A stretch of 64,000 nucleotides of DNA from Eukaryota sp. TZLM1-RC (Eukaryota > Protista > Metamonada: BaSk clade): NCBI GenBank assembly GCA_040285825.1, contig JAUPSS010000009.1:744001-808000 (forward strand), in the 5' to 3' direction. Below, one piece after another: positions 1 to 64,000 of the stretch. The first letter of the stretch is position 1; each line of letters opens with the position of its first letter. The position numbers and the translations under genes were made by a program. The notes under the pieces are model-generated. The model had not been told where the DNA came from. It was given only the letters and a program-made list of their open reading frames with translations, and made no database searches.

Positions 1-295
1 TCATTTGAGCTGTTTGATACCTCAGTAGATCTGACATCAATAATAATCATTGATCCAACAAGTCCGGGAACTAGCACATCACCATTGCTGTCACCAAAAG
101 AATTTTTGTCAGATTCATCAACCAGATTTGCAAGCAAAGGTTCTAAAAAAGATTCAATCTGGTAGGACTTAAACATACAATAGAGCTGATCACAAACTGC
201 TTCATGCACTCTTGATCTAAAAGTAATAAATCGATAACAATTAAATAAATGGGTTGGAGTGACAGACTTTCCACATTTACAAATTAAACCATGTT
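1..295 (-). mobile_element. Degenerate CRE-type non-LTR retrotransposon fragment (zinc knuckle/REL endonuclease region)
   Basis: Minus-strand translation gives CKC..HLFNC, 'ESFLEPLL' and 'DVLVPGL..IIIDV' remnants resembling the 2824-3813 ORF; contains stops. Confidence 0.6.
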
Positions 296-299
296 TTTG

Positions 300-1100
300 T
301 TTTTGGAAAGAAGTTTCATTTCGGTGAAATTTGCGTTGAAAACACTCCAACGACAAGTTTTGGAGAAATTGAAAGTCAAGATTTTATTGTTCGACTCAGC
401 ACGGGTAAACAAGAAAATACTGCTTTTGCCAATTTTTTGATTGGCAGTTTTGCTGAATCAATTCCCCAAATTTATGGCTTATTTTGAAATGACGACCAAT
501 GGGACAACTGCAAGGAGAATGTGTTGTTATTGTTGGCCTTGTAATTCGTCCAATGATCTGTTTTGTAAATGTGGAGCTAGTTTGACATTATCACATTTAT
601 TTAATTGCAACAGATTTATTTTTGATCGTTCTACTTTGCATAATGCAGTCACAGATCAAATCCAAGCAATCTGTAATTCCTATCATATTGAATCAATTGC
701 AGAACAATTGTTATGGTCTCTGAGTATAAATGAAAGCCTAAGAGATTCAGAATATGGAAGACAAAGTGCTGATGTAGTTGTGCCCTCATTTGATGATGTT
801 TCGAATGTTTTTGATGTCGTAACAGTGGATGCTTGCAAGAGAGATGCCTTGAGAAATGCAAAATTGATGATTCAGAATTGTACGAAAGGAAAAACTATGC
901 AAATCCTTTAACAGAAGAATGGATGAGCGTTCTGATCATCGTTTGTGGTGAAATCGTATTGTTTTTTTCTATTTTCAAATCAATTCCTAAAATGATTTGG
1001 AAAGCTTTGGTGTCTGTCAGTGCACACTACGAAAACATTGAAAATGTACAATTTGATGGTGTGGAAGCTTGTTTTAAAGATATTGATTTCGAGTTTGCTG
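300..1100 (+). mobile_element. Degenerate CRE-type non-LTR retrotransposon 3' fragment
   Basis: ORF 441-911 has CKC..HLFNC..H knuckle and 'ADVVVP..FDVVTVD' REL motif; ORF 833-1129 carries the family tail 'IFKSIPKMI..EACFKDIDF'. Confidence 0.7.
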
Positions 1101-1179
1101 ATTTCAAAAAGGAAATGGATATCTGCTAATCTTGATTCTTTTGTTACTTTTCGACCTCAGTGATACACACTGAAGTTCT

Positions 1180-1815
1180 ATGGATATCGATCTCTCAGAA
1201 TTCTGTAACAACAAAGGTAATGAATTAGTAACTCTCTACTCTCGTCCTGACTTCGTCAAGATCAAGGAGAAGCACGGTTCTATTATTTGGTCAAGAGGCA
1301 GCGCAAGCAGTACCATTAAGCAGGTTAAGACCCAAACAATAGTGAACAGATCCGCCGATGCTGTCTTTGAATTCATGAAGGATAGAAAAAACCAAAAACT
1401 GATCGAGAGAAGTGTTACTGAACTGGAAACCCTACGAGAGGAAGAAGTTCCAGCTCACGACAAGGTCAGGGTTGTCAGGACTGTCTATCAATTAAAGTTT
1501 CCATTAAGTGACCGCGAATCTGTTGTTTGTCTCTTTGATGGAAAGGACAAAGTAGAGGGGAAGGATTGTCGGTATTTGGCTGCGGCTTCAGTACCTATCA
1601 AGACTGTTCTTGATCCAAAACATGTTCTTGCAGAGGTTATTGTTTCAGGACATGTGATAGTGCCCATCAATGACAAGATGTGTAAAATCAGTACGATAGC
1701 ACATGTCAACCCTCATGGGAGGATCCCAAAGTTCTTAGTTAATTGGGCAGCTGAGCATAGATTATCTTCTATTACACATCTAAAACAGCTTCTAGAGTCT
1801 AAAATTCCTGAATAG
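1180..1815 (+). CDS. START (StAR-related lipid-transfer) domain protein
   Basis: Intact 211-aa ORF; 'FPLSDRESV', 'SGHVIVP', 'HVNPHGRIPKFLVN' match START consensus. Confidence 0.85.
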   Translation: MDIDLSEFCNNKGNELVTLYSRPDFVKIKEKHGSIIWSRGSASSTIKQVKTQTIVNRSADAVFEFMKDRKNQKLIERSVTELETLREEEVPAHDKVRVVRTVYQLKFPLSDRESVVCLFDGKDKVEGKDCRYLAAASVPIKTVLDPKHVLAEVIVSGHVIVPINDKMCKISTIAHVNPHGRIPKFLVNWAAEHRLSSITHLKQLLESKIPE

Positions 1816-1989
1816 TTTTTGTATCTGTATAGTTTTTGGTTGTTTGTAAATAATACGATACCATCAGTTTTTTTGTAGGTTTCAGTAAGAAAATCAACAA
1901 CCAACTTAAATTGTCAATCATCCAAACTCAGCCAAAAAGAATTGACTCGAATTTTTTCCTTCATAAAAGCAACCTAGAGATTATAAAGC

Positions 1990-2125
1990 AGAAGATGATA
2001 AGGGGACAACGCCTTTAAATATTGAGAAATGCAATTCTATTCAGATCAAGATTTTGTAGAGGAAATCTTTTTTCAATGATAGTCGTCCCATTAGTTATGA
2101 ATTTATTTTGTTAAGTGTGCAAATT
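1990..2125 (+). mobile_element. 3' terminal fragment of non-LTR family B
   Basis: 'cagatcaagattttgtagaggaaatc...cgtcccattagttatga' also at about 37308-37366 and, reversed, at about 47925-47985. Confidence 0.6.
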
Positions 2126-2485
2126 CAATAAATATTTATTATATATTGTATTACCAAACATTTTGTCAAAAACTCTGCCTGTACTTTGTTTTCACCTCCT
2201 GATTTCACCACCTGTCCTATTTGTCGATAAATACCTAATAAACAATGTATTCAGTTTTTGATTTCATTTGTGTGTTTCATCAGTTGAAAGTCAATTCCAT
2301 CTCCTAGTTGTTCTTCGATAGACCTTTGTTATTATGAAACCTGTAAATGGTTATTAGTGGTGAAGAACATTAGTATAAATTGTGTAAAGAAAAAATCGGT
2401 CCAGAAAAGCCTATATGTGTCAAAGCATTTAAGTTTGGATCCCTAGTAAGTATGGTAAGGTCATCAAGACTGTCGAACAAAATTG

Positions 2486-2558
2486 CTCACTCGGTGAGAC
2501 TCGAACTCACAACCTTTCGATTAACAGTCGAGCGCACTGCCGGTTGTGCTACGAGTGA
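2486..2558 (-). tRNA. tRNA-Asn (GTT)
   Basis: Cloverleaf TCACTCG-TA-GCAC..GTGC-G-CTCGA-CTGTTAA-TCGAA-AGGTT-GTGAG-TTCGAGT-CTCAC-CGAGTGA-G; 73 nt; identical to 44696-44768. Confidence 0.95.
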
Positions 2559-2776
2559 CATCGTTTGTTTTGCGAAAAATTATTGACCCACAGAATATGG
2601 CCACTAAAATTTGGCGTTTCCAACGGTCTTCAAAAATTCGCCTTTATTCTTCGCCCACTATTTATTTTTAAAAATAAAAAAAAACAAAAAAACGCCAGAT
2701 TTATTTCAGAATCGATACTATAAAATTAAACAATAATGTAGTTTTTTTCTTGATAACTAAAGTAACAGCATCATAA

Positions 2777-5700
2777 TTTTTTTGTATTAATTTTATTTTT
2801 ATTCAAAACCTATAAAACAACATCTAAAAATCCATCTCTCCCAAAACAAAAACACTATATGCAACTTTCTCATAGTGAGATCCAAGAGAGGGCAAAGCAT
2901 CAGAAACCATCTTCAACATCCCCTTAAAAATAGAAAACACAATTCTATTTTGCCAAAACAATCTGTTGAAACTTCTGTTAGTTCTTCTCTGTACAATCAT
3001 TTCAAAATCTTCCAAAAAACGTAAAGCCGTTGGTGCAAGTGAACCAAAAAGGGAAAATACAAATGGATACAAATTGTATTTTGCATGCTGTAGACTGGCC
3101 AATTTGGACAAAGGTTCATTGTATTTTTTGAATTTAAAATTTTCAGCATTTGAAAGGGGATTAAGAATTTCAGGATTAACTAGCCTTTCATTTGAGGCAT
3201 TACAAGGATCAACAGACATAACATCCAATAAAATGAAACTTCCATCTAATCCAGGTAATATAACATCACCTCTATTATTCTTATGAAAATCATCTTCAGC
3301 ATCAAACAGATTTGACAACAGAGGTTCCAAGAAGGATTCAATTCTATGAGATTTACACATACAATATAACTGGTCTCTTACAGCATCATGAACCTTGCTT
3401 CTAAAAGTAATAAAATGTTTACAATTTAACAAATGAGTAGTTGTAATTTCTCGAGAACATTTACAAATTAAATTATGAGGTAAATTATCAGGCCAGATAA
3501 AGGAACGAAATCTCATATTCAGAGTCCAAGCAGAATCGGATAAGAGAGTACCATAAACTTGTGGAATTGTTGTTACTAAGGCAGAAGAAGTACTGTCGCA
3601 CATATCTTGTAAAAGATTTGCAAAAGCGGGATTTTTTTTTCTTGGCCAAGCCAAGTCTAACATCAAAATCCAAGCTTTCAAAAATCTTTGACAATTTTTG
3701 TTGAAGCTTTTTACAGCAAAACTGTAAATTAAAATGAGATCGGTTTGGAATTTCTTGAATTGATTGAGGAAAACATTTGGTCCAAATTTGTGGCGGCAAT
3801 TTTTCAAGTTCACAAGTTAACTCATACAAATAGGGACTGCAATTGGGAACTAACAGATGAGAATCATCAGGAAATCTACGAGAAAATTCATAAATAAAAT
3901 TTTTGCCACCACCCAAGAATGCTGATTGACACAAAATTGAAGACTTAGTAAATCCAATACCACCCAAATTTGCTGAAGAAAATAAATGGCTTTTCAACAT
4001 TCCTGGTTCTACATCCAATAAATCAGCAAAAAATTCTGTTCTCAATGAATTAAAAGAACGACAAAAATCTAATGCTATGGAAGGAGCACAAGATCTCAAA
4101 ATGTGGGTTATTCTCCCAGTGTAGCAAATTTTAAGCATGAATAATTTAATATGTTTTTCTATATCTAAAGAAGAAATTGAATCAAGTTCAATTTTCATTT
4201 TTTCCAAAATGACTTGTAATTCATTATGAATTTGAGGCACGTTTCCTAACCAACAACCAAGGAACTTAAGAGCATCACTACTTTAATTAGTAAAAGGGAC
4301 AATAGAATCGTTTATCACGAGGTGTTGAGCAGAAGAGCCAATCAGAAGGCATTTGCTGGCATTAAGATGAAGCCCAATATTTTCATATGAATCGGCAATT
4401 TCTTGAGCAACCAATTCTAGTAAATCAAATGAACCAATCAAGGATATACCATCCATATAAGCAACTATTTTTATAGAAGGGTATTTTTGCTTAATGATAT
4501 TTAAAGTTTTGTGAATAGCTAAACAAAACAATAATGGGCCTAAAGGATCACCTTGCTTCACCCCAGAAGATGATTTAAGACCAAATGAACTAAAAATTAA
4601 ATCTGATTCTTTCCCATAACAATGGTAGAAAAAACTCGATAGCTCAAAAAAATCAGATTTAATAACTTCAAAAATTGCTTCTCGCTTTACAGAATTAAAA
4701 GCATTTTTAAAGTCGAGATTAAAAATAAAATTATTTTCCTCTGCATTAAAAAAGGTATCAGAGGCAATAGCAGCAACTGAAGCACCATCAATAGTTTTGA
4801 TTCCAAATTGATGAGGATTCAAAAATGTAGAAGCTTTGTCTTTGACACGATCGAAGACAATTGATGCCAGCAAACGAGAAAGAGATTCACCAACAGCAAT
4901 TGGACGTATTCCATCAGGTTTGATTCCGTTTCCAGGCTTTACTAAAGCAATCAGACGTGCAGCGAGTAATTCAAATGGAGGATTAATTTTCAAAACAATT
5001 AATTGTTGAAAATAATGGGCTAGATCATCAGCAATTTCGGGAGCACTGGAACACGCTATTTTTAAGAGATCAAAAGAAATTCCAGATGGGCCTGCTGCTT
5101 TCCCCTTTGGTAATTTTTGAATAGCTTTAAGAACTTCAATTGCAGTAATGGGATTTTCAATCCAAAAAGGACACACATCAGGTTTGCTGCACTTGAAATT
5201 TTCTTGAGGATGCAACTTTTGAAGTTTTTCAAGGGTATCAGAGTTTGCATCAGCCAAAGAAGAGGAAAACAAGGACTGCTTTGCAGCACCATAACGACCA
5301 CGTAAACACAATTTTCGGCAAATTTTTGATTTTACAATTTTTCTATTTCCAAATTTTTTCTTGAAACAATTTTTGTTTTTTCGAGCAAAATATTTCCAGA
5401 AGGATGAAATATTCCACTTATTATTTTTCAATTCATAAGTAAAATTTTTCATTTCCATTGAGAAGGCGATTGTGCTGGCGGGGCTAATTTCTACTGGGAT
5501 CCGGATCAGGGGTCTTACGGTATCAACGGCTTTACAATTCGTACAAAACAGAAGTTTTCGACCATTTCTTGAATCTGCAACATCTTTTTTGCAAAATGGA
5601 CAACAAAAATTACTGTTTTCAGAAGGGGAAGATGAGTGAGCACTAGAAGCATTTAAATGTTGATCGTCAGAAACATTATTTTCAGCACCTTTCACATCGG

Positions 5701-6290
5701 CATCAGCTGGAACAGAACATTCGAGAATTTGTTGAGCAGATTTTAATTCAATTTCTCTTTTTTGTTTTTCAGGACATGTTCTCGAATTATGACCACTGAT
5801 ACCACAAATCGAACATTTTTTAGAACCTTTTAATGGCAGTGGTTTCATTTTTTCAGTTCTTTCTATTTTGTCAATTTGTGAGTTAAAAGTAGAAATAGAC
5901 TTTTGACTTTTTCCAGTTTCAGCTGGAGAAAACAATTTTCGAGAAACGGAGTTGTTAGTAGAACGCGCAACAGAACGTAAGGAACGTAATGGTGGTTTTT
6001 GTGTGTTGTTTCCGGTACAATGATCAGTTTTTGAATTGAAATTTTTTTGAGAAAAATTTCGAGCATAGCTTGCGTTGTGGGGAGAGTGGTTAAGTGAAGG
6101 AGATGAGCTTGTTCTGACTGGTAGAATCTTTGCTTGGGCGTTCCAATCAGTATCAGAGTCACTATCAGCCAAAGGCATCGTTTTGACAGAGAAATAGTAC
6201 GACTTGGACGCCTTGACAGAAAGTGAAATATGAAAGAGTTGACTAAGGGAGGGAAAAAAGTGAACAAATTGAAGACAATAATCAGAATTT
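2777..6290 (-). mobile_element. Near full-length CRE-clade non-LTR retrotransposon (single ORF: CCHC knuckle, RT, zinc finger, REL endonuclease), inactivated
   Basis: Likely ATG 6178; CSICGISGHNSRTC; RT motifs KAAGPSG, IRPIAVGE, QFGI, DFKNAFN, GVKQGDPLGP, YMDG (normally YMDD); CKC..HLLNC..H; RGDV..DV..K..KY; A-rich 3' end. In-frame TAA at 4283-4285 and a frameshift in the A-run near 3635. Element ends are approximate. Confidence 0.9.
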
Positions 6291-6333
6291 GATTGACCAT
6301 CTTTCAATTAAATTGATTCTGTTGTTGTGGGGG

Positions 6334-8790
6334 ATGTATTTATCCAGAACCTCGCCACCAGGACTTCGCTTTACATCAAGGATCAAACGTTTGGTTCGTT
6401 GTTGTACGACTTACTTGGATAAACATCAACATGCACTATTCATTCCCATACTTTATGCTGTCATTATTTACCGTGTCATTGTTTCCTCTCTGTGTTTCAA
6501 GTTCATGTTTGGCAGTGGCGCTGGACCCAAAAAGCACTTAAACACGTTTGTTTTGTTACTACCTTTTCTCAAATCTTTGACTGTCACACTATCTCTGTAC
6601 GTCTGCTTCTTTGCTATTCTTTCCTTAACAACTGCATTTCTTCGCTCTCAAACCAAACGTTCCAAATCTCCTAAATCCACCCTCCTTATCTTCTATCTTG
6701 TCTTATACTCCATTTCTCTTTTCATTCTGTGCATCCCCATTGCTGATTTAATCTTCAACCTCACATCTGGTGAGAAACTTACCCCTTCTACCATCAAGGC
6801 TTACATTACTTCAAGTACAGGAGGAAATCCCTTTTCAATCATAATTGATAGTTTGACCGTCTCCAAAACCTTGGTACCTAAAGTTTATAAAAGAATGCTA
6901 AACTTGATAATTAAATCATTTATTTCTATTTTAATTATAAGTTTTTTAATTGTTTTCCTTCGCTTCAAAATGCCAAATTTAACTAAAAGAATTAACAAAG
7001 TATCTGTTCGATCATTTTTAGCTATCAGTGTCCTTTGTTTTTTGATCCTCTTGACCCCCATGACACGTGAGCAAATTTCATCTTTTGACCCTGTAGTGAA
7101 GTCCACAAAGAGTATAGATTTATTTTTCTTTTTTAAGCCACCTATTTACCCCAAAAACCAAGTAGACAAAGATTTAAATTTATTAAGAACTTTGTTTCCT
7201 TTACCAGAAAATGAGTATTGGATTTCAAATGATTATCCACTAGTGCATGGAAATTTAGAAAAATATTGTCAATTTAATTCAAAAGACCAGAAATGCATTG
7301 GTGAAGAATTCAATCAAACCCCCAATCAAGCTCAATCAGAAACCTACGACATTTTCGTAGTTATGTGGGAGTCACTCAGTGGAAACATTATTTCATTAAA
7401 TAAAAACAAATTCATCTCTACCACTCCCCATTTAGATAAACTAATTAAAGATCATGGTGTTTTTTACCAAAACTTAGTTTCTAATGGTTGTCCTACTTCA
7501 AATGCTTTCTGGTCATTTATTAATATGGGCTGGCCTTTATCTCATGGTAATACAATCATCGACACACTCGGGAAGGAGTTTGATTCAATCTATCACGTGA
7601 TAAAGAGATCACCTGCCAATTATTTCACTTCGTTTCTATCTGCTAGTAGTCCTAGGTATTCTCGATTGATTGATTGGTTACGTCGAGCAAATGTCGATGA
7701 TGTGTATTTTAAATACAAGAATCATGGTAGTGATGCTGAACAGGTGATTCCAATGGGTGAAAGATTTGCTCGTATTTGGAATAATGATCGAATTTTAGTG
7801 GAGCAGTTTAAGGAAAAAATGAAATCTTTTGACAAGCAATTACGAGGTAAATCACCTATTTTCAGTTGGCTAATGTCTATCTCCTCTCATGCACCGTACA
7901 CAACCTTTGATACTGTGAGGAATGTTGGAAGTGAAGTACCTGACGATAAAGCGGAAAGGTACATTAGAGCCATTAGATATGCTGATGAACATTTAATTAA
8001 GAATTTAGTTGATTATTTAAAGTCTAGGAAAAGAGCAAAGAATACAATATTAGTAGTTCTTGGGGATCATGCAGCTTATAAGAGCGGGCTAAATACCCAC
8101 TGTGAGGGTTGTCCACAACAACCATTTGATGGAGATCAAACCTTTTTCACTAGTGGAGCCATTGCTTTCTTTGGTAATGATAAAGAGAGGGAAAGTTTAG
8201 GGTTACCTCCACCTGGAACTATTGATACCAGACCTGTTTCGGCTCTAGATATTACTGACACTATTATTAAGTTGTCTGGATCTCAAACGGCGACTCATAC
8301 CCTTGGAAGGAGCCTCTTAAACCCTCAAAATGACACTCTTTCTCGTCATTCGCTCTCCCTTATATCAATGGGAGGTGAACTTAACTCGGCTAATCGTATA
8401 GTAAGATCAGATTGGAGTGGGGTTGGTGTGGTTACTTTGAAGCAATCAAGACCTTCCTATATTTTTGAAAATGTCTTGGATGAGCAGAATGATATGGGTC
8501 AATATATAATTAGATTGAACAATTTTTATAATCATTTAGTATCCACAGACGCCATTTGGCATACTGATTTCGCTTTAGATCCAAAAGAACATCCTCAACT
8601 CGACCTTCCCCCTCCAAAGCCAAGTTTTGAACCTACTCCGCCTATTTTTTCTTTGTTTTTGGTTATCTTGGTTTTAATTTCTGTGGTTGATTTGATAGTA
8701 TTTGTGTGGTGTAGAGCAGGCAAAAGAGTTAATTTTGTGCTAGACAAGTTGGTTGAAATCGAAGGATATGAACTTGATTGGGTGGTTTAA
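6334..8790 (+). CDS. Membrane-anchored alkaline-phosphatase-superfamily protein, LtaS/phosphoglycerol-transferase-like sulfatase
   Basis: About 5 N-terminal hydrophobic helices; VVMWESL (metal Glu), GCPTSNA (Thr nucleophile position), SSHAPY, YADE, VLGDH; C-terminal TM helix; first ATG at 6334. Confidence 0.75.
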   Translation: MYLSRTSPPGLRFTSRIKRLVRCCTTYLDKHQHALFIPILYAVIIYRVIVSSLCFKFMFGSGAGPKKHLNTFVLLLPFLKSLTVTLSLYVCFFAILSLTTAFLRSQTKRSKSPKSTLLIFYLVLYSISLFILCIPIADLIFNLTSGEKLTPSTIKAYITSSTGGNPFSIIIDSLTVSKTLVPKVYKRMLNLIIKSFISILIISFLIVFLRFKMPNLTKRINKVSVRSFLAISVLCFLILLTPMTREQISSFDPVVKSTKSIDLFFFFKPPIYPKNQVDKDLNLLRTLFPLPENEYWISNDYPLVHGNLEKYCQFNSKDQKCIGEEFNQTPNQAQSETYDIFVVMWESLSGNIISLNKNKFISTTPHLDKLIKDHGVFYQNLVSNGCPTSNAFWSFINMGWPLSHGNTIIDTLGKEFDSIYHVIKRSPANYFTSFLSASSPRYSRLIDWLRRANVDDVYFKYKNHGSDAEQVIPMGERFARIWNNDRILVEQFKEKMKSFDKQLRGKSPIFSWLMSISSHAPYTTFDTVRNVGSEVPDDKAERYIRAIRYADEHLIKNLVDYLKSRKRAKNTILVVLGDHAAYKSGLNTHCEGCPQQPFDGDQTFFTSGAIAFFGNDKERESLGLPPPGTIDTRPVSALDITDTIIKLSGSQTATHTLGRSLLNPQNDTLSRHSLSLISMGGELNSANRIVRSDWSGVGVVTLKQSRPSYIFENVLDEQNDMGQYIIRLNNFYNHLVSTDAIWHTDFALDPKEHPQLDLPPPKPSFEPTPPIFSLFLVILVLISVVDLIVFVWCRAGKRVNFVLDKLVEIEGYELDWVV

Positions 8791-8949
8791 ATCCGCTTCT
8801 CAAGAAGATACTTTTTGGTTGGTTTTCACTTGGTTTTCGAGTGGAATGTACTGCTTCGATACTGGAGCTGCAGGGGTTTGTGGTTGTGAAGCTTTACTCT
8901 TGTCTATATGGTATTTCTTCACTTTGCGAAAAATTGAAATATCTGAAGT

Positions 8950-9620
8950 TTTCCTGAAAATTTGCAAGCGAGTCTAAACCGATCAATCCTTAATCTTCGT
9001 TTTTTGTTTGAAATAAAAATATCACCATCTTCCCAGTTAAATTGTATGAACATTTGGATTATGAAGTAAGACTTGGCTTGTCCAAAACTGAAAAATCCAC
9101 TTTCTAAATATTTAAGTTGTTTTTTAATAAATTCTTAAAACACTAAAAATCTATTCCTTCCAACTCGATGTCCATCAACCTTTTCTTCATAATTTCTTCA
9201 ACTGATAACAACAAACTAGAAACTAGACTGTGTATGCCCTTGGAAATAGAAATTAAAATCTTTTTTGCAATAAAGTTTGATCATAAATTCTGCTGGTTCT
9301 TTATTTGACAATTATAGAAAAGTCATCTACGAAAGATAAAGCTGTTTCACCCAAGATTCCAAATAGAAAAGTGAGCAATGACATTCAAGATAATGCGTAA
9401 GCGAGTCCAAAATTTTCAAGTATGGTTGAAAAATCATCATCAATTTGAACCTTTTAACCTTTCAGCTTTACGTAATGGTGAGTTATAAGATTGTGCCAGT
9501 TTTTCATTTGAGCAATTTGTTACATCAGTAGATCTGACGTCAATATTGATCATTGATCCATCAACATGGGACCAAAATGTCTGCGCAGCTATCATCAAAA
9601 GAAATTCTGTCAGAGTCAAA
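8950..9620 (-). mobile_element. Degenerate CRE-type fragments (mostly minus strand)
   Basis: Similar to 1-295 and other copies (e.g. 'tcagtagatctgacgtcaatattgatcattgatcca'); a short plus-strand piece 'ggattatgaagtaagacttggct' matches 41740. Confidence 0.5.
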
Positions 9621-10544
9621 ATTTGTCAAACAATAGACAGAAACAACAACAATTCTTCAGGCTGTTTAGTTGTAATTACAACCATGAGCGGAGCTGATAT
9701 TGAAGAATACTTTTGATAATGTATCAAACAAAAAATTACAAACCCAAATAATTGAAAATTAATCTAAAGTTGGACACGACATTGCCTTAACAACACGTCA
9801 CCTCAAGCCGTGACGTCACCAAAAAAAGCCGTTGTTGCCTTATTTTGATAGCTGCTCTAAGAAAATGTCGTGCTTTGTCAATTTACCAATTCACATGCGT
9901 AAATTTGATCAAAGATAGATAAAAAACTATGAAGAAACACAAAGTGAATCAACTATAGAAATGTAACAGAAATAAAAAAATATACTAATTTATATAGAAT
10001 ATTGATTGTTTAATGATTCCTGAAACAAGAACCGATCTATTTTGAGTTCTTCAAACTTAAATTAACATACAACTTAAGGCCAGTATGATGCATATCTCTG
10101 CAGTTTGAGGTGATCAATTCCAAAATGAATTGTCGAAAGGAGGACCTTTAGAATGCATTAAGATGTAGCTAAGCTTTGAATCACCATTTAGGAAGATGGA
10201 TTGTGATTGCTTTTCGTTTCATTGAAACAATTTTATCTCTATTGAAAGCCTCCGGATAATAAAAATTGGCGACAATTACTTCCAATACTTACATTAATTA
10301 AATTTTTTAATTACATTACTTTTTTGTTTAGAATATGAAACAACTGTTGTCATAGAAATTCAATCAGGTTTGTCTGATGTAGAGTCAGATTATGGTTGTA
10401 GTTTTTGTTCAATCTTCTTTACAAATACTTGATAATATATATTGTATTAATTTTTCATAATTGCAGGAACTTTGCACTATATGTGTTTCGTCACGTGGAA
10501 TTCACAATCCTTTTGATGTTTCTTGTCGTTGCTTGACTTTCAAT

Positions 10545-10685
10545 TGTTGTTGTTACTGATTAACTATCTTGCTAGACAGATGAGGAATTTACATGATGAC
10601 GTGGCACTTGTTCAAAAACAAGTATTTTTATTAATAAATCTCTTTTCTCTCTTTATTTCTTTGGTATTTCTGCCTAACGGCATCA
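10545..10685 (+). repeat. 5'-most LTR (141 bp)
   Basis: TG...CA with imperfect terminal IR; contains TGACGTGGCA and AATAAA; preceded by TSD CAAT. Confidence 0.9.
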
Positions 10686-10708
10686 ATAATTATTGGCCCT
10701 CATTGCAG

Positions 10709-11461
10709 ATGAAATCTACACACGTACTACATCCGTCCCTTGCTTCTATGGAAGTGGATGATGTTCTGTTGTTCCTACAACAGTGGAAGGTGTGCTCTTC
10801 TGTTACACCGAAAAAGGACCTTGTTCCAGCAAGGCTCCTCGTTGACCCCTTCTTGTTAGAATCATTGGTTCTCACAAGACCTAGGGTCGATTCATCCGAT
10901 GAGGTGTTTCTGGATCATTTAAGATCCTCCACCTCGTTTTCCTCGTACGAAGAATTCAACTTGGGGATGTCTGAGTTGAAGGTTGATGTCCGTAAGGGCG
11001 ACGTCCGTGAACGTATGTCCTGCTACCTGAGACGTTTTCTTCAGGCGAAAAGCAGGGCTTCCGGACTGAAGATGCCTGACTCAGCCTTCATGATCACGTT
11101 CGCCAAGGGTATTCTTTCATTAGGACTGCAGAAATCTCTGATTTCTCGAATTCGGGATGAGGTATTCCCCGATTTTCCTACATTGGTAAATACCGCAGAG
11201 GATGAACTACTTGATTGCACGCGAGTAGCTTCTTGGAACAGGTCTTCAAAGACTGTTTCTGAAAATACCGACTCTGTGCGTCAAGCTGGTATGAAGTCTC
11301 GTTCATCCCATAGGTCTCGCAATTTGACTGAAGGGACATGTTTCAAATGTCACCAGAAAGGTCATCTAGCTCGTGATTGCCCCTCAAAAGTTAAGCACGA
11401 AGTCAATCATTTACGCCACGTGCCTCAGTATCTCACAAATCCCCTTTCTTCATTATGCTAA
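10709..11461 (+). CDS. gag: Gag-like protein, copy 1 (intact, 250 aa)
   Basis: MKSTHV...; CX2CX4HX4C zinc knuckle. Confidence 0.8.
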   Translation: MKSTHVLHPSLASMEVDDVLLFLQQWKVCSSVTPKKDLVPARLLVDPFLLESLVLTRPRVDSSDEVFLDHLRSSTSFSSYEEFNLGMSELKVDVRKGDVRERMSCYLRRFLQAKSRASGLKMPDSAFMITFAKGILSLGLQKSLISRIRDEVFPDFPTLVNTAEDELLDCTRVASWNRSSKTVSENTDSVRQAGMKSRSSHRSRNLTEGTCFKCHQKGHLARDCPSKVKHEVNHLRHVPQYLTNPLSSLC

Positions 11462-11479
11462 ATGGTTCACGAAACTGTT

Positions 11480-11501
11480 GAAAGAAAATGGGAAGAAGTA
11501 G
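11480..11501 (+). other. Polypurine tract (present in every unit)
   Basis: GAAAGAAAATGGGAAGAAGTAG immediately before the TG of the next LTR. Confidence 0.8.
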
Positions 11502-11665
11502 TGTTGTTGTTATTGATCAACTATCTTGCTAGACAGATGAGGAATTTACATGATGACGTGGCACTTGTTCAAAAACAAGTATTTCTATTAATAAATCTCT
11601 TTTCTTTCTTTATTTCTTTGGTATTTCTGCCTAACGGCATCAATAATTATTGGCCCTCATTGCAG

Positions 11666-12418
11666 ATGAAATCTACACACGTACTACATCCTTCCCTTGC
11701 TTCTATGGAAGTGGATGATGTTCTGTTGTTCCTACAACAGTGGAAGGTGTACTTTTCTGTTACACCGAAAAAGGACCTTGTTCCAGCAAGGCTCCTCGTT
11801 GACCCCTTCTTGTTAGAATCATTGGTTCTCACAAGACCTAGGGTCGATTCATCCGATGAGGTGTTTCTGGATCATTTAAGATCCTCCACCTCGTTTTCCT
11901 CGTACGAAGAATTCAACTTGGGGATGTCTGAGTTGAAGGTTGATGTCCGTAAGGGCGACGTCCGTGAACGTATGTCCTGCTACCTGAGACGTTTTCTTCA
12001 GGCGAAAAGCAGGGCTTCCGGACTGAAACAGCCTGACTCAGCCTTCATGATCAGGTTCGCCAAGGGTATTCTTCCATTAGGACTGCAGAAATCTCTGATT
12101 TCTCGAATTCGGGATGAGGTATTCCCCGATTTTCCTACATTGGTAAATACCGCAGAGGATGAACTACTTGATTGCAAGCGAGTAGCTTCTTGGAACAGCT
12201 CTTCAAAGACTGTTTCTGAAAATACCGACTCTGTGCGTCAAGCTGGTATGAAGTCTCGTTCATCCCATAGGTCTCGCAATTTGACTGAAGGGACATGTTT
12301 CAAATGTCACCAGAAAGGTCATCTAGCTCGTGATTGCCCCTCAAAAGTTAAGCACGAAGTCAATCATTTACGCCACGTGCCTCAGTATCTCACAAATCCC
12401 CTTTCTTCATTATGCTAA
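11666..12418 (+). CDS. gag: Gag-like protein, copy 2 (intact)
   Basis: As copy 1. Confidence 0.8.
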   Translation: MKSTHVLHPSLASMEVDDVLLFLQQWKVYFSVTPKKDLVPARLLVDPFLLESLVLTRPRVDSSDEVFLDHLRSSTSFSSYEEFNLGMSELKVDVRKGDVRERMSCYLRRFLQAKSRASGLKQPDSAFMIRFAKGILPLGLQKSLISRIRDEVFPDFPTLVNTAEDELLDCKRVASWNSSSKTVSENTDSVRQAGMKSRSSHRSRNLTEGTCFKCHQKGHLARDCPSKVKHEVNHLRHVPQYLTNPLSSLC

Positions 12419-12623
12419 ATGGTTCACGAAACTGTTGAAAGAAAATGGGAAGAAGTAGTGTTGTTGTTATTGATCAACTATCTTGCTAGACAGATGAGGA
12501 ATTTACATGATGACGTGGCACTTGTTCAAAAACAAGTATTTCTATTAATAAATCTCTTTTTCTTTCTTTATTTCTTTGGTATTTCTGCCTAACGGCATCA
12601 ATAATTATTGGCCCTCATTGCAG

Positions 12624-13376
12624 ATGAAATCTACACACGTACTACATCCTTCCCTTGCTTCTATGGAAGTGGATGATGTTCTGTTGTTCCTACAACAGTG
12701 GAAGGTGTACTTTTCTGTTACACCGAAAAAGGACCTTGTTCCAGCAAGGCTCCTCGTTGACCCCTTCTTGTTAGAATCATTGGTTCTCACAAGACCTGGG
12801 GTCGATTCATCAGATGAGGTGTTTTTGGATCATTTAAGATCCTCCACCTCGTTTTCCTCGTACGAAGAATTCAACTTGGGGATGTCTGAGTTGAAGGTTG
12901 ATGTCCGTAAGGGCGACGTCCGTGAACGTATGTCCTGCTACCTGAGACGTTTTCTTCAGGCGAAAAGCAGGGCTTCCGGACTGAAACAGCCTGACTCAGC
13001 CTTCATGATCAGGTTCGCCAAGGGTATTCTTCCATTAGGACTGCAGAAATCTCTGATTTCTCGAATTCGGGATGAGGTATTCCCCGATTTTCCTACATTG
13101 GTAAATACCGCAGAGGATGAACTACTTGATTGCAAGCGAGTAGCTTCTTGGAACAGCTCTTCAAAGACTGTTTCTGAAAATACCGACTCTGTGCGTCAAG
13201 CTGGTATGAAGTCTCGTTCATCCCATAGGTCTCGCAATTTGACTGAAGGGACATGTTTCAAATGTCACCAGAAAGGTCATCTAGCTCGTGATTGCCCCTC
13301 AAAAGTTAAGCACGAAGTCAATCATTTACGCCACGTGCCTCAGTATCTCACAAATCCCCTTTCTTCATTATGCTAA
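12624..13376 (+). CDS. gag: Gag-like protein, copy 3 (intact)
   Basis: As copy 1. Confidence 0.8.
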   Translation: MKSTHVLHPSLASMEVDDVLLFLQQWKVYFSVTPKKDLVPARLLVDPFLLESLVLTRPGVDSSDEVFLDHLRSSTSFSSYEEFNLGMSELKVDVRKGDVRERMSCYLRRFLQAKSRASGLKQPDSAFMIRFAKGILPLGLQKSLISRIRDEVFPDFPTLVNTAEDELLDCKRVASWNSSSKTVSENTDSVRQAGMKSRSSHRSRNLTEGTCFKCHQKGHLARDCPSKVKHEVNHLRHVPQYLTNPLSSLC

Positions 13377-13580
13377 ATGGTTCACGAAACTGTTGAAAGA
13401 AAATGGGAAGAAGTAGTGTTGTTGTTACTGATTAACTATCTTGCTAGACAGATGAGGAATTTAAATGATGACGTGGCACTTGTTCAAAAACAAGTATTTC
13501 TATTAATAAATCTCTTTTCTTTCTTTATTTCTTTGGTATTTCTGCCTAACGGCATCAATAATTATTGGCCCTCATTGCAG

Positions 13581-14333
13581 ATGAAATCTACACACGTACT
13601 ACATCCGTCCCTTGCTTCTATGGAAGTGGATGATGTTCTGTTGTTCCTACAACAGTGGAAGGTGTACTCTTCTGTTACACCGAAAAAGGACCTTGTTCCA
13701 GCAAGGCTCCTCGTTGACCCCTTCTTGTTAGAATCATTGGTTCTCACAAGACCTAGGGTCGATTCATCAGATGAGGTGTTTTTGGATCATTTAAGATCCT
13801 CCACCTCGTTTTCCTCGTACGAAGAATTCAACTTGGGGATGTCTGAGTTGAAGGTTGATGTCCGTAAGGGCGACGTCCGTGAACGTATGTCCTGCTACCT
13901 GAGACGTTTTCTTCAGGCGAAAAGCAGGGCTTCCGGACTGAAACAGCCTGACTCAGCCTTCATGATCAGGTTCGCCAAGGGTATTCTTCCATTAGGACTG
14001 CAGAAATCTCTGATTTCTCGAATTCGGGATGAGGTATTCCCCGATTTTCCTACATTGGTAAATACCGCAGAGGATGAACTACTTGATTGCAAGCGAGTAG
14101 CTTCTTGGAACAGCTCTTCAAAGACTGTTTCTGAAAATACCGACTCTGTGCGTCAAGCTGGTATGAAGTCTCGTTCATCCCATAGGTCTCGCAATTTGAC
14201 TGAAGGGACATGTTTCAAATGTCACCAGAAAGGTCATCTAGCTCGTGATTGCCCCTCAAAAGTTAAGCACGAAGTCAATCATTTACGCCACGTGCCTCAG
14301 TATCTCACAAATCCCCTTTCTTCATTATGCTAA
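13581..14333 (+). CDS. gag: Gag-like protein, copy 4 (intact)
   Basis: As copy 1. Confidence 0.8.
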   Translation: MKSTHVLHPSLASMEVDDVLLFLQQWKVYSSVTPKKDLVPARLLVDPFLLESLVLTRPRVDSSDEVFLDHLRSSTSFSSYEEFNLGMSELKVDVRKGDVRERMSCYLRRFLQAKSRASGLKQPDSAFMIRFAKGILPLGLQKSLISRIRDEVFPDFPTLVNTAEDELLDCKRVASWNSSSKTVSENTDSVRQAGMKSRSSHRSRNLTEGTCFKCHQKGHLARDCPSKVKHEVNHLRHVPQYLTNPLSSLC

Positions 14334-14537
14334 ATGGTTCACGAAACTGTTGAAAGAAAATGGGAAGAAGTAGTGTTGTTGTTACTGATTAACTATCTTG
14401 CTAGACAGATGAGGAATTTAAATGATGACGTGGCACTTGTTCAAAAACAAGTATTTCTATTAATAAATCTCTTTTCTTTCTTTATTTCTTTGGTATTTCT
14501 GCCTAACGGCATCAATAATTATTGGCCCTCATTGCAG

Positions 14538-15290
14538 ATGAAATCTACACACGTACTACATCCGTCCCTTGCTTCTATGGAAGTGGATGATGTTCTGTTG
14601 TTCCTACAACAGTGGAAGGTGTACTCTTCTGTTACACCGAAAAAGGACCTTGTTCCAGCAAGGCTCCTCGTTGACCCCTTCTTGTTAGAATCATTGGTTC
14701 TCACAAGACCTAGGGTCGATTCATCAGATGAGGTGTTTTTGGATCATTTAAGATCCTCCACCTCGTTTTCCTCGTACGAAGAATTCAACTTGGGGATGTC
14801 TGAGTTGAAGGTTGATGTCCGTAAGGGCGACGTCCGTGAACGTATGTCCTGCTACCTGAGACGTTTTCTTCAGGCGAAAAGCAGGGCTTCCGGACTGAAA
14901 CAGCCTGACTCAGCCTTCATGATCAGGTTCGCCAAGGGTATTCTTCCATTAGGACTGCAGAAATCTCTGATTTCTCGAATTCGGGATGAGGTATTCCCCG
15001 ATTTTCCTACATTGGTAAATACCGCAGAGGATGAACTACTTGATTGCACGCGAGTAGCTTCTTGGAACAGCTCTTCAAAGACTGTTTCTGAAAATACCGA
15101 CTCTGTGCGTCAAGCTGGTATGAAGTCTCGTTCATCCCATAGGTCTCGCAATTTGACTGAAGGGACATGTTTCAAATGTCACCAGAAAGGTCATCTAGCT
15201 CGTGATTGCCCCTCAAAAGTTAAGCACGAAGTCAATCATTTACGCCACGTGCCTCAGTATCTCACAAATCCCCTTTCTTCATTATGCTAA
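14538..15290 (+). CDS. gag: Gag-like protein, copy 5 (intact)
   Basis: As copy 1. Confidence 0.8.
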   Translation: MKSTHVLHPSLASMEVDDVLLFLQQWKVYSSVTPKKDLVPARLLVDPFLLESLVLTRPRVDSSDEVFLDHLRSSTSFSSYEEFNLGMSELKVDVRKGDVRERMSCYLRRFLQAKSRASGLKQPDSAFMIRFAKGILPLGLQKSLISRIRDEVFPDFPTLVNTAEDELLDCTRVASWNSSSKTVSENTDSVRQAGMKSRSSHRSRNLTEGTCFKCHQKGHLARDCPSKVKHEVNHLRHVPQYLTNPLSSLC

Positions 15291-15495
15291 ATGGTTCACG
15301 AAACTGTTGAAAGAAAATGGGAAGAAGTAGTGTTGTTGTTACTGATTAACTATCTTGCTAGACAGATGAGGAATTTAAATGATGACGTGGCACTTGTTCA
15401 AAAACAAGTATTTCTATTAATAAATCTCTTTTCTTTCTTTATTTCTTTTGGTATTTCTGCCTAACGGCATCAATAATTATTGGCCCTCATTGCAG

Positions 15496-16247
15496 ATGAA
15501 ATCTACACACGTACTACATCCGTCCCTTGCTTCTATGGAAGTGGATGATGTTCTGTTGTTCCTACAACAGTGGAAGGTGTACTCTTCTGTTACACCGAAA
15601 AAGGACCTTGTTCCAGCAAGGCTCCTCGTTGACCCCTTCTTGTTAGAATCATTGGTTCTCACAAGACCTAGGGTCGATTCATCCGATGAGGTGTTTCTGG
15701 ATCATTTAAGATCCTCCACCTCGTTTTCCTCGTACGAAGAATTCAACTTGGGGATGTCTGAGTTGAAGGTTGATGTCCGTAAGGGCGACGTCCGTGAACG
15801 TATGTCCTGCTACCTGAGACGTTTTCTTCAGGCGAAAAGCAGGGCTTCCGGACTGAAGATGCCTGACTCAGCCTTCATGATCACGTTCGCCAAGGGTATT
15901 CTTTCATTAGGACTGCAGAAATCTCTGATTTCTCGAATTCGGGATGAGGTATTCCCGATTTTCCTACATTGGTAAATACCGCAGAGGATGAACTACTTGA
16001 TTGCACGCGAGTAGCTTCTTGGAACAGGTCTTCAAAGACTGTTTCTGAAAATACCGACTCTGTGCGTCAAGCTGGTATGAAGTCTCGTTCATCCCATAGG
16101 TCTCGCAATTTGACTGAAGGGACATGTTTCAAATGTCACCAGAAAGGTCATCTAGCTCGTGATTGCCCCTCAAAAGTTAAGCACGAAGTCAATCATTTAC
16201 GCCACGTGCCTCAGTATCTCACAAATCCCCTTTCTTCATTATGCTAA
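15496..16247 (+). pseudogene. gag: Gag copy 6, frameshifted as assembled
   Basis: 1-nt loss in a C-run near 15955. Confidence 0.65.
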
Positions 16248-16451
16248 ATGGTTCACGAAACTGTTGAAAGAAAATGGGAAGAAGTAGTGTTGTTGTTACT
16301 GATTAACTATCTTGCTAGACAGATGAGGAATTTAAATGATGACGTGGCACTTGTTCAAAAACAAGTATTTCTATTAATAAATCTCTTTTCTTTCTTTATT
16401 TCTTTGGTATTTCAGCCTAACGGCATCAATAATTATTGGCCCTCATTGCAG

Positions 16452-17204
16452 ATGAAATCTACACACGTACTACATCCGTCCCTTGCTTCTATGGAAGTGG
16501 ATGATGTTCTGTTGTTCCTACAACAGTGGAAGGTGTACTCTTCTGTTACACCGAAAAAGGACCTTGTTCCAGCAAGGCTCCTCGTTGACCCCTTCTTGTT
16601 AGAATCATTGGTTCTCACAAGACCTAGGGTCGATTCATCCGATGAGGTGTTTCTGGATCATTTAAGATCCTCCACCTCGTTTTCCTCGTACGAAGAATTC
16701 AACTTGGGGATGTCTGAGTTGAAGGTTGATGTCCGTAAGGGCGACGTCCGTGAACGTATGTCCTGCTACCTGAGACGTTTTCTTCAGGCGAAAAGCAGGG
16801 CTTCCGGACTGAAACAGCCTGACTCAGCCTTCATGATCACGTTCGCCAAGGGTATTCTTTCATTAGGACTGCAGAAATCTCTGATTTCTCGAATTCGGGA
16901 TGAGGTATTCCCCGATTTTCCTACATTGGTAAATACCGCAGAGGATGAACTACTTGATTGCACGCGAGTAGCTTCTTGGAACAGGTCTTCAAAGACTGTT
17001 TCTGAAAATACCGACTCTGTGCGTCAAGCTGGTATGAAGTCTCGTTCATCCCATAGGTCTCGCAATTTGACTGAAGGGACATGTTTCAAATGTCACCAGA
17101 AAGGTCATCTAGCTCGTGATTGCCCCTCAAAAGTTAAGCACGAAGTCAATCATTTACGCCACGTGCCTCAGTATCTCACAAATCCCCTTTCTTCATTATG
17201 CTAA
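16452..17204 (+). CDS. gag: Gag-like protein, copy 7 (intact)
   Basis: As copy 1. Confidence 0.8.
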   Translation: MKSTHVLHPSLASMEVDDVLLFLQQWKVYSSVTPKKDLVPARLLVDPFLLESLVLTRPRVDSSDEVFLDHLRSSTSFSSYEEFNLGMSELKVDVRKGDVRERMSCYLRRFLQAKSRASGLKQPDSAFMITFAKGILSLGLQKSLISRIRDEVFPDFPTLVNTAEDELLDCTRVASWNRSSKTVSENTDSVRQAGMKSRSSHRSRNLTEGTCFKCHQKGHLARDCPSKVKHEVNHLRHVPQYLTNPLSSLC

Positions 17205-17408
17205 ATGGTTCACGAAACTGTTGAAAGAAAATGGGAAGAAGTAGTGTTGTTGTTACTGATTAACTATTTTGCTAGACAGATGAGGAATTTAAATGATGAC
17301 GTGGCACTTGTTCAAAAACAAGTATTTCTATTAATAAATCTCTTTTCTTTCTTTATTTCTTTGGTATTTCTGCCTAACGGCATCAATAATTATTGGCCCT
17401 CATTGCAG

Positions 17409-18160
17409 ATGAAATCTACACACGTAATACATCCGTCCCTTGCTTCTATGGAAGTGGATGATGTTCTGTTGTTCCTACAACAGTGGAAGGTGTACTCTTC
17501 TGTTACACCGAAAAAGGACCTTGTTCCAGCAAGGCTCCTCGTTGACCCCTTCTTGTTAGAATCATTGGTTCTCACAAGACCTGGGGTCGATTCATCCGAT
17601 GAGGTGTTTCTGGATCATTTAAGATCCTCCACCTCGTTTTCCTCGTACGAAGAATTCAACTTGGGGATGTCTGAGTTGAAGGTTGATGTCCGTAAGGGCG
17701 ACGTCCGTGAACGTATGTCCTGCTACCTGAGACGTTTTCTTCAGGCGAAAAGCAGGGCTTCCGGACTGAAGATGCCTGACTCAGCCTTCATGATCACGTT
17801 CGCCAAGGGTATTCTTTCATTAGGACTGCAGAAATCTCTGATTTCTCGAATTCGGGATGAGGTATTCCCCGATTTTCCTACATTGGTAAATACCGCAGAG
17901 GATGAACTACTTGATTGCACGCGAGTAGCTTCTTGGAACAGGTCTTCAAAGACTGTTTCTGAAAATACCGACTCTGTGCGTCAAGCTGGTATGAAGTCTC
18001 GTTCATCCCATAGGTCTCGCAATTTGACTGAAGGGACATGTTTCAAATGTCACCAGAAAGGTCATCTAGCTCGTGATTGCCCTCAAAAGTTAAGCACGAA
18101 GTCAATCATTTACGCCACGTGCCTCAGTATCTCACAAATCCCCTTTCTTCATTATGCTAA
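17409..18160 (+). pseudogene. gag: Gag copy 8, frameshift after the knuckle as assembled
   Basis: 1-nt loss in a C-run near 18080. Confidence 0.65.
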
Positions 18161-18364
18161 ATGGTTCACGAAACTGTTGAAAGAAAATGGGAAGAAGTAG
18201 TGTTGTTGTTACTGATCAACTATCTTGCTAGACAGATGAGTAATTTACATGATGACGTGGCACTTGTTCAAAAACAAGTATTTCTATTAATAAATCTCTT
18301 TTCTTTCTTTATTTCTTTGGTATTTCTGCCTAACGGCATCAATAATTATTGGCCCTCATTGCAG

Positions 18365-19117
18365 ATGAAATCTACACACGTACTACATCCTTCCCTTGCT
18401 TCTATGGAAGTGGATGATGTTCTGTTGTTCCTACAACAGTGGAAGGTGTACTTTTCTGTTACACCGAAAAAGGACCTTGTTCCAGCAAGGCTCCTCGTTG
18501 ACCCCTTCTTGTTAGAATCATTGGTTCTCACAAGACCTGGGGTCGATTCATCAGATGAGGTGTTTTTGGATCATTTAAGATCCTCCACCTCGTTTTCCTC
18601 GTACGAAGAATTCAACTTGGGGATGTCTGAGTTGAAGGTTGATGTCCGTAAGGGCGACGTCCGTGAACGTATGTCCTGCTACCTGAGACGTTTTCTTCAG
18701 GCGAAAAGCAGGGCTTCCGGACTGAAACAGCCTGACTCAGCCTTCATGATCAGGTTCGCCAAGGGTATTCTTCCATTAGGACTGCAGAAATCTCTGATTT
18801 CTCGAATTCGGGATGAGGTATTCCCCGATTTTTCTACATTGGTAAATACCGCAGAGGATGAACTACTTGATTGCAAGCGAGTAGCTTCTTGGAACAGCTC
18901 TTCAAAGACTGTTTCTGAAAATACCGACTCTGTGCGTCAAGCTGGTATGAAGTCTCGTTCATCCCATAGGTCTCGCAATTTGACTGAAGGGACATGTTTC
19001 AAATGTCACCAGAAAGGTCATCTAGCTCGTGATTGCCCCTCAAAAGTTAAGCACGAAGTCAATCATTTACGCCACGTGCCTCAGTATCTCACAAATCCCC
19101 TTTCTTCATTATGCTAA
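18365..19117 (+). CDS. gag: Gag-like protein, copy 9 (intact)
   Basis: As copy 1. Confidence 0.8.
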   Translation: MKSTHVLHPSLASMEVDDVLLFLQQWKVYFSVTPKKDLVPARLLVDPFLLESLVLTRPGVDSSDEVFLDHLRSSTSFSSYEEFNLGMSELKVDVRKGDVRERMSCYLRRFLQAKSRASGLKQPDSAFMIRFAKGILPLGLQKSLISRIRDEVFPDFSTLVNTAEDELLDCKRVASWNSSSKTVSENTDSVRQAGMKSRSSHRSRNLTEGTCFKCHQKGHLARDCPSKVKHEVNHLRHVPQYLTNPLSSLC

Positions 19118-19321
19118 ATGGTTCACGAAACTGTTGAAAGAAAATGGGAAGAAGTAGTGTTGTTGTTACTGATTAACTATCTTGCTAGACAGATGAGGAA
19201 TTTAAATGATGACGTGGCACTTGTTCAAAAACAAGTATTTCTATTAATAAATCTCTTTTCTTTCTTTATTTCTTTGGTATTTCTGCCTAACGGCATCAAT
19301 AATTATTTGCCCTCATTGCAG

Positions 19322-20074
19322 ATGAAATCTACACACGTACTACATCCGTCCCTTGCTTCTATGGAAGTGGATGATGTTCTGTTGTTCCTACAACAGTGGA
19401 AGGTGTACTCTTCTGTTACACCGAAAAAGGACCTTGTTCCAGCAAGGCTCCTCGTTGACCCCTTCTTGTTAGAATCATTGGTTCTCACAAGACCTAGGGT
19501 CGATTCATCCGATGAGGTGTTTCTGGATCATTTAAGATCCTCCACCTCGTTTTCCTCGTACGAAGAATTCAACTTGGGGATGTCTGAGTTGAAGGTTGAT
19601 GTCCGTAAGGGCGACGTCCGTGAACGTATGTCCTGCTACCTGAGACGTTTTCTTCAGGCGAAAAGCAGGGCTTCCGGACTGAAACAGCCTGACTCAGCCT
19701 TCATGATCACGTTCGCCAAGGGTATTCTTCCATTAGTACTGCAGAAATCTCTGATTTCTCGAATTCGGGATGAGGTATTCCCCGATTTTCCTACATTGGT
19801 AAATACCGCAGAGGATGAACTACTTGATTGCACGCGAGTAGCTTCTTGGAACAGGTCTTCAAAGACTGTTTCTGAAAATACCGACTCTGTGCGTCAAGCT
19901 GGTATGAAGTCTCGTTCATCCCATAGGTCTCGCAATTTGACTGAAGGGACATGTTTCAAATGTCACCAGAAAGGTCATCTAGCTCGTGATTGCCCCTCAA
20001 AAGTTAAGCACGAAGTCAATCATTTACGCCACGTGCCTCAGTATCTCACAAATCCCCTTTCTTCATTATGCTAA
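19322..20074 (+). CDS. gag: Gag-like protein, copy 10 (intact)
   Basis: As copy 1. Confidence 0.8.
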   Translation: MKSTHVLHPSLASMEVDDVLLFLQQWKVYSSVTPKKDLVPARLLVDPFLLESLVLTRPRVDSSDEVFLDHLRSSTSFSSYEEFNLGMSELKVDVRKGDVRERMSCYLRRFLQAKSRASGLKQPDSAFMITFAKGILPLVLQKSLISRIRDEVFPDFPTLVNTAEDELLDCTRVASWNRSSKTVSENTDSVRQAGMKSRSSHRSRNLTEGTCFKCHQKGHLARDCPSKVKHEVNHLRHVPQYLTNPLSSLC

Positions 20075-20278
20075 ATGGTTCACGAAACTGTTGAAAGAAA
20101 ATGGGAAGAAGTAGTGTTGTTGTTACTGATCAACTATCTTGCTAGACAGATGAGGAATTTACATGATGACGTGGCACTTGTTCAAAAACAAGTATTTCTA
20201 TTAATAAATCTCTTTTCTTTCTTTATTTCTTTGGTATTTCTGCCTAACGGCATCAATAATTATTGGCCCTCATTGCAG

Positions 20279-21033
20279 ATGAAATCTACACACGTACTAC
20301 ATCCTTCCCTTGCTTCTATGGAAGTGGATGATGTTCTGTTGTTCCTACAACAGTGGAAGGTGTACTTTTCTGTTACACCGAAAAAGGACCTTGTTCCAGC
20401 AAGGCTCCTCGTTGACCCCTTCTTGTTAGAATCATTGGTTCTCACAAGACCTGGGGTCGATTCATCAGATGAGGTGTTTTTGGATCATTTAAGATCCTCC
20501 ACCTCGTTTTCCTCGTACGAAGAATTCAACTTGGGGATGTCTGAGTTGAAGGTTGATGTCCGTAAGGGCGACGTCCGTGAACGTATGTCCTGCTACCTGA
20601 GACGTTTTTCTTCAGGCGAAAAGCAGGGCTTCCGGACTGAAACAGCCTGACTCAGCCTTCATGATCAGGTTCGCCAAGGGTATTCTTCCATTAGGACTGC
20701 AGAAATCTCTGATTTCTCGAATTCGGGATGAGGTATTCCCCGATTTTCCTACATTGGTAAATACCGCAGAGGATGAACTACTTGATTGCACGCGAGTAGC
20801 TTCTTGGAACAGCTCTTCAAAGACTGTTTCTGAAAATACCGACTCTGTGCGTCAAGCTGGTATGAAGTCTCGTTCATCCCATAGGTCTCGCAATTTGACT
20901 GAAGGGACATGTTTCAAATGTCACCAGAAAGGTCATCTAGCTCGTGATTGCCCCTCAAAAAGTTAAGCACGAAGTCAATCATTTACGCCACGTGCCTCAG
21001 TATCTCACAAATCCCCTTTCTTCATTATGCTAA
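20279..21033 (+). pseudogene. gag: Gag copy 11, frameshifted as assembled
   Basis: +1 in a T-run near 20607 and +1 in an A-run near 20958. Confidence 0.65.
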
Positions 21034-21239
21034 ATGGTTCACGAAACTGTTGAAAGAAAAATGGGAAGAAGTAGTGTTGTTGTTACTGATTAACTATCTT
21101 GCTAGACAGATGAGGAATTTAAATGATGACGTGGCACTTGTTCAAAAACAAGTATTTCTATTAATAAATCTCTTTTCTTTCTTTATTTCTTTTGGTATTT
21201 CTGCCTAACGGCATCAATAATTATTGGCCCTCATTGCAG

Positions 21240-21992
21240 ATGAAATCTACACACGTACTACATCCGTCCCTTGCTTCTATGGAAGTGGATGATGTTCTGT
21301 TGTTCCTACAACAGTGGAAGGTGTACTCTTCTGTTACACCGAAAAAGGACCTTGTTCCAGCAAGGCTCCTCGTTGACCCCTTCTTGTTAGAATCATTGGT
21401 TCTCACAAGACCTGGGGTCGATTCATCCGATGAGGTGTTTCTGGATCATTTAAGATCCTCCACCTCGTTTTCCTCGTACGAAGAATTCAACTTGGGGATG
21501 TCTGAGTTGAAGGTTGATGTCCGTAAGGGCGACGTCCGTGAACGTATGTCCTGCTACCTGAGACGTTTTCTTCAGGCGAAAAGCAGGGCTTCCGGACTGA
21601 AACAGCCTGACTCAGCCTTCATGATCAGGTTCGCCAAGGGTATTCTTCCATTAGGACTGCAGAAATCTCTGATTTCTCGAATTCGGGATGAGGTATTCCC
21701 GATTTTCCTACATTGGTAAATACCGCAGAGGATGAACTACTTGATTGCACGCGAGTAGCTTCTTGGAACAGCTCTTCAAAGACTGTTTCTGAAAATACCG
21801 ACTCTGTGCGTCAAGCTGGTATGAAGTCTCGTTCATCCCATAGGTCTCGCAATTTGACTGAAGGGACATGTTTCCAAATGTCACCAGAAAGGTCATCTAG
21901 CTCGTGATTGCCCCTCAAAAGTTAAGCACGAAGTCAATCATTTACGCCACGTGCCTCAGTATCTCACAAATCCCCTTTCTTCATTATGCTAA
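21240..21992 (+). pseudogene. gag: Gag copy 12, frameshifted as assembled
   Basis: -1 near 21700 and +1 near 21875. Confidence 0.65.
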
Positions 21993-22199
21993 ATGGTTCA
22001 CGAAACTGTTGAAAGAAAAATGGGAAGAAGTAGTGTTGTTGTTACTGATTAACTATCTTGCTAGACAGATGAGGAATTTAAATGATGACGTGGCACTTGT
22101 TCAAAAACAAGTATTTCTATTAATAAATCTCTTTTTCTTTCTTTATTTCTTTTGGTATTTCTGCCTAACGGCATCAATAATTATTGGCCCTCATTGCAG

Positions 22200-22953
22200 A
22201 TGAAATCTACACACGTACTACATCCGTCCCTTGCTTCTATGGAAGTGGATGATGTTCTGTTGTTCCTACAACAGTGGAAGGTGTACTCTTCTGTTACACC
22301 GAAAAAGGACCTTGTTCCAGCAAGGCTCCTCGTTGACCCCTTCTTGTTAGAATCATTGGTTCTCACAAGACCTGGGGTCGATTCATCCGATGAGGTGTTT
22401 CTGGATCATTTAAGATCCTCCACCTCGTTTTCCTCGTACGAAGAATTCAACTTGGGGATGTCTGAGTTGAAGGTTGATGTCCGTAAGGGCGACGTCCGTG
22501 AACGTATGTCCTGCTACCTGAGACGTTTTTCTTCAGGCGAAAAGCAGGGCTTCCGGACTGAAGATGCCTGACTCAGCCTTCATGATCACGTTCGCCAAGG
22601 GTATTCTTTCATTAGGACTGCAGAAATCTCTGATTTCTCGAATTCGGGATGAGGTATTCCCCGATTTTCCTACATTGGTAAATACCGCAGAGGATGAACT
22701 ACTTGATTGCACGCGAGTAGCTTCTTGGAACAGCTCTTCAAAGACTGTTTCTGAAAATACCGACTCTGTGCGTCAAGCTGGTATGAAGTCTCGTTCATCC
22801 CATAGGTCTCGCAATTTGACTGAAGGGACATGTTTCAAATGTCACCAGAAAGGTCATCTAGCTCGTGATTGCCCCTCAAAAGTTAAGCACGAAGTCAATC
22901 ATTTACGCCACGTGCCTCAGTATCTCACAAATCCCCTTTCTTCATTATGCTAA
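22200..22953 (+). pseudogene. gag: Gag copy 13, frameshifted as assembled
   Basis: +1 in a T-run near 22528. Confidence 0.65.
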
Positions 22954-23159
22954 ATGGTTCACGAAACTGTTGAAAGAAAATGGGAAGAAGTAGTGTTGTT
23001 GTTACTGATTAACTATCTTGCTAGACAGATGAGGAATTTAAATGATGACGTGGCACTTGTTCAAAAACAAGTATTTCTATTAATAAATCTCTTTTCTTTC
23101 TTTTATTTCTTTTGGTATTTCTGCCTAACGGCATCAATAATTATTGGCCCTCATTGCAG

Positions 23160-23916
23160 ATGAAATCTACACACGTAATACATCCGTCCCTTGCTTCTAT
23201 GGAAGTGGATGATGTTCTGTTGTTCCTACAACAGTGGAAGGTGTACTCTTCTGTTACACCGAAAAAGGACCTTGTTCCAGCAAGGCTCCTCGTTGACCCC
23301 TTCTTGTTAGAATCATTGGTTCTCACAAGACCTGGGGGTCGATTCATCCGATGAGGTGTTTCTGGATCATTTAAGATCCTCCACCTCGTTTTCCTCGTAC
23401 GAAGAATTCAACTTGGGGATGTCTGAGTTGAAGGTTGATGTCCGTAAGGGCGACGTCCGTGAACGTATGTCCTGCTACCTGAGACGTTTTTCTTCAGGCG
23501 AAAAGCAGGGCTTCCGGACTGAAACAGCCTGACTCAGCCTTCATGATCAGGTTCGCCAAGGGTATTCTTCCATTAGGGACTGCAGAAATCTCTGATTTCT
23601 CGAATTCGGGATGAGGTATTCCCCGATTTTCCTACATTGGTAAATACCGCAGAGGATGAACTACTTGATTGCACGCGAGTAGCTTCTTGGAACAGCTCTT
23701 CAAAGACTGTTTCTGAAAATACCGACTCTGTGCGTCAAGCTGGTATGAAGTCTCGTTCATCCCATAGGTCTCGCAATTTGACTGAAGGGACATGTTTCAA
23801 AATGTCACCAGAAAGGTCATCTAGCTCGTGATTGCCCCTCAAAAGTTAAGCACGAAGTCAATCATTTACGCCACGTGCCTCAGTATCTCACAAATCCCCT
23901 TTCTTCATTATGCTAA
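23160..23916 (+). pseudogene. gag: Gag copy 14, several frameshifts as assembled
   Basis: Four homopolymer insertions. Confidence 0.65.
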
Positions 23917-24120
23917 ATGGTTCACGAAACTGTTGAAAGAAAATGGGAAGAAGTAGTGTTGTTGTTACTGATTAACTATCTTGCTAGACAGATGAGGAAT
24001 TTAAATGATGACGTGGCACTTGTTCAAAAACAAGTATTTCTATTAATAAATCTCTTTTCTTTCTTTATTTCTTTGGTATTTCTGCCTAACGGCATCAATA
24101 ATTATTGGCCCTCATTGCAG

Positions 24121-24874
24121 ATGAAATCTACACACGTACTACATCCGTCCCTTGCTTCTATGGAAGTGGATGATGTTCTGTTGTTCCTACAACAGTGGAA
24201 GGTGTACTCTTCTGTTACACCGAAAAAGGACCTTGTTCCAGCAAGGCTCCTCGTTGACCCCTTCTTGTTAGAATCATTGGTTCTCACAAGACCTGGGGTC
24301 GATTCATCCGATGAGGTGTTTCTGGATCATTTAAGATCCTCCACCTCGTTTTCCTCGTACGAAGAATTCAACTTGGGGATGTCTGAGTTGAAGGTTGATG
24401 TCCGTAAGGGCGACGTCCGTGAACGTATGTCCTGCTACCTGAGACGTTTTCTTCAGGCGAAAAGCAGGGCTTCCGGACTGAAACAGCCTGACTCAGCCTT
24501 CATGATCAGGTTCGCCAAGGGTATTCTTCCATTAGGACTGCAGAAATCTCTGATTTCTCGAATTCGGGATGAGGTATTCCCCGATTTTCCTACATTGGTA
24601 AATACCGCAGAGGATGAACTACTTGATTGCACGCGAGTAGCTTCTTGGAACAGCTCTTCAAAGACTGTTTCTGAAAATACCGACTCTGTGCGTCAAGCTG
24701 GTATGAAGTCTCGTTCATCCCATAGGTCTCGCAATTTGACTGAAGGGACATGTTTCAAAATGTCACCAGAAAGGTCATCTAGCTCGTGATTGCCCCTCAA
24801 AAGTTAAGCACGAAGTCAATCATTTACGCCACGTGCCTCAGTATCTCACAAATCCCCTTTCTTCATTATGCTAA
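24121..24874 (+). pseudogene. gag: Gag copy 15, frameshifted as assembled
   Basis: +1 in an A-run near 24758. Confidence 0.65.
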
Positions 24875-25079
24875 ATGGTTCACGAAACTGTTGAAAGAAA
24901 ATGGGAAGAAGTAGTGTTGTTGTTACTGATTAACTATCTTGCTAGACAGATGAGGAATTTAAATGATGACGTGGCACTTGTTCAAAAACAAGTATTTCTA
25001 TTAATAAATCTCTTTTTCTTTCTTTATTTCTTTGGTATTTCTGCCTAACGGCATCAATAATTATTGGCCCTCATTGCAG

Positions 25080-25832
25080 ATGAAATCTACACACGTACTA
25101 CATCCGTCCCTTGCTTCTATGGAAGTGGATGATGTTCTGTTGTTCCTACAACAGTGGAAGGTGTACTCTTCTGTTACACCGAAAAAGGACCTTGTTCCAG
25201 CAAGGCTCCTCGTTGACCCCTTCTTGTTAGAATCATTGGTTCTCACAAGACCTGGGGTCGATTCATCCGATGAGGTGTTTCTGGATCATTTAAGATCCTC
25301 CACCTCGTTTTCCTCGTACGAAGAATTCAACTTGGGGATGTCTGAGTTGAAGGTTGATGTTCGTAAGGGGGACGTCCGTGAACGTATGTCCTGCTACCTG
25401 AGACGTTTTCTTCAGGCGAAAAGCAGGGCTTCCGGACTGAAGATGCCTGACTCAGCCTTCATGATCACGTTCGCCAAGGGTATTCTTTCATTAGGACTGC
25501 AGAAATCTCTGATGTCTCGAATTCGGGATGAGGTATTCCCCGATTTTCCTACATTGGTAAATACCGCAGAGGATGAACTACTTGATTGCACGCGAGTAGC
25601 TTCTTGGAACAGCTCTTCAAAGACTGTTTCTGAAAATACCGACTCTGTGCGTCAAGCTGGTATGAAGTCTCGTTCATCCCATAGGTCTCGCAATTTGACT
25701 GAAGGGACATGTTTCAAATGTCACCAGAAAGGTCATCTAGCTCGTGATTGCCCCTCAAAAGTTAAGCACGAAGTCAATCATTTACGCCACGTGCCTCAGT
25801 ATCTCACAAATCCCCTTTCTTCATTATGCTAA
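25080..25832 (+). CDS. gag: Gag-like protein, copy 16 (intact)
   Basis: As copy 1. Confidence 0.8.
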   Translation: MKSTHVLHPSLASMEVDDVLLFLQQWKVYSSVTPKKDLVPARLLVDPFLLESLVLTRPGVDSSDEVFLDHLRSSTSFSSYEEFNLGMSELKVDVRKGDVRERMSCYLRRFLQAKSRASGLKMPDSAFMITFAKGILSLGLQKSLMSRIRDEVFPDFPTLVNTAEDELLDCTRVASWNSSSKTVSENTDSVRQAGMKSRSSHRSRNLTEGTCFKCHQKGHLARDCPSKVKHEVNHLRHVPQYLTNPLSSLC

Positions 25833-26037
25833 ATGGTTCACGAAACTGTTGAAAGAAAATGGGAAGAAGTAGTGTTGTTGTTACTGATTAACTATCTTGC
25901 TAGACAGATGAGGAATTTAAATGATGACGTGGCACTTGTTCAAAAACAAGTATTTCTATTAATAAATCTCTTTTCTTTCTTTATTTCTTTTGGTATTTCT
26001 GCCTAACGGCATCAATAATTATTGGCCCTCATTGCAG

Positions 26038-26791
26038 ATGAAATCTACACACGTACTACATCCGTCCCTTGCTTCTATGGAAGTGGATGATGTTCTGTTG
26101 TTCCTACAACAGTGGAAGGTGTACTCTTCTGTTACACCGAAAAAGGACCTTGTTCCAGCAAGGCTCCTCGTTGACCCCCTTCTTGTTAGAATCATTGGTT
26201 CTCACAAGACCTGGGGTCGATTCATCCGATGAGGTGTTTCTGGATCATTTAAGATCCTCCACCTCGTTTTCCTCGTACGAAGAATTCAACTTGGGGATGT
26301 CTGAGTTGAAGGTTGATGTCCGTAAGGGCGACGTCCGTGAACGTATGTCCTGCTACCTGAGACGTTTTCTTCAGGCGAAAAGCAGGGCTTCCGGACTGAA
26401 GATGCCTGACTCAGCCTTCATGATCACGTTCGCCAAGGGTATTCTTTCATTAGGACTGCAGAAATCTCTGATGTCTCGAATTCGGGATGAGGTATTCCCC
26501 GATTTTCCTACATTGGTAAATACCGCAGAGGATGAACTACTTGATTGCACGCGAGTAGCTTCTTGGAACAGCTCTTCAAAGACTGTTTCTGAAAATACCG
26601 ACTCTGTGCGTCAAGCTGGTATGAAGTCTCGTTCATCCCATAGGTCTCGCAATTTGACTGAAGGGACATGTTTCAAATGTCACCAGAAAGGTCATCTAGC
26701 TCGTGATTGCCCCTCAAAAGTTAAGCACGAAGTCAATCATTTACGCCACGTGCCTCAGTATCTCACAAATCCCCTTTCTTCATTATGCTAA
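26038..26791 (+). pseudogene. gag: Gag copy 17, frameshifted as assembled
   Basis: +1 in a C-run near 26177. Confidence 0.65.
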
Positions 26792-26995
26792 ATGGTTCAC
26801 GAAACTGTTGAAAGAAAATGGGAAGAAGTAGTGTTGTTGTTACTGATCAACTATCTTGCTAGACAGATGAGGAATTTACATGATGACGTGGCACTTGTTC
26901 AAAAACAAGTATTTCTATTAATAAATCTCTTTTCTTTCTTTATTTCTTTGGTATTTCTGCCTAACGGCATCAATAATTATTGGCCCTCATTGCAG

Positions 26996-27750
26996 ATGAA
27001 ATCTACACACGTACTACATCCTTCCCTTGCTTCTATGGAAGTGGATGATGTTCTGTTGTTCCTACAACAGTGGAAGGTGTACTTTTCTGTTACACCGAAA
27101 AAGGACCTTGTTCCAGCAAGGCTCCTCGTTGACCCCTTCTTGTTAGAATCATTGGTTCTCACAAGACCTGGGGTCGATTCATCAGATGAGGTGTTTTTGG
27201 ATCATTTAAGATCCTCCACCTCGTTTTCCTCGTACGAAGAATTCAACTTGGGGATGTCTGAGTTGAAGGTTGATGTCCGTAAGGGCGACGTCCGTGAACG
27301 TATGTCCTGCTACCTGAGACGTTTTCTTCAGGCGAAAAGCAGGGCTTCCGGACTGAAACAGCCTGACTCAGCCTTCATGATCAGGTTCGCCAAGGGTATT
27401 CTTCCATTAGGACTGCAGAAATCTCTGATTTCTCGAATTCGGGATGAGGTATTCCCCCGATTTTTCCTACATTGGTAAATACCGCAGAGGATGAACTACT
27501 TGATTGCACGCGAGTAGCTTCTTGGAACAGCTCTTCAAAGACTGTTTCTGAAAATACCGACTCTGTGCGTCAAGCTGGTATGAAGTCTCGTTCATCCCAT
27601 AGGTCTCGCAATTTGACTGAAGGGACATGTTTCAAATGTCACCAGAAAGGTCATCTAGCTCGTGATTGCCCCTCAAAAGTTAAGCACGAAGTCAATCATT
27701 TACGCCACGTGCCTCAGTATCTCACAAATCCCCTTTCTTCATTATGCTAA
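26996..27750 (+). pseudogene. gag: Gag copy 18, frameshifted as assembled
   Basis: +2 in C/T runs near 27455-27465. Confidence 0.65.
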
Positions 27751-27954
27751 ATGGTTCACGAAACTGTTGAAAGAAAATGGGAAGAAGTAGTGTTGTTGTT
27801 ACTGATTAACTATTTTGCTAGACAGATGAGGAATTTAAATGATGACGTGGCACTTGTTCAAAAACAAGTATTTCTATTAATAAATCTCTTTTCTTTCTTT
27901 ATTTCTTTGGTATTTCTGCCTAACGGCATCAATAATTATTGGCCCTCATTGCAG

Positions 27955-28707
27955 ATGAAATCTACACACGTAATACATCCGTCCCTTGCTTCTATGGAAG
28001 TGGATGATGTTCTGTTGTTCCTACAACAGTGGAAGGTGTACTCTTCTGTTACACCGAAAAAGGACCTTGTTCCAGCAAGGCTCCTCGTTGACCCCTTCTT
28101 GTTAGAATCATTGGTTCTCACAAGACCTGGGGTCGATTCATCCGATGAGGTGTTTCTGGATCATTTAAGATCCTCCACCTCGTTTTCCTCGTACGAAGAA
28201 TTCAACTTGGGGATGTCTGAGTTGAAGGTTGATGTCCGTAAGGGCGACGTCCGTGAACGTATGTCCTGCTACCTGAGACGTTTTCTTCAGGCGAAAAGCA
28301 GGGCTTCCGGACCGAAACAGCCTGACTCAGCCTTCATGATCAGGTTCGCCAAGGGTATTCTTCCATTAGGACTGCAGAAATCTCTGATTTCTCGAATTCG
28401 GGATGAGGTATTCCCCGATTTTCCTACATTGGTAAATACCGCAGAGGATGAACTACTTGATTGCACGCGAGTAGCTTCTTGGAACAGCTCTTCAAAGACT
28501 GTTTCTGAAAATACCGACTCTGTGCGTCAAGCTGGTATGAAGTCTCGTTCATCCCATAGGTCTCGCAATTTGACTGAAGGGACATGTTTCAAATGTCACC
28601 AGAAAGGTCATCTAGCTCGTGATTGCCCCTCAAAAGTTAAGCACGAAGTCAATCATTTACGCCACGTGCCTCAGTATCTCACAAATCCCCTTTCTTCATT
28701 ATGCTAA
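27955..28707 (+). CDS. gag: Gag-like protein, copy 19 (intact)
   Basis: As copy 1. Confidence 0.8.
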   Translation: MKSTHVIHPSLASMEVDDVLLFLQQWKVYSSVTPKKDLVPARLLVDPFLLESLVLTRPGVDSSDEVFLDHLRSSTSFSSYEEFNLGMSELKVDVRKGDVRERMSCYLRRFLQAKSRASGPKQPDSAFMIRFAKGILPLGLQKSLISRIRDEVFPDFPTLVNTAEDELLDCTRVASWNSSSKTVSENTDSVRQAGMKSRSSHRSRNLTEGTCFKCHQKGHLARDCPSKVKHEVNHLRHVPQYLTNPLSSLC

Positions 28708-28911
28708 ATGGTTCACGAAACTGTTGAAAGAAAATGGGAAGAAGTAGTGTTGTTGTTACTGATTAACTATCTTGCTAGACAGATGAGGAATTTAAATGAT
28801 GACGTGGCACTTGTTCAAAAACAAGTATTTCTATTAATAAATCTCTTTTCTTTCTTTATTTCTTTGGTATTTCTGCCTAACGGCATCAATAATTATTGGC
28901 CCTCATTGCAG

Positions 28912-29664
28912 ATGAAATCTACACACGTACTACATCCGTCCCTTGCTTCTATGGAAGTGGATGATGTTCTGTTGTTCCTACAACAGTGGAAGGTGTACTC
29001 TTCTGTTACACCGAAAAAGGACCTTGTTCCAGCAAGGCTCCTCGTTGACCCCTTCTTGTTAGAATCATTGGTTCTCACAAGACCTGGGGTCGATTCATCC
29101 GATGAGGTGTTTCTGGATCATTTAAGATCCTCCACCTCGTTTTCCTCGTACGAAGAATTCAACTTGGGGATGTCTGAGTTGAAGGTTGATGTCCGTAAGG
29201 GCGACGTCCGTGAACGTATGTCCTGCTACCTGAGACGTTTTCTTCAGGCGAAAAGCAGGGCTTCCGGACTGAAGATGCCTGACTCAGCCTTCATGATCAC
29301 GTTCGCCAAGGGTATTCTTTCATTAGGACTGCAGAAATCTCTGATGTCTCGAATTCGGGATGAGGTATTCCCCGATTTTCCTACATTGGTAAATACCGCA
29401 GAGGATGAACAACTTGATTGCACGCGAGTAGCTTCTTGGAACAGCTCTTCAAAGACTGTTTCTGAAAATACCGACTCTGTGCGTCAAGCTGGTATGAAGT
29501 CTCGTTCATCCCATAGGTCTCGCAATTTGACTGAAGGGACATGTTTCAAATGTCACCAGAAAGGTCATCTAGCTCGTGATTGCCCCTCAAAAGTTAAGCA
29601 CGAAGTCAATCATTTACGCCACGTGCCTCAGTATCTCACAAATCCCCTTTCTTCATTATGCTAA
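28912..29664 (+). CDS. gag: Gag-like protein, copy 20 (intact)
   Basis: As copy 1. Confidence 0.8.
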   Translation: MKSTHVLHPSLASMEVDDVLLFLQQWKVYSSVTPKKDLVPARLLVDPFLLESLVLTRPGVDSSDEVFLDHLRSSTSFSSYEEFNLGMSELKVDVRKGDVRERMSCYLRRFLQAKSRASGLKMPDSAFMITFAKGILSLGLQKSLMSRIRDEVFPDFPTLVNTAEDEQLDCTRVASWNSSSKTVSENTDSVRQAGMKSRSSHRSRNLTEGTCFKCHQKGHLARDCPSKVKHEVNHLRHVPQYLTNPLSSLC

Positions 29665-29868
29665 ATGGTTCACGAAACTGTTGAAAGAAAATGGGAAGAA
29701 GTAGTGTTGTTGTTACTGATTAACTATTTTGCTAGACAGATGAGGAATTTAAATGATGACGTGGCACTTGTTCAAAAACAAGTATTTCTATTAATAAATC
29801 TCTTTTCTTTCTTTATTTCTTTGGTATTTCTGCCTAACGGCATCAATAATTATTGGCCCTCATTGCAG

Positions 29869-30621
29869 ATGAAATCTACACACGTAATACATCCGTCCCT
29901 TGCTTCTATGGAAGTGGATGATGTTCTGTTGTTCCTACAACAGTGGAAGGTGTACTCTTCTGTTACACCGAAAAAGGACCTTGTTCCAGCAAGGCTCCTC
30001 GTTGACCCCTTCTTGTTAGAATCATTGGTTCTCACAAGACCTGGGGTCGATTCATCCGATGAGGTGTTTCTGGATCATTTAAGATCCTCTACCTCGTTTT
30101 CCTCGTACGAAGAATTCAACTTGGGGATGTCTGAGTTGAAGGTTGATGTCCGTAAGGGCGACGTCCGTGAACGTATGTCCTGCTACCTGAGACGTTTTCT
30201 TCAGGCGAAAAGCAGGGCTTCCGGACTGAAACAGCCTGACTCAGCCTTCATGATCAGGTTCGCCAAGGGTATTTTTCCATTAGGACTGCAGAAATCTCTG
30301 ATTTCTCGAATTCGGGATGAGGTATTCCCCGATTTTCCTACATTGGTAAATACCGCAGAGGATGAACTACTTGATTGCACGCGAGTAGCTTCTTGGAACA
30401 GGTCTTCAAAGACTGTTTCTGAAAATACCGACTCTGTGCGTCAAGCTGGTATGAAGTCTCGTTCATCCCATTGGTCTCGCAATTTGACTGAAGGGACATG
30501 TTTTAAATGTCACCAGAAAGGTCATCTAGCTCGTGATTGCCCCTCAAAAGTTAAGCACGAAGTCAATCATTTACGCCACGTGCCTCAGTATCTCACAAAT
30601 CCCCTTTCTTCATTATGCTAA
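29869..30621 (+). CDS. gag: Gag-like protein, copy 21 (intact)
   Basis: As copy 1. Confidence 0.8.
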   Translation: MKSTHVIHPSLASMEVDDVLLFLQQWKVYSSVTPKKDLVPARLLVDPFLLESLVLTRPGVDSSDEVFLDHLRSSTSFSSYEEFNLGMSELKVDVRKGDVRERMSCYLRRFLQAKSRASGLKQPDSAFMIRFAKGIFPLGLQKSLISRIRDEVFPDFPTLVNTAEDELLDCTRVASWNRSSKTVSENTDSVRQAGMKSRSSHWSRNLTEGTCFKCHQKGHLARDCPSKVKHEVNHLRHVPQYLTNPLSSLC

Positions 30622-30661
30622 ATGGTTCACGAAACTGTTGAAAGAAAATGGGAAGAAGTAG

Positions 30662-30802
30662 TGTTGTTGTTACTGATTAACTATCTTGCTAGACAGATGA
30701 GGAATTTACATGATGACGTGGCACTTGTTCAAAACCAAGTATTTCTATTAATAAATCTCTTTTCTCTCTTTACTTCTTTGGTATTTCTGCCTAACGGCAT
30801 CA
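30662..30802 (+). repeat. 3'-most LTR (141 bp)
   Basis: TG...CA, followed by TSD CAAT and unique sequence. Confidence 0.9.
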
Positions 30803-31915
30803 CAATAATGTTATTGCTGATTTGAACGCCGACTTCTGAAAAAAGGAGGGCTTTAAAACATGCAAATTTTTAATTTTTCGACACAATGTTTTCCGTGCCC
30901 CAATAATTTGTTTAATGATTTAAGTTGTAGGTAAACCTCTTTTAATTACTCAACTTTTTATTACACTGTTAGGGCATTACAATAGAGCATCTATGCGTCT
31001 CACAACAGGTGCTACATTGAACTTTCCATTTTGTTTTCGCGGCCTACATAGAAACTTCACTATTGTATGAACATAAACATCATTGTGCGATTCAAAATGG
31101 AGATTAGTTGACAATCGAACTCGGTACCTACAAATGCAAAATATCGAAATCATTCACCGTTTTCAGCATCAATATTTTAAAATATCACATCAACATCCAA
31201 CTTCCTTTCAGATTCAGTATGTTCATAGAAAATTGTACAGGAAACCGACTTGTTATTGTTGGCTCCTGGCCAAATTGAGTTATAAGAAATGTATTTACAG
31301 GCATCACGTGATGCCACGTCATCATGTCTTTATTTAGATTGAAGACATATCGTTGGTCCTTAAGTAAAATCTATACGGCGATTGTTCTATGAAAAATAAA
31401 GAATTTCGCAAATTATAGTTCACACAGAAGTGATTCAACACTTTTCATGTTCAGTGTGCCCACCTAATGTGTTTCCTGTTATAGACCATTTCCCCTTTCA
31501 AAACAATCCTTATTGATCAGCTCTAGAATGGTTTGGTAAAGGTTGAATTTCTTACTTTTTCACAACTATATTTAACAATTCACATCTCAGTAATAAATCA
31601 TCTAATGAATAATAAATGATTATTTGAATCATATTATGCTGTCAAAACACTTTTGTCGACAGGTCTCTCTTTATAGCCGAAATTGTTTAATGTCGAAGTT
31701 GAATTTCGTCAGAGTGGGAATTTAGTTACATGTAAATCCAATTGTTTTTGAAGTTGTTAACTTATGCACTATGAGGATCTCTCGTTTTAAGTATTTGGCG
31801 TAACATATACTATCAATTGTTTCTTCAAGTGAGCGTGCTTTGACAACGCGGTAAAATAAAATGAAAATCACTGTTCTTTATATGAAAATATGATATATCC
31901 CAAATTAGAATTAAA

Positions 31916-32575
31916 TTATTCAGCAACTGACTCAATATCACTTTCAGGAATTGGTAGAAACTCTTCCCCAGGGTAATGATTACTGACGTTAGTAGATTTT
32001 GCAGATAAAAATGCACCCAAAATGAACAAATCACCAATAGTTTCTACCAACCATCTATAATGATTTGGAGGGAAAAAATCTGCTACCAGACAAATTATTG
32101 AGCCAATCGCAAACTTGGAGTTGCCGAATTTGATGCCCAATTGTACTGCATAAAGCACAAAAAAGACTGCGCCCATATGCTGAACTGGTGATACCAACAA
32201 GAATTCAAATGGAAACTCTTCTTGCAAGAATTGAAGTTCCTCCTGACTAGCACCTTGGAGAGGATTGCTAATCATGCTGAGTATCCCAAGTGTAGCTGAC
32301 ACATGACAACAAAGGCTAATAGAAATCCTGAACATTGCTTTATCGCAATTATAGAGTTTCTTCACTTTTGAAGCAATCACAAGAAAGATAGTTGTTGTCA
32401 CTAGATATATAAGCAATCGAAAGATGGGCAAAAGGGGAAATAATCCTGTCAGCATCTTCAAAACCGATGTGGTAGTTCCAAGAACACGAATGGATCCAAG
32501 ATCCAAATTGGTGACAGATCCAACTGTGGTTGTGGTTTCGATAGCTATGTTGAGATCAATCAAGATTTTAGACAT
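31916..32575 (-). CDS. Hypothetical multi-pass membrane protein (about 219 aa)
   Basis: Open frame from ATG 32575 with 4-5 hydrophobic segments and an acidic tail; no family recognised. Confidence 0.55.
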   Translation of the reverse strand: MSKILIDLNIAIETTTTVGSVTNLDLGSIRVLGTTTSVLKMLTGLFPLLPIFRLLIYLVTTTIFLVIASKVKKLYNCDKAMFRISISLCCHVSATLGILSMISNPLQGASQEELQFLQEEFPFEFLLVSPVQHMGAVFFVLYAVQLGIKFGNSKFAIGSIICLVADFFPPNHYRWLVETIGDLFILGAFLSAKSTNVSNHYPGEEFLPIPESDIESVAE

Positions 32576-32679
32576 TACGATTGTGCATCTGACCAAAAAT
32601 ATCGAAAATCTGGTAAACAATTGAAGAAGTTCGACCTCCTTCACAAAAAATTCGTTTTAAAGCAACTCAATGGCACTAT

Positions 32680-32830
32680 TCCCAAAAGAATTATTTAAAC
32701 TTAAAATACAGTCTCCGAACATTACAGAAAGGACTGACTGGAATGTATGAAATTGATCTTTATATAAATTAATGCAGCTCGGCTGTTTTAAATCAAGATC
32801 TCTGCACATTGTTATTGGAAAACTCCAGTT
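32680..32830 (+). mobile_element. Short fragment of non-LTR family B
   Basis: 'cgaacattacagaaag..tgactggaatgtatgaaa' matches about 36550 and, reversed, about 48800. Confidence 0.55.
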
Positions 32831-33002
32831 ATGAGTTGATTTTGCTCACTGTAGACATGGGCTGTAGTGTGGTCTGGTGTTGTGTTTTTATCGATTCTTA
32901 TACGTTTTATTTCGTATACTAGTAATCACCATAAAGGTGCATAATCTTGGTCAATGTGTGAATTGTATTGAGACACATTCCCAATCTGCAGCAACCTGTA
33001 GG

Positions 33003-33025
33003 TTGATTGATTGATTGATTGATTG
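33003..33025. repeat. (TTGA)n microsatellite
   Basis: ttgattgattgattgattgattg. Confidence 0.8.
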
Positions 33026-33213
33026 GTGTATCAGATTTTGATTGAATGAGAAAACAGTTATGAATGTGTATTTGTATAAATAATATCCATTGAACTACAT
33101 TTCAAATAAATTGAAGAAACTAAAATAAAGACTAATTGTAAAACTAATAAAATAAAAAACTAGAAATTCAAAAAAATTAAACATTGAAAAAACCGCAAAA
33201 AAATACAACCTGT

Positions 33214-35775
33214 CTAATCTTCTTTTCCAAATAAAGCAGACTCAAGAATACTTGCAAAATCGTCCCCTTTTTCCACCTTTGAATCAGTGAAAGCACCATC
33301 TAAGAGCTGAGCATTCAATTCCGCTTTCTTTTTGGCTACTTCAATAATACCTTTATCTATAGAATTCTTGCTGCATAACCTGTACACTGTTACTGGCTTT
33401 GTTTGTCCAATTCGATGACAACGATCTTCCGCCTGACTGTCATTTTGGGGATTCCAATCTGAGTCAAAGAAAATTACAGTGTCGGCAGAAGTCAAATTTA
33501 TGCCTACACCACCAGCTTTGGTTGACAAGAGGAATATTTTGATTGATTGATCTGTATTGAAGAGATCAATAATCGGTTGCCGTTCAAGCGTGGCAACTGA
33601 GCCATCCAATCGACAAAAATCCAAATTTAGCGCAGAGCAAAACGCTTCAACGACATCCAAAAGTGATGTAAATTGGGAAAAAATTAAAATTCGGTGATCC
33701 TTACTAATCAGATCAGTGACAAGCTCCCGTAATTTTAAAAATTTACCACTGCTCCACAACAGATCATCTTCAGGCATAAGAAATTCTGCCAGCGCATCAT
33801 GACGTAAGCATAAATCGTGAATGTCGAAATCATTGAGAGCAGACAATTCAAGTGCCATGTCCTCTTTGATCAATCTTATTTTTGACCTAGAAAAGAAAAG
33901 ACTTCTTGATAATTCAAATAATTCTTGATCTTCAAACTCAGCTAATACATCCAATAATTTATCAAAAACTTCCCCAACATAATAAATTCTGAAAAAATGA
34001 GGGTGGTTGGCCGCTTTTCTCAGTTGCATTACCACATTATTTAGTTTAGACTTTGATTGAGAATAGATGAAATCTCGAATTCCTTTGTGATCTGTTGTTA
34101 ATTCCCGATTTAAAATCCCACTGTAGACCTCCGACTGTAGAGTCGTCATGTCACATTTCTCTAAAATTTCAGTTTTTGTGGGCAAATCAGGAGCTACCAC
34201 TGATTTAAGTCGTCGTAGAATAAAAGGTTGCAAAATTCTACGCAATTGAGCTCTTCTCTTCTCCTTCTTGACTGCCAAAGACTTACTCCTTGTCAATAAA
34301 GTCAAACTTTGGGTACTCGTGTCCAAATTTTTATCCTGATCCTTATTCGCCTCGTCACCCGTATCACTGAGCTGATCTTCCTCGCTGTCCACAAGTTCAT
34401 CCATCTCATCTATTGGAATGTCTTCTATTGAAAATCCAGAAAACAAAGAAGGCATTAAAAACGATAATAGTGACCACAATTCTTTTAAATTGTTTTGCAA
34501 AGGCGTCCCGGTCAATAATAATCGATGATTGCAATCAAATGACGTGATTCTTTGATGACGTTGACTAGAAGCATTCTTTATACCTTGTGCTTCATCAAGA
34601 ATTAAAAAATCAAATTTAAATTTTTTAAAAAACTTTTTATCAATTTTTTGAACGACAATATTGTAGGTTGTGATAATGACATGTGGTAATTTTCCTCTTT
34701 TTTTCATTTTCTTTAATTGCGACTGCTGCCAAAGCCTATCATCAATTGAACCATAGTATATAAAAACATTCAAACTCGGACAAAACTTTCCAAATTCAGA
34801 TTCCCAATTGAGAATAATAGAAGCTGGTACTATAATCAAATGAACCCCATTGGCTCTCTTCTCGTGGTCCAACAGTGCCAGGAAAGCTATGCAACTTATG
34901 GTTTTCCCCAAACCCATTTCATCTGCCAAGATACAGTTAACATTTTGGTAATGCAACACTGAGAGCCATTTGAGAGCTATGAGCTGATGCTTGTGTAGTG
35001 TAGCGTTTAGGCTTGGTGGGATGGTTATAGATTCCGAATTCATTGTAGAGGAATCATCAATTGCTTTAATCAAACGTTCTCGATGACGTTCTGATTGATT
35101 GATGAGGAAATCAAGGGATCCATCCTTGTGATCTGCATCGTCGTCAGAGGTGTCAGACTGAGAGTCATTGTGATCTCTTCTGTCTAAATTTTTAGTATTC
35201 GTACCCAAATTTTCACCATGATCCTTATTATCATCAAGCTCTGAATCACTGTCAACAACAACTTTCTTCCTTTTAAACCGCAGTAAAGGAGATCCTACCT
35301 TATTAAAAGTCGTGTCAGAAGTACCTCTGGCGAATAATGAAGCCAACCGAGGTGTCCCAGCAGTGGAAGGTACTATGGGAGTAGTAGAGGATGGTGATTT
35401 GGGGTTGGGGTTGGGGTTAGAAGAGATGATTTTGGAGAAATCACGAGTAGTTTCATTGACAACATTCGTAGAAGAAAGAATAGACCGAATTCGCTCATGC
35501 AGTTGGAGTAAATTGTCTTGATTCTTCTTTACAAAAGAGGGTTTGTAGGTGGGAGGTTTTGGGGTTGTCTTGGGAGTGGTAAAGAGAGTCTTAGTAGCTG
35601 TGTCTTCAGGGGAAGGAGAAGAGGGATTATCATCTGGGTCAAATGAGGAGTCAAACTCGTCTGCAGGTTCTTCTGCACCAGGGTTTTCCTCAAAAGCGGG
35701 GTCGGAAAAGTCAGAAACAGCGTCGTCGTCGGATGAAGGTGAAGAGAAGATGTCTAGAGATGGAGAAGCTGGCAT
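33214..35775 (-). CDS. SMARCAD1: SNF2-family chromatin-remodelling ATPase, SMARCAD1/Fun30-like
   Basis: ILADEMGLGKT, LILDEAQ, LTGTPLQNNL, ILRRLK, LRKAANHP, IFSQF, LSTKAGGVGINL, WNPQNDSQAEDRCHRIGQ; acidic low-complexity N-terminus. Confidence 0.85.
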   Translation of the reverse strand: MPASPSLDIFSSPSSDDDAVSDFSDPAFEENPGAEEPADEFDSSFDPDDNPSSPSPEDTATKTLFTTPKTTPKPPTYKPSFVKKNQDNLLQLHERIRSILSSTNVVNETTRDFSKIISSNPNPNPKSPSSTTPIVPSTAGTPRLASLFARGTSDTTFNKVGSPLLRFKRKKVVVDSDSELDDNKDHGENLGTNTKNLDRRDHNDSQSDTSDDDADHKDGSLDFLINQSERHRERLIKAIDDSSTMNSESITIPPSLNATLHKHQLIALKWLSVLHYQNVNCILADEMGLGKTISCIAFLALLDHEKRANGVHLIIVPASIILNWESEFGKFCPSLNVFIYYGSIDDRLWQQSQLKKMKKRGKLPHVIITTYNIVVQKIDKKFFKKFKFDFLILDEAQGIKNASSQRHQRITSFDCNHRLLLTGTPLQNNLKELWSLLSFLMPSLFSGFSIEDIPIDEMDELVDSEEDQLSDTGDEANKDQDKNLDTSTQSLTLLTRSKSLAVKKEKRRAQLRRILQPFILRRLKSVVAPDLPTKTEILEKCDMTTLQSEVYSGILNRELTTDHKGIRDFIYSQSKSKLNNVVMQLRKAANHPHFFRIYYVGEVFDKLLDVLAEFEDQELFELSRSLFFSRSKIRLIKEDMALELSALNDFDIHDLCLRHDALAEFLMPEDDLLWSSGKFLKLRELVTDLISKDHRILIFSQFTSLLDVVEAFCSALNLDFCRLDGSVATLERQPIIDLFNTDQSIKIFLLSTKAGGVGINLTSADTVIFFDSDWNPQNDSQAEDRCHRIGQTKPVTVYRLCSKNSIDKGIIEVAKKKAELNAQLLDGAFTDSKVEKGDDFASILESALFGKED

Positions 35776-36329
35776 GAGAGATTTCCAGCAGCAGGGAAAA
35801 AAGGGTTTCCAAGTAAACTATTTACCATTACATTATTGAAATAAAACTGTAGCTTGACGATGATAATGGCTAATTCTGCAAATTTACATTTCCATGTACT
35901 GATTTTTACGGATTTCACTATTGATTTAATACGAAAGAGGATGTATCATTCTAACAAATGCTGGTTTTGTTGTATTTCGATTGATCTTGAAATTGTATTT
36001 TCTAGTATCATTTGTTTCAACAAAGCTGTTGATTAGGCTTTACTCTTTAGGCAACAATCAGTATTATTTATTATGTAAGTAGAAAGTATAATATGTCAAT
36101 ACTCTGCTACTGATTTGTCTAATTCACGTATTTGGAGTCAAACTGAAGCCCACATTTATAAAATTTTTAGTTGTGCAAAATTATCATTGACAAACACAAT
36201 CAATTGGTTTTCTGGTGAAAGTTTTCTGCGTAGAACTATACAACTTATTGTTTTTACCACCGGAAATAATTTTCGACTTTGAGAAATGTGGTTTAATTGA
36301 ATTTGTATAAAACGTTCGCAAGTTTTCTT

Positions 36330-37390
36330 CAATTGCTTTTATTGATGGATGTAGAAATGTAGATTTTGAGTTTTCTGAAAGATTTGCCGATTGGGAAGAT
36401 TGATTAATGACAACGCAAAGTTCAACTATTTTTGCATAAAATAAAGAAATTTCAAAAATTGATGTGGAAAAATGGAGTCGACGCTTTCCCCAATCATTCA
36501 ATGGTAATATTCCGGAACAGAATCTTTTAAATTTAAAATAAACTCTTCGAACATTACAGAAACAATTGACTGGAATGTATGAAAATGATCTTCAAAAAAT
36601 ATATGCAGCTCATCTGTTTTAAATCAAGATCTTCACTCATTGTCATTGGCAAAAGCTGTTTGTGAAAATCAGTCATTAGATTCGCCACTGTTTGTAACCA
36701 TTGTACCACGGAGATTTGGACTGTGTGCTAATAATGAAGCGTTTGTAACAAAAATGATATTTATATTTGAATATGCCTATTGATCAATTATTATTAAAGG
36801 AAAATTGTATTTGTTCGAATTCACCACAACTCACTTTGCGCCATGATATGAATTGTTCGAAATTGATAACTTATCGTTCTTCATTACTTGATGCTGTAAG
36901 AGACACTGTTTTTAATATGGCACAAACTGCAACAAATTCGTGTATAAAAGAACTTCTCTTGAAGGAAACACTGCCATTGAATAATTTTGGTTCTGACGAT
37001 GGAGGTAATGAATACTGTGATTGGACTGATAACTCTGAAGCTATTGTTGACTTATGACAAAGATATCGAAGATGCTAATGCTGATAGAAATAGACCACTT
37101 GTTTTTATTGCTTTCCCATTTTCGATAAACGAAAGACTACCAGTAGGGGCAGGAATCTTTTTGAGTGTTTTCCAAAAAAATGATTCAAGAAAAAACATTG
37201 AAAAGATTTATTATGCTTTTATGGCGCTCTTGAATTCCCTTTGCCATTACTCATAGATTACCTCGGTTGTTCAATCGAATTAGATAAGCTTTACCTAGAC
37301 ATCAAGCAGATCAAGATTTTGTAGAGGAAATCTTGGTTCAATGATTATCGTCCCATTAGTTATGAAATTATTTTGTTAAGTGTGCAAAAC
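36330..37390 (+). mobile_element. Decayed non-LTR family B 3' half
   Basis: Near-collinear with reverse complement of 47890-49060 (CICSNSPQLTL.H..NC, DAVRDTVFNM); many stops. Confidence 0.8.
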
Positions 37391-37738
37391 CCATCAATAA
37401 AAAAATTGTAACGTTCGCAAGTGGCATATTGGTGTTGATTATATTAATATTGATTTCAATAGCATAAAAATTTCATTACATTTATCTGATATTTTAACAA
37501 GATATCTTAACAACAACGGAGATGATTTTCAGTTTAAATGAACACAAAACAAGTATGAAAAAACAAAGTTTTGATATGAAGAACGTTGATGAATGTATAT
37601 CTGTTGAGAAAACGATGGTTCATGAAGGAGCAACATCAATATTTGATTGTCATGATTGGCATATCTGTTTGTATAATAACATTAATGAGAATTACAATAA
37701 AACAAAAACATTTATTTCAAAAGTTCTATTAGTTCTAT

Positions 37739-39980
37739 TTACATCTGACCATGGAATGTCCTTTCAATCACTTCACCTTGTTGAGCCTTGGTCAACCTAG
37801 TAAAGTTAACAGCATAACCCGACACTCTGATGGTGAGTTGAGGATACTTTTCAGGGTGATCCATGGCATCAAGCAAAACTTCTCTCCGAACACAATTGAC
37901 ATTGATATGGAACCCATGTGATTGAATATAGCCATCAATCATGGCAGTCAAATTAGAAACTTGTTCCGACTCAGACTTTCCAAGAGCGGAAGGTAGAATT
38001 GAAAAAGTATTGGAAATACCATCTCTACAATCATCATATTGAATCTTGGCCACAGAGTTGAGAGAAGCAATAGCCCCAGATTTATCTTTTTGCGAAGATG
38101 GATTGGCACCAGGGGCAAAAGCTTCTCCTTTACGACGGCCATCAGGGGTGTTACCAGTCTTGCGACCATACACCACATTAGAAGTAATGGTGAGGATGGA
38201 GAGAGTGTGGGTGGCATTGCGGTAGGTTGGGTTCTTGCGAATCTTTTCAATGAACTGGTGGCAAAGATCAACAGTGATCGAATCGACACGATCATCATCA
38301 TTTCCATAGCAAGGGAAGCTTCCTTCAATCTTAAAATCAGTAATTAAACCAGTTTCGTCTCTCAATGGATAAACCTTGGCATACTTGATGGCAGAAAGAG
38401 AGTCAGCAACATGAGAAAGACCAGCGATACCGAAAGCCATTAGGCGTTCCACATTGGTATCATGAAGTGCCATCATTGACGACTCATAAGAGTACTTATC
38501 ATGGGAGTAATGAATGGCATTCATAGTATTAACGTAGAGTTCAGTAAGCCAGTCCATGTACTTCAGGAAGCGTTCCCAAACCTCGCTGTATTCAAGAGCA
38601 TCTTCACCAGCAGCACCGCCGAATTGAGGGCCTACTTGTTGACGAGAAACTTCATCAACGCCATTGTTGAGGGAGTAGAGGAGTAATTTAGCAAGATTAC
38701 ATCTTGCACCAAAGAATTGTTTTTGTTTTCCCTTGAATTAATGATATTAAAAAAAACATACAAGGCGCATAGCAGAGACACAGCAAGCAATACCGTAATC
38801 GGAACCAAAAATAGGCCTCATAAGATCATCGTTTTCATATTGGATTGAAGATGTATCGATAGAAACTCTTGAGCAAAAATCTTTAAAGGTTTGTGGTAGG
38901 GATTTCGACCAGAGGATAGTGATGTTGGGTTCTGGAGCAGGGCCGAGATTGTAAAGTGTCTGTAGAATTCGATAAGAGGTCTTTGTAACCATGTGCTGGC
39001 CACTTTCGTTGAGGCCACCCAAAACAATGGTTACCCAGGTAGGATCACCGGCAAAGAGGTCATTGTATTCAGGAGTTCTTAAATGACGGACAAGACGAAG
39101 TTTAATGACGAAATGGTCAATGAATTCTTGAATTTGTTGTTCAGTGAATTTACCACTAGCGAGATCACGTTCAATATAGATGTCAAAGAAAGCATCTGGA
39201 CGTCCAAAGCTCATAGCGGCACCATCTTGTTGTTTGATAGCAGCAAGGTAAGCGAAATAGGTCCATTGGATAGCTTCTTGAGAATTTTCAGCAGGACGAG
39301 ACAAGTCAAAGCCATAGATTTCTCCAAGCTTCTTGATTTGCTTCAAGGCTTTTATTTGTTCAGACACTTCTTCATGGAGACGCATGGTGTCTTCGAGCAT
39401 AGTTTTGGGGAGGTTCGCCTTGTCGGTCTGCTTTTCCTGGATCAGTCGGTCAGCTCCGTAAAGAGCAAGTCGGCGATAGTCACCAATGATACGACCACGG
39501 CCATATCCATCAGGGAGGCCAGTGATAATACCAGACTTTCTAGCAGTTCTCATTTCGGAGGTGTAAATGTCAAAGACACCATCATTGTGAGTCTTGGCGT
39601 ACTCAGTGAAGATGCGCTGGGTTTCGGGGTCCATTTTATATCCATAGGATTCGCTAAAATGAGTGATATCGTGGTACAAACCATGCAGTAGCAGTGATAC
39701 GGACACCTCCAGCACATTTCATAGTTCTTTGGAGAGGAGCTTCACCTTGGAAACCAACGATTGTTTCTTTGTTCTTATCTAGATAGCCAGCACCATGAGA
39801 GGTGATAGTAGATGGACGAACAGTGTCTAGATCGAGAATACCCTTCTTGAGTTCTTCTTTGAGCGCTTCGGAGGTCTTGGCCATGAGGTTCTTGGTGTTC
39901 TCAGTGGGACCTGCTAAGAAGGATGCATCACCATCATAAGGCTTGATGTTTTCAGCAATAAAACCAGCAACGTCAATCAT
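37739..39980 (-). CDS. pflB: Pyruvate formate-lyase (formate C-acetyltransferase), 3 exons: 39980-39682, 39653-38762, 38731-37739 (727 aa)
   Basis: [23 protein letters not shown] active-site cysteines, RVSGYAV glycyl-radical loop; introns 39654-39681 (28 nt) and 38732-38761 (30 nt) restore ATACESYG and [14 protein letters not shown]. Confidence 0.95.
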
Positions 39981-40038
39981 TCAGAAATGGAAGTTGAAAT
40001 TATGCCGAAAACAGCAAGTTTCCGATTTTAAAGAACTA

Positions 40039-40048
40039 ATCACGTGAT
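40039..40048. promoter_or_regulatory. Palindromic E-box-like site (ATCACGTGAT) in the 124-bp divergent intergenic region
   Basis: Perfect 10-bp palindrome between the PFL ATG (39980) and ATG 40105; function inferred only. Confidence 0.3.
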
Positions 40049-40104
40049 CGCTCAAAAATCGCAGTTTTCATACAGTATCCATATCATTATTTAAAGACAC
40101 AGAA

Positions 40105-41340
40105 ATGGAAACTAACATTGCATCTACCATCGGTAACTTTAGTCATTATTCTGGACTTGATGGTAAACCTATCTTTGAGCCCGGCCGATCAGGCTTTGCT
40201 GCTAGATCTTTCTTACATCAACTGGGAGCAGTTAATCTCACTGATGGACGCCTAACCTATCTCAAGACATCGATCGACCACATCAATGAACCTTCAATTG
40301 TCATCATCCGGGCAGAAGATCGTTACATTCGTCAATCCTATGGAGATTCCGAAGTAACAATCTCACTCGAAGAAGTTAAACGTCTGTGGGATTCTGCTAG
40401 ACTGTTTTGTGATTCTTCCATTGTTCCAGTGAACTTCTACTTCAAATTGGTGAACGAGTTTATCCATGGTTCCAAGTCTTCCTTTTCCGAGCAAGAAGTT
40501 TACTCTTTCGTGCAAGTCTTTGGTAAATCTACTGCTCAAAGTGTATTACAACAGTATTCCGATCATGGTTTTTATTCCTATAATGATTGTGAGAAGGCAC
40601 TCAACACTTCTTTCCTTATCCTAGCTTCAGCAGTTGCTCATTCACAGCTGGTGCATTTCTTTGTAGAACAGGAAGTAATTGATGGTCTTGCTTTATCCAA
40701 GCTTCGATCTGGGCGTCTGGACGATTATCCTCCGACGTTATTGATTAGCGTTCCTGGTTTTAATTTTGCTTATGCCTCAATTTCCCGGTCTTTGCTTAAA
40801 GAATTTGTTAAATCACCTTTTACCTTGCGTCCTCGTTTCATGGCCCTGTGGAAGATTGTGCTCTCTGCGCTCGTTTACTATAATTACCGTGTCTTAGTGT
40901 TGCCAGCCATTGGCCTAGGAGTCTTCTTGGGAGGCCGGGACTCAGTCAAGGAGGACATCGCTACAATGTACTTTGAAACTCTCGCTGAATCATTAGAGTT
41001 GGTTGAATTCAAAAGCAAAGTTGATCATGTTTTCTACCATCCCATGAAGTATGGGAAGCAATTGGAATCGGTTATTTCAAGATTTTCTGGCACCGTCCTC
41101 ACCGCTTTTTACAAGGATGTGAAGATGTTTGTTGTGGAGCTTTCCAAAAATGGCTTTAACGCCGCATTGGTGAATCCTTCTGATGCTGATGTTATTTGGG
41201 GAGTTTTTGATGTGGGCGAGTATTGGAAGTTTAGTGCAAAGGCTGCTGAAGAAGATTTTGCCTGCACTTCAACTGCTGTTATTGGCAGTTTTGGTATCAA
41301 TCCTGTTTATAAAGATATCAGCAGGATGATCGATGTTTAG
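40105..41340 (+). CDS. Hypothetical protein, possibly macrodomain/ADP-ribosyl-hydrolase-like
   Basis: Intact 411-aa ORF; 'VLVLPAIGLGVF' resembles the macrodomain diphosphate-binding loop; family call tentative. Confidence 0.6.
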   Translation: METNIASTIGNFSHYSGLDGKPIFEPGRSGFAARSFLHQLGAVNLTDGRLTYLKTSIDHINEPSIVIIRAEDRYIRQSYGDSEVTISLEEVKRLWDSARLFCDSSIVPVNFYFKLVNEFIHGSKSSFSEQEVYSFVQVFGKSTAQSVLQQYSDHGFYSYNDCEKALNTSFLILASAVAHSQLVHFFVEQEVIDGLALSKLRSGRLDDYPPTLLISVPGFNFAYASISRSLLKEFVKSPFTLRPRFMALWKIVLSALVYYNYRVLVLPAIGLGVFLGGRDSVKEDIATMYFETLAESLELVEFKSKVDHVFYHPMKYGKQLESVISRFSGTVLTAFYKDVKMFVVELSKNGFNAALVNPSDADVIWGVFDVGEYWKFSAKAAEEDFACTSTAVIGSFGINPVYKDISRMIDV

Positions 41341-41519
41341 TTTTGTTTTGTATGATATTTTATGTAAATAAGTAAATTAAATTAGTTAGATTTTGCTTTT
41401 CTCTTTACTTACACCAAACATGGTCAAACATGTAAATCATTTTTTCGGTCTCCTCAACAAAAAGTGTAATGAAGCCGTCTTATGTTTAGGTTTATCAGAA
41501 TTTCAAGTAAGTATACCAA

Positions 41520-42660
41520 TTTTGTTTTCAAAGGTTTCCTTATGATGTTCAAATGATCCATGGTGAATCTTATTTTTATTTGAATCAACTTCAAATTGAA
41601 TTAAATAATTTGCCTAGTGATATCTGTATTCAGTGTTTTCCTCAAAATATTCAAGAAATTCCCACCCGATCACTTCCAAATTTACGTTTTTGCATGAAAA
41701 AGCTTCAGCACCATCTGGTTAAATTATATGAAGGCTTGGATTATGAAGTAAGACTTGGCTTGGTCAAAACTAAAAATCCCGCTTTCGGTAATTTTTTAAA
41801 GGATATTCGTGATAGCTCTGCTGCTGCTTTAGTAACTCAAATTTCCTCTGTTTATGGACTGTTGTTAAAAAACAATGAATGGCTTTTAAACATGCGTTTT
41901 CGTTGTTTTCTGTGGCCAAACAATTTGCCCAATCATTTGTAGATGTGGTTAACCTCTTTTGTTTACTCATCTTTTGAACTGTAAACATTTCATTACATTT
42001 AGAAGCAAAGTGCACAATAACGCCAGGGACCAAATTTATGTAATGCGTGAATCATATCGAGTAGATTCCTTTTTAGAACCGCTGTTATCAAAATTAATTC
42101 TTGATGATCCCAATATTGATAGTACGCGTTACAACAGAGCTTTTATGGGTCTGACAAGAGGTGATCTAGTTGTTCCCGGTTTAAATGGTAGTTTTACCAT
42201 TTTAGACACCATCCATTGACCCTTGTAATTCCTCTAACGAACATCTCATTAACTCGGATGTAAATAATCCTCTTCTTGCAGACGAAAAATATAAAATTGC
42301 TAAATATGCGAAACCCATTTCCTCGATTAATGAAAATTCTCATGCCCAATATAATTTATGTCCCTTTGTTTTTTCTTTGCTTGGATCTTTGGGTAAGGCT
42401 GCTATGGCTTTCCTTGAGGATTTTGTTGTAGTTGTAAAGGAAAGAACTGGAAGAATTTTCAATCGTGTTTACTGGCAAAACAGGATTGTATTTTCTGTTT
42501 TTAAGGGAATGGTAAAACTGATTTTTGATTCACTGTCTTCTTTTGGGAAATTTTCTGAATCTTTGGCAATTAATTGTTTTGATGTAGGGGAGGCAGGTTT
42601 TGAGGATGTGGAGTTTTAATTGTGTATTTTATGTTTTCATATTCGTTGTTGAATAAAATA
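41520..42660 (+). mobile_element. 5'-truncated decayed CRE-type element (family A-related)
   Basis: KNPAF, MRFRCFLWP, HLLNCKHFITFRSKVH, RGDLVVPGL, YWQNRIVFSVF, tail GFEDVEF*, AATAAA. Confidence 0.85.
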
Positions 42661-42734
42661 AAATTTTTTATTAGTATACCAGTTATTTTGACAAAATTGG
42701 TTTGATTAGGATTCAAAAACTTCCAAGAATAGTA

Positions 42735-44639
42735 CCGTGTTTGAAAAAAATTTCGACCCAAAAAAAGTTCGAACTTTTCTAATATTGCTCGAAAAATTTT
42801 CGGTCGAACATTACTCAGTTCGAACATCTGTGAAAAGATAAAATATTTAATCATTTCTCTCAAAAGTTATTAATCATTTCACGTGATTTGCACTCTTTCT
42901 CGTGGGGTCACTATGCCAAACCTTCTTTCTCCTGAACCACCAAAAAAACGTCGTGTTACTTTGCTCCACTACTATCAGCCTGCTTCACAACTCGTTGAAG
43001 TCATTGATATTGGCTCTAAACAATCTGATCTAAAAAACCTTCCTTCTCAAGAACAGTCTCAAGGCCAAGAAGTTCTACGTGCAGCCTCTGCTCCAAATTC
43101 TTTCAAATCTTTCTCAGCAGTTCGTCCACCCAATTATCAGAAACTCTCACCTGAAGACCAGTTCAGTATGCTTTTTTCTATGCAAGAATCTAGACACTCT
43201 CTTCGCCATTTCAAACGATTTAATCCACAGTGGAAACATGTGCCTAAGTCTAGTGTTGCCACTTGGAAACAGCGATTCTTCAAAATAAAATCTGATTTAT
43301 CAAGACACAATTATAGTGGCGACCAACTGGAAAAGACTGTTGAAAATACAGTACTGTTTTATAGCAAAACATGGCCGACCGACATTGTCACCTGAAATGT
43401 CCCATCACCTTCATTTTAAGATTCCTTGAAGCAGTACAAAAGGATGGCGGAGTGATTGCGCCTGTTTATGTAATGAATATTGCAAAATCTGTGATGAATA
43501 GTGAAGGCAAAGGTCATATGTTGAGAGAAAATGGCGGTGACATTGAGCTTCCAGAATCTTGGGCGGACGGTATCATCAGAAATCATTTAAAATGAATTTT
43601 CACGCAAGTCGATAGCAATTCGAAAATTGACTCTGATAGAAATAATCGAAATTGGAAATATGATGAAAGAAATTATGAACAAAGTCGTTGATTACAGCCC
43701 TGCTCTAGTTCTTTGCGTGGATAAAACAAATGCTTCCTGAGTTCCAGTATCCAATTCCACATATGCCCCTAAAGGTTCAGAAAAAGTTCTACTTGGACAG
43801 GTGACAAACGTGGGAATACTGTATTTTTGACTGTAACACTTGAAGGTAAGTCATTAAAACCTCAATAAATTTGAGAGGGTTAAAATTTTCAAAGTTTGGT
43901 CAACACTATTCATCTGGAAGGTTTTCTGAACTGTGAAGATTCCATCACCAAAAAATCCTTTCGATGTGACAAAATGATGAGACTATAATTTAAGTTTATT
44001 TAAGAGTAATTGTGAAGCCCTATTTGGAAAAAGAAAAAGCAACAATGGCACAAGAACTCAATTCAAATTTTCCTGTTGGTGATCGTGCACTTATGATTTG
44101 AGACCAACACTATACGCATGATTTAAAAAAAATGTATACACTTGGAGAAGAGCTCAATTTGGATATTGAACTTATACCTGCAAGGGCCACTGATTTATTT
44201 TGTGTGCTGGACGTTTCTATAAATGCACCCTTTAAAAAACGGCTAAGAAAAAGATTTGGTGAATACTGTACCGAAGACATTACCAAACAGTTACAGAACA
44301 ATGTAGCTTTAGATGATGTAAGATTAAATTTATTGGCAACAACCGTAAAACCAAAAATTGGGCAGTGGATCATTGATTCATTTGAGCATTTGAAAGCGAA
44401 TATGGAAAACTATATTCTAAATGAATGGGAGCATGTTCGCAAAGACATTGATGCTTGCATTCAAGCCCTTGAATAGTTGTTTGATATTTAGTTCATAATT
44501 ATTATAAGTTATTTAGATGATTTCCAATAAATTGTTTTTCTGAAATATGTCCGAACTTTTATTATTTTGTTCGAAAATTTTTCTGTTTGAACAATTTTCT
44601 GTTCGCTGTTTTTTGGGTGGAGGTTTTTTTCCAACACGG
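42735..44639 (+). mobile_element. pogo/Tigger-like (DDE_1) DNA transposon, decayed, with imperfect TIRs
   Basis: Left CCGTGTTTGAAAAAAATTTCGACCCAAAA vs reverse complement of right end CCGTGTTGGAAAAAAACCTCCACCCAAAA; TA before the left end; transposase remnants 'DKTN..VPVSNSTYAPKGS', 'GDKRGNTVFLTVTLEG', 'LIPARATDLFCVLDVSINAPFK'. Confidence 0.85.
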
Positions 44640-44695
44640 ACATCGTATTGGACATCTTAATTTCTACTATTTCACTGTTCCACTCTAATTCACAA

Positions 44696-44768
44696 TCACT
44701 CGTAGCACAACCGGCAGTGCGCTCGACTGTTAATCGAAAGGTTGTGAGTTCGAGTCTCACCGAGTGAG
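44696..44768 (+). tRNA. tRNA-Asn (GTT)
   Basis: Same cloverleaf as 2486-2558; T-run shortly downstream. Confidence 0.95.
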
Positions 44769-45212
44769 TCCATTTTTGTTCGATGTGGTTGGTCGAATAC
44801 ATCGAGCATATCACTACATTTCGCGATAAAAACAAAGCAACAACAGATAAATTTTTTTATTTAGATGGTGATTTTTTTGTTGCTTTTTTTATATAAAAAA
44901 TTCTTTAAAAACTAATCGCAAAAAATAAAATTCTAATTCTTCATCTTCAAAATCAGCCAACAAAAATTGAGTGGAAGTTTTTCCTTCCTAAAAGCGACCA
45001 AGAGATATTAAAGCAGAAGAATATAACAAAAGCAAATAAAGGATGAAGTTAATTTCCTATATTAAAAATTTACAATGAAGAACCAGATAATGATTCCTCC
45101 AAAATCAACCAAGAACATACATTTCTATTGCTATAGTACAAATAAAAAACTAAATAAAACTAAATTTCAAAATGTTACAACTGAAATTAACGATTAAATT
45201 ATTAAAATTAAT

Positions 45213-46181
45213 CTAAACCCAACCAAACCTAGATTTTTTAGGTTTAATATTCCGCTGACTCCCCATTTCCTTATAACTAACCAATTCCCGAGTCTTGGAT
45301 TCTTTTTTCTCCTTACCAAGCCATGTATCTTCATTGTAGGGTAAATCACTTTTATTAATAGTTCCAACATAAACACCTCTTCCACTGGTATTAGAAGCAC
45401 AAAAAGAGTCATCAAAATTAGAACAAGGTGGTGAAGCTGGAGGTGTTTCTAGTGAAAAGTCCTCAGAATTTGCACAATCAATAGGATTGATTGATTGAAA
45501 TGATTGATTATGATCTTCCTTCATAGCTAACCTCCTGGCTGTTCTCGCTCGATGTAATTGAACCCAACTCTTAGGTAAACATTTGGAAGCTGAATAAGTA
45601 GTGGGACAAGGAGGGTATTCAGTTTCAAGAAAAGCCTCGTTGATTTCGTGAGAAGTCAGTAATTTTGATTGAATTTGATTATCTGTATTAGGATTATAAC
45701 CATCAACTCTATCAACAGGACAATTCAAGGGGAATGAAGGAGAGGAATTGCATAAAGTAAACCCAGGAGAGGAAGCAGTACAGTAAGAATTACGGAGATG
45801 GCGAGACGTTGAGGTAGAAGTGTGGGGTTTGGCACTGAGGGAAGGTGAGCGGAAAGGGTGATAAACAGATGTATTAGGGGTAGTGTTAGACGTACGTGGA
45901 GAGGCAGACATAGTGGGACGAGGAGATGGTGGTACAGATCGAGGGCAGGGTCGTGGTGACATGTTTTGTGAAGTAGTAGTTGATGGACGTTGAGATGAAA
46001 AAAAAGAGCAATTGAATGATGAGAACGTATCAGAGAAGTCTGAGCGAGGACTATTGGTGTATCTTGGACTTTGATCGCGAGATGGTGGAATCATACGGTG
46101 GTTACGGAAGAAGTTCGTTCTGTCAAGCGAAACAGAAGCAAGTAGATGGGCTCGCTGGTCTCTCAAAGACGGACTCTGCAT
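45213..46181 (-). CDS. Hypothetical Ser/Pro/Arg-rich protein (322 aa)
   Basis: Long open frame with higher GC than flanks; low complexity; no domain recognised. Confidence 0.6.
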   Translation of the reverse strand: MQSPSLRDQRAHLLASVSLDRTNFFRNHRMIPPSRDQSPRYTNSPRSDFSDTFSSFNCSFFSSQRPSTTTSQNMSPRPCPRSVPPSPRPTMSASPRTSNTTPNTSVYHPFRSPSLSAKPHTSTSTSRHLRNSYCTASSPGFTLCNSSPSFPLNCPVDRVDGYNPNTDNQIQSKLLTSHEINEAFLETEYPPCPTTYSASKCLPKSWVQLHRARTARRLAMKEDHNQSFQSINPIDCANSEDFSLETPPASPPCSNFDDSFCASNTSGRGVYVGTINKSDLPYNEDTWLGKEKKESKTRELVSYKEMGSQRNIKPKKSRFGWV

Positions 46182-46329
46182 ATGGACGTCCTTTACAACA
46201 CAATTTGGCTTGTTGTTTCAAAATTCAAGGAGGACCTTGTGCTGTATTTTGTTGAATGAAATTTGCGTATTGTTTTCTGAGAATTACGAACTTCATTTAT
46301 TAATATACTTTTTGTTATTTATTTTTTGT

Positions 46330-46738
46330 TTTTTTGTATTATTAATTTTGTTAAAAACCTAGACATCAACATCTAAATAATCCATCTCTCCCAAAACAAA
46401 ACACTGGATGCAACTCTCTCATAGTGAGGTCCAAGAGAATGCAAAGCATCAGAAACCATCTTCAACATCCTCTTAAAAATAAGAAACACAATTCTGTTCT
46501 GCCAATACAATCTGTTGAAATTTCTGTTAGTTCTTGTCTTAACAATCATTCAAAATCTTCCAAAAAACGTATAGCCGTTGGAGCAAGTGGACCAAAAAGA
46601 GAAGATACAAATGGTTACAAACTGTATTTTGCATGCTGTAGACTGGCCAATTTGGAGAAAGGTTCATCGTATTTTTCGATTTTGAAATTTTCAGCATTTG
46701 AAAGAGGATTATGAATTTCAGATTTAACAAGCCTTTCA
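46330..46738 (-). mobile_element. 3' end of CRE family A
   Basis: Close match to 2780-3190. Confidence 0.85.
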
Positions 46739-46835
46739 GTGCAGTTTTGTATTATTCATCAGCAAGGACAAGGAGAAGATTGACATTTGATTTTAATAAA
46801 AGTTCGTTGAAAGAATTGTAAGAGTCAGCTGTCAT

Positions 46836-46973
46836 TGATTCCGTTAGGCAGAAATACCAAAGATGAAAAGAAGAAAAGAGAGCTTTATTAATAAAAATAC
46901 TTGTTCTTGAACAAGTACCACGTCATCACTTCTTGTAATATTCATAGAAGTTCTCTTGTAGTGTGTACCATCA
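46836..46973 (-). mobile_element. Solo LTR related to the array LTR, with TCAT target-site duplication
   Basis: Plus strand tgattccgttaggcagaaataccaaaga...ttattaataaaaatacttgttcttgaacaagtaccacgtcatca matches the reverse complement of the array LTR 3' two-thirds; TCAT at 46832-46835 and 46974-46977. Confidence 0.85.
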
Positions 46974-46979
46974 TCATTT

Positions 46980-47480
46980 GGGTCATCAAGAATAAATTTT
47001 CATTGCAAAGACTCTATAAAATACTCTACTCGATGTGATTTTCCCATGTCATAAATTTGGTCCCTAACATTGTTGGGCACTTTACTTCTAAATGAAATAA
47101 AATGATGACAGCTCAGAAGATGAGGTAAGAAAAGTGGTTTAAAACATTCAAATGTTAAATCATTAGGCGAATTGTTTTAAAATAAAATACAACCAAAACG
47201 AAAGCGCACTTTGAAAGCAATCGATTGTTATTAAAAAAGCCCATTTAAGGAAGGAATTTGGGTTACTAAAGCAGCAGAAGGACTATTACGATTGACTTAT
47301 AATATTTTCGAAAGTGAAACTTTGAGTTTTGGCCAAGCCAAGTCTTACTTTATGACCCAAGCTTTCATATAATTTAAGCAGATAATGCTGAAACTGGTTC
47401 ATGCAAAAACGTAAATTTGGGGGTGATCGGTTGAGGTCTTTTTAATAATTCTGAAGAAACACTCAATACCATTATCAATG
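46980..47480 (-). mobile_element. Decayed CRE-type fragment
   Basis: Reverse-complement similarity to 41630-42120. Confidence 0.65.
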
Positions 47481-47889
47481 GGCGAATGTAAATCATTTTT
47501 TTTAAATCTTGGCCCTAATCATGCTTTCCATTTTGTTGACGGAAATGCCATGATTGATGTAAATAATGACGACTTTCCTTTTGCTTGAGAACTTGCCATT
47601 TTCCACTTGAGAGATGCCTTCTGACTCGTTATTCTCTGCTGTAAACTTCTGATACTTGAAGCTGTTTCCCCTTCAACTAAGTATTAAAGAGATGCTGTCA
47701 ATTTCTTAAATACTGGTCACGGAATGTGTCTCAAATTTTGAATCAATTACAGGATATTTAAATATGATCGTATTTATTCCAAAGACGAAGTATTTCATTT
47801 GTGGGGAGGAGGAGAAGTCTTGGAAAATCAAATTTCGATTTTTCATTTTGAGCTACTAGCAAGCACTACACCATTTACCTTAAATATTA

Positions 47890-49635
47890 TATTTATTGAA
47901 TTTGCACACTTGATTAAATTAAATCATAACTAATGGGACGACTATCATTAAACCAAGATTTCCTCTACAAAATCTTGATTTGCTTGCTGTCTAGCTAAAG
48001 CTTCTCTAATTCGATTGAAAAACCGCGGTAATCTATTAATAATGGCAAATTGAATCCGTGAACGCCATACAAAAATATCAAATTTTTCATTGTTTTTTCT
48101 TTCACCATTTTTTGGAAGTCATCCAAAAAAAGTTTCTGCTTCAACTGATAATCTTCCATTTATCGAAAATGGGAAAGCAATAAAAACCAGCTGTGTATTT
48201 CTATCGACATTTGCATCTTCAATTTCTTTATTATATTTTCTATGTTTTTCTTTTGCTTTAAAATCCAGAGCAGCCACAGGATTAAGTTTTCTTCTGTGAA
48301 CCAAAATATCGTTTGCAACATTACATGAGACAAAGTCAACAATAGCTTCAGAATTATCAATCCAATCACAGTATACATCACCTCTATCATCAGAACCAAA
48401 ATTATTCAGAGAAAGTGTTTCCTTCAGCAGGGGCTCTTTGATACACGATATCCTTGCAGTTTGTACCATATTGAAAACAGTGTCTCTAACAGCATCATGT
48501 AATGAAGAACGATAAGTTATCAATTTAGAGCAATTCAGAGCATGACTCAAAGTGAGTTGAGGTGAATTCGAACAAATACATTTTTCTTTTGATAATAATT
48601 GGTTAATGGGGATGTTCAAATATAATCTCATTTTTGTTACAAATGCTTCATTAGTGGCACACAATCCAAATCTTCGTGGTACAATGGTTACAAAAAGTGA
48701 AGAATCTGACGCCTTGTTTTCACAAATACCCTTTTCCAATAACAATGAGTGAATATCTTGATTTAAAACAGCCGAGCTGCAAATATTATTATAAAGATCT
48801 TTTTCATACATTCCAGTCAATCTTTTCTGTAATGTTCGAAGAGTGTACTTCAAATTTAAAACATTTTTTTCTGGAATATTGCCATTGAATGATTGGGGAA
48901 AACATCGACCCCATTTTTCTACATCAATTTTTGAAATTTCTTCATTTAATGCAAAAAACAGTGGAACTTTGCGTTGTCATCAATAAATCTTCCCAATCTG
49001 CAAATCTTTCGGAAAACTCAAAGATTGCAATTCTGCATCCACCAACAAAGGCACACGAGGTAAGAATAGAAGCCTTCGTCCACCCTAAACCACCATAATG
49101 TGGACTAAGGTAAGCATGATCTAGAATTTGAAACATTTTACATCCCAGTAATTGAGACAGAACTTTTGCACGTAACTCATTAAACTTCTGAGCCAAAGGT
49201 CTAGTGACGAGAGGATTTGTAGATCGAAATATATGATTAAAATTGGAACTAAAACACAGTCTTATAATGGTAAATTTGATGTGTTTTTTTATATCTAAAT
49301 TCATCATTCGGTCAATTTTGTCAGAAATTGAGTTCAACTTTTCAAACAATTTTTTGGTAATTTCATCATTATTTCCTAAAAACGAACCCAAATGACGAAT
49401 AGCATCAATTGAATATAATTTGGCTTGAATTTCAATATCATCAATTATTGTGGAAACTGGAGAATTCGATAACAAAACACATTTAAGTAAATTAAGTCGG
49501 AGACCAATTTTGGTAAATAATTCTTTAAAACATACAGTTGCTTTTTTCACAATATTTAAATCACCAATAAGCACAACATCATCCATATATGCAATCATTT
49601 TTAGTGAAGGATATTTAAATTGAAAACTCATCTTT
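47890..49635 (-). mobile_element. 5'-truncated CRE-type non-LTR element, family B
   Basis: IAYMDD, GLRLN..K, HLGSFLG, YGGLG, CIC..HALNC..H, RGDVYCD..D..K..KY; frameshifted. Confidence 0.9.
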
Positions 49636-49699
49636 ATTCAATTTTTTCCTTGAGATCAGTAAATCGTTGAGAATTTATTCTGCTCAAAATTTGATACTC

Positions 49700-50690
49700 T
49701 GAAAGAAAAACTGACTGATTGAGATCATGTGTTCCTTCCATCGTCGATTCTTCAATTAATTATGGGTAGAGTCCCTTTCTGAATATATGAATAAATCCAG
49801 CAATGTGGCAAATTTTCATTTCCTTGAAAAATTTTGGAGAATGATTGACAATCTCCCCTATTTTGTACCACTTGACTTTGATCAATGGAAGAAAAACTTT
49901 TATTTATGAATTTTCTCGTAGATTTTCTGAAATTAATCAACGGTTGGATCTTAAAACCTGCAAACATTTTTTTGTCAGTTATATTAGCCTCAACGTTGAT
50001 TAACACTTGTCCAAATTTTCTGACCCACAGCAAACAACTTGAACTTTGTATCAACCTATTTTCTATATTTGGGTCATTTGCTCCCACCGGTTGATATTCT
50101 TTGACAGATTGTGAACTGACTGTTGAATGAAGGATAAATTAAAATCTTGACAGATTCTTCCATCAAAAATTAAAAATATGGAAAAAAATTGCTTTCCAAT
50201 TTTGTGTGAGATGTTGAAGATTGTTTCCGATACACTGTGTTCTTTTGGACTTCATTATGCGACCATTGCAGTTAGTTGTGGTGTTTTTGCAGAGATGGAT
50301 TATTTAGCTTGTGATTCAGAAGACATTTGTCAAACATATTATGATGCCCCAACATAAGTTCCTCACCGCTTTAAACATTTAAATTCACCAAAACTATGTT
50401 CTACTTTTAGGCCTACTTTTTTCATGAATAAGCGGTTACGTTGCCGAATTTGGACTGATATCGTGTCTCATTAAGAAATAGCCCCACATTATTTGTTCAA
50501 TTTGAGAAATTTTACTTTCCGAGCTAAAGTTGATAATGCAGTGAGGGAAAACCAATACTGTACATCGAAATCACACAAAATGGATTCCTATTTAAAACCC
50601 TTGCTCTCTTCTGTGGTCCATGAAGAGAAGTTGAATTCTTCTGGTCGATTTTAGGTGATTCAATGCGATAAGTGCTTGAAGGGACAGCCC
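49700..50690. mobile_element. Jumbled, highly decayed CRE-type fragments
   Basis: Remnants such as 'FSIFGSFAP' and 'gagatggattatttag'. Confidence 0.45.
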
Positions 50691-51478
50691 TAGAATGATA
50701 TTTGTAATGTTTTATTTAACCTATGGCTCAGTGAAAACACAAGAATCTCCTGACTGTCATCGGAAATCAATAAGCAGACGGCAAAGTTGCTGATACTGAC
50801 ATTGTTCTTTGACATACATTCTCCTGATATGGACCCCTTGTCTTCATCAAATAATTGTATGGAATTTGTGAATCAGTGTACATGAAAATTGTTTGATTTG
50901 TTTTGTTAGCAGAAAAGATTTTGCATTTTCAAATTTTATCGATGTTATTATCTACTGCTTTGTTACCTCTTGGACGGTTTTATGAAAGAAAGACTGCCAT
51001 TCAATTCTTTTTGACTAATTCAGTATAAGATATAGACTTTTAAGTTTGTTTTCTTATAAACAGGAGATTTCTTCGTCACTGTTTTGCTTTTAGGAAAATA
51101 CTTTTGTTAAACACGGAAAATTTCAAATCAACGATAGCTCACTAAGTGACAACTTTTAAAAACCGGTGAAGTTCACTTTGATTCCGCTACTGGTGATACC
51201 TCTCCACGGTACCCCTCAGTGATTCAAACATTTGAACTCACTCAACCAGAACAAATACAATGAAAAATAGGTTGTACTATGATTACATTTGACAAGAACA
51301 ATTCAAACTTTCTTAGTATAATAAATACTCAATCTATTGCACAATCTTGAAACAGTTTAGCCGTATAATTAAAACCTTTCCAGAAGGTGAAGTGTTTCAA
51401 AACTTTTGCTAATAATATATAACAATATATAGAAACATGTAAATTTTGAGTTACCACTATTTATTTACAAAACTAAAC

Positions 51479-52555
51479 CTACTCTTCTTTCCAATCTTCC
51501 ATCGTGTCATAGATGAAATTAATAGCGGCTTCTTCATTCTTATCCATGGCCATGTATGCTTGGGCAACCACTGCTCTAGGAGCTCCTGTAATGCCCTCTA
51601 TTCTCTGCACGGCTTCCATTTCCTCTTCTGACAACCGCAACACTTGCTGACCAGAACCACCATCCCCTACATCTTGGGACAGCACTTGAGCCAGAGCTTG
51701 AGGGTTTTGCTGAATATACATTGCTAGTTGAGGGTTAGATTGGGCTAATTGGGTGATAAACTCTCGAAGAGCATTGGGATCAGATAGAATTCGTTGCCGT
51801 AATTGTGACCAACCAGGAACTTGTGTTAACCCCATAAGAGGATTTCCTTGCATTCCAGCCGCACTTTGCTGTTGTTGCTGATGAGGTTGGGGTTGAGAGC
51901 TAAGATCAATACCAGACTCGATAAGTTCGACTGCACGAGCAACATCATTGTTGGAAAGGCTAAGGGCTTGGCGAGAGATTTGCTCCTCAAAGCCCATGTC
52001 CTTGAGAAAATCCAAAGATGACTGATCGACTTCAACAGGTTGACTGGGTTGTTGTTGTTGTTGGGGTTGTTGGGGTTGTTGAAGGGAAGCAGCTTGCTGA
52101 AGATCACCCAAGTTAAAGGCGGGGGGTACACCTGAGGGCATCTGAGGACGGGATGGAGGAGGAGCTGTCACTTCAGGGAAAGCAGTCTCTTGAGAAGGAG
52201 CCGATTCAACAGATTGTGTAGGTTGAGCTTGTGATGTTGATGGAGTGGAGGTAGGAGTACTACTTGGTTGCTGCGCAGGTGTTGATGATGGTTTGGGTTC
52301 TGAAGGTGGTTGTTGTGGCTTCGGAGTTTTTTGAAGAACAGCGATGAGACAGTCTGATTCTGTAATGAAACTATTGGAGACCGATTCATCGTCTTTAAGG
52401 ACTCTGCCTTTATGTACCAATCGGAGGGAAGAATCCTTCGGATCGGCATTAATCTGTTCCATAGTTTTGGTCTTTAAGGTTTTGATGAGTTCATCTGGGC
52501 TTACATCTACGTCCACTATACGGGAAGGAGATAGAAACTTGATTTTGACTTGCAT
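51479..52555 (-). CDS. RAD23: UV excision repair / ubiquitin receptor RAD23
   Basis: N-terminal UBL (LRLVHKGRVLKDD), UBA1 (DMGF..AL...NNDVARAVELI), STI1/XPC-binding (QLAQSNPQLAMYIQQNPQ), UBA2 (EAVQRI..VAQAYMAMDKNEEAAINFI). Confidence 0.93.
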   Translation of the reverse strand: MQVKIKFLSPSRIVDVDVSPDELIKTLKTKTMEQINADPKDSSLRLVHKGRVLKDDESVSNSFITESDCLIAVLQKTPKPQQPPSEPKPSSTPAQQPSSTPTSTPSTSQAQPTQSVESAPSQETAFPEVTAPPPSRPQMPSGVPPAFNLGDLQQAASLQQPQQPQQQQQPSQPVEVDQSSLDFLKDMGFEEQISRQALSLSNNDVARAVELIESGIDLSSQPQPHQQQQQSAAGMQGNPLMGLTQVPGWSQLRQRILSDPNALREFITQLAQSNPQLAMYIQQNPQALAQVLSQDVGDGGSGQQVLRLSEEEMEAVQRIEGITGAPRAVVAQAYMAMDKNEEAAINFIYDTMEDWKEE

Positions 52556-53049
52556 TGAGTAAGAGGAACAATATCAGATTTTTGAGGTAAATTTCAGTAG
52601 ACATATGTGGTAAATACAGAGACTTTGCTCAGAAAAATACCAGAAATACAAGAAATACAGTGCAAAAATACAATAAAGAGACATTGGTGCGTCATATAAA
52701 TACCAGCAATTGGGTAATAAATTCCAACAACAAATGACAAGCCAACTTATACTTTTATTGCGGAATCACCCCCAAAAACTACAAAACAAACAAGCAACTA
52801 TCATACATGAGTGGCTGTGCACTCGCTTAATTGTTTTGAAAAGGCATTCAATTTGTTACAGCAGTTGATCCTTTTCTTTGTGATCTTCTTTCCTGCTTTC
52901 GGAGAAATACATCATTCTACTATATGAAATGACTGAAAATCTATGAAACTACTGACTGGATCTACAAATGTTCTTAATAATAATTAAATCTAAAAATCGA
53001 GAAGTGTTTCTGTTCACAAAAGAGGGGGAGTACCTAAAACAATAACAGT

Positions 53050-53340
53050 CGGACTGCGAGGACGTTTTGGTGTTGCGTGAAGCTACCATATCCCAGAGGA
53101 TTCTTTGATGTGGTTACCTTCATAGCCAAGCCAATTGGAAGAGTCTGATCATCGGAAAAGGAATCAATATTGACCATTGAAAGACATGAAAAGATAATAC
53201 AAAGATACAGAAAGGGGGAATTGTAAAATACAACAAATACAATGTATTTGTATTTTCCAGGTATGGTCTAAGATCTAATATAGTGCAGTGGCTACGTAAC
53301 TTTCCCTTTCCAGAAAGTGGATCACGTCATCATAGCTCTA
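53050..53340 (+). mobile_element. Possible 3' relic of an LTR retrotransposon (purine tract followed by TG)
   Basis: AGAAAGGGGGAAT-TGTAAAATAC at about 53209-53231; weak chromodomain-like peptide upstream. Confidence 0.3.
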
Positions 53341-53379
53341 AATTCTTGCGTTTAGTTTTTTTTTCGGATTTCACCACAA

Positions 53380-54870
53380 GAGAACTTCTATGAATCTGAC
53401 AAGACGTGATCTGGTTGTTCCCGGCTTAGATGGAAGCTTTACTATTTGAGATGCTCTGTCTGTTGACCCTTGTAATTCTTCGAACGAACTTATCAAGAAT
53501 TCAAATGTCAATCCTCTCCTTGTCCTTGCTGATGAAAAATACAAAATTGCTATCATGGCGAAACCCATTTGTTCTGTCAATGAAACAAATGCTCATGCCC
53601 AGTATTACTTATGTCCCCTTGTTTGTTTCCCTGCTCGTATTTTAAGGTGAGGCTGTTTTGGCTTTCCTTGAGGATTTGAATACAGTTGTAAACAACAGGA
53701 CTGGAAGAATTTCCATTGTGTTTACTTGCAAAACAAATTTTATTTCCTATAATGAAATGGTGAAGTCATTTTCTGATCGACGTTCTTCTGCTGGTAAATT
53801 ATGGTTAATTTCAGATGCAGTCGATATTTGATTGAGTCATCTTGTGAACCCTATAGAATGTCACCAAAAATTTGGACCAAGTGTTTTCCCCATTCAATTC
53901 AAGAAATTCTAAAATGATCTCTTTTTAATTTGCAGTTCAGCTGTAAAAAACTTCAACAAAAATTGTCAATGATTTTTGTAAGCATGGATTTTGATGTTAG
54001 ACTTAGCCTGGCCAGGAAAAAGAATCCCGCTGTTTCAAATCTTTTACAAGATATGTGATATAGTACATCTTCTGCCTTAGTAACAACAATTCCTCAAGTT
54101 TATGGCATTCACTTAACTGATTCTGCTTGTACTTTTAACATGAGATTTCGTTCCTTTATCTGGCCTGATCATATTCCTCTTAATTTAGTTTGTAAATGTT
54201 CTCGAAAAATGACAATTACTCATCTGTTAAATTGTAAAGATTTTATTACATTTAGAAGCAAGGTTCATGATGCTGTAAAGACCAATTATATTGTATGTGT
54301 AAGTCTCATAGAATTGAAGTTTTTTAGAACCTCTGTTGTCAAGTCTGTTTGATACTGAAGGTGATTTTCATAATTTCTATGAAGGTGATGTCATATTACC
54401 TGGATTGGACGGAACCTGTATATTTTATTGGATGTAATGTCTGTTCAAATATATAAATATGTCTGTCCTTGTGATGCCTCAAATAAAAAGCTTGCTAATT
54501 TTGAAATTCATAATCCACTTTCAAAGGCTGAAATTTCGATAGCAAAAAATACAATGAACCTTTGTCCAAACAGTTTAGCCAACAGAATGTAAAATGTTAT
54601 TTGTATCTATTTGTATTTTCTCTATTTGGTTCACTTGCTTTCACGGCTATACGCTTCTTGGGAGCTTTTGAAATGATTGTAAAGAGAAGAACTAACACAA
54701 ATTTTAACAAAACAGATTTGTGTTTTCTATTTTCAAGGGGTTGTTGAAGATGGTTTTTCATGCTTTGTTTTCTCTTGGATATCGCTATGAGAGAGTTGCA
54801 TCCATTTGTTTAGTTTTGGGAGAGATGGATTATTTAGATGTTGAATTGTAAGGTTTCTAATGAATGGATA
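53380..54870 (+). mobile_element. Two decayed CRE-type 3' fragments
   Basis: 53390-53770 resembles 42140-42530; 53860-54850 resembles reverse complement of 2820-3800, ending EMDYLDVEL*. Confidence 0.8.
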
Positions 54871-55666
54871 TATTTCAAAAAAAGTTGGTATTTTTCCAAC
54901 TCTTTAACAATTTTTTGTTTCGATGTATGAAAGACGGCTTTTGAGAATGTGTGGGCAATAATTGTATAGTTGATGATTTTTCATTCAATATTTTGAAAAT
55001 AGATATTGCATTGAAATTGAAAAGGTATCAGCAACAAGACCAAGAAGCATCATTCATTGTCGTTATACACACTGGTAGAGGACTCAAACAATATAACTGT
55101 TATCAGTAACTGTATCAACAATAATCAAACCCAGCTGACGAGATAATGATATTATATGCAGCTATTGTAAAGAATTGAAATAGATGAACAAATGTATTCA
55201 TTGTTGAATTGTCGATTGTGTGTATTTTACCCATAATGTCAGATGTATTAAGGATTTAAGAGGACCTATAGTACAGTTTAGATGTTTTTAACAATTATTT
55301 TGTCTCAATGACCTTGCAGATCAAGATATGGTAAAGAAAGTCTTTGTTCATTGAATTTTGTCCCATTAGTTATGAGTTTATTTCGTTAAGTAAGTTTAAT
55401 AAATATTAATTATGGCACTTTCTTAAAACAATGGTGTGTTATTTGGTCAATACATACTCATGATTACATTTTTTATTGATTTTGTATATATTTAAATTAA
55501 TGAGTTTATAAATTTACAAAGATTATGTTGTAAGAATAGTAAACAAATTAAAAAGTAAACAGATGGATAGTGCAAACTAATAAATCCATTGGTGTAAGTG
55601 TAAGAGTATCGTTTTCGATACGATTAACTTTTGAGATTAATTTTAACTTATTTTCCAAACCACAGT

Positions 55667-55960
55667 CTAAATGTCAATATCTTCAAAACAAGCTTCCACA
55701 CAATCAAACCTCACAGCAGCATTGTCTTCGTAATGTGCACTGACAGACATCAAAGTTTTCGAAATCATTTTAGGAATTGATTTGAAAATGGTTAAAACAA
55801 TACGATTTAACCACAAGCGACGATCAAAACGCATATTCATTCTTCTTCTTACAAGATATTCAAAATCATCAATAAAATTCATAGCAGTTTCTCAAAGACG
55901 ACCATATAACGATATAGCAAAATACGATAAACTGAGGGGCTCATATGAAGTTCCTAGATT
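55667..55960 (-). mobile_element. CRE-type 3' terminal fragment
   Basis: WLNRIVLTIFKSIPKMI..EACFEDIDI*. Confidence 0.75.
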
Positions 55961-56094
55961 CGTATATTGACCAATGATTATTTGTTATTATCACTGGGCA
56001 ACTCTTTAAAATCCATTATCAAGGCAGGTTTGATAAATGAAGAAAGATTTATGTATTCTGCATCATTGTTATTTTTAAAACTGGAATATTTATT

Positions 56095-57775
56095 GGGATA
56101 AAAAAAATCTATCTAGAATTCAATATCCTCCAAACGAGCGTCACTATTACTGAACGTACTCACAGCATTACGTTCATATTCTACACCAATAGCTAAAAGT
56201 ACCTTTGAAATCATTGTTGGAATAGACTTGAAAATGCAAACAACAATTCTATTTAACCAGAAAGTGGAATTCATTGTTTTACCAGACCTATTCAGTAACA
56301 CTTTTTGGAATTTTCAAAAAAGTGCAACCCTGAAGGTCCAATATTGCCAAAAAGAGAAATTGCAAACGGCACAAACTGATATTTCACATGTTCCACTCTA
56401 TCTAACTGTGCCAACGGTTCTTCATATTTTTTTATCTTCTTATTTTCGGCGTTAGATAACGGCGAATCAGCGGAATACACTAAACGAGCAGCAGAATTTT
56501 GGCAAACATCAACTGAGACAACATCTACAACATTGAGAACACCATCGATCCCTGGAGCTACTAAATCTGCCCTTCTTTTACTAAAGGAATCATCAGTTTG
56601 ATCTGAAGACAGCTTACGTACTAATGGCTCAATAAATGCCTCTATATTGAAACTTTTGCACATGGCATATAATTGATCACGAACTGAGTCATGAACAATT
56701 GAGCGATAAGTTATAAAATACTTACAGTTTAAAATATGGGAAAGCGTAACAACACTCTTGCAGCGACAAATTAAATCATTTGGTAATGTCCAAGGGCATT
56801 GAAAACATCTCATTCTCATTGCAGTACTCCATTGGTGATCATTAAGTAGAAGGCCATAAATGTTGGGAATTTGGGAGATTAGGCAACTTGAGCAACTGTC
56901 TTCAAGATCAATCAAATAGTTTGCAAAAACGGGATTTTTTTTCTTTAGCCAAGCTAAGACGTACAATATAATCCAAGTTTTCTAAAACTTTCAAGATTGT
57001 TTTCTGCAATTTTGCAAAAGTCAGTGGTAAGGAGAGCAAGCTTCTTGGAGGAAGTTCCACAATATCAGAGGGGAAACATTTAGACCAAATATTGGGTGAA
57101 AGAGTTTCAATTTCCTGTTGCAAAGAAATAAGATAAGAGCTGTCACAATTTTCAATGAGATCAATTTTTTCAGGAAAACGATTCACAAATTCATAAATAA
57201 AATTTTTACCACCTCCAATAAAGGCAGCTTTACAAAAGTAGCTTGATTTATGAAAATTAATGCCACCAAAAGTTGTACCACAGAAAATGTGGCTTCGTAA
57301 CTGAGATGCATCAATTTCCAATAATTTTGCTAAAAAACTGGTTCTTTGTTCATTAGAAATTCGACAAAACTCCAAAGAAATTGATGGTGATGTTGATCTC
57401 AAAATATGAGTAAATTTTCCAGAATAACAAATTTTTAGGAAAAAGAATTTCAAATGTGTCTCAATATGTAAATATTGTATTGATTCTAATTCATTTCCAA
57501 ATTGAGTCAACAGAGTCGAAAGTTGGCCTTTAACTTCATCAATATTTCCGAGATAACAACCCAAAACACGAAAACCAGACTGATCATAATTGATAAAGGG
57601 GACATTGACATCATTAATGAAAAAATCAATTGGTTCATGGCCAATAATCAAACATTTGGAGATATTCAATGAGAGACAAATATCTTCATAACGCTGTTGA
57701 ATAAAAGTTGCTATTTTTTTGAGAATTGTAATAGGAGCAATTACAGAAATGTCATCCATATATGGTACAATATCT
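56095..57775 (-). mobile_element. 5'-truncated CRE-type non-LTR element, family C
   Basis: PYMDD, LSLNISKC, VLGCYLG, FGGI, CRC..HILNC..H, RADLVAP..VDV..K..KY, tail RLEDIEF*; frameshifts in A-runs. Confidence 0.9.
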
Positions 57776-57837
57776 AATAGTATCATTGTGGAGAATTTTG
57801 TTTCTTTTAAATCATTTTTTGGAAAAGCCCCTATCAC

Positions 57838-60280
57838 AATGACATCTCCAGTATTACAGAAGAAGCCTCATATAGAAGAAAGTTCCCATGATGTCAGCCC
57901 TTTGCATTTGTTTCAATCATGTACACTGAATAATATGTTGAAGGTTATATTGGACCCTGGTGAAGATCGTCGAATGCATGGTGATAGGAAATCTATAATC
58001 CTCAATATTGTTAAAGAGTCCCCTCTATCTCATGATGCTCACTCGCTTATGTCGCAATGTAAATCCATTCAACGAGATTCTGCTAATGAAAACCTGTTCC
58101 ACTTTTTACAGGATGGACACTGTTTGGTCACCCTTGATATTCGTCAAACGCGTCCTCTCTCACCAACTCCTGAAGCACAATCATTACCACCCTACGGGAC
58201 TGATCCTCTTCTCAATATGATCTATCAATGTTCAGATGGTGACCCTCGAAGCAAGCTTTCGAGTACACTTCATCATTACCTAGACAACTTTAAGATGTTA
58301 TTGAACAATTATCATTCTCCGGTACTCCCTATCGTCAACTCTACTGGTCTTGGGAAAACGCGCTTAATGTTGGAATGTGTAAGACTTTTCATCATCCCAA
58401 CACTGGAATATCATACTTTTCATTTCCTAGATTAGAAAAAAATAGAAACAACTCTGAAAATGTCTGTTACACTTGGCCACCCACTGTGAAATTATCGGAA
58501 ATTTTTCAGGATTCTATTCCTTCAGATGAATCTTATAGCCTAGAACAACGTATTGCTGTTGTGGTCATTTATCTTGAGTGTCTTATTGTTGAAATCTTGC
58601 AAGAATCTCCGCTGGACACTATTTCATTAAACACTGCTGATGTTTGGATGAAGTATTCAAAGAGCATTAATTCTAGTACATCTTCCAGGTTTCTTTCCTT
58701 TATGAAATCGTGCAAGCAACCTTTTGAGAACGAGGATCATGTTCAGTTTGTAGAATCTCTTATTCAAGACTTGCCAATGGATAAGTATGTGGTATGTCTT
58801 GATGAAGTTGGAACTTTATTGTTCAGTTCTTCGTTTACTTCACACATTCAACTTGGTCCTCAATGGAATTTATATCGTTGCCTGCGATATGCTATTCGTA
58901 ATCTAGCTACCTTAAAATTAGTTATGGCTTTAGTATCTGGCACTCATATGTCGCTTAAAGGATTTGTTTCGGATACTATCAATGTTTCGTCCTTTCGTCC
59001 TCCAAAGCCTCCTTTGTATTTACTTGTACCAATTTTCTAGGCTAACACAATTCCACCTTTTATGACCGTTTTTACTGCCTTGGATCCCTCCATGTACTCT
59101 GAACGTCATTCACCTGATACACCCATAGCCCCTCTTCTCACTAAATCAGATTGCACAACTGCTCGTCCTATCTGGACAGCCTATGCTGCAGCTAACTGAT
59201 TTTTGAATTTTTTACCGGCCATTCGGGGTAAAGTAGCTAACGCTATGAAATGTTTCAAATTAGGAGCATCTACTGGAGCTTTTTGTACTCTTGTTGCCAA
59301 TTGTGGTTTGGTTTCTCACAATGTTATTTGTGAAGTTGTTGAAAATAGCTTTCATGTACTTGAGGGGGTGAACTTACCTGAGAATGTTGCTCAGTCACTT
59401 CCTTTTCTTTACAAGTGCCGTCCACTAAAAGATCCTCTCGTTATGAGCTTTTTATGGTCTTATCTGGAAACTGACGAACAATTCAACAGAGCTGCCAAGA
59501 ACGTTTTGGTGTCATTCCTACCTGTTCCCATCAGCGCCAGCTCTCTTGGTTTGTTGATGGAGTCATTTGCTTGCCTCATGTTGATGTTTCATCTTCAACA
59601 TTGCAAAAAATCTCAAAACATTGCTTCAGATGTTCCTTTTCTAACTTTAACATCCCTCGAATCGTTTCTCAGTTGCAAAATGCGGGAGGTTGGGGTATTT
59701 GAATTCCGACAACTTGGGACTTGCAATAAACCTTCTATGCCGTCTTATTGTGATGTCCAATCACAAGTTGAATTTCCCTTCAACCAATGGCGTTTGTCAG
59801 CCACCCAGTTAGAGGTTTTGACAGAAAAAGGTGAATTTAAGGACTATGCTGTGTTATTCTCGATTGTGGACAGCCTTTAAGGAACGCACTCTACTTCTTA
59901 TGCCCGTCAACAATCCTGGTATAGATGCAATTTTACCAATGGTCCATCAATCCGTTCTTGAAGAAACGGATCCCAATAGTTTTGTTCAAAGTCTTATAAA
60001 TAGCAAAAGTGCAGCAAATGTGATTGGTATTGTCAGAATTCAAGTGAAAGCAACAAAAGGACTTGCTTTCAATACGACCGTTTCCAACCTGTTTGCTCCT
60101 GACCTTCACGGAGTTGTTTCATTAGGTTTGGTTATGTCACTTCGAACAGCGACTGTTCCCAAGACCAAGCTTGATTATTTACCATTGACAGGAAATCGGA
60201 ACAAAGTTTGCTATTGTTGTCCTGACACCCTAAGATTTTCTGATATTTCTCAATTGTTATCTGTTCTCTCAGATCTTTAA
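57838..60280 (+). pseudogene. P-loop NTPase plus restriction-endonuclease-fold gene (Crinkler/RHS-type architecture), disrupted
   Basis: Walker A NSTGLGKTRL, Walker B VVCLDEVG, C-terminal 'NNPGIDAILP...IQVK' PD-(D/E)xK-like motif; frameshift near 58375, stops at 59040 and about 59197, frameshift near 59850. Confidence 0.65.
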
Positions 60281-60399
60281 TTTACGTCGATAATTTTGTC
60301 AAGACGGGTTCAATTAGAGTTTAGCTTAAACTCAGTCTCATATGATTTTAAGTCCTTCATTATTTCAGATCTGTGATCCGTAAGCTCATCAATTTTATA

Positions 60400-61855
60400 C
60401 CCAATGACCTTTGTCAACTTTTGTATTTATAAGTTTTAGTTACATGATCCATATACACTACCAGTATAACACCATCAGCGTGAATGTTGATTATTTGACA
60501 TTGCTGATGCAATAGGAAACACAATATTCAAAGTTCAGCAAATAATCTAATCCATCACTTTTTTTAAGTTCTGGATAAGTAAGCTAAGGACTTGGAACAT
60601 TTTGAAGGTTGATAAAAGCAGATTATTTGTCGAAACAGTGATGGATATCATAGAAATCTATGCAAAATGTCGATTGAATGGGGTATTCCTTTAAATACAC
60701 AGTTCATTGAACTTCTAAACCTACCTTGAAACACAATTAGCGATCAATTCATCAAAATGTATGATGTTTGAATAAAAACAATTTGTTAATATTGTAAATT
60801 TTTGCAAAATCAATATTTAATCAAATTTTGCGTTTTTTGGTTTGAACTCTTGATTTTTCCTTAAAATAAAATCAGAAAATGTGGAAAAGCTGGTTTAAAC
60901 AAGGTGCAAATTCATCTGCTCGATTGCAAAAATTTCTTTCTAGACTGTTTAAACTTAAATATTTATCCAATTTAATATTATCACAGAAAGAGAATGGGTT
61001 TAAGAGGGGTGCTTGAGCTGTATTTTTAAATTGAAAAGTTAAATATATATGCCTCAATTTGGGAGCTGTAACATCTGATGATTGGTGTATATGAAACATA
61101 TATTCACAATGTTTATTACCTCTTGTGCCACGGCCACCTCGGCCCCTAGATCTACTTTGGCCTCCATGAATATTCTTAAAACTATCGAAACTACCTCGGA
61201 ATTGTCTATTTCGGCCTCTTATTCGGTATCTGTTGGTAGAAACTCTACGGAATCCGTTGGTTCCTGATTCTCACTCTCTTTTTTTAATAGAGTGGCGAGG
61301 AGCGCTTCTCATTCAAGGCTTATGACAGGAGGTTTGTCCTGTGTAAAATTGGTCGTAGCCAGGGCTGTAGTAGCCGTTGAGTGGGCGTCTCGATTGGGAA
61401 GGGTTACCTCCAATGAGTTAGATTTGGAGTGGTGTTTTACGTGGAGCGACACGAAAAACACCGCTCGTTTGCGTGATAGTGGGGTGTTGACCCGAACTGA
61501 ATTGAATAGAAGTGAAATCGGCTTCACCTGAACTCGTTTGAGGAGGAATGAGGTGTAAAACACCTGAACTCTTCTCATGGGGAGTGGAGTGGGTTACAGT
61601 GGAACTCGCATCTTCATGTAGAATATTCATGGCATTTGAAATTATGTAAAGATGAGGGTTAAATAGGTCTCCACTGAAAGATGTCTGACATACCCCAGAC
61701 TTCTTTTTGCTGTTTGCTGTTTGGTGTGCCTGTGACGCACAATAATTATTGTTGCCGATAGGGATAATGCTGGTTGTAGGTGGATTAAGATAAAGATAGT
61801 TTTATTTAATGTTATTCTATATATATTTAAGGTACTCACAAGTGAGATACCTACA
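60400..61855 (-). mobile_element. Highly decayed Ty3/gypsy-like relic (candidate 5' LTR 61855-61750, broken ORF, RNase H-like remnant)
   Basis: TGTAGG...TATATATA...AATAAA...CGGCAACA followed by ATAATTATTG as in the array; RG-rich peptide; 'LAYLSRT', 'VVYMDH' near 60590-60440. Confidence 0.4.
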
Positions 61856-62162
61856 CTGAAATTAATTAATAAATGTTAAATGCAACAAGTTTGTTAGTTT
61901 TGTAGCTTTCAAGAATCCGCTTAAGTGTCCTAAAATTAATTTAGCCAAACATAGTGGTAGAAAGTTGAAACTTCCAATGTTTGACCTGTTCAATGGATAA
62001 AAGCATTGTTCTTTTCCAAATAAGGAACAAAATACAGTTTCATTGTTGATATTACAATAATTTACCAACAAAAGATTGAAAAGGATGGCATATAATCTTG
62101 AATGTATTACACTTACAAATGGTCAACCTCCAACTAACCGCATTTTCTCTAAAAGAACTTGC

Positions 62163-63800
62163 TCAGATAATGTGTATCTGATCCACCATTAAACGACAAG
62201 CTTTCTTGTAGTTGAACACATCATTATCTCTGGTTATTGACCTGGGGTAACGCAAGGAACCATGCAAAACATACTGATGGTTTGAGAAACGAATCGTATC
62301 AGCAGGGTCTTTTTCCCAATTAACAAAGAGCTCATGATTGAATTGATCCGCCAAACACCATTGAACATCATAAGCAAATCCTTGGTCACCTACTTCAACC
62401 ACAGTGCATTTTTGATCATTGACTACTTTGACGGTGACAATATCATCATATCTGGGATCAGAGAGGGCTAGTTTGAGCTTCATGATGTTTAAAAGCTTAT
62501 CATCAGTGACTTGCACACATTCATGGTCACGCATCGATTCATCTTGTAGAAACGCAACATCAAAGAAACCATCATACCATACTTTAGATCCACCAGTTTC
62601 ATAATAAAACAGGTCATCTTCAAGATCATATGCCTGCACTCCCTTGATGTCCTTGGTCACATACTCGAAATCTTGAATCGCTATGGGATGTATTGCTTCG
62701 ACGAGATGAGTACAGCTTTTGTCAAAATCAAAGATGGGGTCATTGGTGGCTAGCTGTCTGGAATTAGAGACAAAGATCAACATACTTGTGATCAGTGTAG
62801 GTACGAGACTCCCAACTTCCATCGTCTATTAGCACACGCCACTCAAGGACAAACTGATTACAAACATACCATTCAGATTCAAAGCTAAGGACTCTAGACT
62901 CTAGACCAATCATTCCACTGTCCTTGTAAAGAAAGCAATTCATATCGTTGTAGTTTGTTACACCAGCTGGCACAGTGTTGGAAGGAGGAATCATTAAATC
63001 GAACGTAGTGTACATTGAAATAAATTCATCCTCATTTGGATCAAGAGCGTGCTTGTGACAAGGACCAAAATTATCCTGGTACACTTCATAAAGGTTTTCT
63101 GGGTCAAACCAGATTGTAAAGAAATTACTTTGATGTGTTGCCTTGAGAAAGTAGTGACCATTAGCATGATCGAACGCAATAAGCATCAGTTGAACAGAAT
63201 CACCATCACCAAAACGATGCTCATAACGAACGCTAGCTTGCTGGTGAGGTGGGCTTGCGATGTCTCGACACTGCCTATTGAAATCCAAGAGTGGATCATC
63301 AGCCTTGATCTTTCTATGATTACTATAAAATCTAAACAAACTTGTGGTTTCTATATCTGAAAGATTCCCAGCTACCGTTAGAGTAAAAAATTGTTAATTG
63401 TTGGACGAAACGATCATGAATGCAGTGTTCCAGTGTCACAGTGTCATTTCCAACAGCTCTTGTTGATCGGAAGAGAACACATTCAACGTCACCAACTGTC
63501 TTGGAGCCCACTTTTTCGGCATCATTTTCAGGAATAGCAAAAACCACAGCAGCACCGAGTTCCTGAAAGAGAAAAGACGTTTCAAGGCGAAGACAATAGT
63601 CTGAGACTGAACTATCACCCTTCAGGAGAGCATTTTCCTCTTCACTGTACCAGAGCTTTACATTGTTCACAGTTCGATAGTAAGTTCTCTTTTCACTGTC
63701 AAAGGCCACAGTTGCTGTAACGGTTTTATCACCAAATGATACATCGTACTCAAATTGAACCATCTGGTTTGAGTATTGACCACACTCAATCGATTCATTT
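62163..63800 (-). CDS. Tandem-repeat-domain protein (at least 3 Cys-containing beta-rich modules), 5' end disrupted; introns 63314-63341, 62758-62785, 62242-62274
   Basis: Three homologous modules ending 'GSWES.(R/T)Y..HK' or 'DTIRFSNHQ', joined in frame by 28/28/33-nt GT-AG introns. Confidence 0.7.
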
Positions 63801-63809
63801 CAACAAGCC

Positions 63810-64000
63810 CAGTCCAACTTTTTGTTCTTTTAACTGGTGCCGTTTTTTGACAAGTTGGGCATCTTTTGATGTGGTTTATGAGGTCCTTTCTCATATTAGG
63901 CCAGAAAAAGTCGCTTTTGGACAGTTTATGTAGACTGTCGTTTTTGCTGGGGTGGCATTGATGCTTCCATTTGGCTTCTTCTTGGATGCCAACACTCGAA
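63810..64000 (-). mobile_element. Ty3/gypsy integrase fragment (H2C2 zinc-binding region)
   Basis: H..HP...FFWPNMRKDLINHIKRCPTCQK. Confidence 0.8.

Follow-up and report, generated by a model that had tools for sequence, protein, structure and literature searches.

An array of 21 gag units that share their long terminal repeats (LTRs) occupies positions 10541-30806 of the window, the 64,000-nucleotide stretch of contig JAUPSS010000009.1 that was analysed. The host is Skoliomonas litria TZLM1-RC, a free-living metamonad. The array probably goes back to one insertion of a non-autonomous, gag-only element of Ty3/gypsy descent that grew in place through homology-driven recombination, with the array a passive by-product of that process. 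Tandem multiplication in place is a known behaviour of such elements, and the lineage is new for them.

The array is a shared-LTR tandem of 21 gag units

The array consists of 22 LTRs of 141 bp each and 21 gag units of 956-963 bp, all arranged head-to-tail. A motif search of the window detected a 22-nt LTR motif 22 times on the + strand, at a spacing of 956-963 bp, and 0 times on the other strand. A repeat search of the window returned 21 copies spaced 957-961 bp apart, with identities mostly of 96-100%, and TRF returned nothing on the array because its longest period was 500. With n = 21 internal regions, n + 1 = 22 LTRs, one orientation and one outer duplication, the locus has the composition of a shared-LTR tandem.

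All features of the array lie on the + strand. The 5' target-site duplication, CAAT, was read directly at 10541-10544, and the same letters, the 3' duplication, were read at 30803-30806. The first LTR (10545-10685; TGTTG...CATCA) contains the motif TGATGACGTGGCA and AATAAA, blocks that are conserved in the alignment, and the last, 22nd LTR was located by motif search and direct reading at 30662-30802; the two differ at 3 of 141 positions. Between them, the 21 tandem units (10545-30661) each run from an LTR through a 23-nt leader with the palindrome CAATAATTATTG and a 753-nt gag to a purine-rich tract, GAAAGAAAATGGGAAGAAGTAG at 11480-11501 in the first unit, that recurs in every unit and abuts the next LTR. 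No pol-like ORF or pol domain was found inside the array, and the 957-bp unit, 753 bp of which is taken by gag, leaves no room for one. A truncated LTR remnant of the same family, identified by blastn at 46834-46928 on the - strand (LTR positions 50-141, 89% identity), is a separate old insertion.

The gag ORF is intact at 250 aa in 12 of the 21 units and broken in the other 9. Intact copies lie at 10709-11461 (unit 1), 11666-12418, 12624-13376, 13581-14333, 14538-15290, 16452-17204, 18365-19117, 19322-20074, 25080-25832, 27955-28707, 28912-29664 and 29869-30621. The stretch 15496-27790 holds all nine frameshifted copies (units 6, 8, 11-15, 17 and 18) together with the intact units 7, 9, 10 and 16. 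A sequence-only reading had described the locus as LTR-(gag-PPT-LTR)x21 with 141-bp LTRs, one outer CAAT pair, no pol and 12 intact 250-aa Gag proteins, and every detail of this description holds.

The palindrome CAATAATTATTG, followed by GCC, spans the LTR end at 10684-10698, which is the expected primer-binding position. All units carry it, giving 21 matches across the array vs 0.14 expected by chance, and the palindrome itself is present in all 14 family loci. Comparison with the 3' ends of the window's two tRNA-Asn genes, the only tRNAs compared, gave no match, and neither an Rfam family nor a tRNA was found within the unit. The junction ...GAAGAAGTAG|TGTTG between purine tract and LTR is also present in a family from TZLM3-RCL with just 30% Gag identity.

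The neighbourhood of the array is made up of ordinary genes, encoding a sulfatase-domain protein, SNF2, PFL and RAD23. An array that is tandem, near-identical and derived from a transposable element could in principle give rise to small RNAs against its family, or be the beginning of a satellite or centromere repeat, and tandems of transposable elements can seed satellites (PMC5932611; PMC11042837). We regard this as highly improbable here, given that the array measures just ~20 kb, runs on a single strand without inverted copies, sits among ordinary genes and has kept its coding capacity.

Homology and predicted fold point to a Ty3/gypsy Gag

The protein encoded by the unit matches zf-CCHC, the zinc knuckle of nucleocapsids. 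In phmmer searches its residues 9-229 aligned to the N-terminus of a gag-PR-RT-RH-IN polyprotein of GEM-RC1 (P0085; E 5e-23), and it also matched the N-termini of chromovirus polyproteins; two of the matched polyproteins carry a chromodomain. An AlphaFold model (pLDDT 81) had almost exclusively retroelement capsids as its best structural matches, with Z scores of 11.2 over 155 aa for the copia CA, 10.0 for the C-terminal domain of PEG10, 8.7 for dArc2, 8.6 for the MLV CA and 7.6 for Ty3. HMMER homology and the predicted fold identify it as a genuine capsid-nucleocapsid protein of Ty3/gypsy type. The unit is a derivative of a Ty3/gypsy (Metaviridae) LTR retrotransposon; pol is absent, so it is not a full member. 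Dozens of gene models labelled 'hypothetical protein' in these genomes are transposon Gag.

The element family is dispersed and recently mobile

The array unit belongs to a dispersed family of 1.1-kb elements, built as LTR-gag-LTR, that generate 4-bp target-site duplications. As a free copy the element is 1,098 bp long and comprises a 141-bp LTR, the 250-aa capsid-nucleocapsid Gag and a second LTR. A perfect 4-bp duplication flanks identical LTR ends at 13 of the 14 family loci, so the CAAT pair at the ends of the array does not match by chance. The array's own family yielded five solo LTR-gag-LTR copies, 93.7-98.5% identical to the array unit; four have the duplications TAAA, CATC, ATAG and ATTA, and one has a degraded pair, CTTA/CGTA. 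Two of the solo copies differ by just 0.21%. In a sister family, 7 loci encode an identical 251-aa protein, and every one of them has a duplication of its own. The family has been recently mobile as a gag-only unit. Array and solo copies alike combine LTRs and a purine tract with one gag ORF and lack pol, the features of terminal-repeat retrotransposons with a GAG domain (TR-GAG), which were described in plants (PMC13570524). Since the dispersed loci were found via intact proteins, the intactness of the solo copies and the fraction of loci in tandem (4 of 14) are biased samples.

Gag-only relatives are present in all three sequenced Skoliomonas genomes, and a gag-only element of GEM-RC1 shares the architecture and has GTTT as its duplication. 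Compared with that element, gag gave dN/dS values of 0.07-0.10 (~0.08 between the two species), which are approximate because the between-species dS of ~1.8 is near saturation. These values show Gag to be strongly constrained between species at the level of the family.

Candidate partners are gag-pol or pol-only elements with other LTRs

The sequence-only reading had proposed looking for an autonomous partner with the same LTR. We found none with the array's LTR ends and palindrome among the gag-pol elements L015, L017 and L003 and the pol-only element L018; the LTRs of all four differ from those of the array, and the Gag proteins of the gag-pol elements are at most about 31% identical. The pol-only L018 (3882-6743), from the same genome as the array, has identical 92-bp LTRs, the duplication AGGT and 27 nt between LTR and ORF, and its ORF encodes RT-RH-IN without gag or protease. 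It is built like the gag-only elements, with TGT...ACA ends, a 4-bp duplication, a purine tract ending in GTAG and a palindrome directly after the LTR. Both this pol-only element and the primer-site palindrome stand beside the array finding, and as leads they are more surprising.

Retroviruses and other retroelements obtain an excess of Gag over Pol through frameshifting. Gag-only and pol-only LTR elements might instead be the two halves of a split retroelement, in which a high gag copy number, arrays included, gives the Gag excess. Such a system would be a bipartite mobile element whose Gag:Pol excess is set by gene copy number, with about a hundred predicted gag-only genes, and the 21-unit array would be its Gag supply locus. 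The build of L018 fits this idea, as do the gene clusters at 90% identity, in which gag-only genes (42 and 58 members) far outnumber the pol genes of this lineage (a cluster of 4). These counts derive from gene predictions, however, the LTR sequences and palindromes differ between the gag-only and pol-only types, and gag-pol elements (L003 and L017) exist in the same genome. We consider a split system quite unlikely.

Variation among the units is statistically neutral

Alignment of the 21 units gave 36 columns with substitutions and 14 with indels, and a mean pairwise difference of 8.8 positions (0.92%). In the tree they form one clade apart from the five dispersed copies (support 100/98), and they share 4 fixed array-specific substitutions; minor alleles within the array are mostly derived. 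The monophyly of the units and the single outer 4-bp duplication, of the kind typical of the family, support the earlier claim that one insertion was amplified in place. Substitution variants form consistent haplotype groups common to several units, with supported subclades.

All nine broken gag copies are frameshifts, and nonsense substitutions are absent. Indels were found almost exclusively in short homopolymer runs (13 of 14 columns), concentrated in mid-array units, so some of the frameshifts may be Nanopore consensus errors. The assembly was made from Nanopore R9.4 reads polished with Illumina reads, and both the copy number of the array and its homopolymer indels depend on it (10.1101/2023.05.03.539051). 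The true unit number might then be far lower or different, and the interleaved variants and indels might be consensus noise of long reads, all the more since the indels lie mid-array, where short reads lack unique placement. Against such an artefact, the haplotype groups are consistent across several units and their subclades are supported, and smaller arrays of like build occur in three assemblies. Among independent contigs derived from short reads, moreover, unit contigs (0-3 mismatches) had a word depth of 31-40 vs 2.1 for the single flank contig. This is ~15-19 fold over the flank, a rough figure that counts in the young dispersed copies. An assembly artefact is very unlikely. The finding flags ~20 kb of the assembly in which copy number and frameshifts call for read-level care.

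Within the array, gag has 19 nonsynonymous and 8 synonymous columns (pN/pS 0.73, binomial p = 0.29), a variation that is statistically neutral over just 27 variable columns; selection on the array's gag copies was not detected in these counts. Nonsense changes numbered 0, with 1.15 expected. At ~1% divergence, 12 intact copies out of 21 and zero nonsense changes would also be expected under weak selection.

An array of this kind could have been retained for the advantage that roughly twelve expressed Gag genes give to the host or to the family, and the particles of an autonomous element could be poisoned by Gag that is in excess or mismatched, by analogy with Ty1 copy-number control and Fv1. 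The 12 intact ORFs without nonsense substitutions agree with such a Gag-dosage locus, as do the LTR of its own that every unit carries, with conserved TGATGACGTGGCA and AATAAA blocks, the strong constraint on Gag between species and the possibility that several frameshifts are sequencing errors. On the other side, the assembly shows frameshifts in 9 of the 21 copies, the units vary in a statistically neutral way, the gene lies within a fully mobile element whose sister copies transposed recently, and the element's own need for Gag explains the between-species constraint. Arrays of other sizes also exist at other sites, as a stochastic process predicts. We judge a dosage locus unlikely, and nothing examined points to a dominant-negative effect of Gag dosage. 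The domesticated Gag locus that had been suggested is not upheld either: the element is complete, its family was recently mobile and the variation in the array is neutral. A domesticated gene resembling Fv1 was likewise rejected, as the element keeps its LTRs, purine tract and duplications intact and its sister copies transposed recently.

Shared-LTR tandems recur in the family and genus

Three sister-family loci are likewise tandems in which neighbouring units share an LTR and a single duplication flanks the whole: L001 with 2 units (CTTG), L012 with 2 (ATGG) and L007 with 3 (GTTT). A tandem of 6 units of 930 bp each, L016, read in its interior, is present in TZLM3-RCL, another species. Because shared-LTR tandems recur in the family and the genus, the 21-unit array is the end of a series rather than a singular locus. 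The natural series of 1, 2, 3, 6 and 21 units should be useful for studying the onset of tandem retroelement arrays and satellites.

Expansion in place by recombination would have begun with a single element that inserted into a CAAT site and duplicated these 4 bp, as is usual for the family. Whole LTR-plus-gag units would then have been added in register by homology-driven processes, with unequal exchange taking place between the two LTRs at first and between 957-bp units later; cDNA of the element may also have annealed to the copy already in place, a route shown for Tf1 in fission yeast. Repeated exchange or conversion may have spread the variant types along the array. The element presumably borrows reverse transcriptase and integrase from another element while its own RNA is packaged by Gag, and this need would keep Gag functional family-wide. 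As the copies in the array drift neutrally, the array itself appears to be a by-product rather than a cluster of host genes.

Comparison with known systems

Gag-only non-autonomous LTR elements and shared-LTR arrays are known mainly from plants and yeasts, and the present locus extends them to a deep-branching free-living metamonad. The genome paper on these organisms makes no mention of retrotransposons (10.1101/2023.05.03.539051). Like TR-GAG elements, the Skoliomonas element is short and non-autonomous: it has LTRs, a purine tract and duplications, encodes gag in a single ORF, lacks pol and exists in many dispersed copies. It differs in its metamonad rather than plant host, in its size of just 1.1 kb with 141-bp LTRs, in duplicating 4 bp instead of 5 bp, and in having a 12-nt palindrome where a tRNA primer-binding site is expected; its gag-only state is common to three species, with Gag under strong constraint.

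The Gag-derived restriction factor p22 of Ty1 copy-number control (PMC7055915) and Fv1 are, like the array's product, Gag proteins unaccompanied by Pol and able in principle to disturb the assembly of capsids. They are, respectively, a truncated element product and a fixed single-copy host gene, whereas here a full capsid-nucleocapsid Gag is encoded in a mobile element.

Tf1 and Tf2 share with the array unit the Ty3/gypsy lineage and tandems separated by one LTR. Tf1 is self-primed, and no tRNA-type primer site is evident in the Skoliomonas unit when it is compared with the window's two tRNA-Asn genes. The Tf elements, by contrast, are autonomous and mostly form tandems of two. Single-LTR tandems of Tf1 cDNA form independently of integrase and depend on Rad52 (PMC11042837), and cDNA annealing of this type would explain how scarce integrase could tip an element towards growing in tandem. 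The locus allows testing whether integrase-less elements are prone to such recombinational, integrase-independent growth.

The closest structural parallels are the arrays of TRIM and Cassandra elements, LTR-internal chains that share LTRs and often have one outer duplication. Cassandra arrays are shared-LTR tandems (PMC7215508), and in sugar beet tandem non-autonomous LTR elements with up to 21 LTRs, compared with 22 here, mostly keep their duplications and were attributed to recombination (PMC13570524). TRIMs lack an ORF and Cassandra carries 5S genes, whereas the Skoliomonas array has gag in every unit. It works like a TRIM array and is not a TRIM, with gag in each of its units and 12 of them intact.

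Structure of the array

A 22-nt LTR motif matched 22 times on the + strand of the window (10564-30681) at a spacing of 956-963 bp and never on the opposite strand, and a repeat search found 21 copies in register, with identities of mostly 96-100%. The output of TRF was empty, which carries no negative weight since its period limit of 500 is shorter than the array unit. Direct reading placed the first LTR at 10545-10685 (+) and the last at 30662-30802 (+), each 141 bp (TGTTG...CATCA), with a CAAT duplication directly outside the outer LTRs (10541-10544 and 30803-30806, +). All 21 units consist of an LTR, a 23-nt leader containing the palindrome CAATAATTATTG, a 753-nt ORF and a purine-rich tract, GAAAGAAAATGGGAAGAAGTAG, that adjoins the next LTR. 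ORF and domain searches gave no sign of pol in the units, whose size leaves no room for it. Twelve of the 21 gag ORFs were intact (250 aa) and nine were frameshifted, and none carried a nonsense substitution. The sequence-only reading had described a pol-less, shared-LTR array with intact Gag copies, and the LTR motif count, direct reading and ORF survey showed this description to be right on every point.

The whole 957-bp unit also forms a single open frame of 319 codons, its TAA followed directly by ATG (11462-12418). This frame is closed in older family copies, in a sister family and in a GEM-RC1 element, where stops occur 12-31 codons upstream. We therefore rejected it as a functional frame, and it probably reflects chance and recent common descent. 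In the TZLM3-RCL array (L016:10001-10915), the gag ORF extends through the purine tract and LTR, ending 15 nt before the next ATG, and gene models of that genome read through the LTR. The unit contained no Pol III or other RNA gene of the Cassandra type, neither a tRNA nor an Rfam family, and the two tRNA-Asn genes in the window do not fit the post-LTR sequence as primers.

The array sits among genes, and its flanks are ordinary for an anaerobe. A reverse-transcriptase ORF at 4283-6307 (-) overlaps head-to-head with a sulfatase-domain ORF at 6289-8790 (+), and an ORF for a pyruvate formate-lyase fragment lies at 38747-39715 (-). The window also holds a truncated LTR of the array's family (46834-46928, -; 89% identity) and a palindrome-like junction, GGCAACA|ATAATTATTG, that belongs to a second LTR family, now decayed (61737-61751, -), with no recognisable gag or pol adjoining the latter.

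Homology and predicted fold of Gag

Relatives of the array protein are annotated as 'hypothetical proteins' in Eukaryota sp. TZLM1-RC, GEM-RC1 and TZLM3-RCL, and Pfam recognised only a CCHC knuckle. Exhaustive phmmer aligned residues 9-229 with the N terminus of P0085, a GEM-RC1 polyprotein (E 4.8e-23, 31% identity) in which protease, RT, RNase H and integrase follow the Gag part, and also matched two metagenomic polyproteins with chromodomains. An AlphaFold model built with 16 homologues (mean pLDDT 81) had helices across residues 16-179 and the knuckle after them. Foldseek alone returned no significant E-value for this model; its top-ranked matches, re-checked with VIA-align, were retroelement capsids nearly throughout. 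The VIA-align Z-scores, of only moderate specificity for helical proteins, were 11.2 over 155 residues for copia CA, 10.0 for the PEG10 C-terminal domain, 8.7 for dArc2, 8.6 for MLV CA and 7.6 for Ty3. By HMMER homology and these Z-scores, the array ORF encodes a true Gag with capsid and nucleocapsid parts, descended from Ty3/gypsy elements.

Dispersed copies and related gag-only elements

Loci were fetched through family proteins and hence form a biased sample. Five solo copies of the array's family (L002, L003, L004, L013 and L014) were 93.7-98.5% identical to the array unit, and all have the LTR ends of the array and a 4-bp duplication of their own (TAAA, CATC, ATAG, ATTA and the degraded pair CTTA/CGTA). 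L013 and L014 differ by 0.21%. The sister family has a 963-bp unit and a Gag 64% identical to that of the array; one identical 251-aa protein of this family occurs at seven loci, all seven with perfect duplications. The array's family is thus dispersed and recently mobile.

GEM-RC1 contains an element of equal build (LTR ~131 bp, Gag of 256 aa, duplication GTTT, LTRs 99% identical), and TZLM3-RCL contains more distant gag-only families. Alignment of the array family, sister family, GEM-RC1 and TZLM3-RCL elements showed that the body of the LTR diverges. The blocks kept among them are a purine tract ending in GTAG, a TGTT(G/A) start, a GGCA(T/A)CA end and ATAATTATTGGCCC 3' of the LTR.

Single founder and selection on gag

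Maximum-likelihood analysis of the 21 units together with the five solo copies placed every unit in one clade (support 100/98). Four substitutions, at unit positions 95, 407, 421 and 554, are fixed in the array and not found in the solo copies, and minor alleles within the array are mostly derived. Descent of the units from several source copies was ruled out by this monophyly, despite a few polymorphisms common to the array and the solo copies. Monophyly and the lone CAAT duplication support the earlier proposal of one insertion amplified in place. The clade contains supported subgroups, such as units 2, 3, 9, 11 and 18 and units 1, 6, 8, 13, 16, 17 and 20, whose members lie scattered along the array. 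This scatter implies that unequal exchange or conversion took place many times, or that the assembler mis-phased part of the array.

Comparison of gag with that of the GEM-RC1 element gave a dN/dS of 0.07-0.10 (dN ~0.15; dS ~1.8, near saturation), indicating that the gag-only design is old and its Gag functionally constrained. Within the array, 19 nonsynonymous and eight synonymous variable columns were found, and the resulting pN/pS of 0.73 did not differ significantly from neutrality in a binomial test (p = 0.29). The lack of nonsense changes was unremarkable, as only 1.15 were expected. Constraint thus acts on the transposing lineage, with none detectable on the array copies. The analysis gave no support to the suggestions that the array is a domesticated or dominant-negative Gag locus, a small-RNA source or a nascent centromere.

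Reliability of the assembled array

TZLM1-RC corresponds to Skoliomonas litria, an anaerobic metamonad of soda lakes (PMC11603281). Its genome is a Nanopore R9.4 assembly corrected with Illumina reads, and the genome paper does not mention retrotransposons (10.1101/2023.05.03.539051). Thirteen of the 14 indel columns among the array units fall in short homopolymer runs, and the indels are concentrated in units 6, 8, 11-15, 17 and 18. Such a pattern is typical of Nanopore errors left uncorrected in regions to which short reads cannot be assigned, and some of the 'broken' gag copies may therefore be intact in reality; genuine slippage in the homopolymer runs is the alternative.

Read depth was compared through Logan contigs of small DNA runs, which hold no spanning or strand information. 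Contigs matching the unit at 0-3 mismatches had a word depth of 31-40, and the sole flank contig had 2.1, a rough ~15-19-fold excess that includes young dispersed copies. This excess lends weak support against an artefact of 1-2 units and leaves the count of 21 unfixed. A run of the same study labelled as another organism contained contigs of low depth that match the array unit at 99.5% identity (window 14061-14475). The closest family in the assembly of that other species encodes a protein only 74% identical to that of the array, suggesting barcode bleed or library cross-contamination, not shared elements.

Pol-bearing elements and conserved terminal sequences

The proposed check for an autonomous partner with the array's LTR came back negative: no element combining the array's LTR ends and palindrome with a pol gene was found among the loci read, and L015, L017, L018 and L019 have other LTRs and palindromes. 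Used as a query, the Gag portion of the GEM-RC1 polyprotein recovered only itself. L015 (GEM-RC1) is a 4.3-kb gag-pol element with 110-bp LTRs that shares the motif TGATGACGTGGCA and has the palindrome CAGTAATTACTG 3' of its LTR. L017 (TZLM1-RC) is an older gag-pol element with a different LTR, its two LTRs being 92% identical. In L003 (TZLM1-RC), a gag-pol gene adjoins the solo copy, and the 3' LTR of that gag-pol element is also different.

L018:3882-6743 (TZLM1-RC, JAUPSS010000004.1) is a 2.9-kb LTR element with identical 92-bp LTRs (TGTAATCG...GCTACA) and the duplication AGGT. Its ORF, 27 nt from the LTR, encodes RT-RNase H-integrase only, with neither gag nor protease, and the palindrome AGTAACGTTACT lies directly 3' of the LTR. 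The element interrupts a non-coding tandem repeat of 1,150 bp close to a contig end. Gag-only and pol-only elements stand side by side in one genome, which leaves room for an improbable split element, with Gag supplied by the former and RT-RNase H-integrase by the latter; the differing LTRs of the two and the presence of gag-pol elements speak against it. The most numerous pol gene of the lineage in GEM-RC1 (a cluster of 19 members; L019:60-3000) lies in an LTR element of ~6.1 kb, whose first 3 kb contain an internal tandem repeat and no Gag or protease match.

A 12-nt palindrome starts at or within the LTR-terminal CA in four different LTR families: CAATAATTATTG at window 10684-10695 and in every unit, CAGTAATTACTG at L015:2974-2985, AGTAACGTTACT at L018:3973-3984 and CAATGATCATTG at L019:47-58. 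The four sequences differ and self-complementarity is kept in all of them, covariation-like evidence that the palindrome may be a functional dimerisation or priming element replacing the tRNA primer site. The 13-nt motif TGATGACGTGGCA (window 11550-11562; L005; L015; L018) is common to otherwise diverged gag-only, gag-pol and pol-only LTRs and is reverse-complemented in the pol-only L018. It resembles a bZIP/CRE site and is probably a common promoter element.

Recurrent tandems and comparison with known systems

Shared-LTR tandems of the sister family were found at L001 (two units, outer duplication CTTG), L012 (two units, ATGG) and L007 (three units, GTTT), and L016 of TZLM3-RCL, of which only the internal structure was read, contains six 930-bp gag-only units and seven LTRs. 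Tandems account for 4 of the 14 loci read, in a sample biased by the protein-based route to the loci. With its 21 units, the array stands at the upper end of a range of sizes and is not an isolated case.

Two homology-driven routes are compatible with the array, and the data do not separate them. Unequal exchange between a 5' LTR and a 3' LTR would produce a dimer, which would then expand in the 957-bp register. Alternatively, the element's own cDNA would anneal to a resident copy; given the monophyly of the array, any such cDNA would have derived from the lineage of the array itself. Tf1 of fission yeast forms tandems of just this kind, with single LTRs between the copies, when its cDNA anneals by a route that depends on Rad52 but not on integrase, and such tandems also occur in wild isolates (PMC11042837). 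We infer that an element that borrows its integrase might often use the cDNA-annealing route.

Shared-LTR arrays of non-autonomous elements in sugar beet reach 21 LTRs with retained duplications (PMC13570524), and Cassandra forms long shared-LTR arrays with retained duplications (PMC7215508); unlike Cassandra, the array unit carries no tRNA or Rfam family. The element is of a non-autonomous, TR-GAG-like kind, and the array that it forms shares LTRs in the manner of TRIM and Cassandra arrays. Such an element and array are not a new class of system but are new for metamonads, and what stands out is that the gag-only design persists genus-wide in Skoliomonas.
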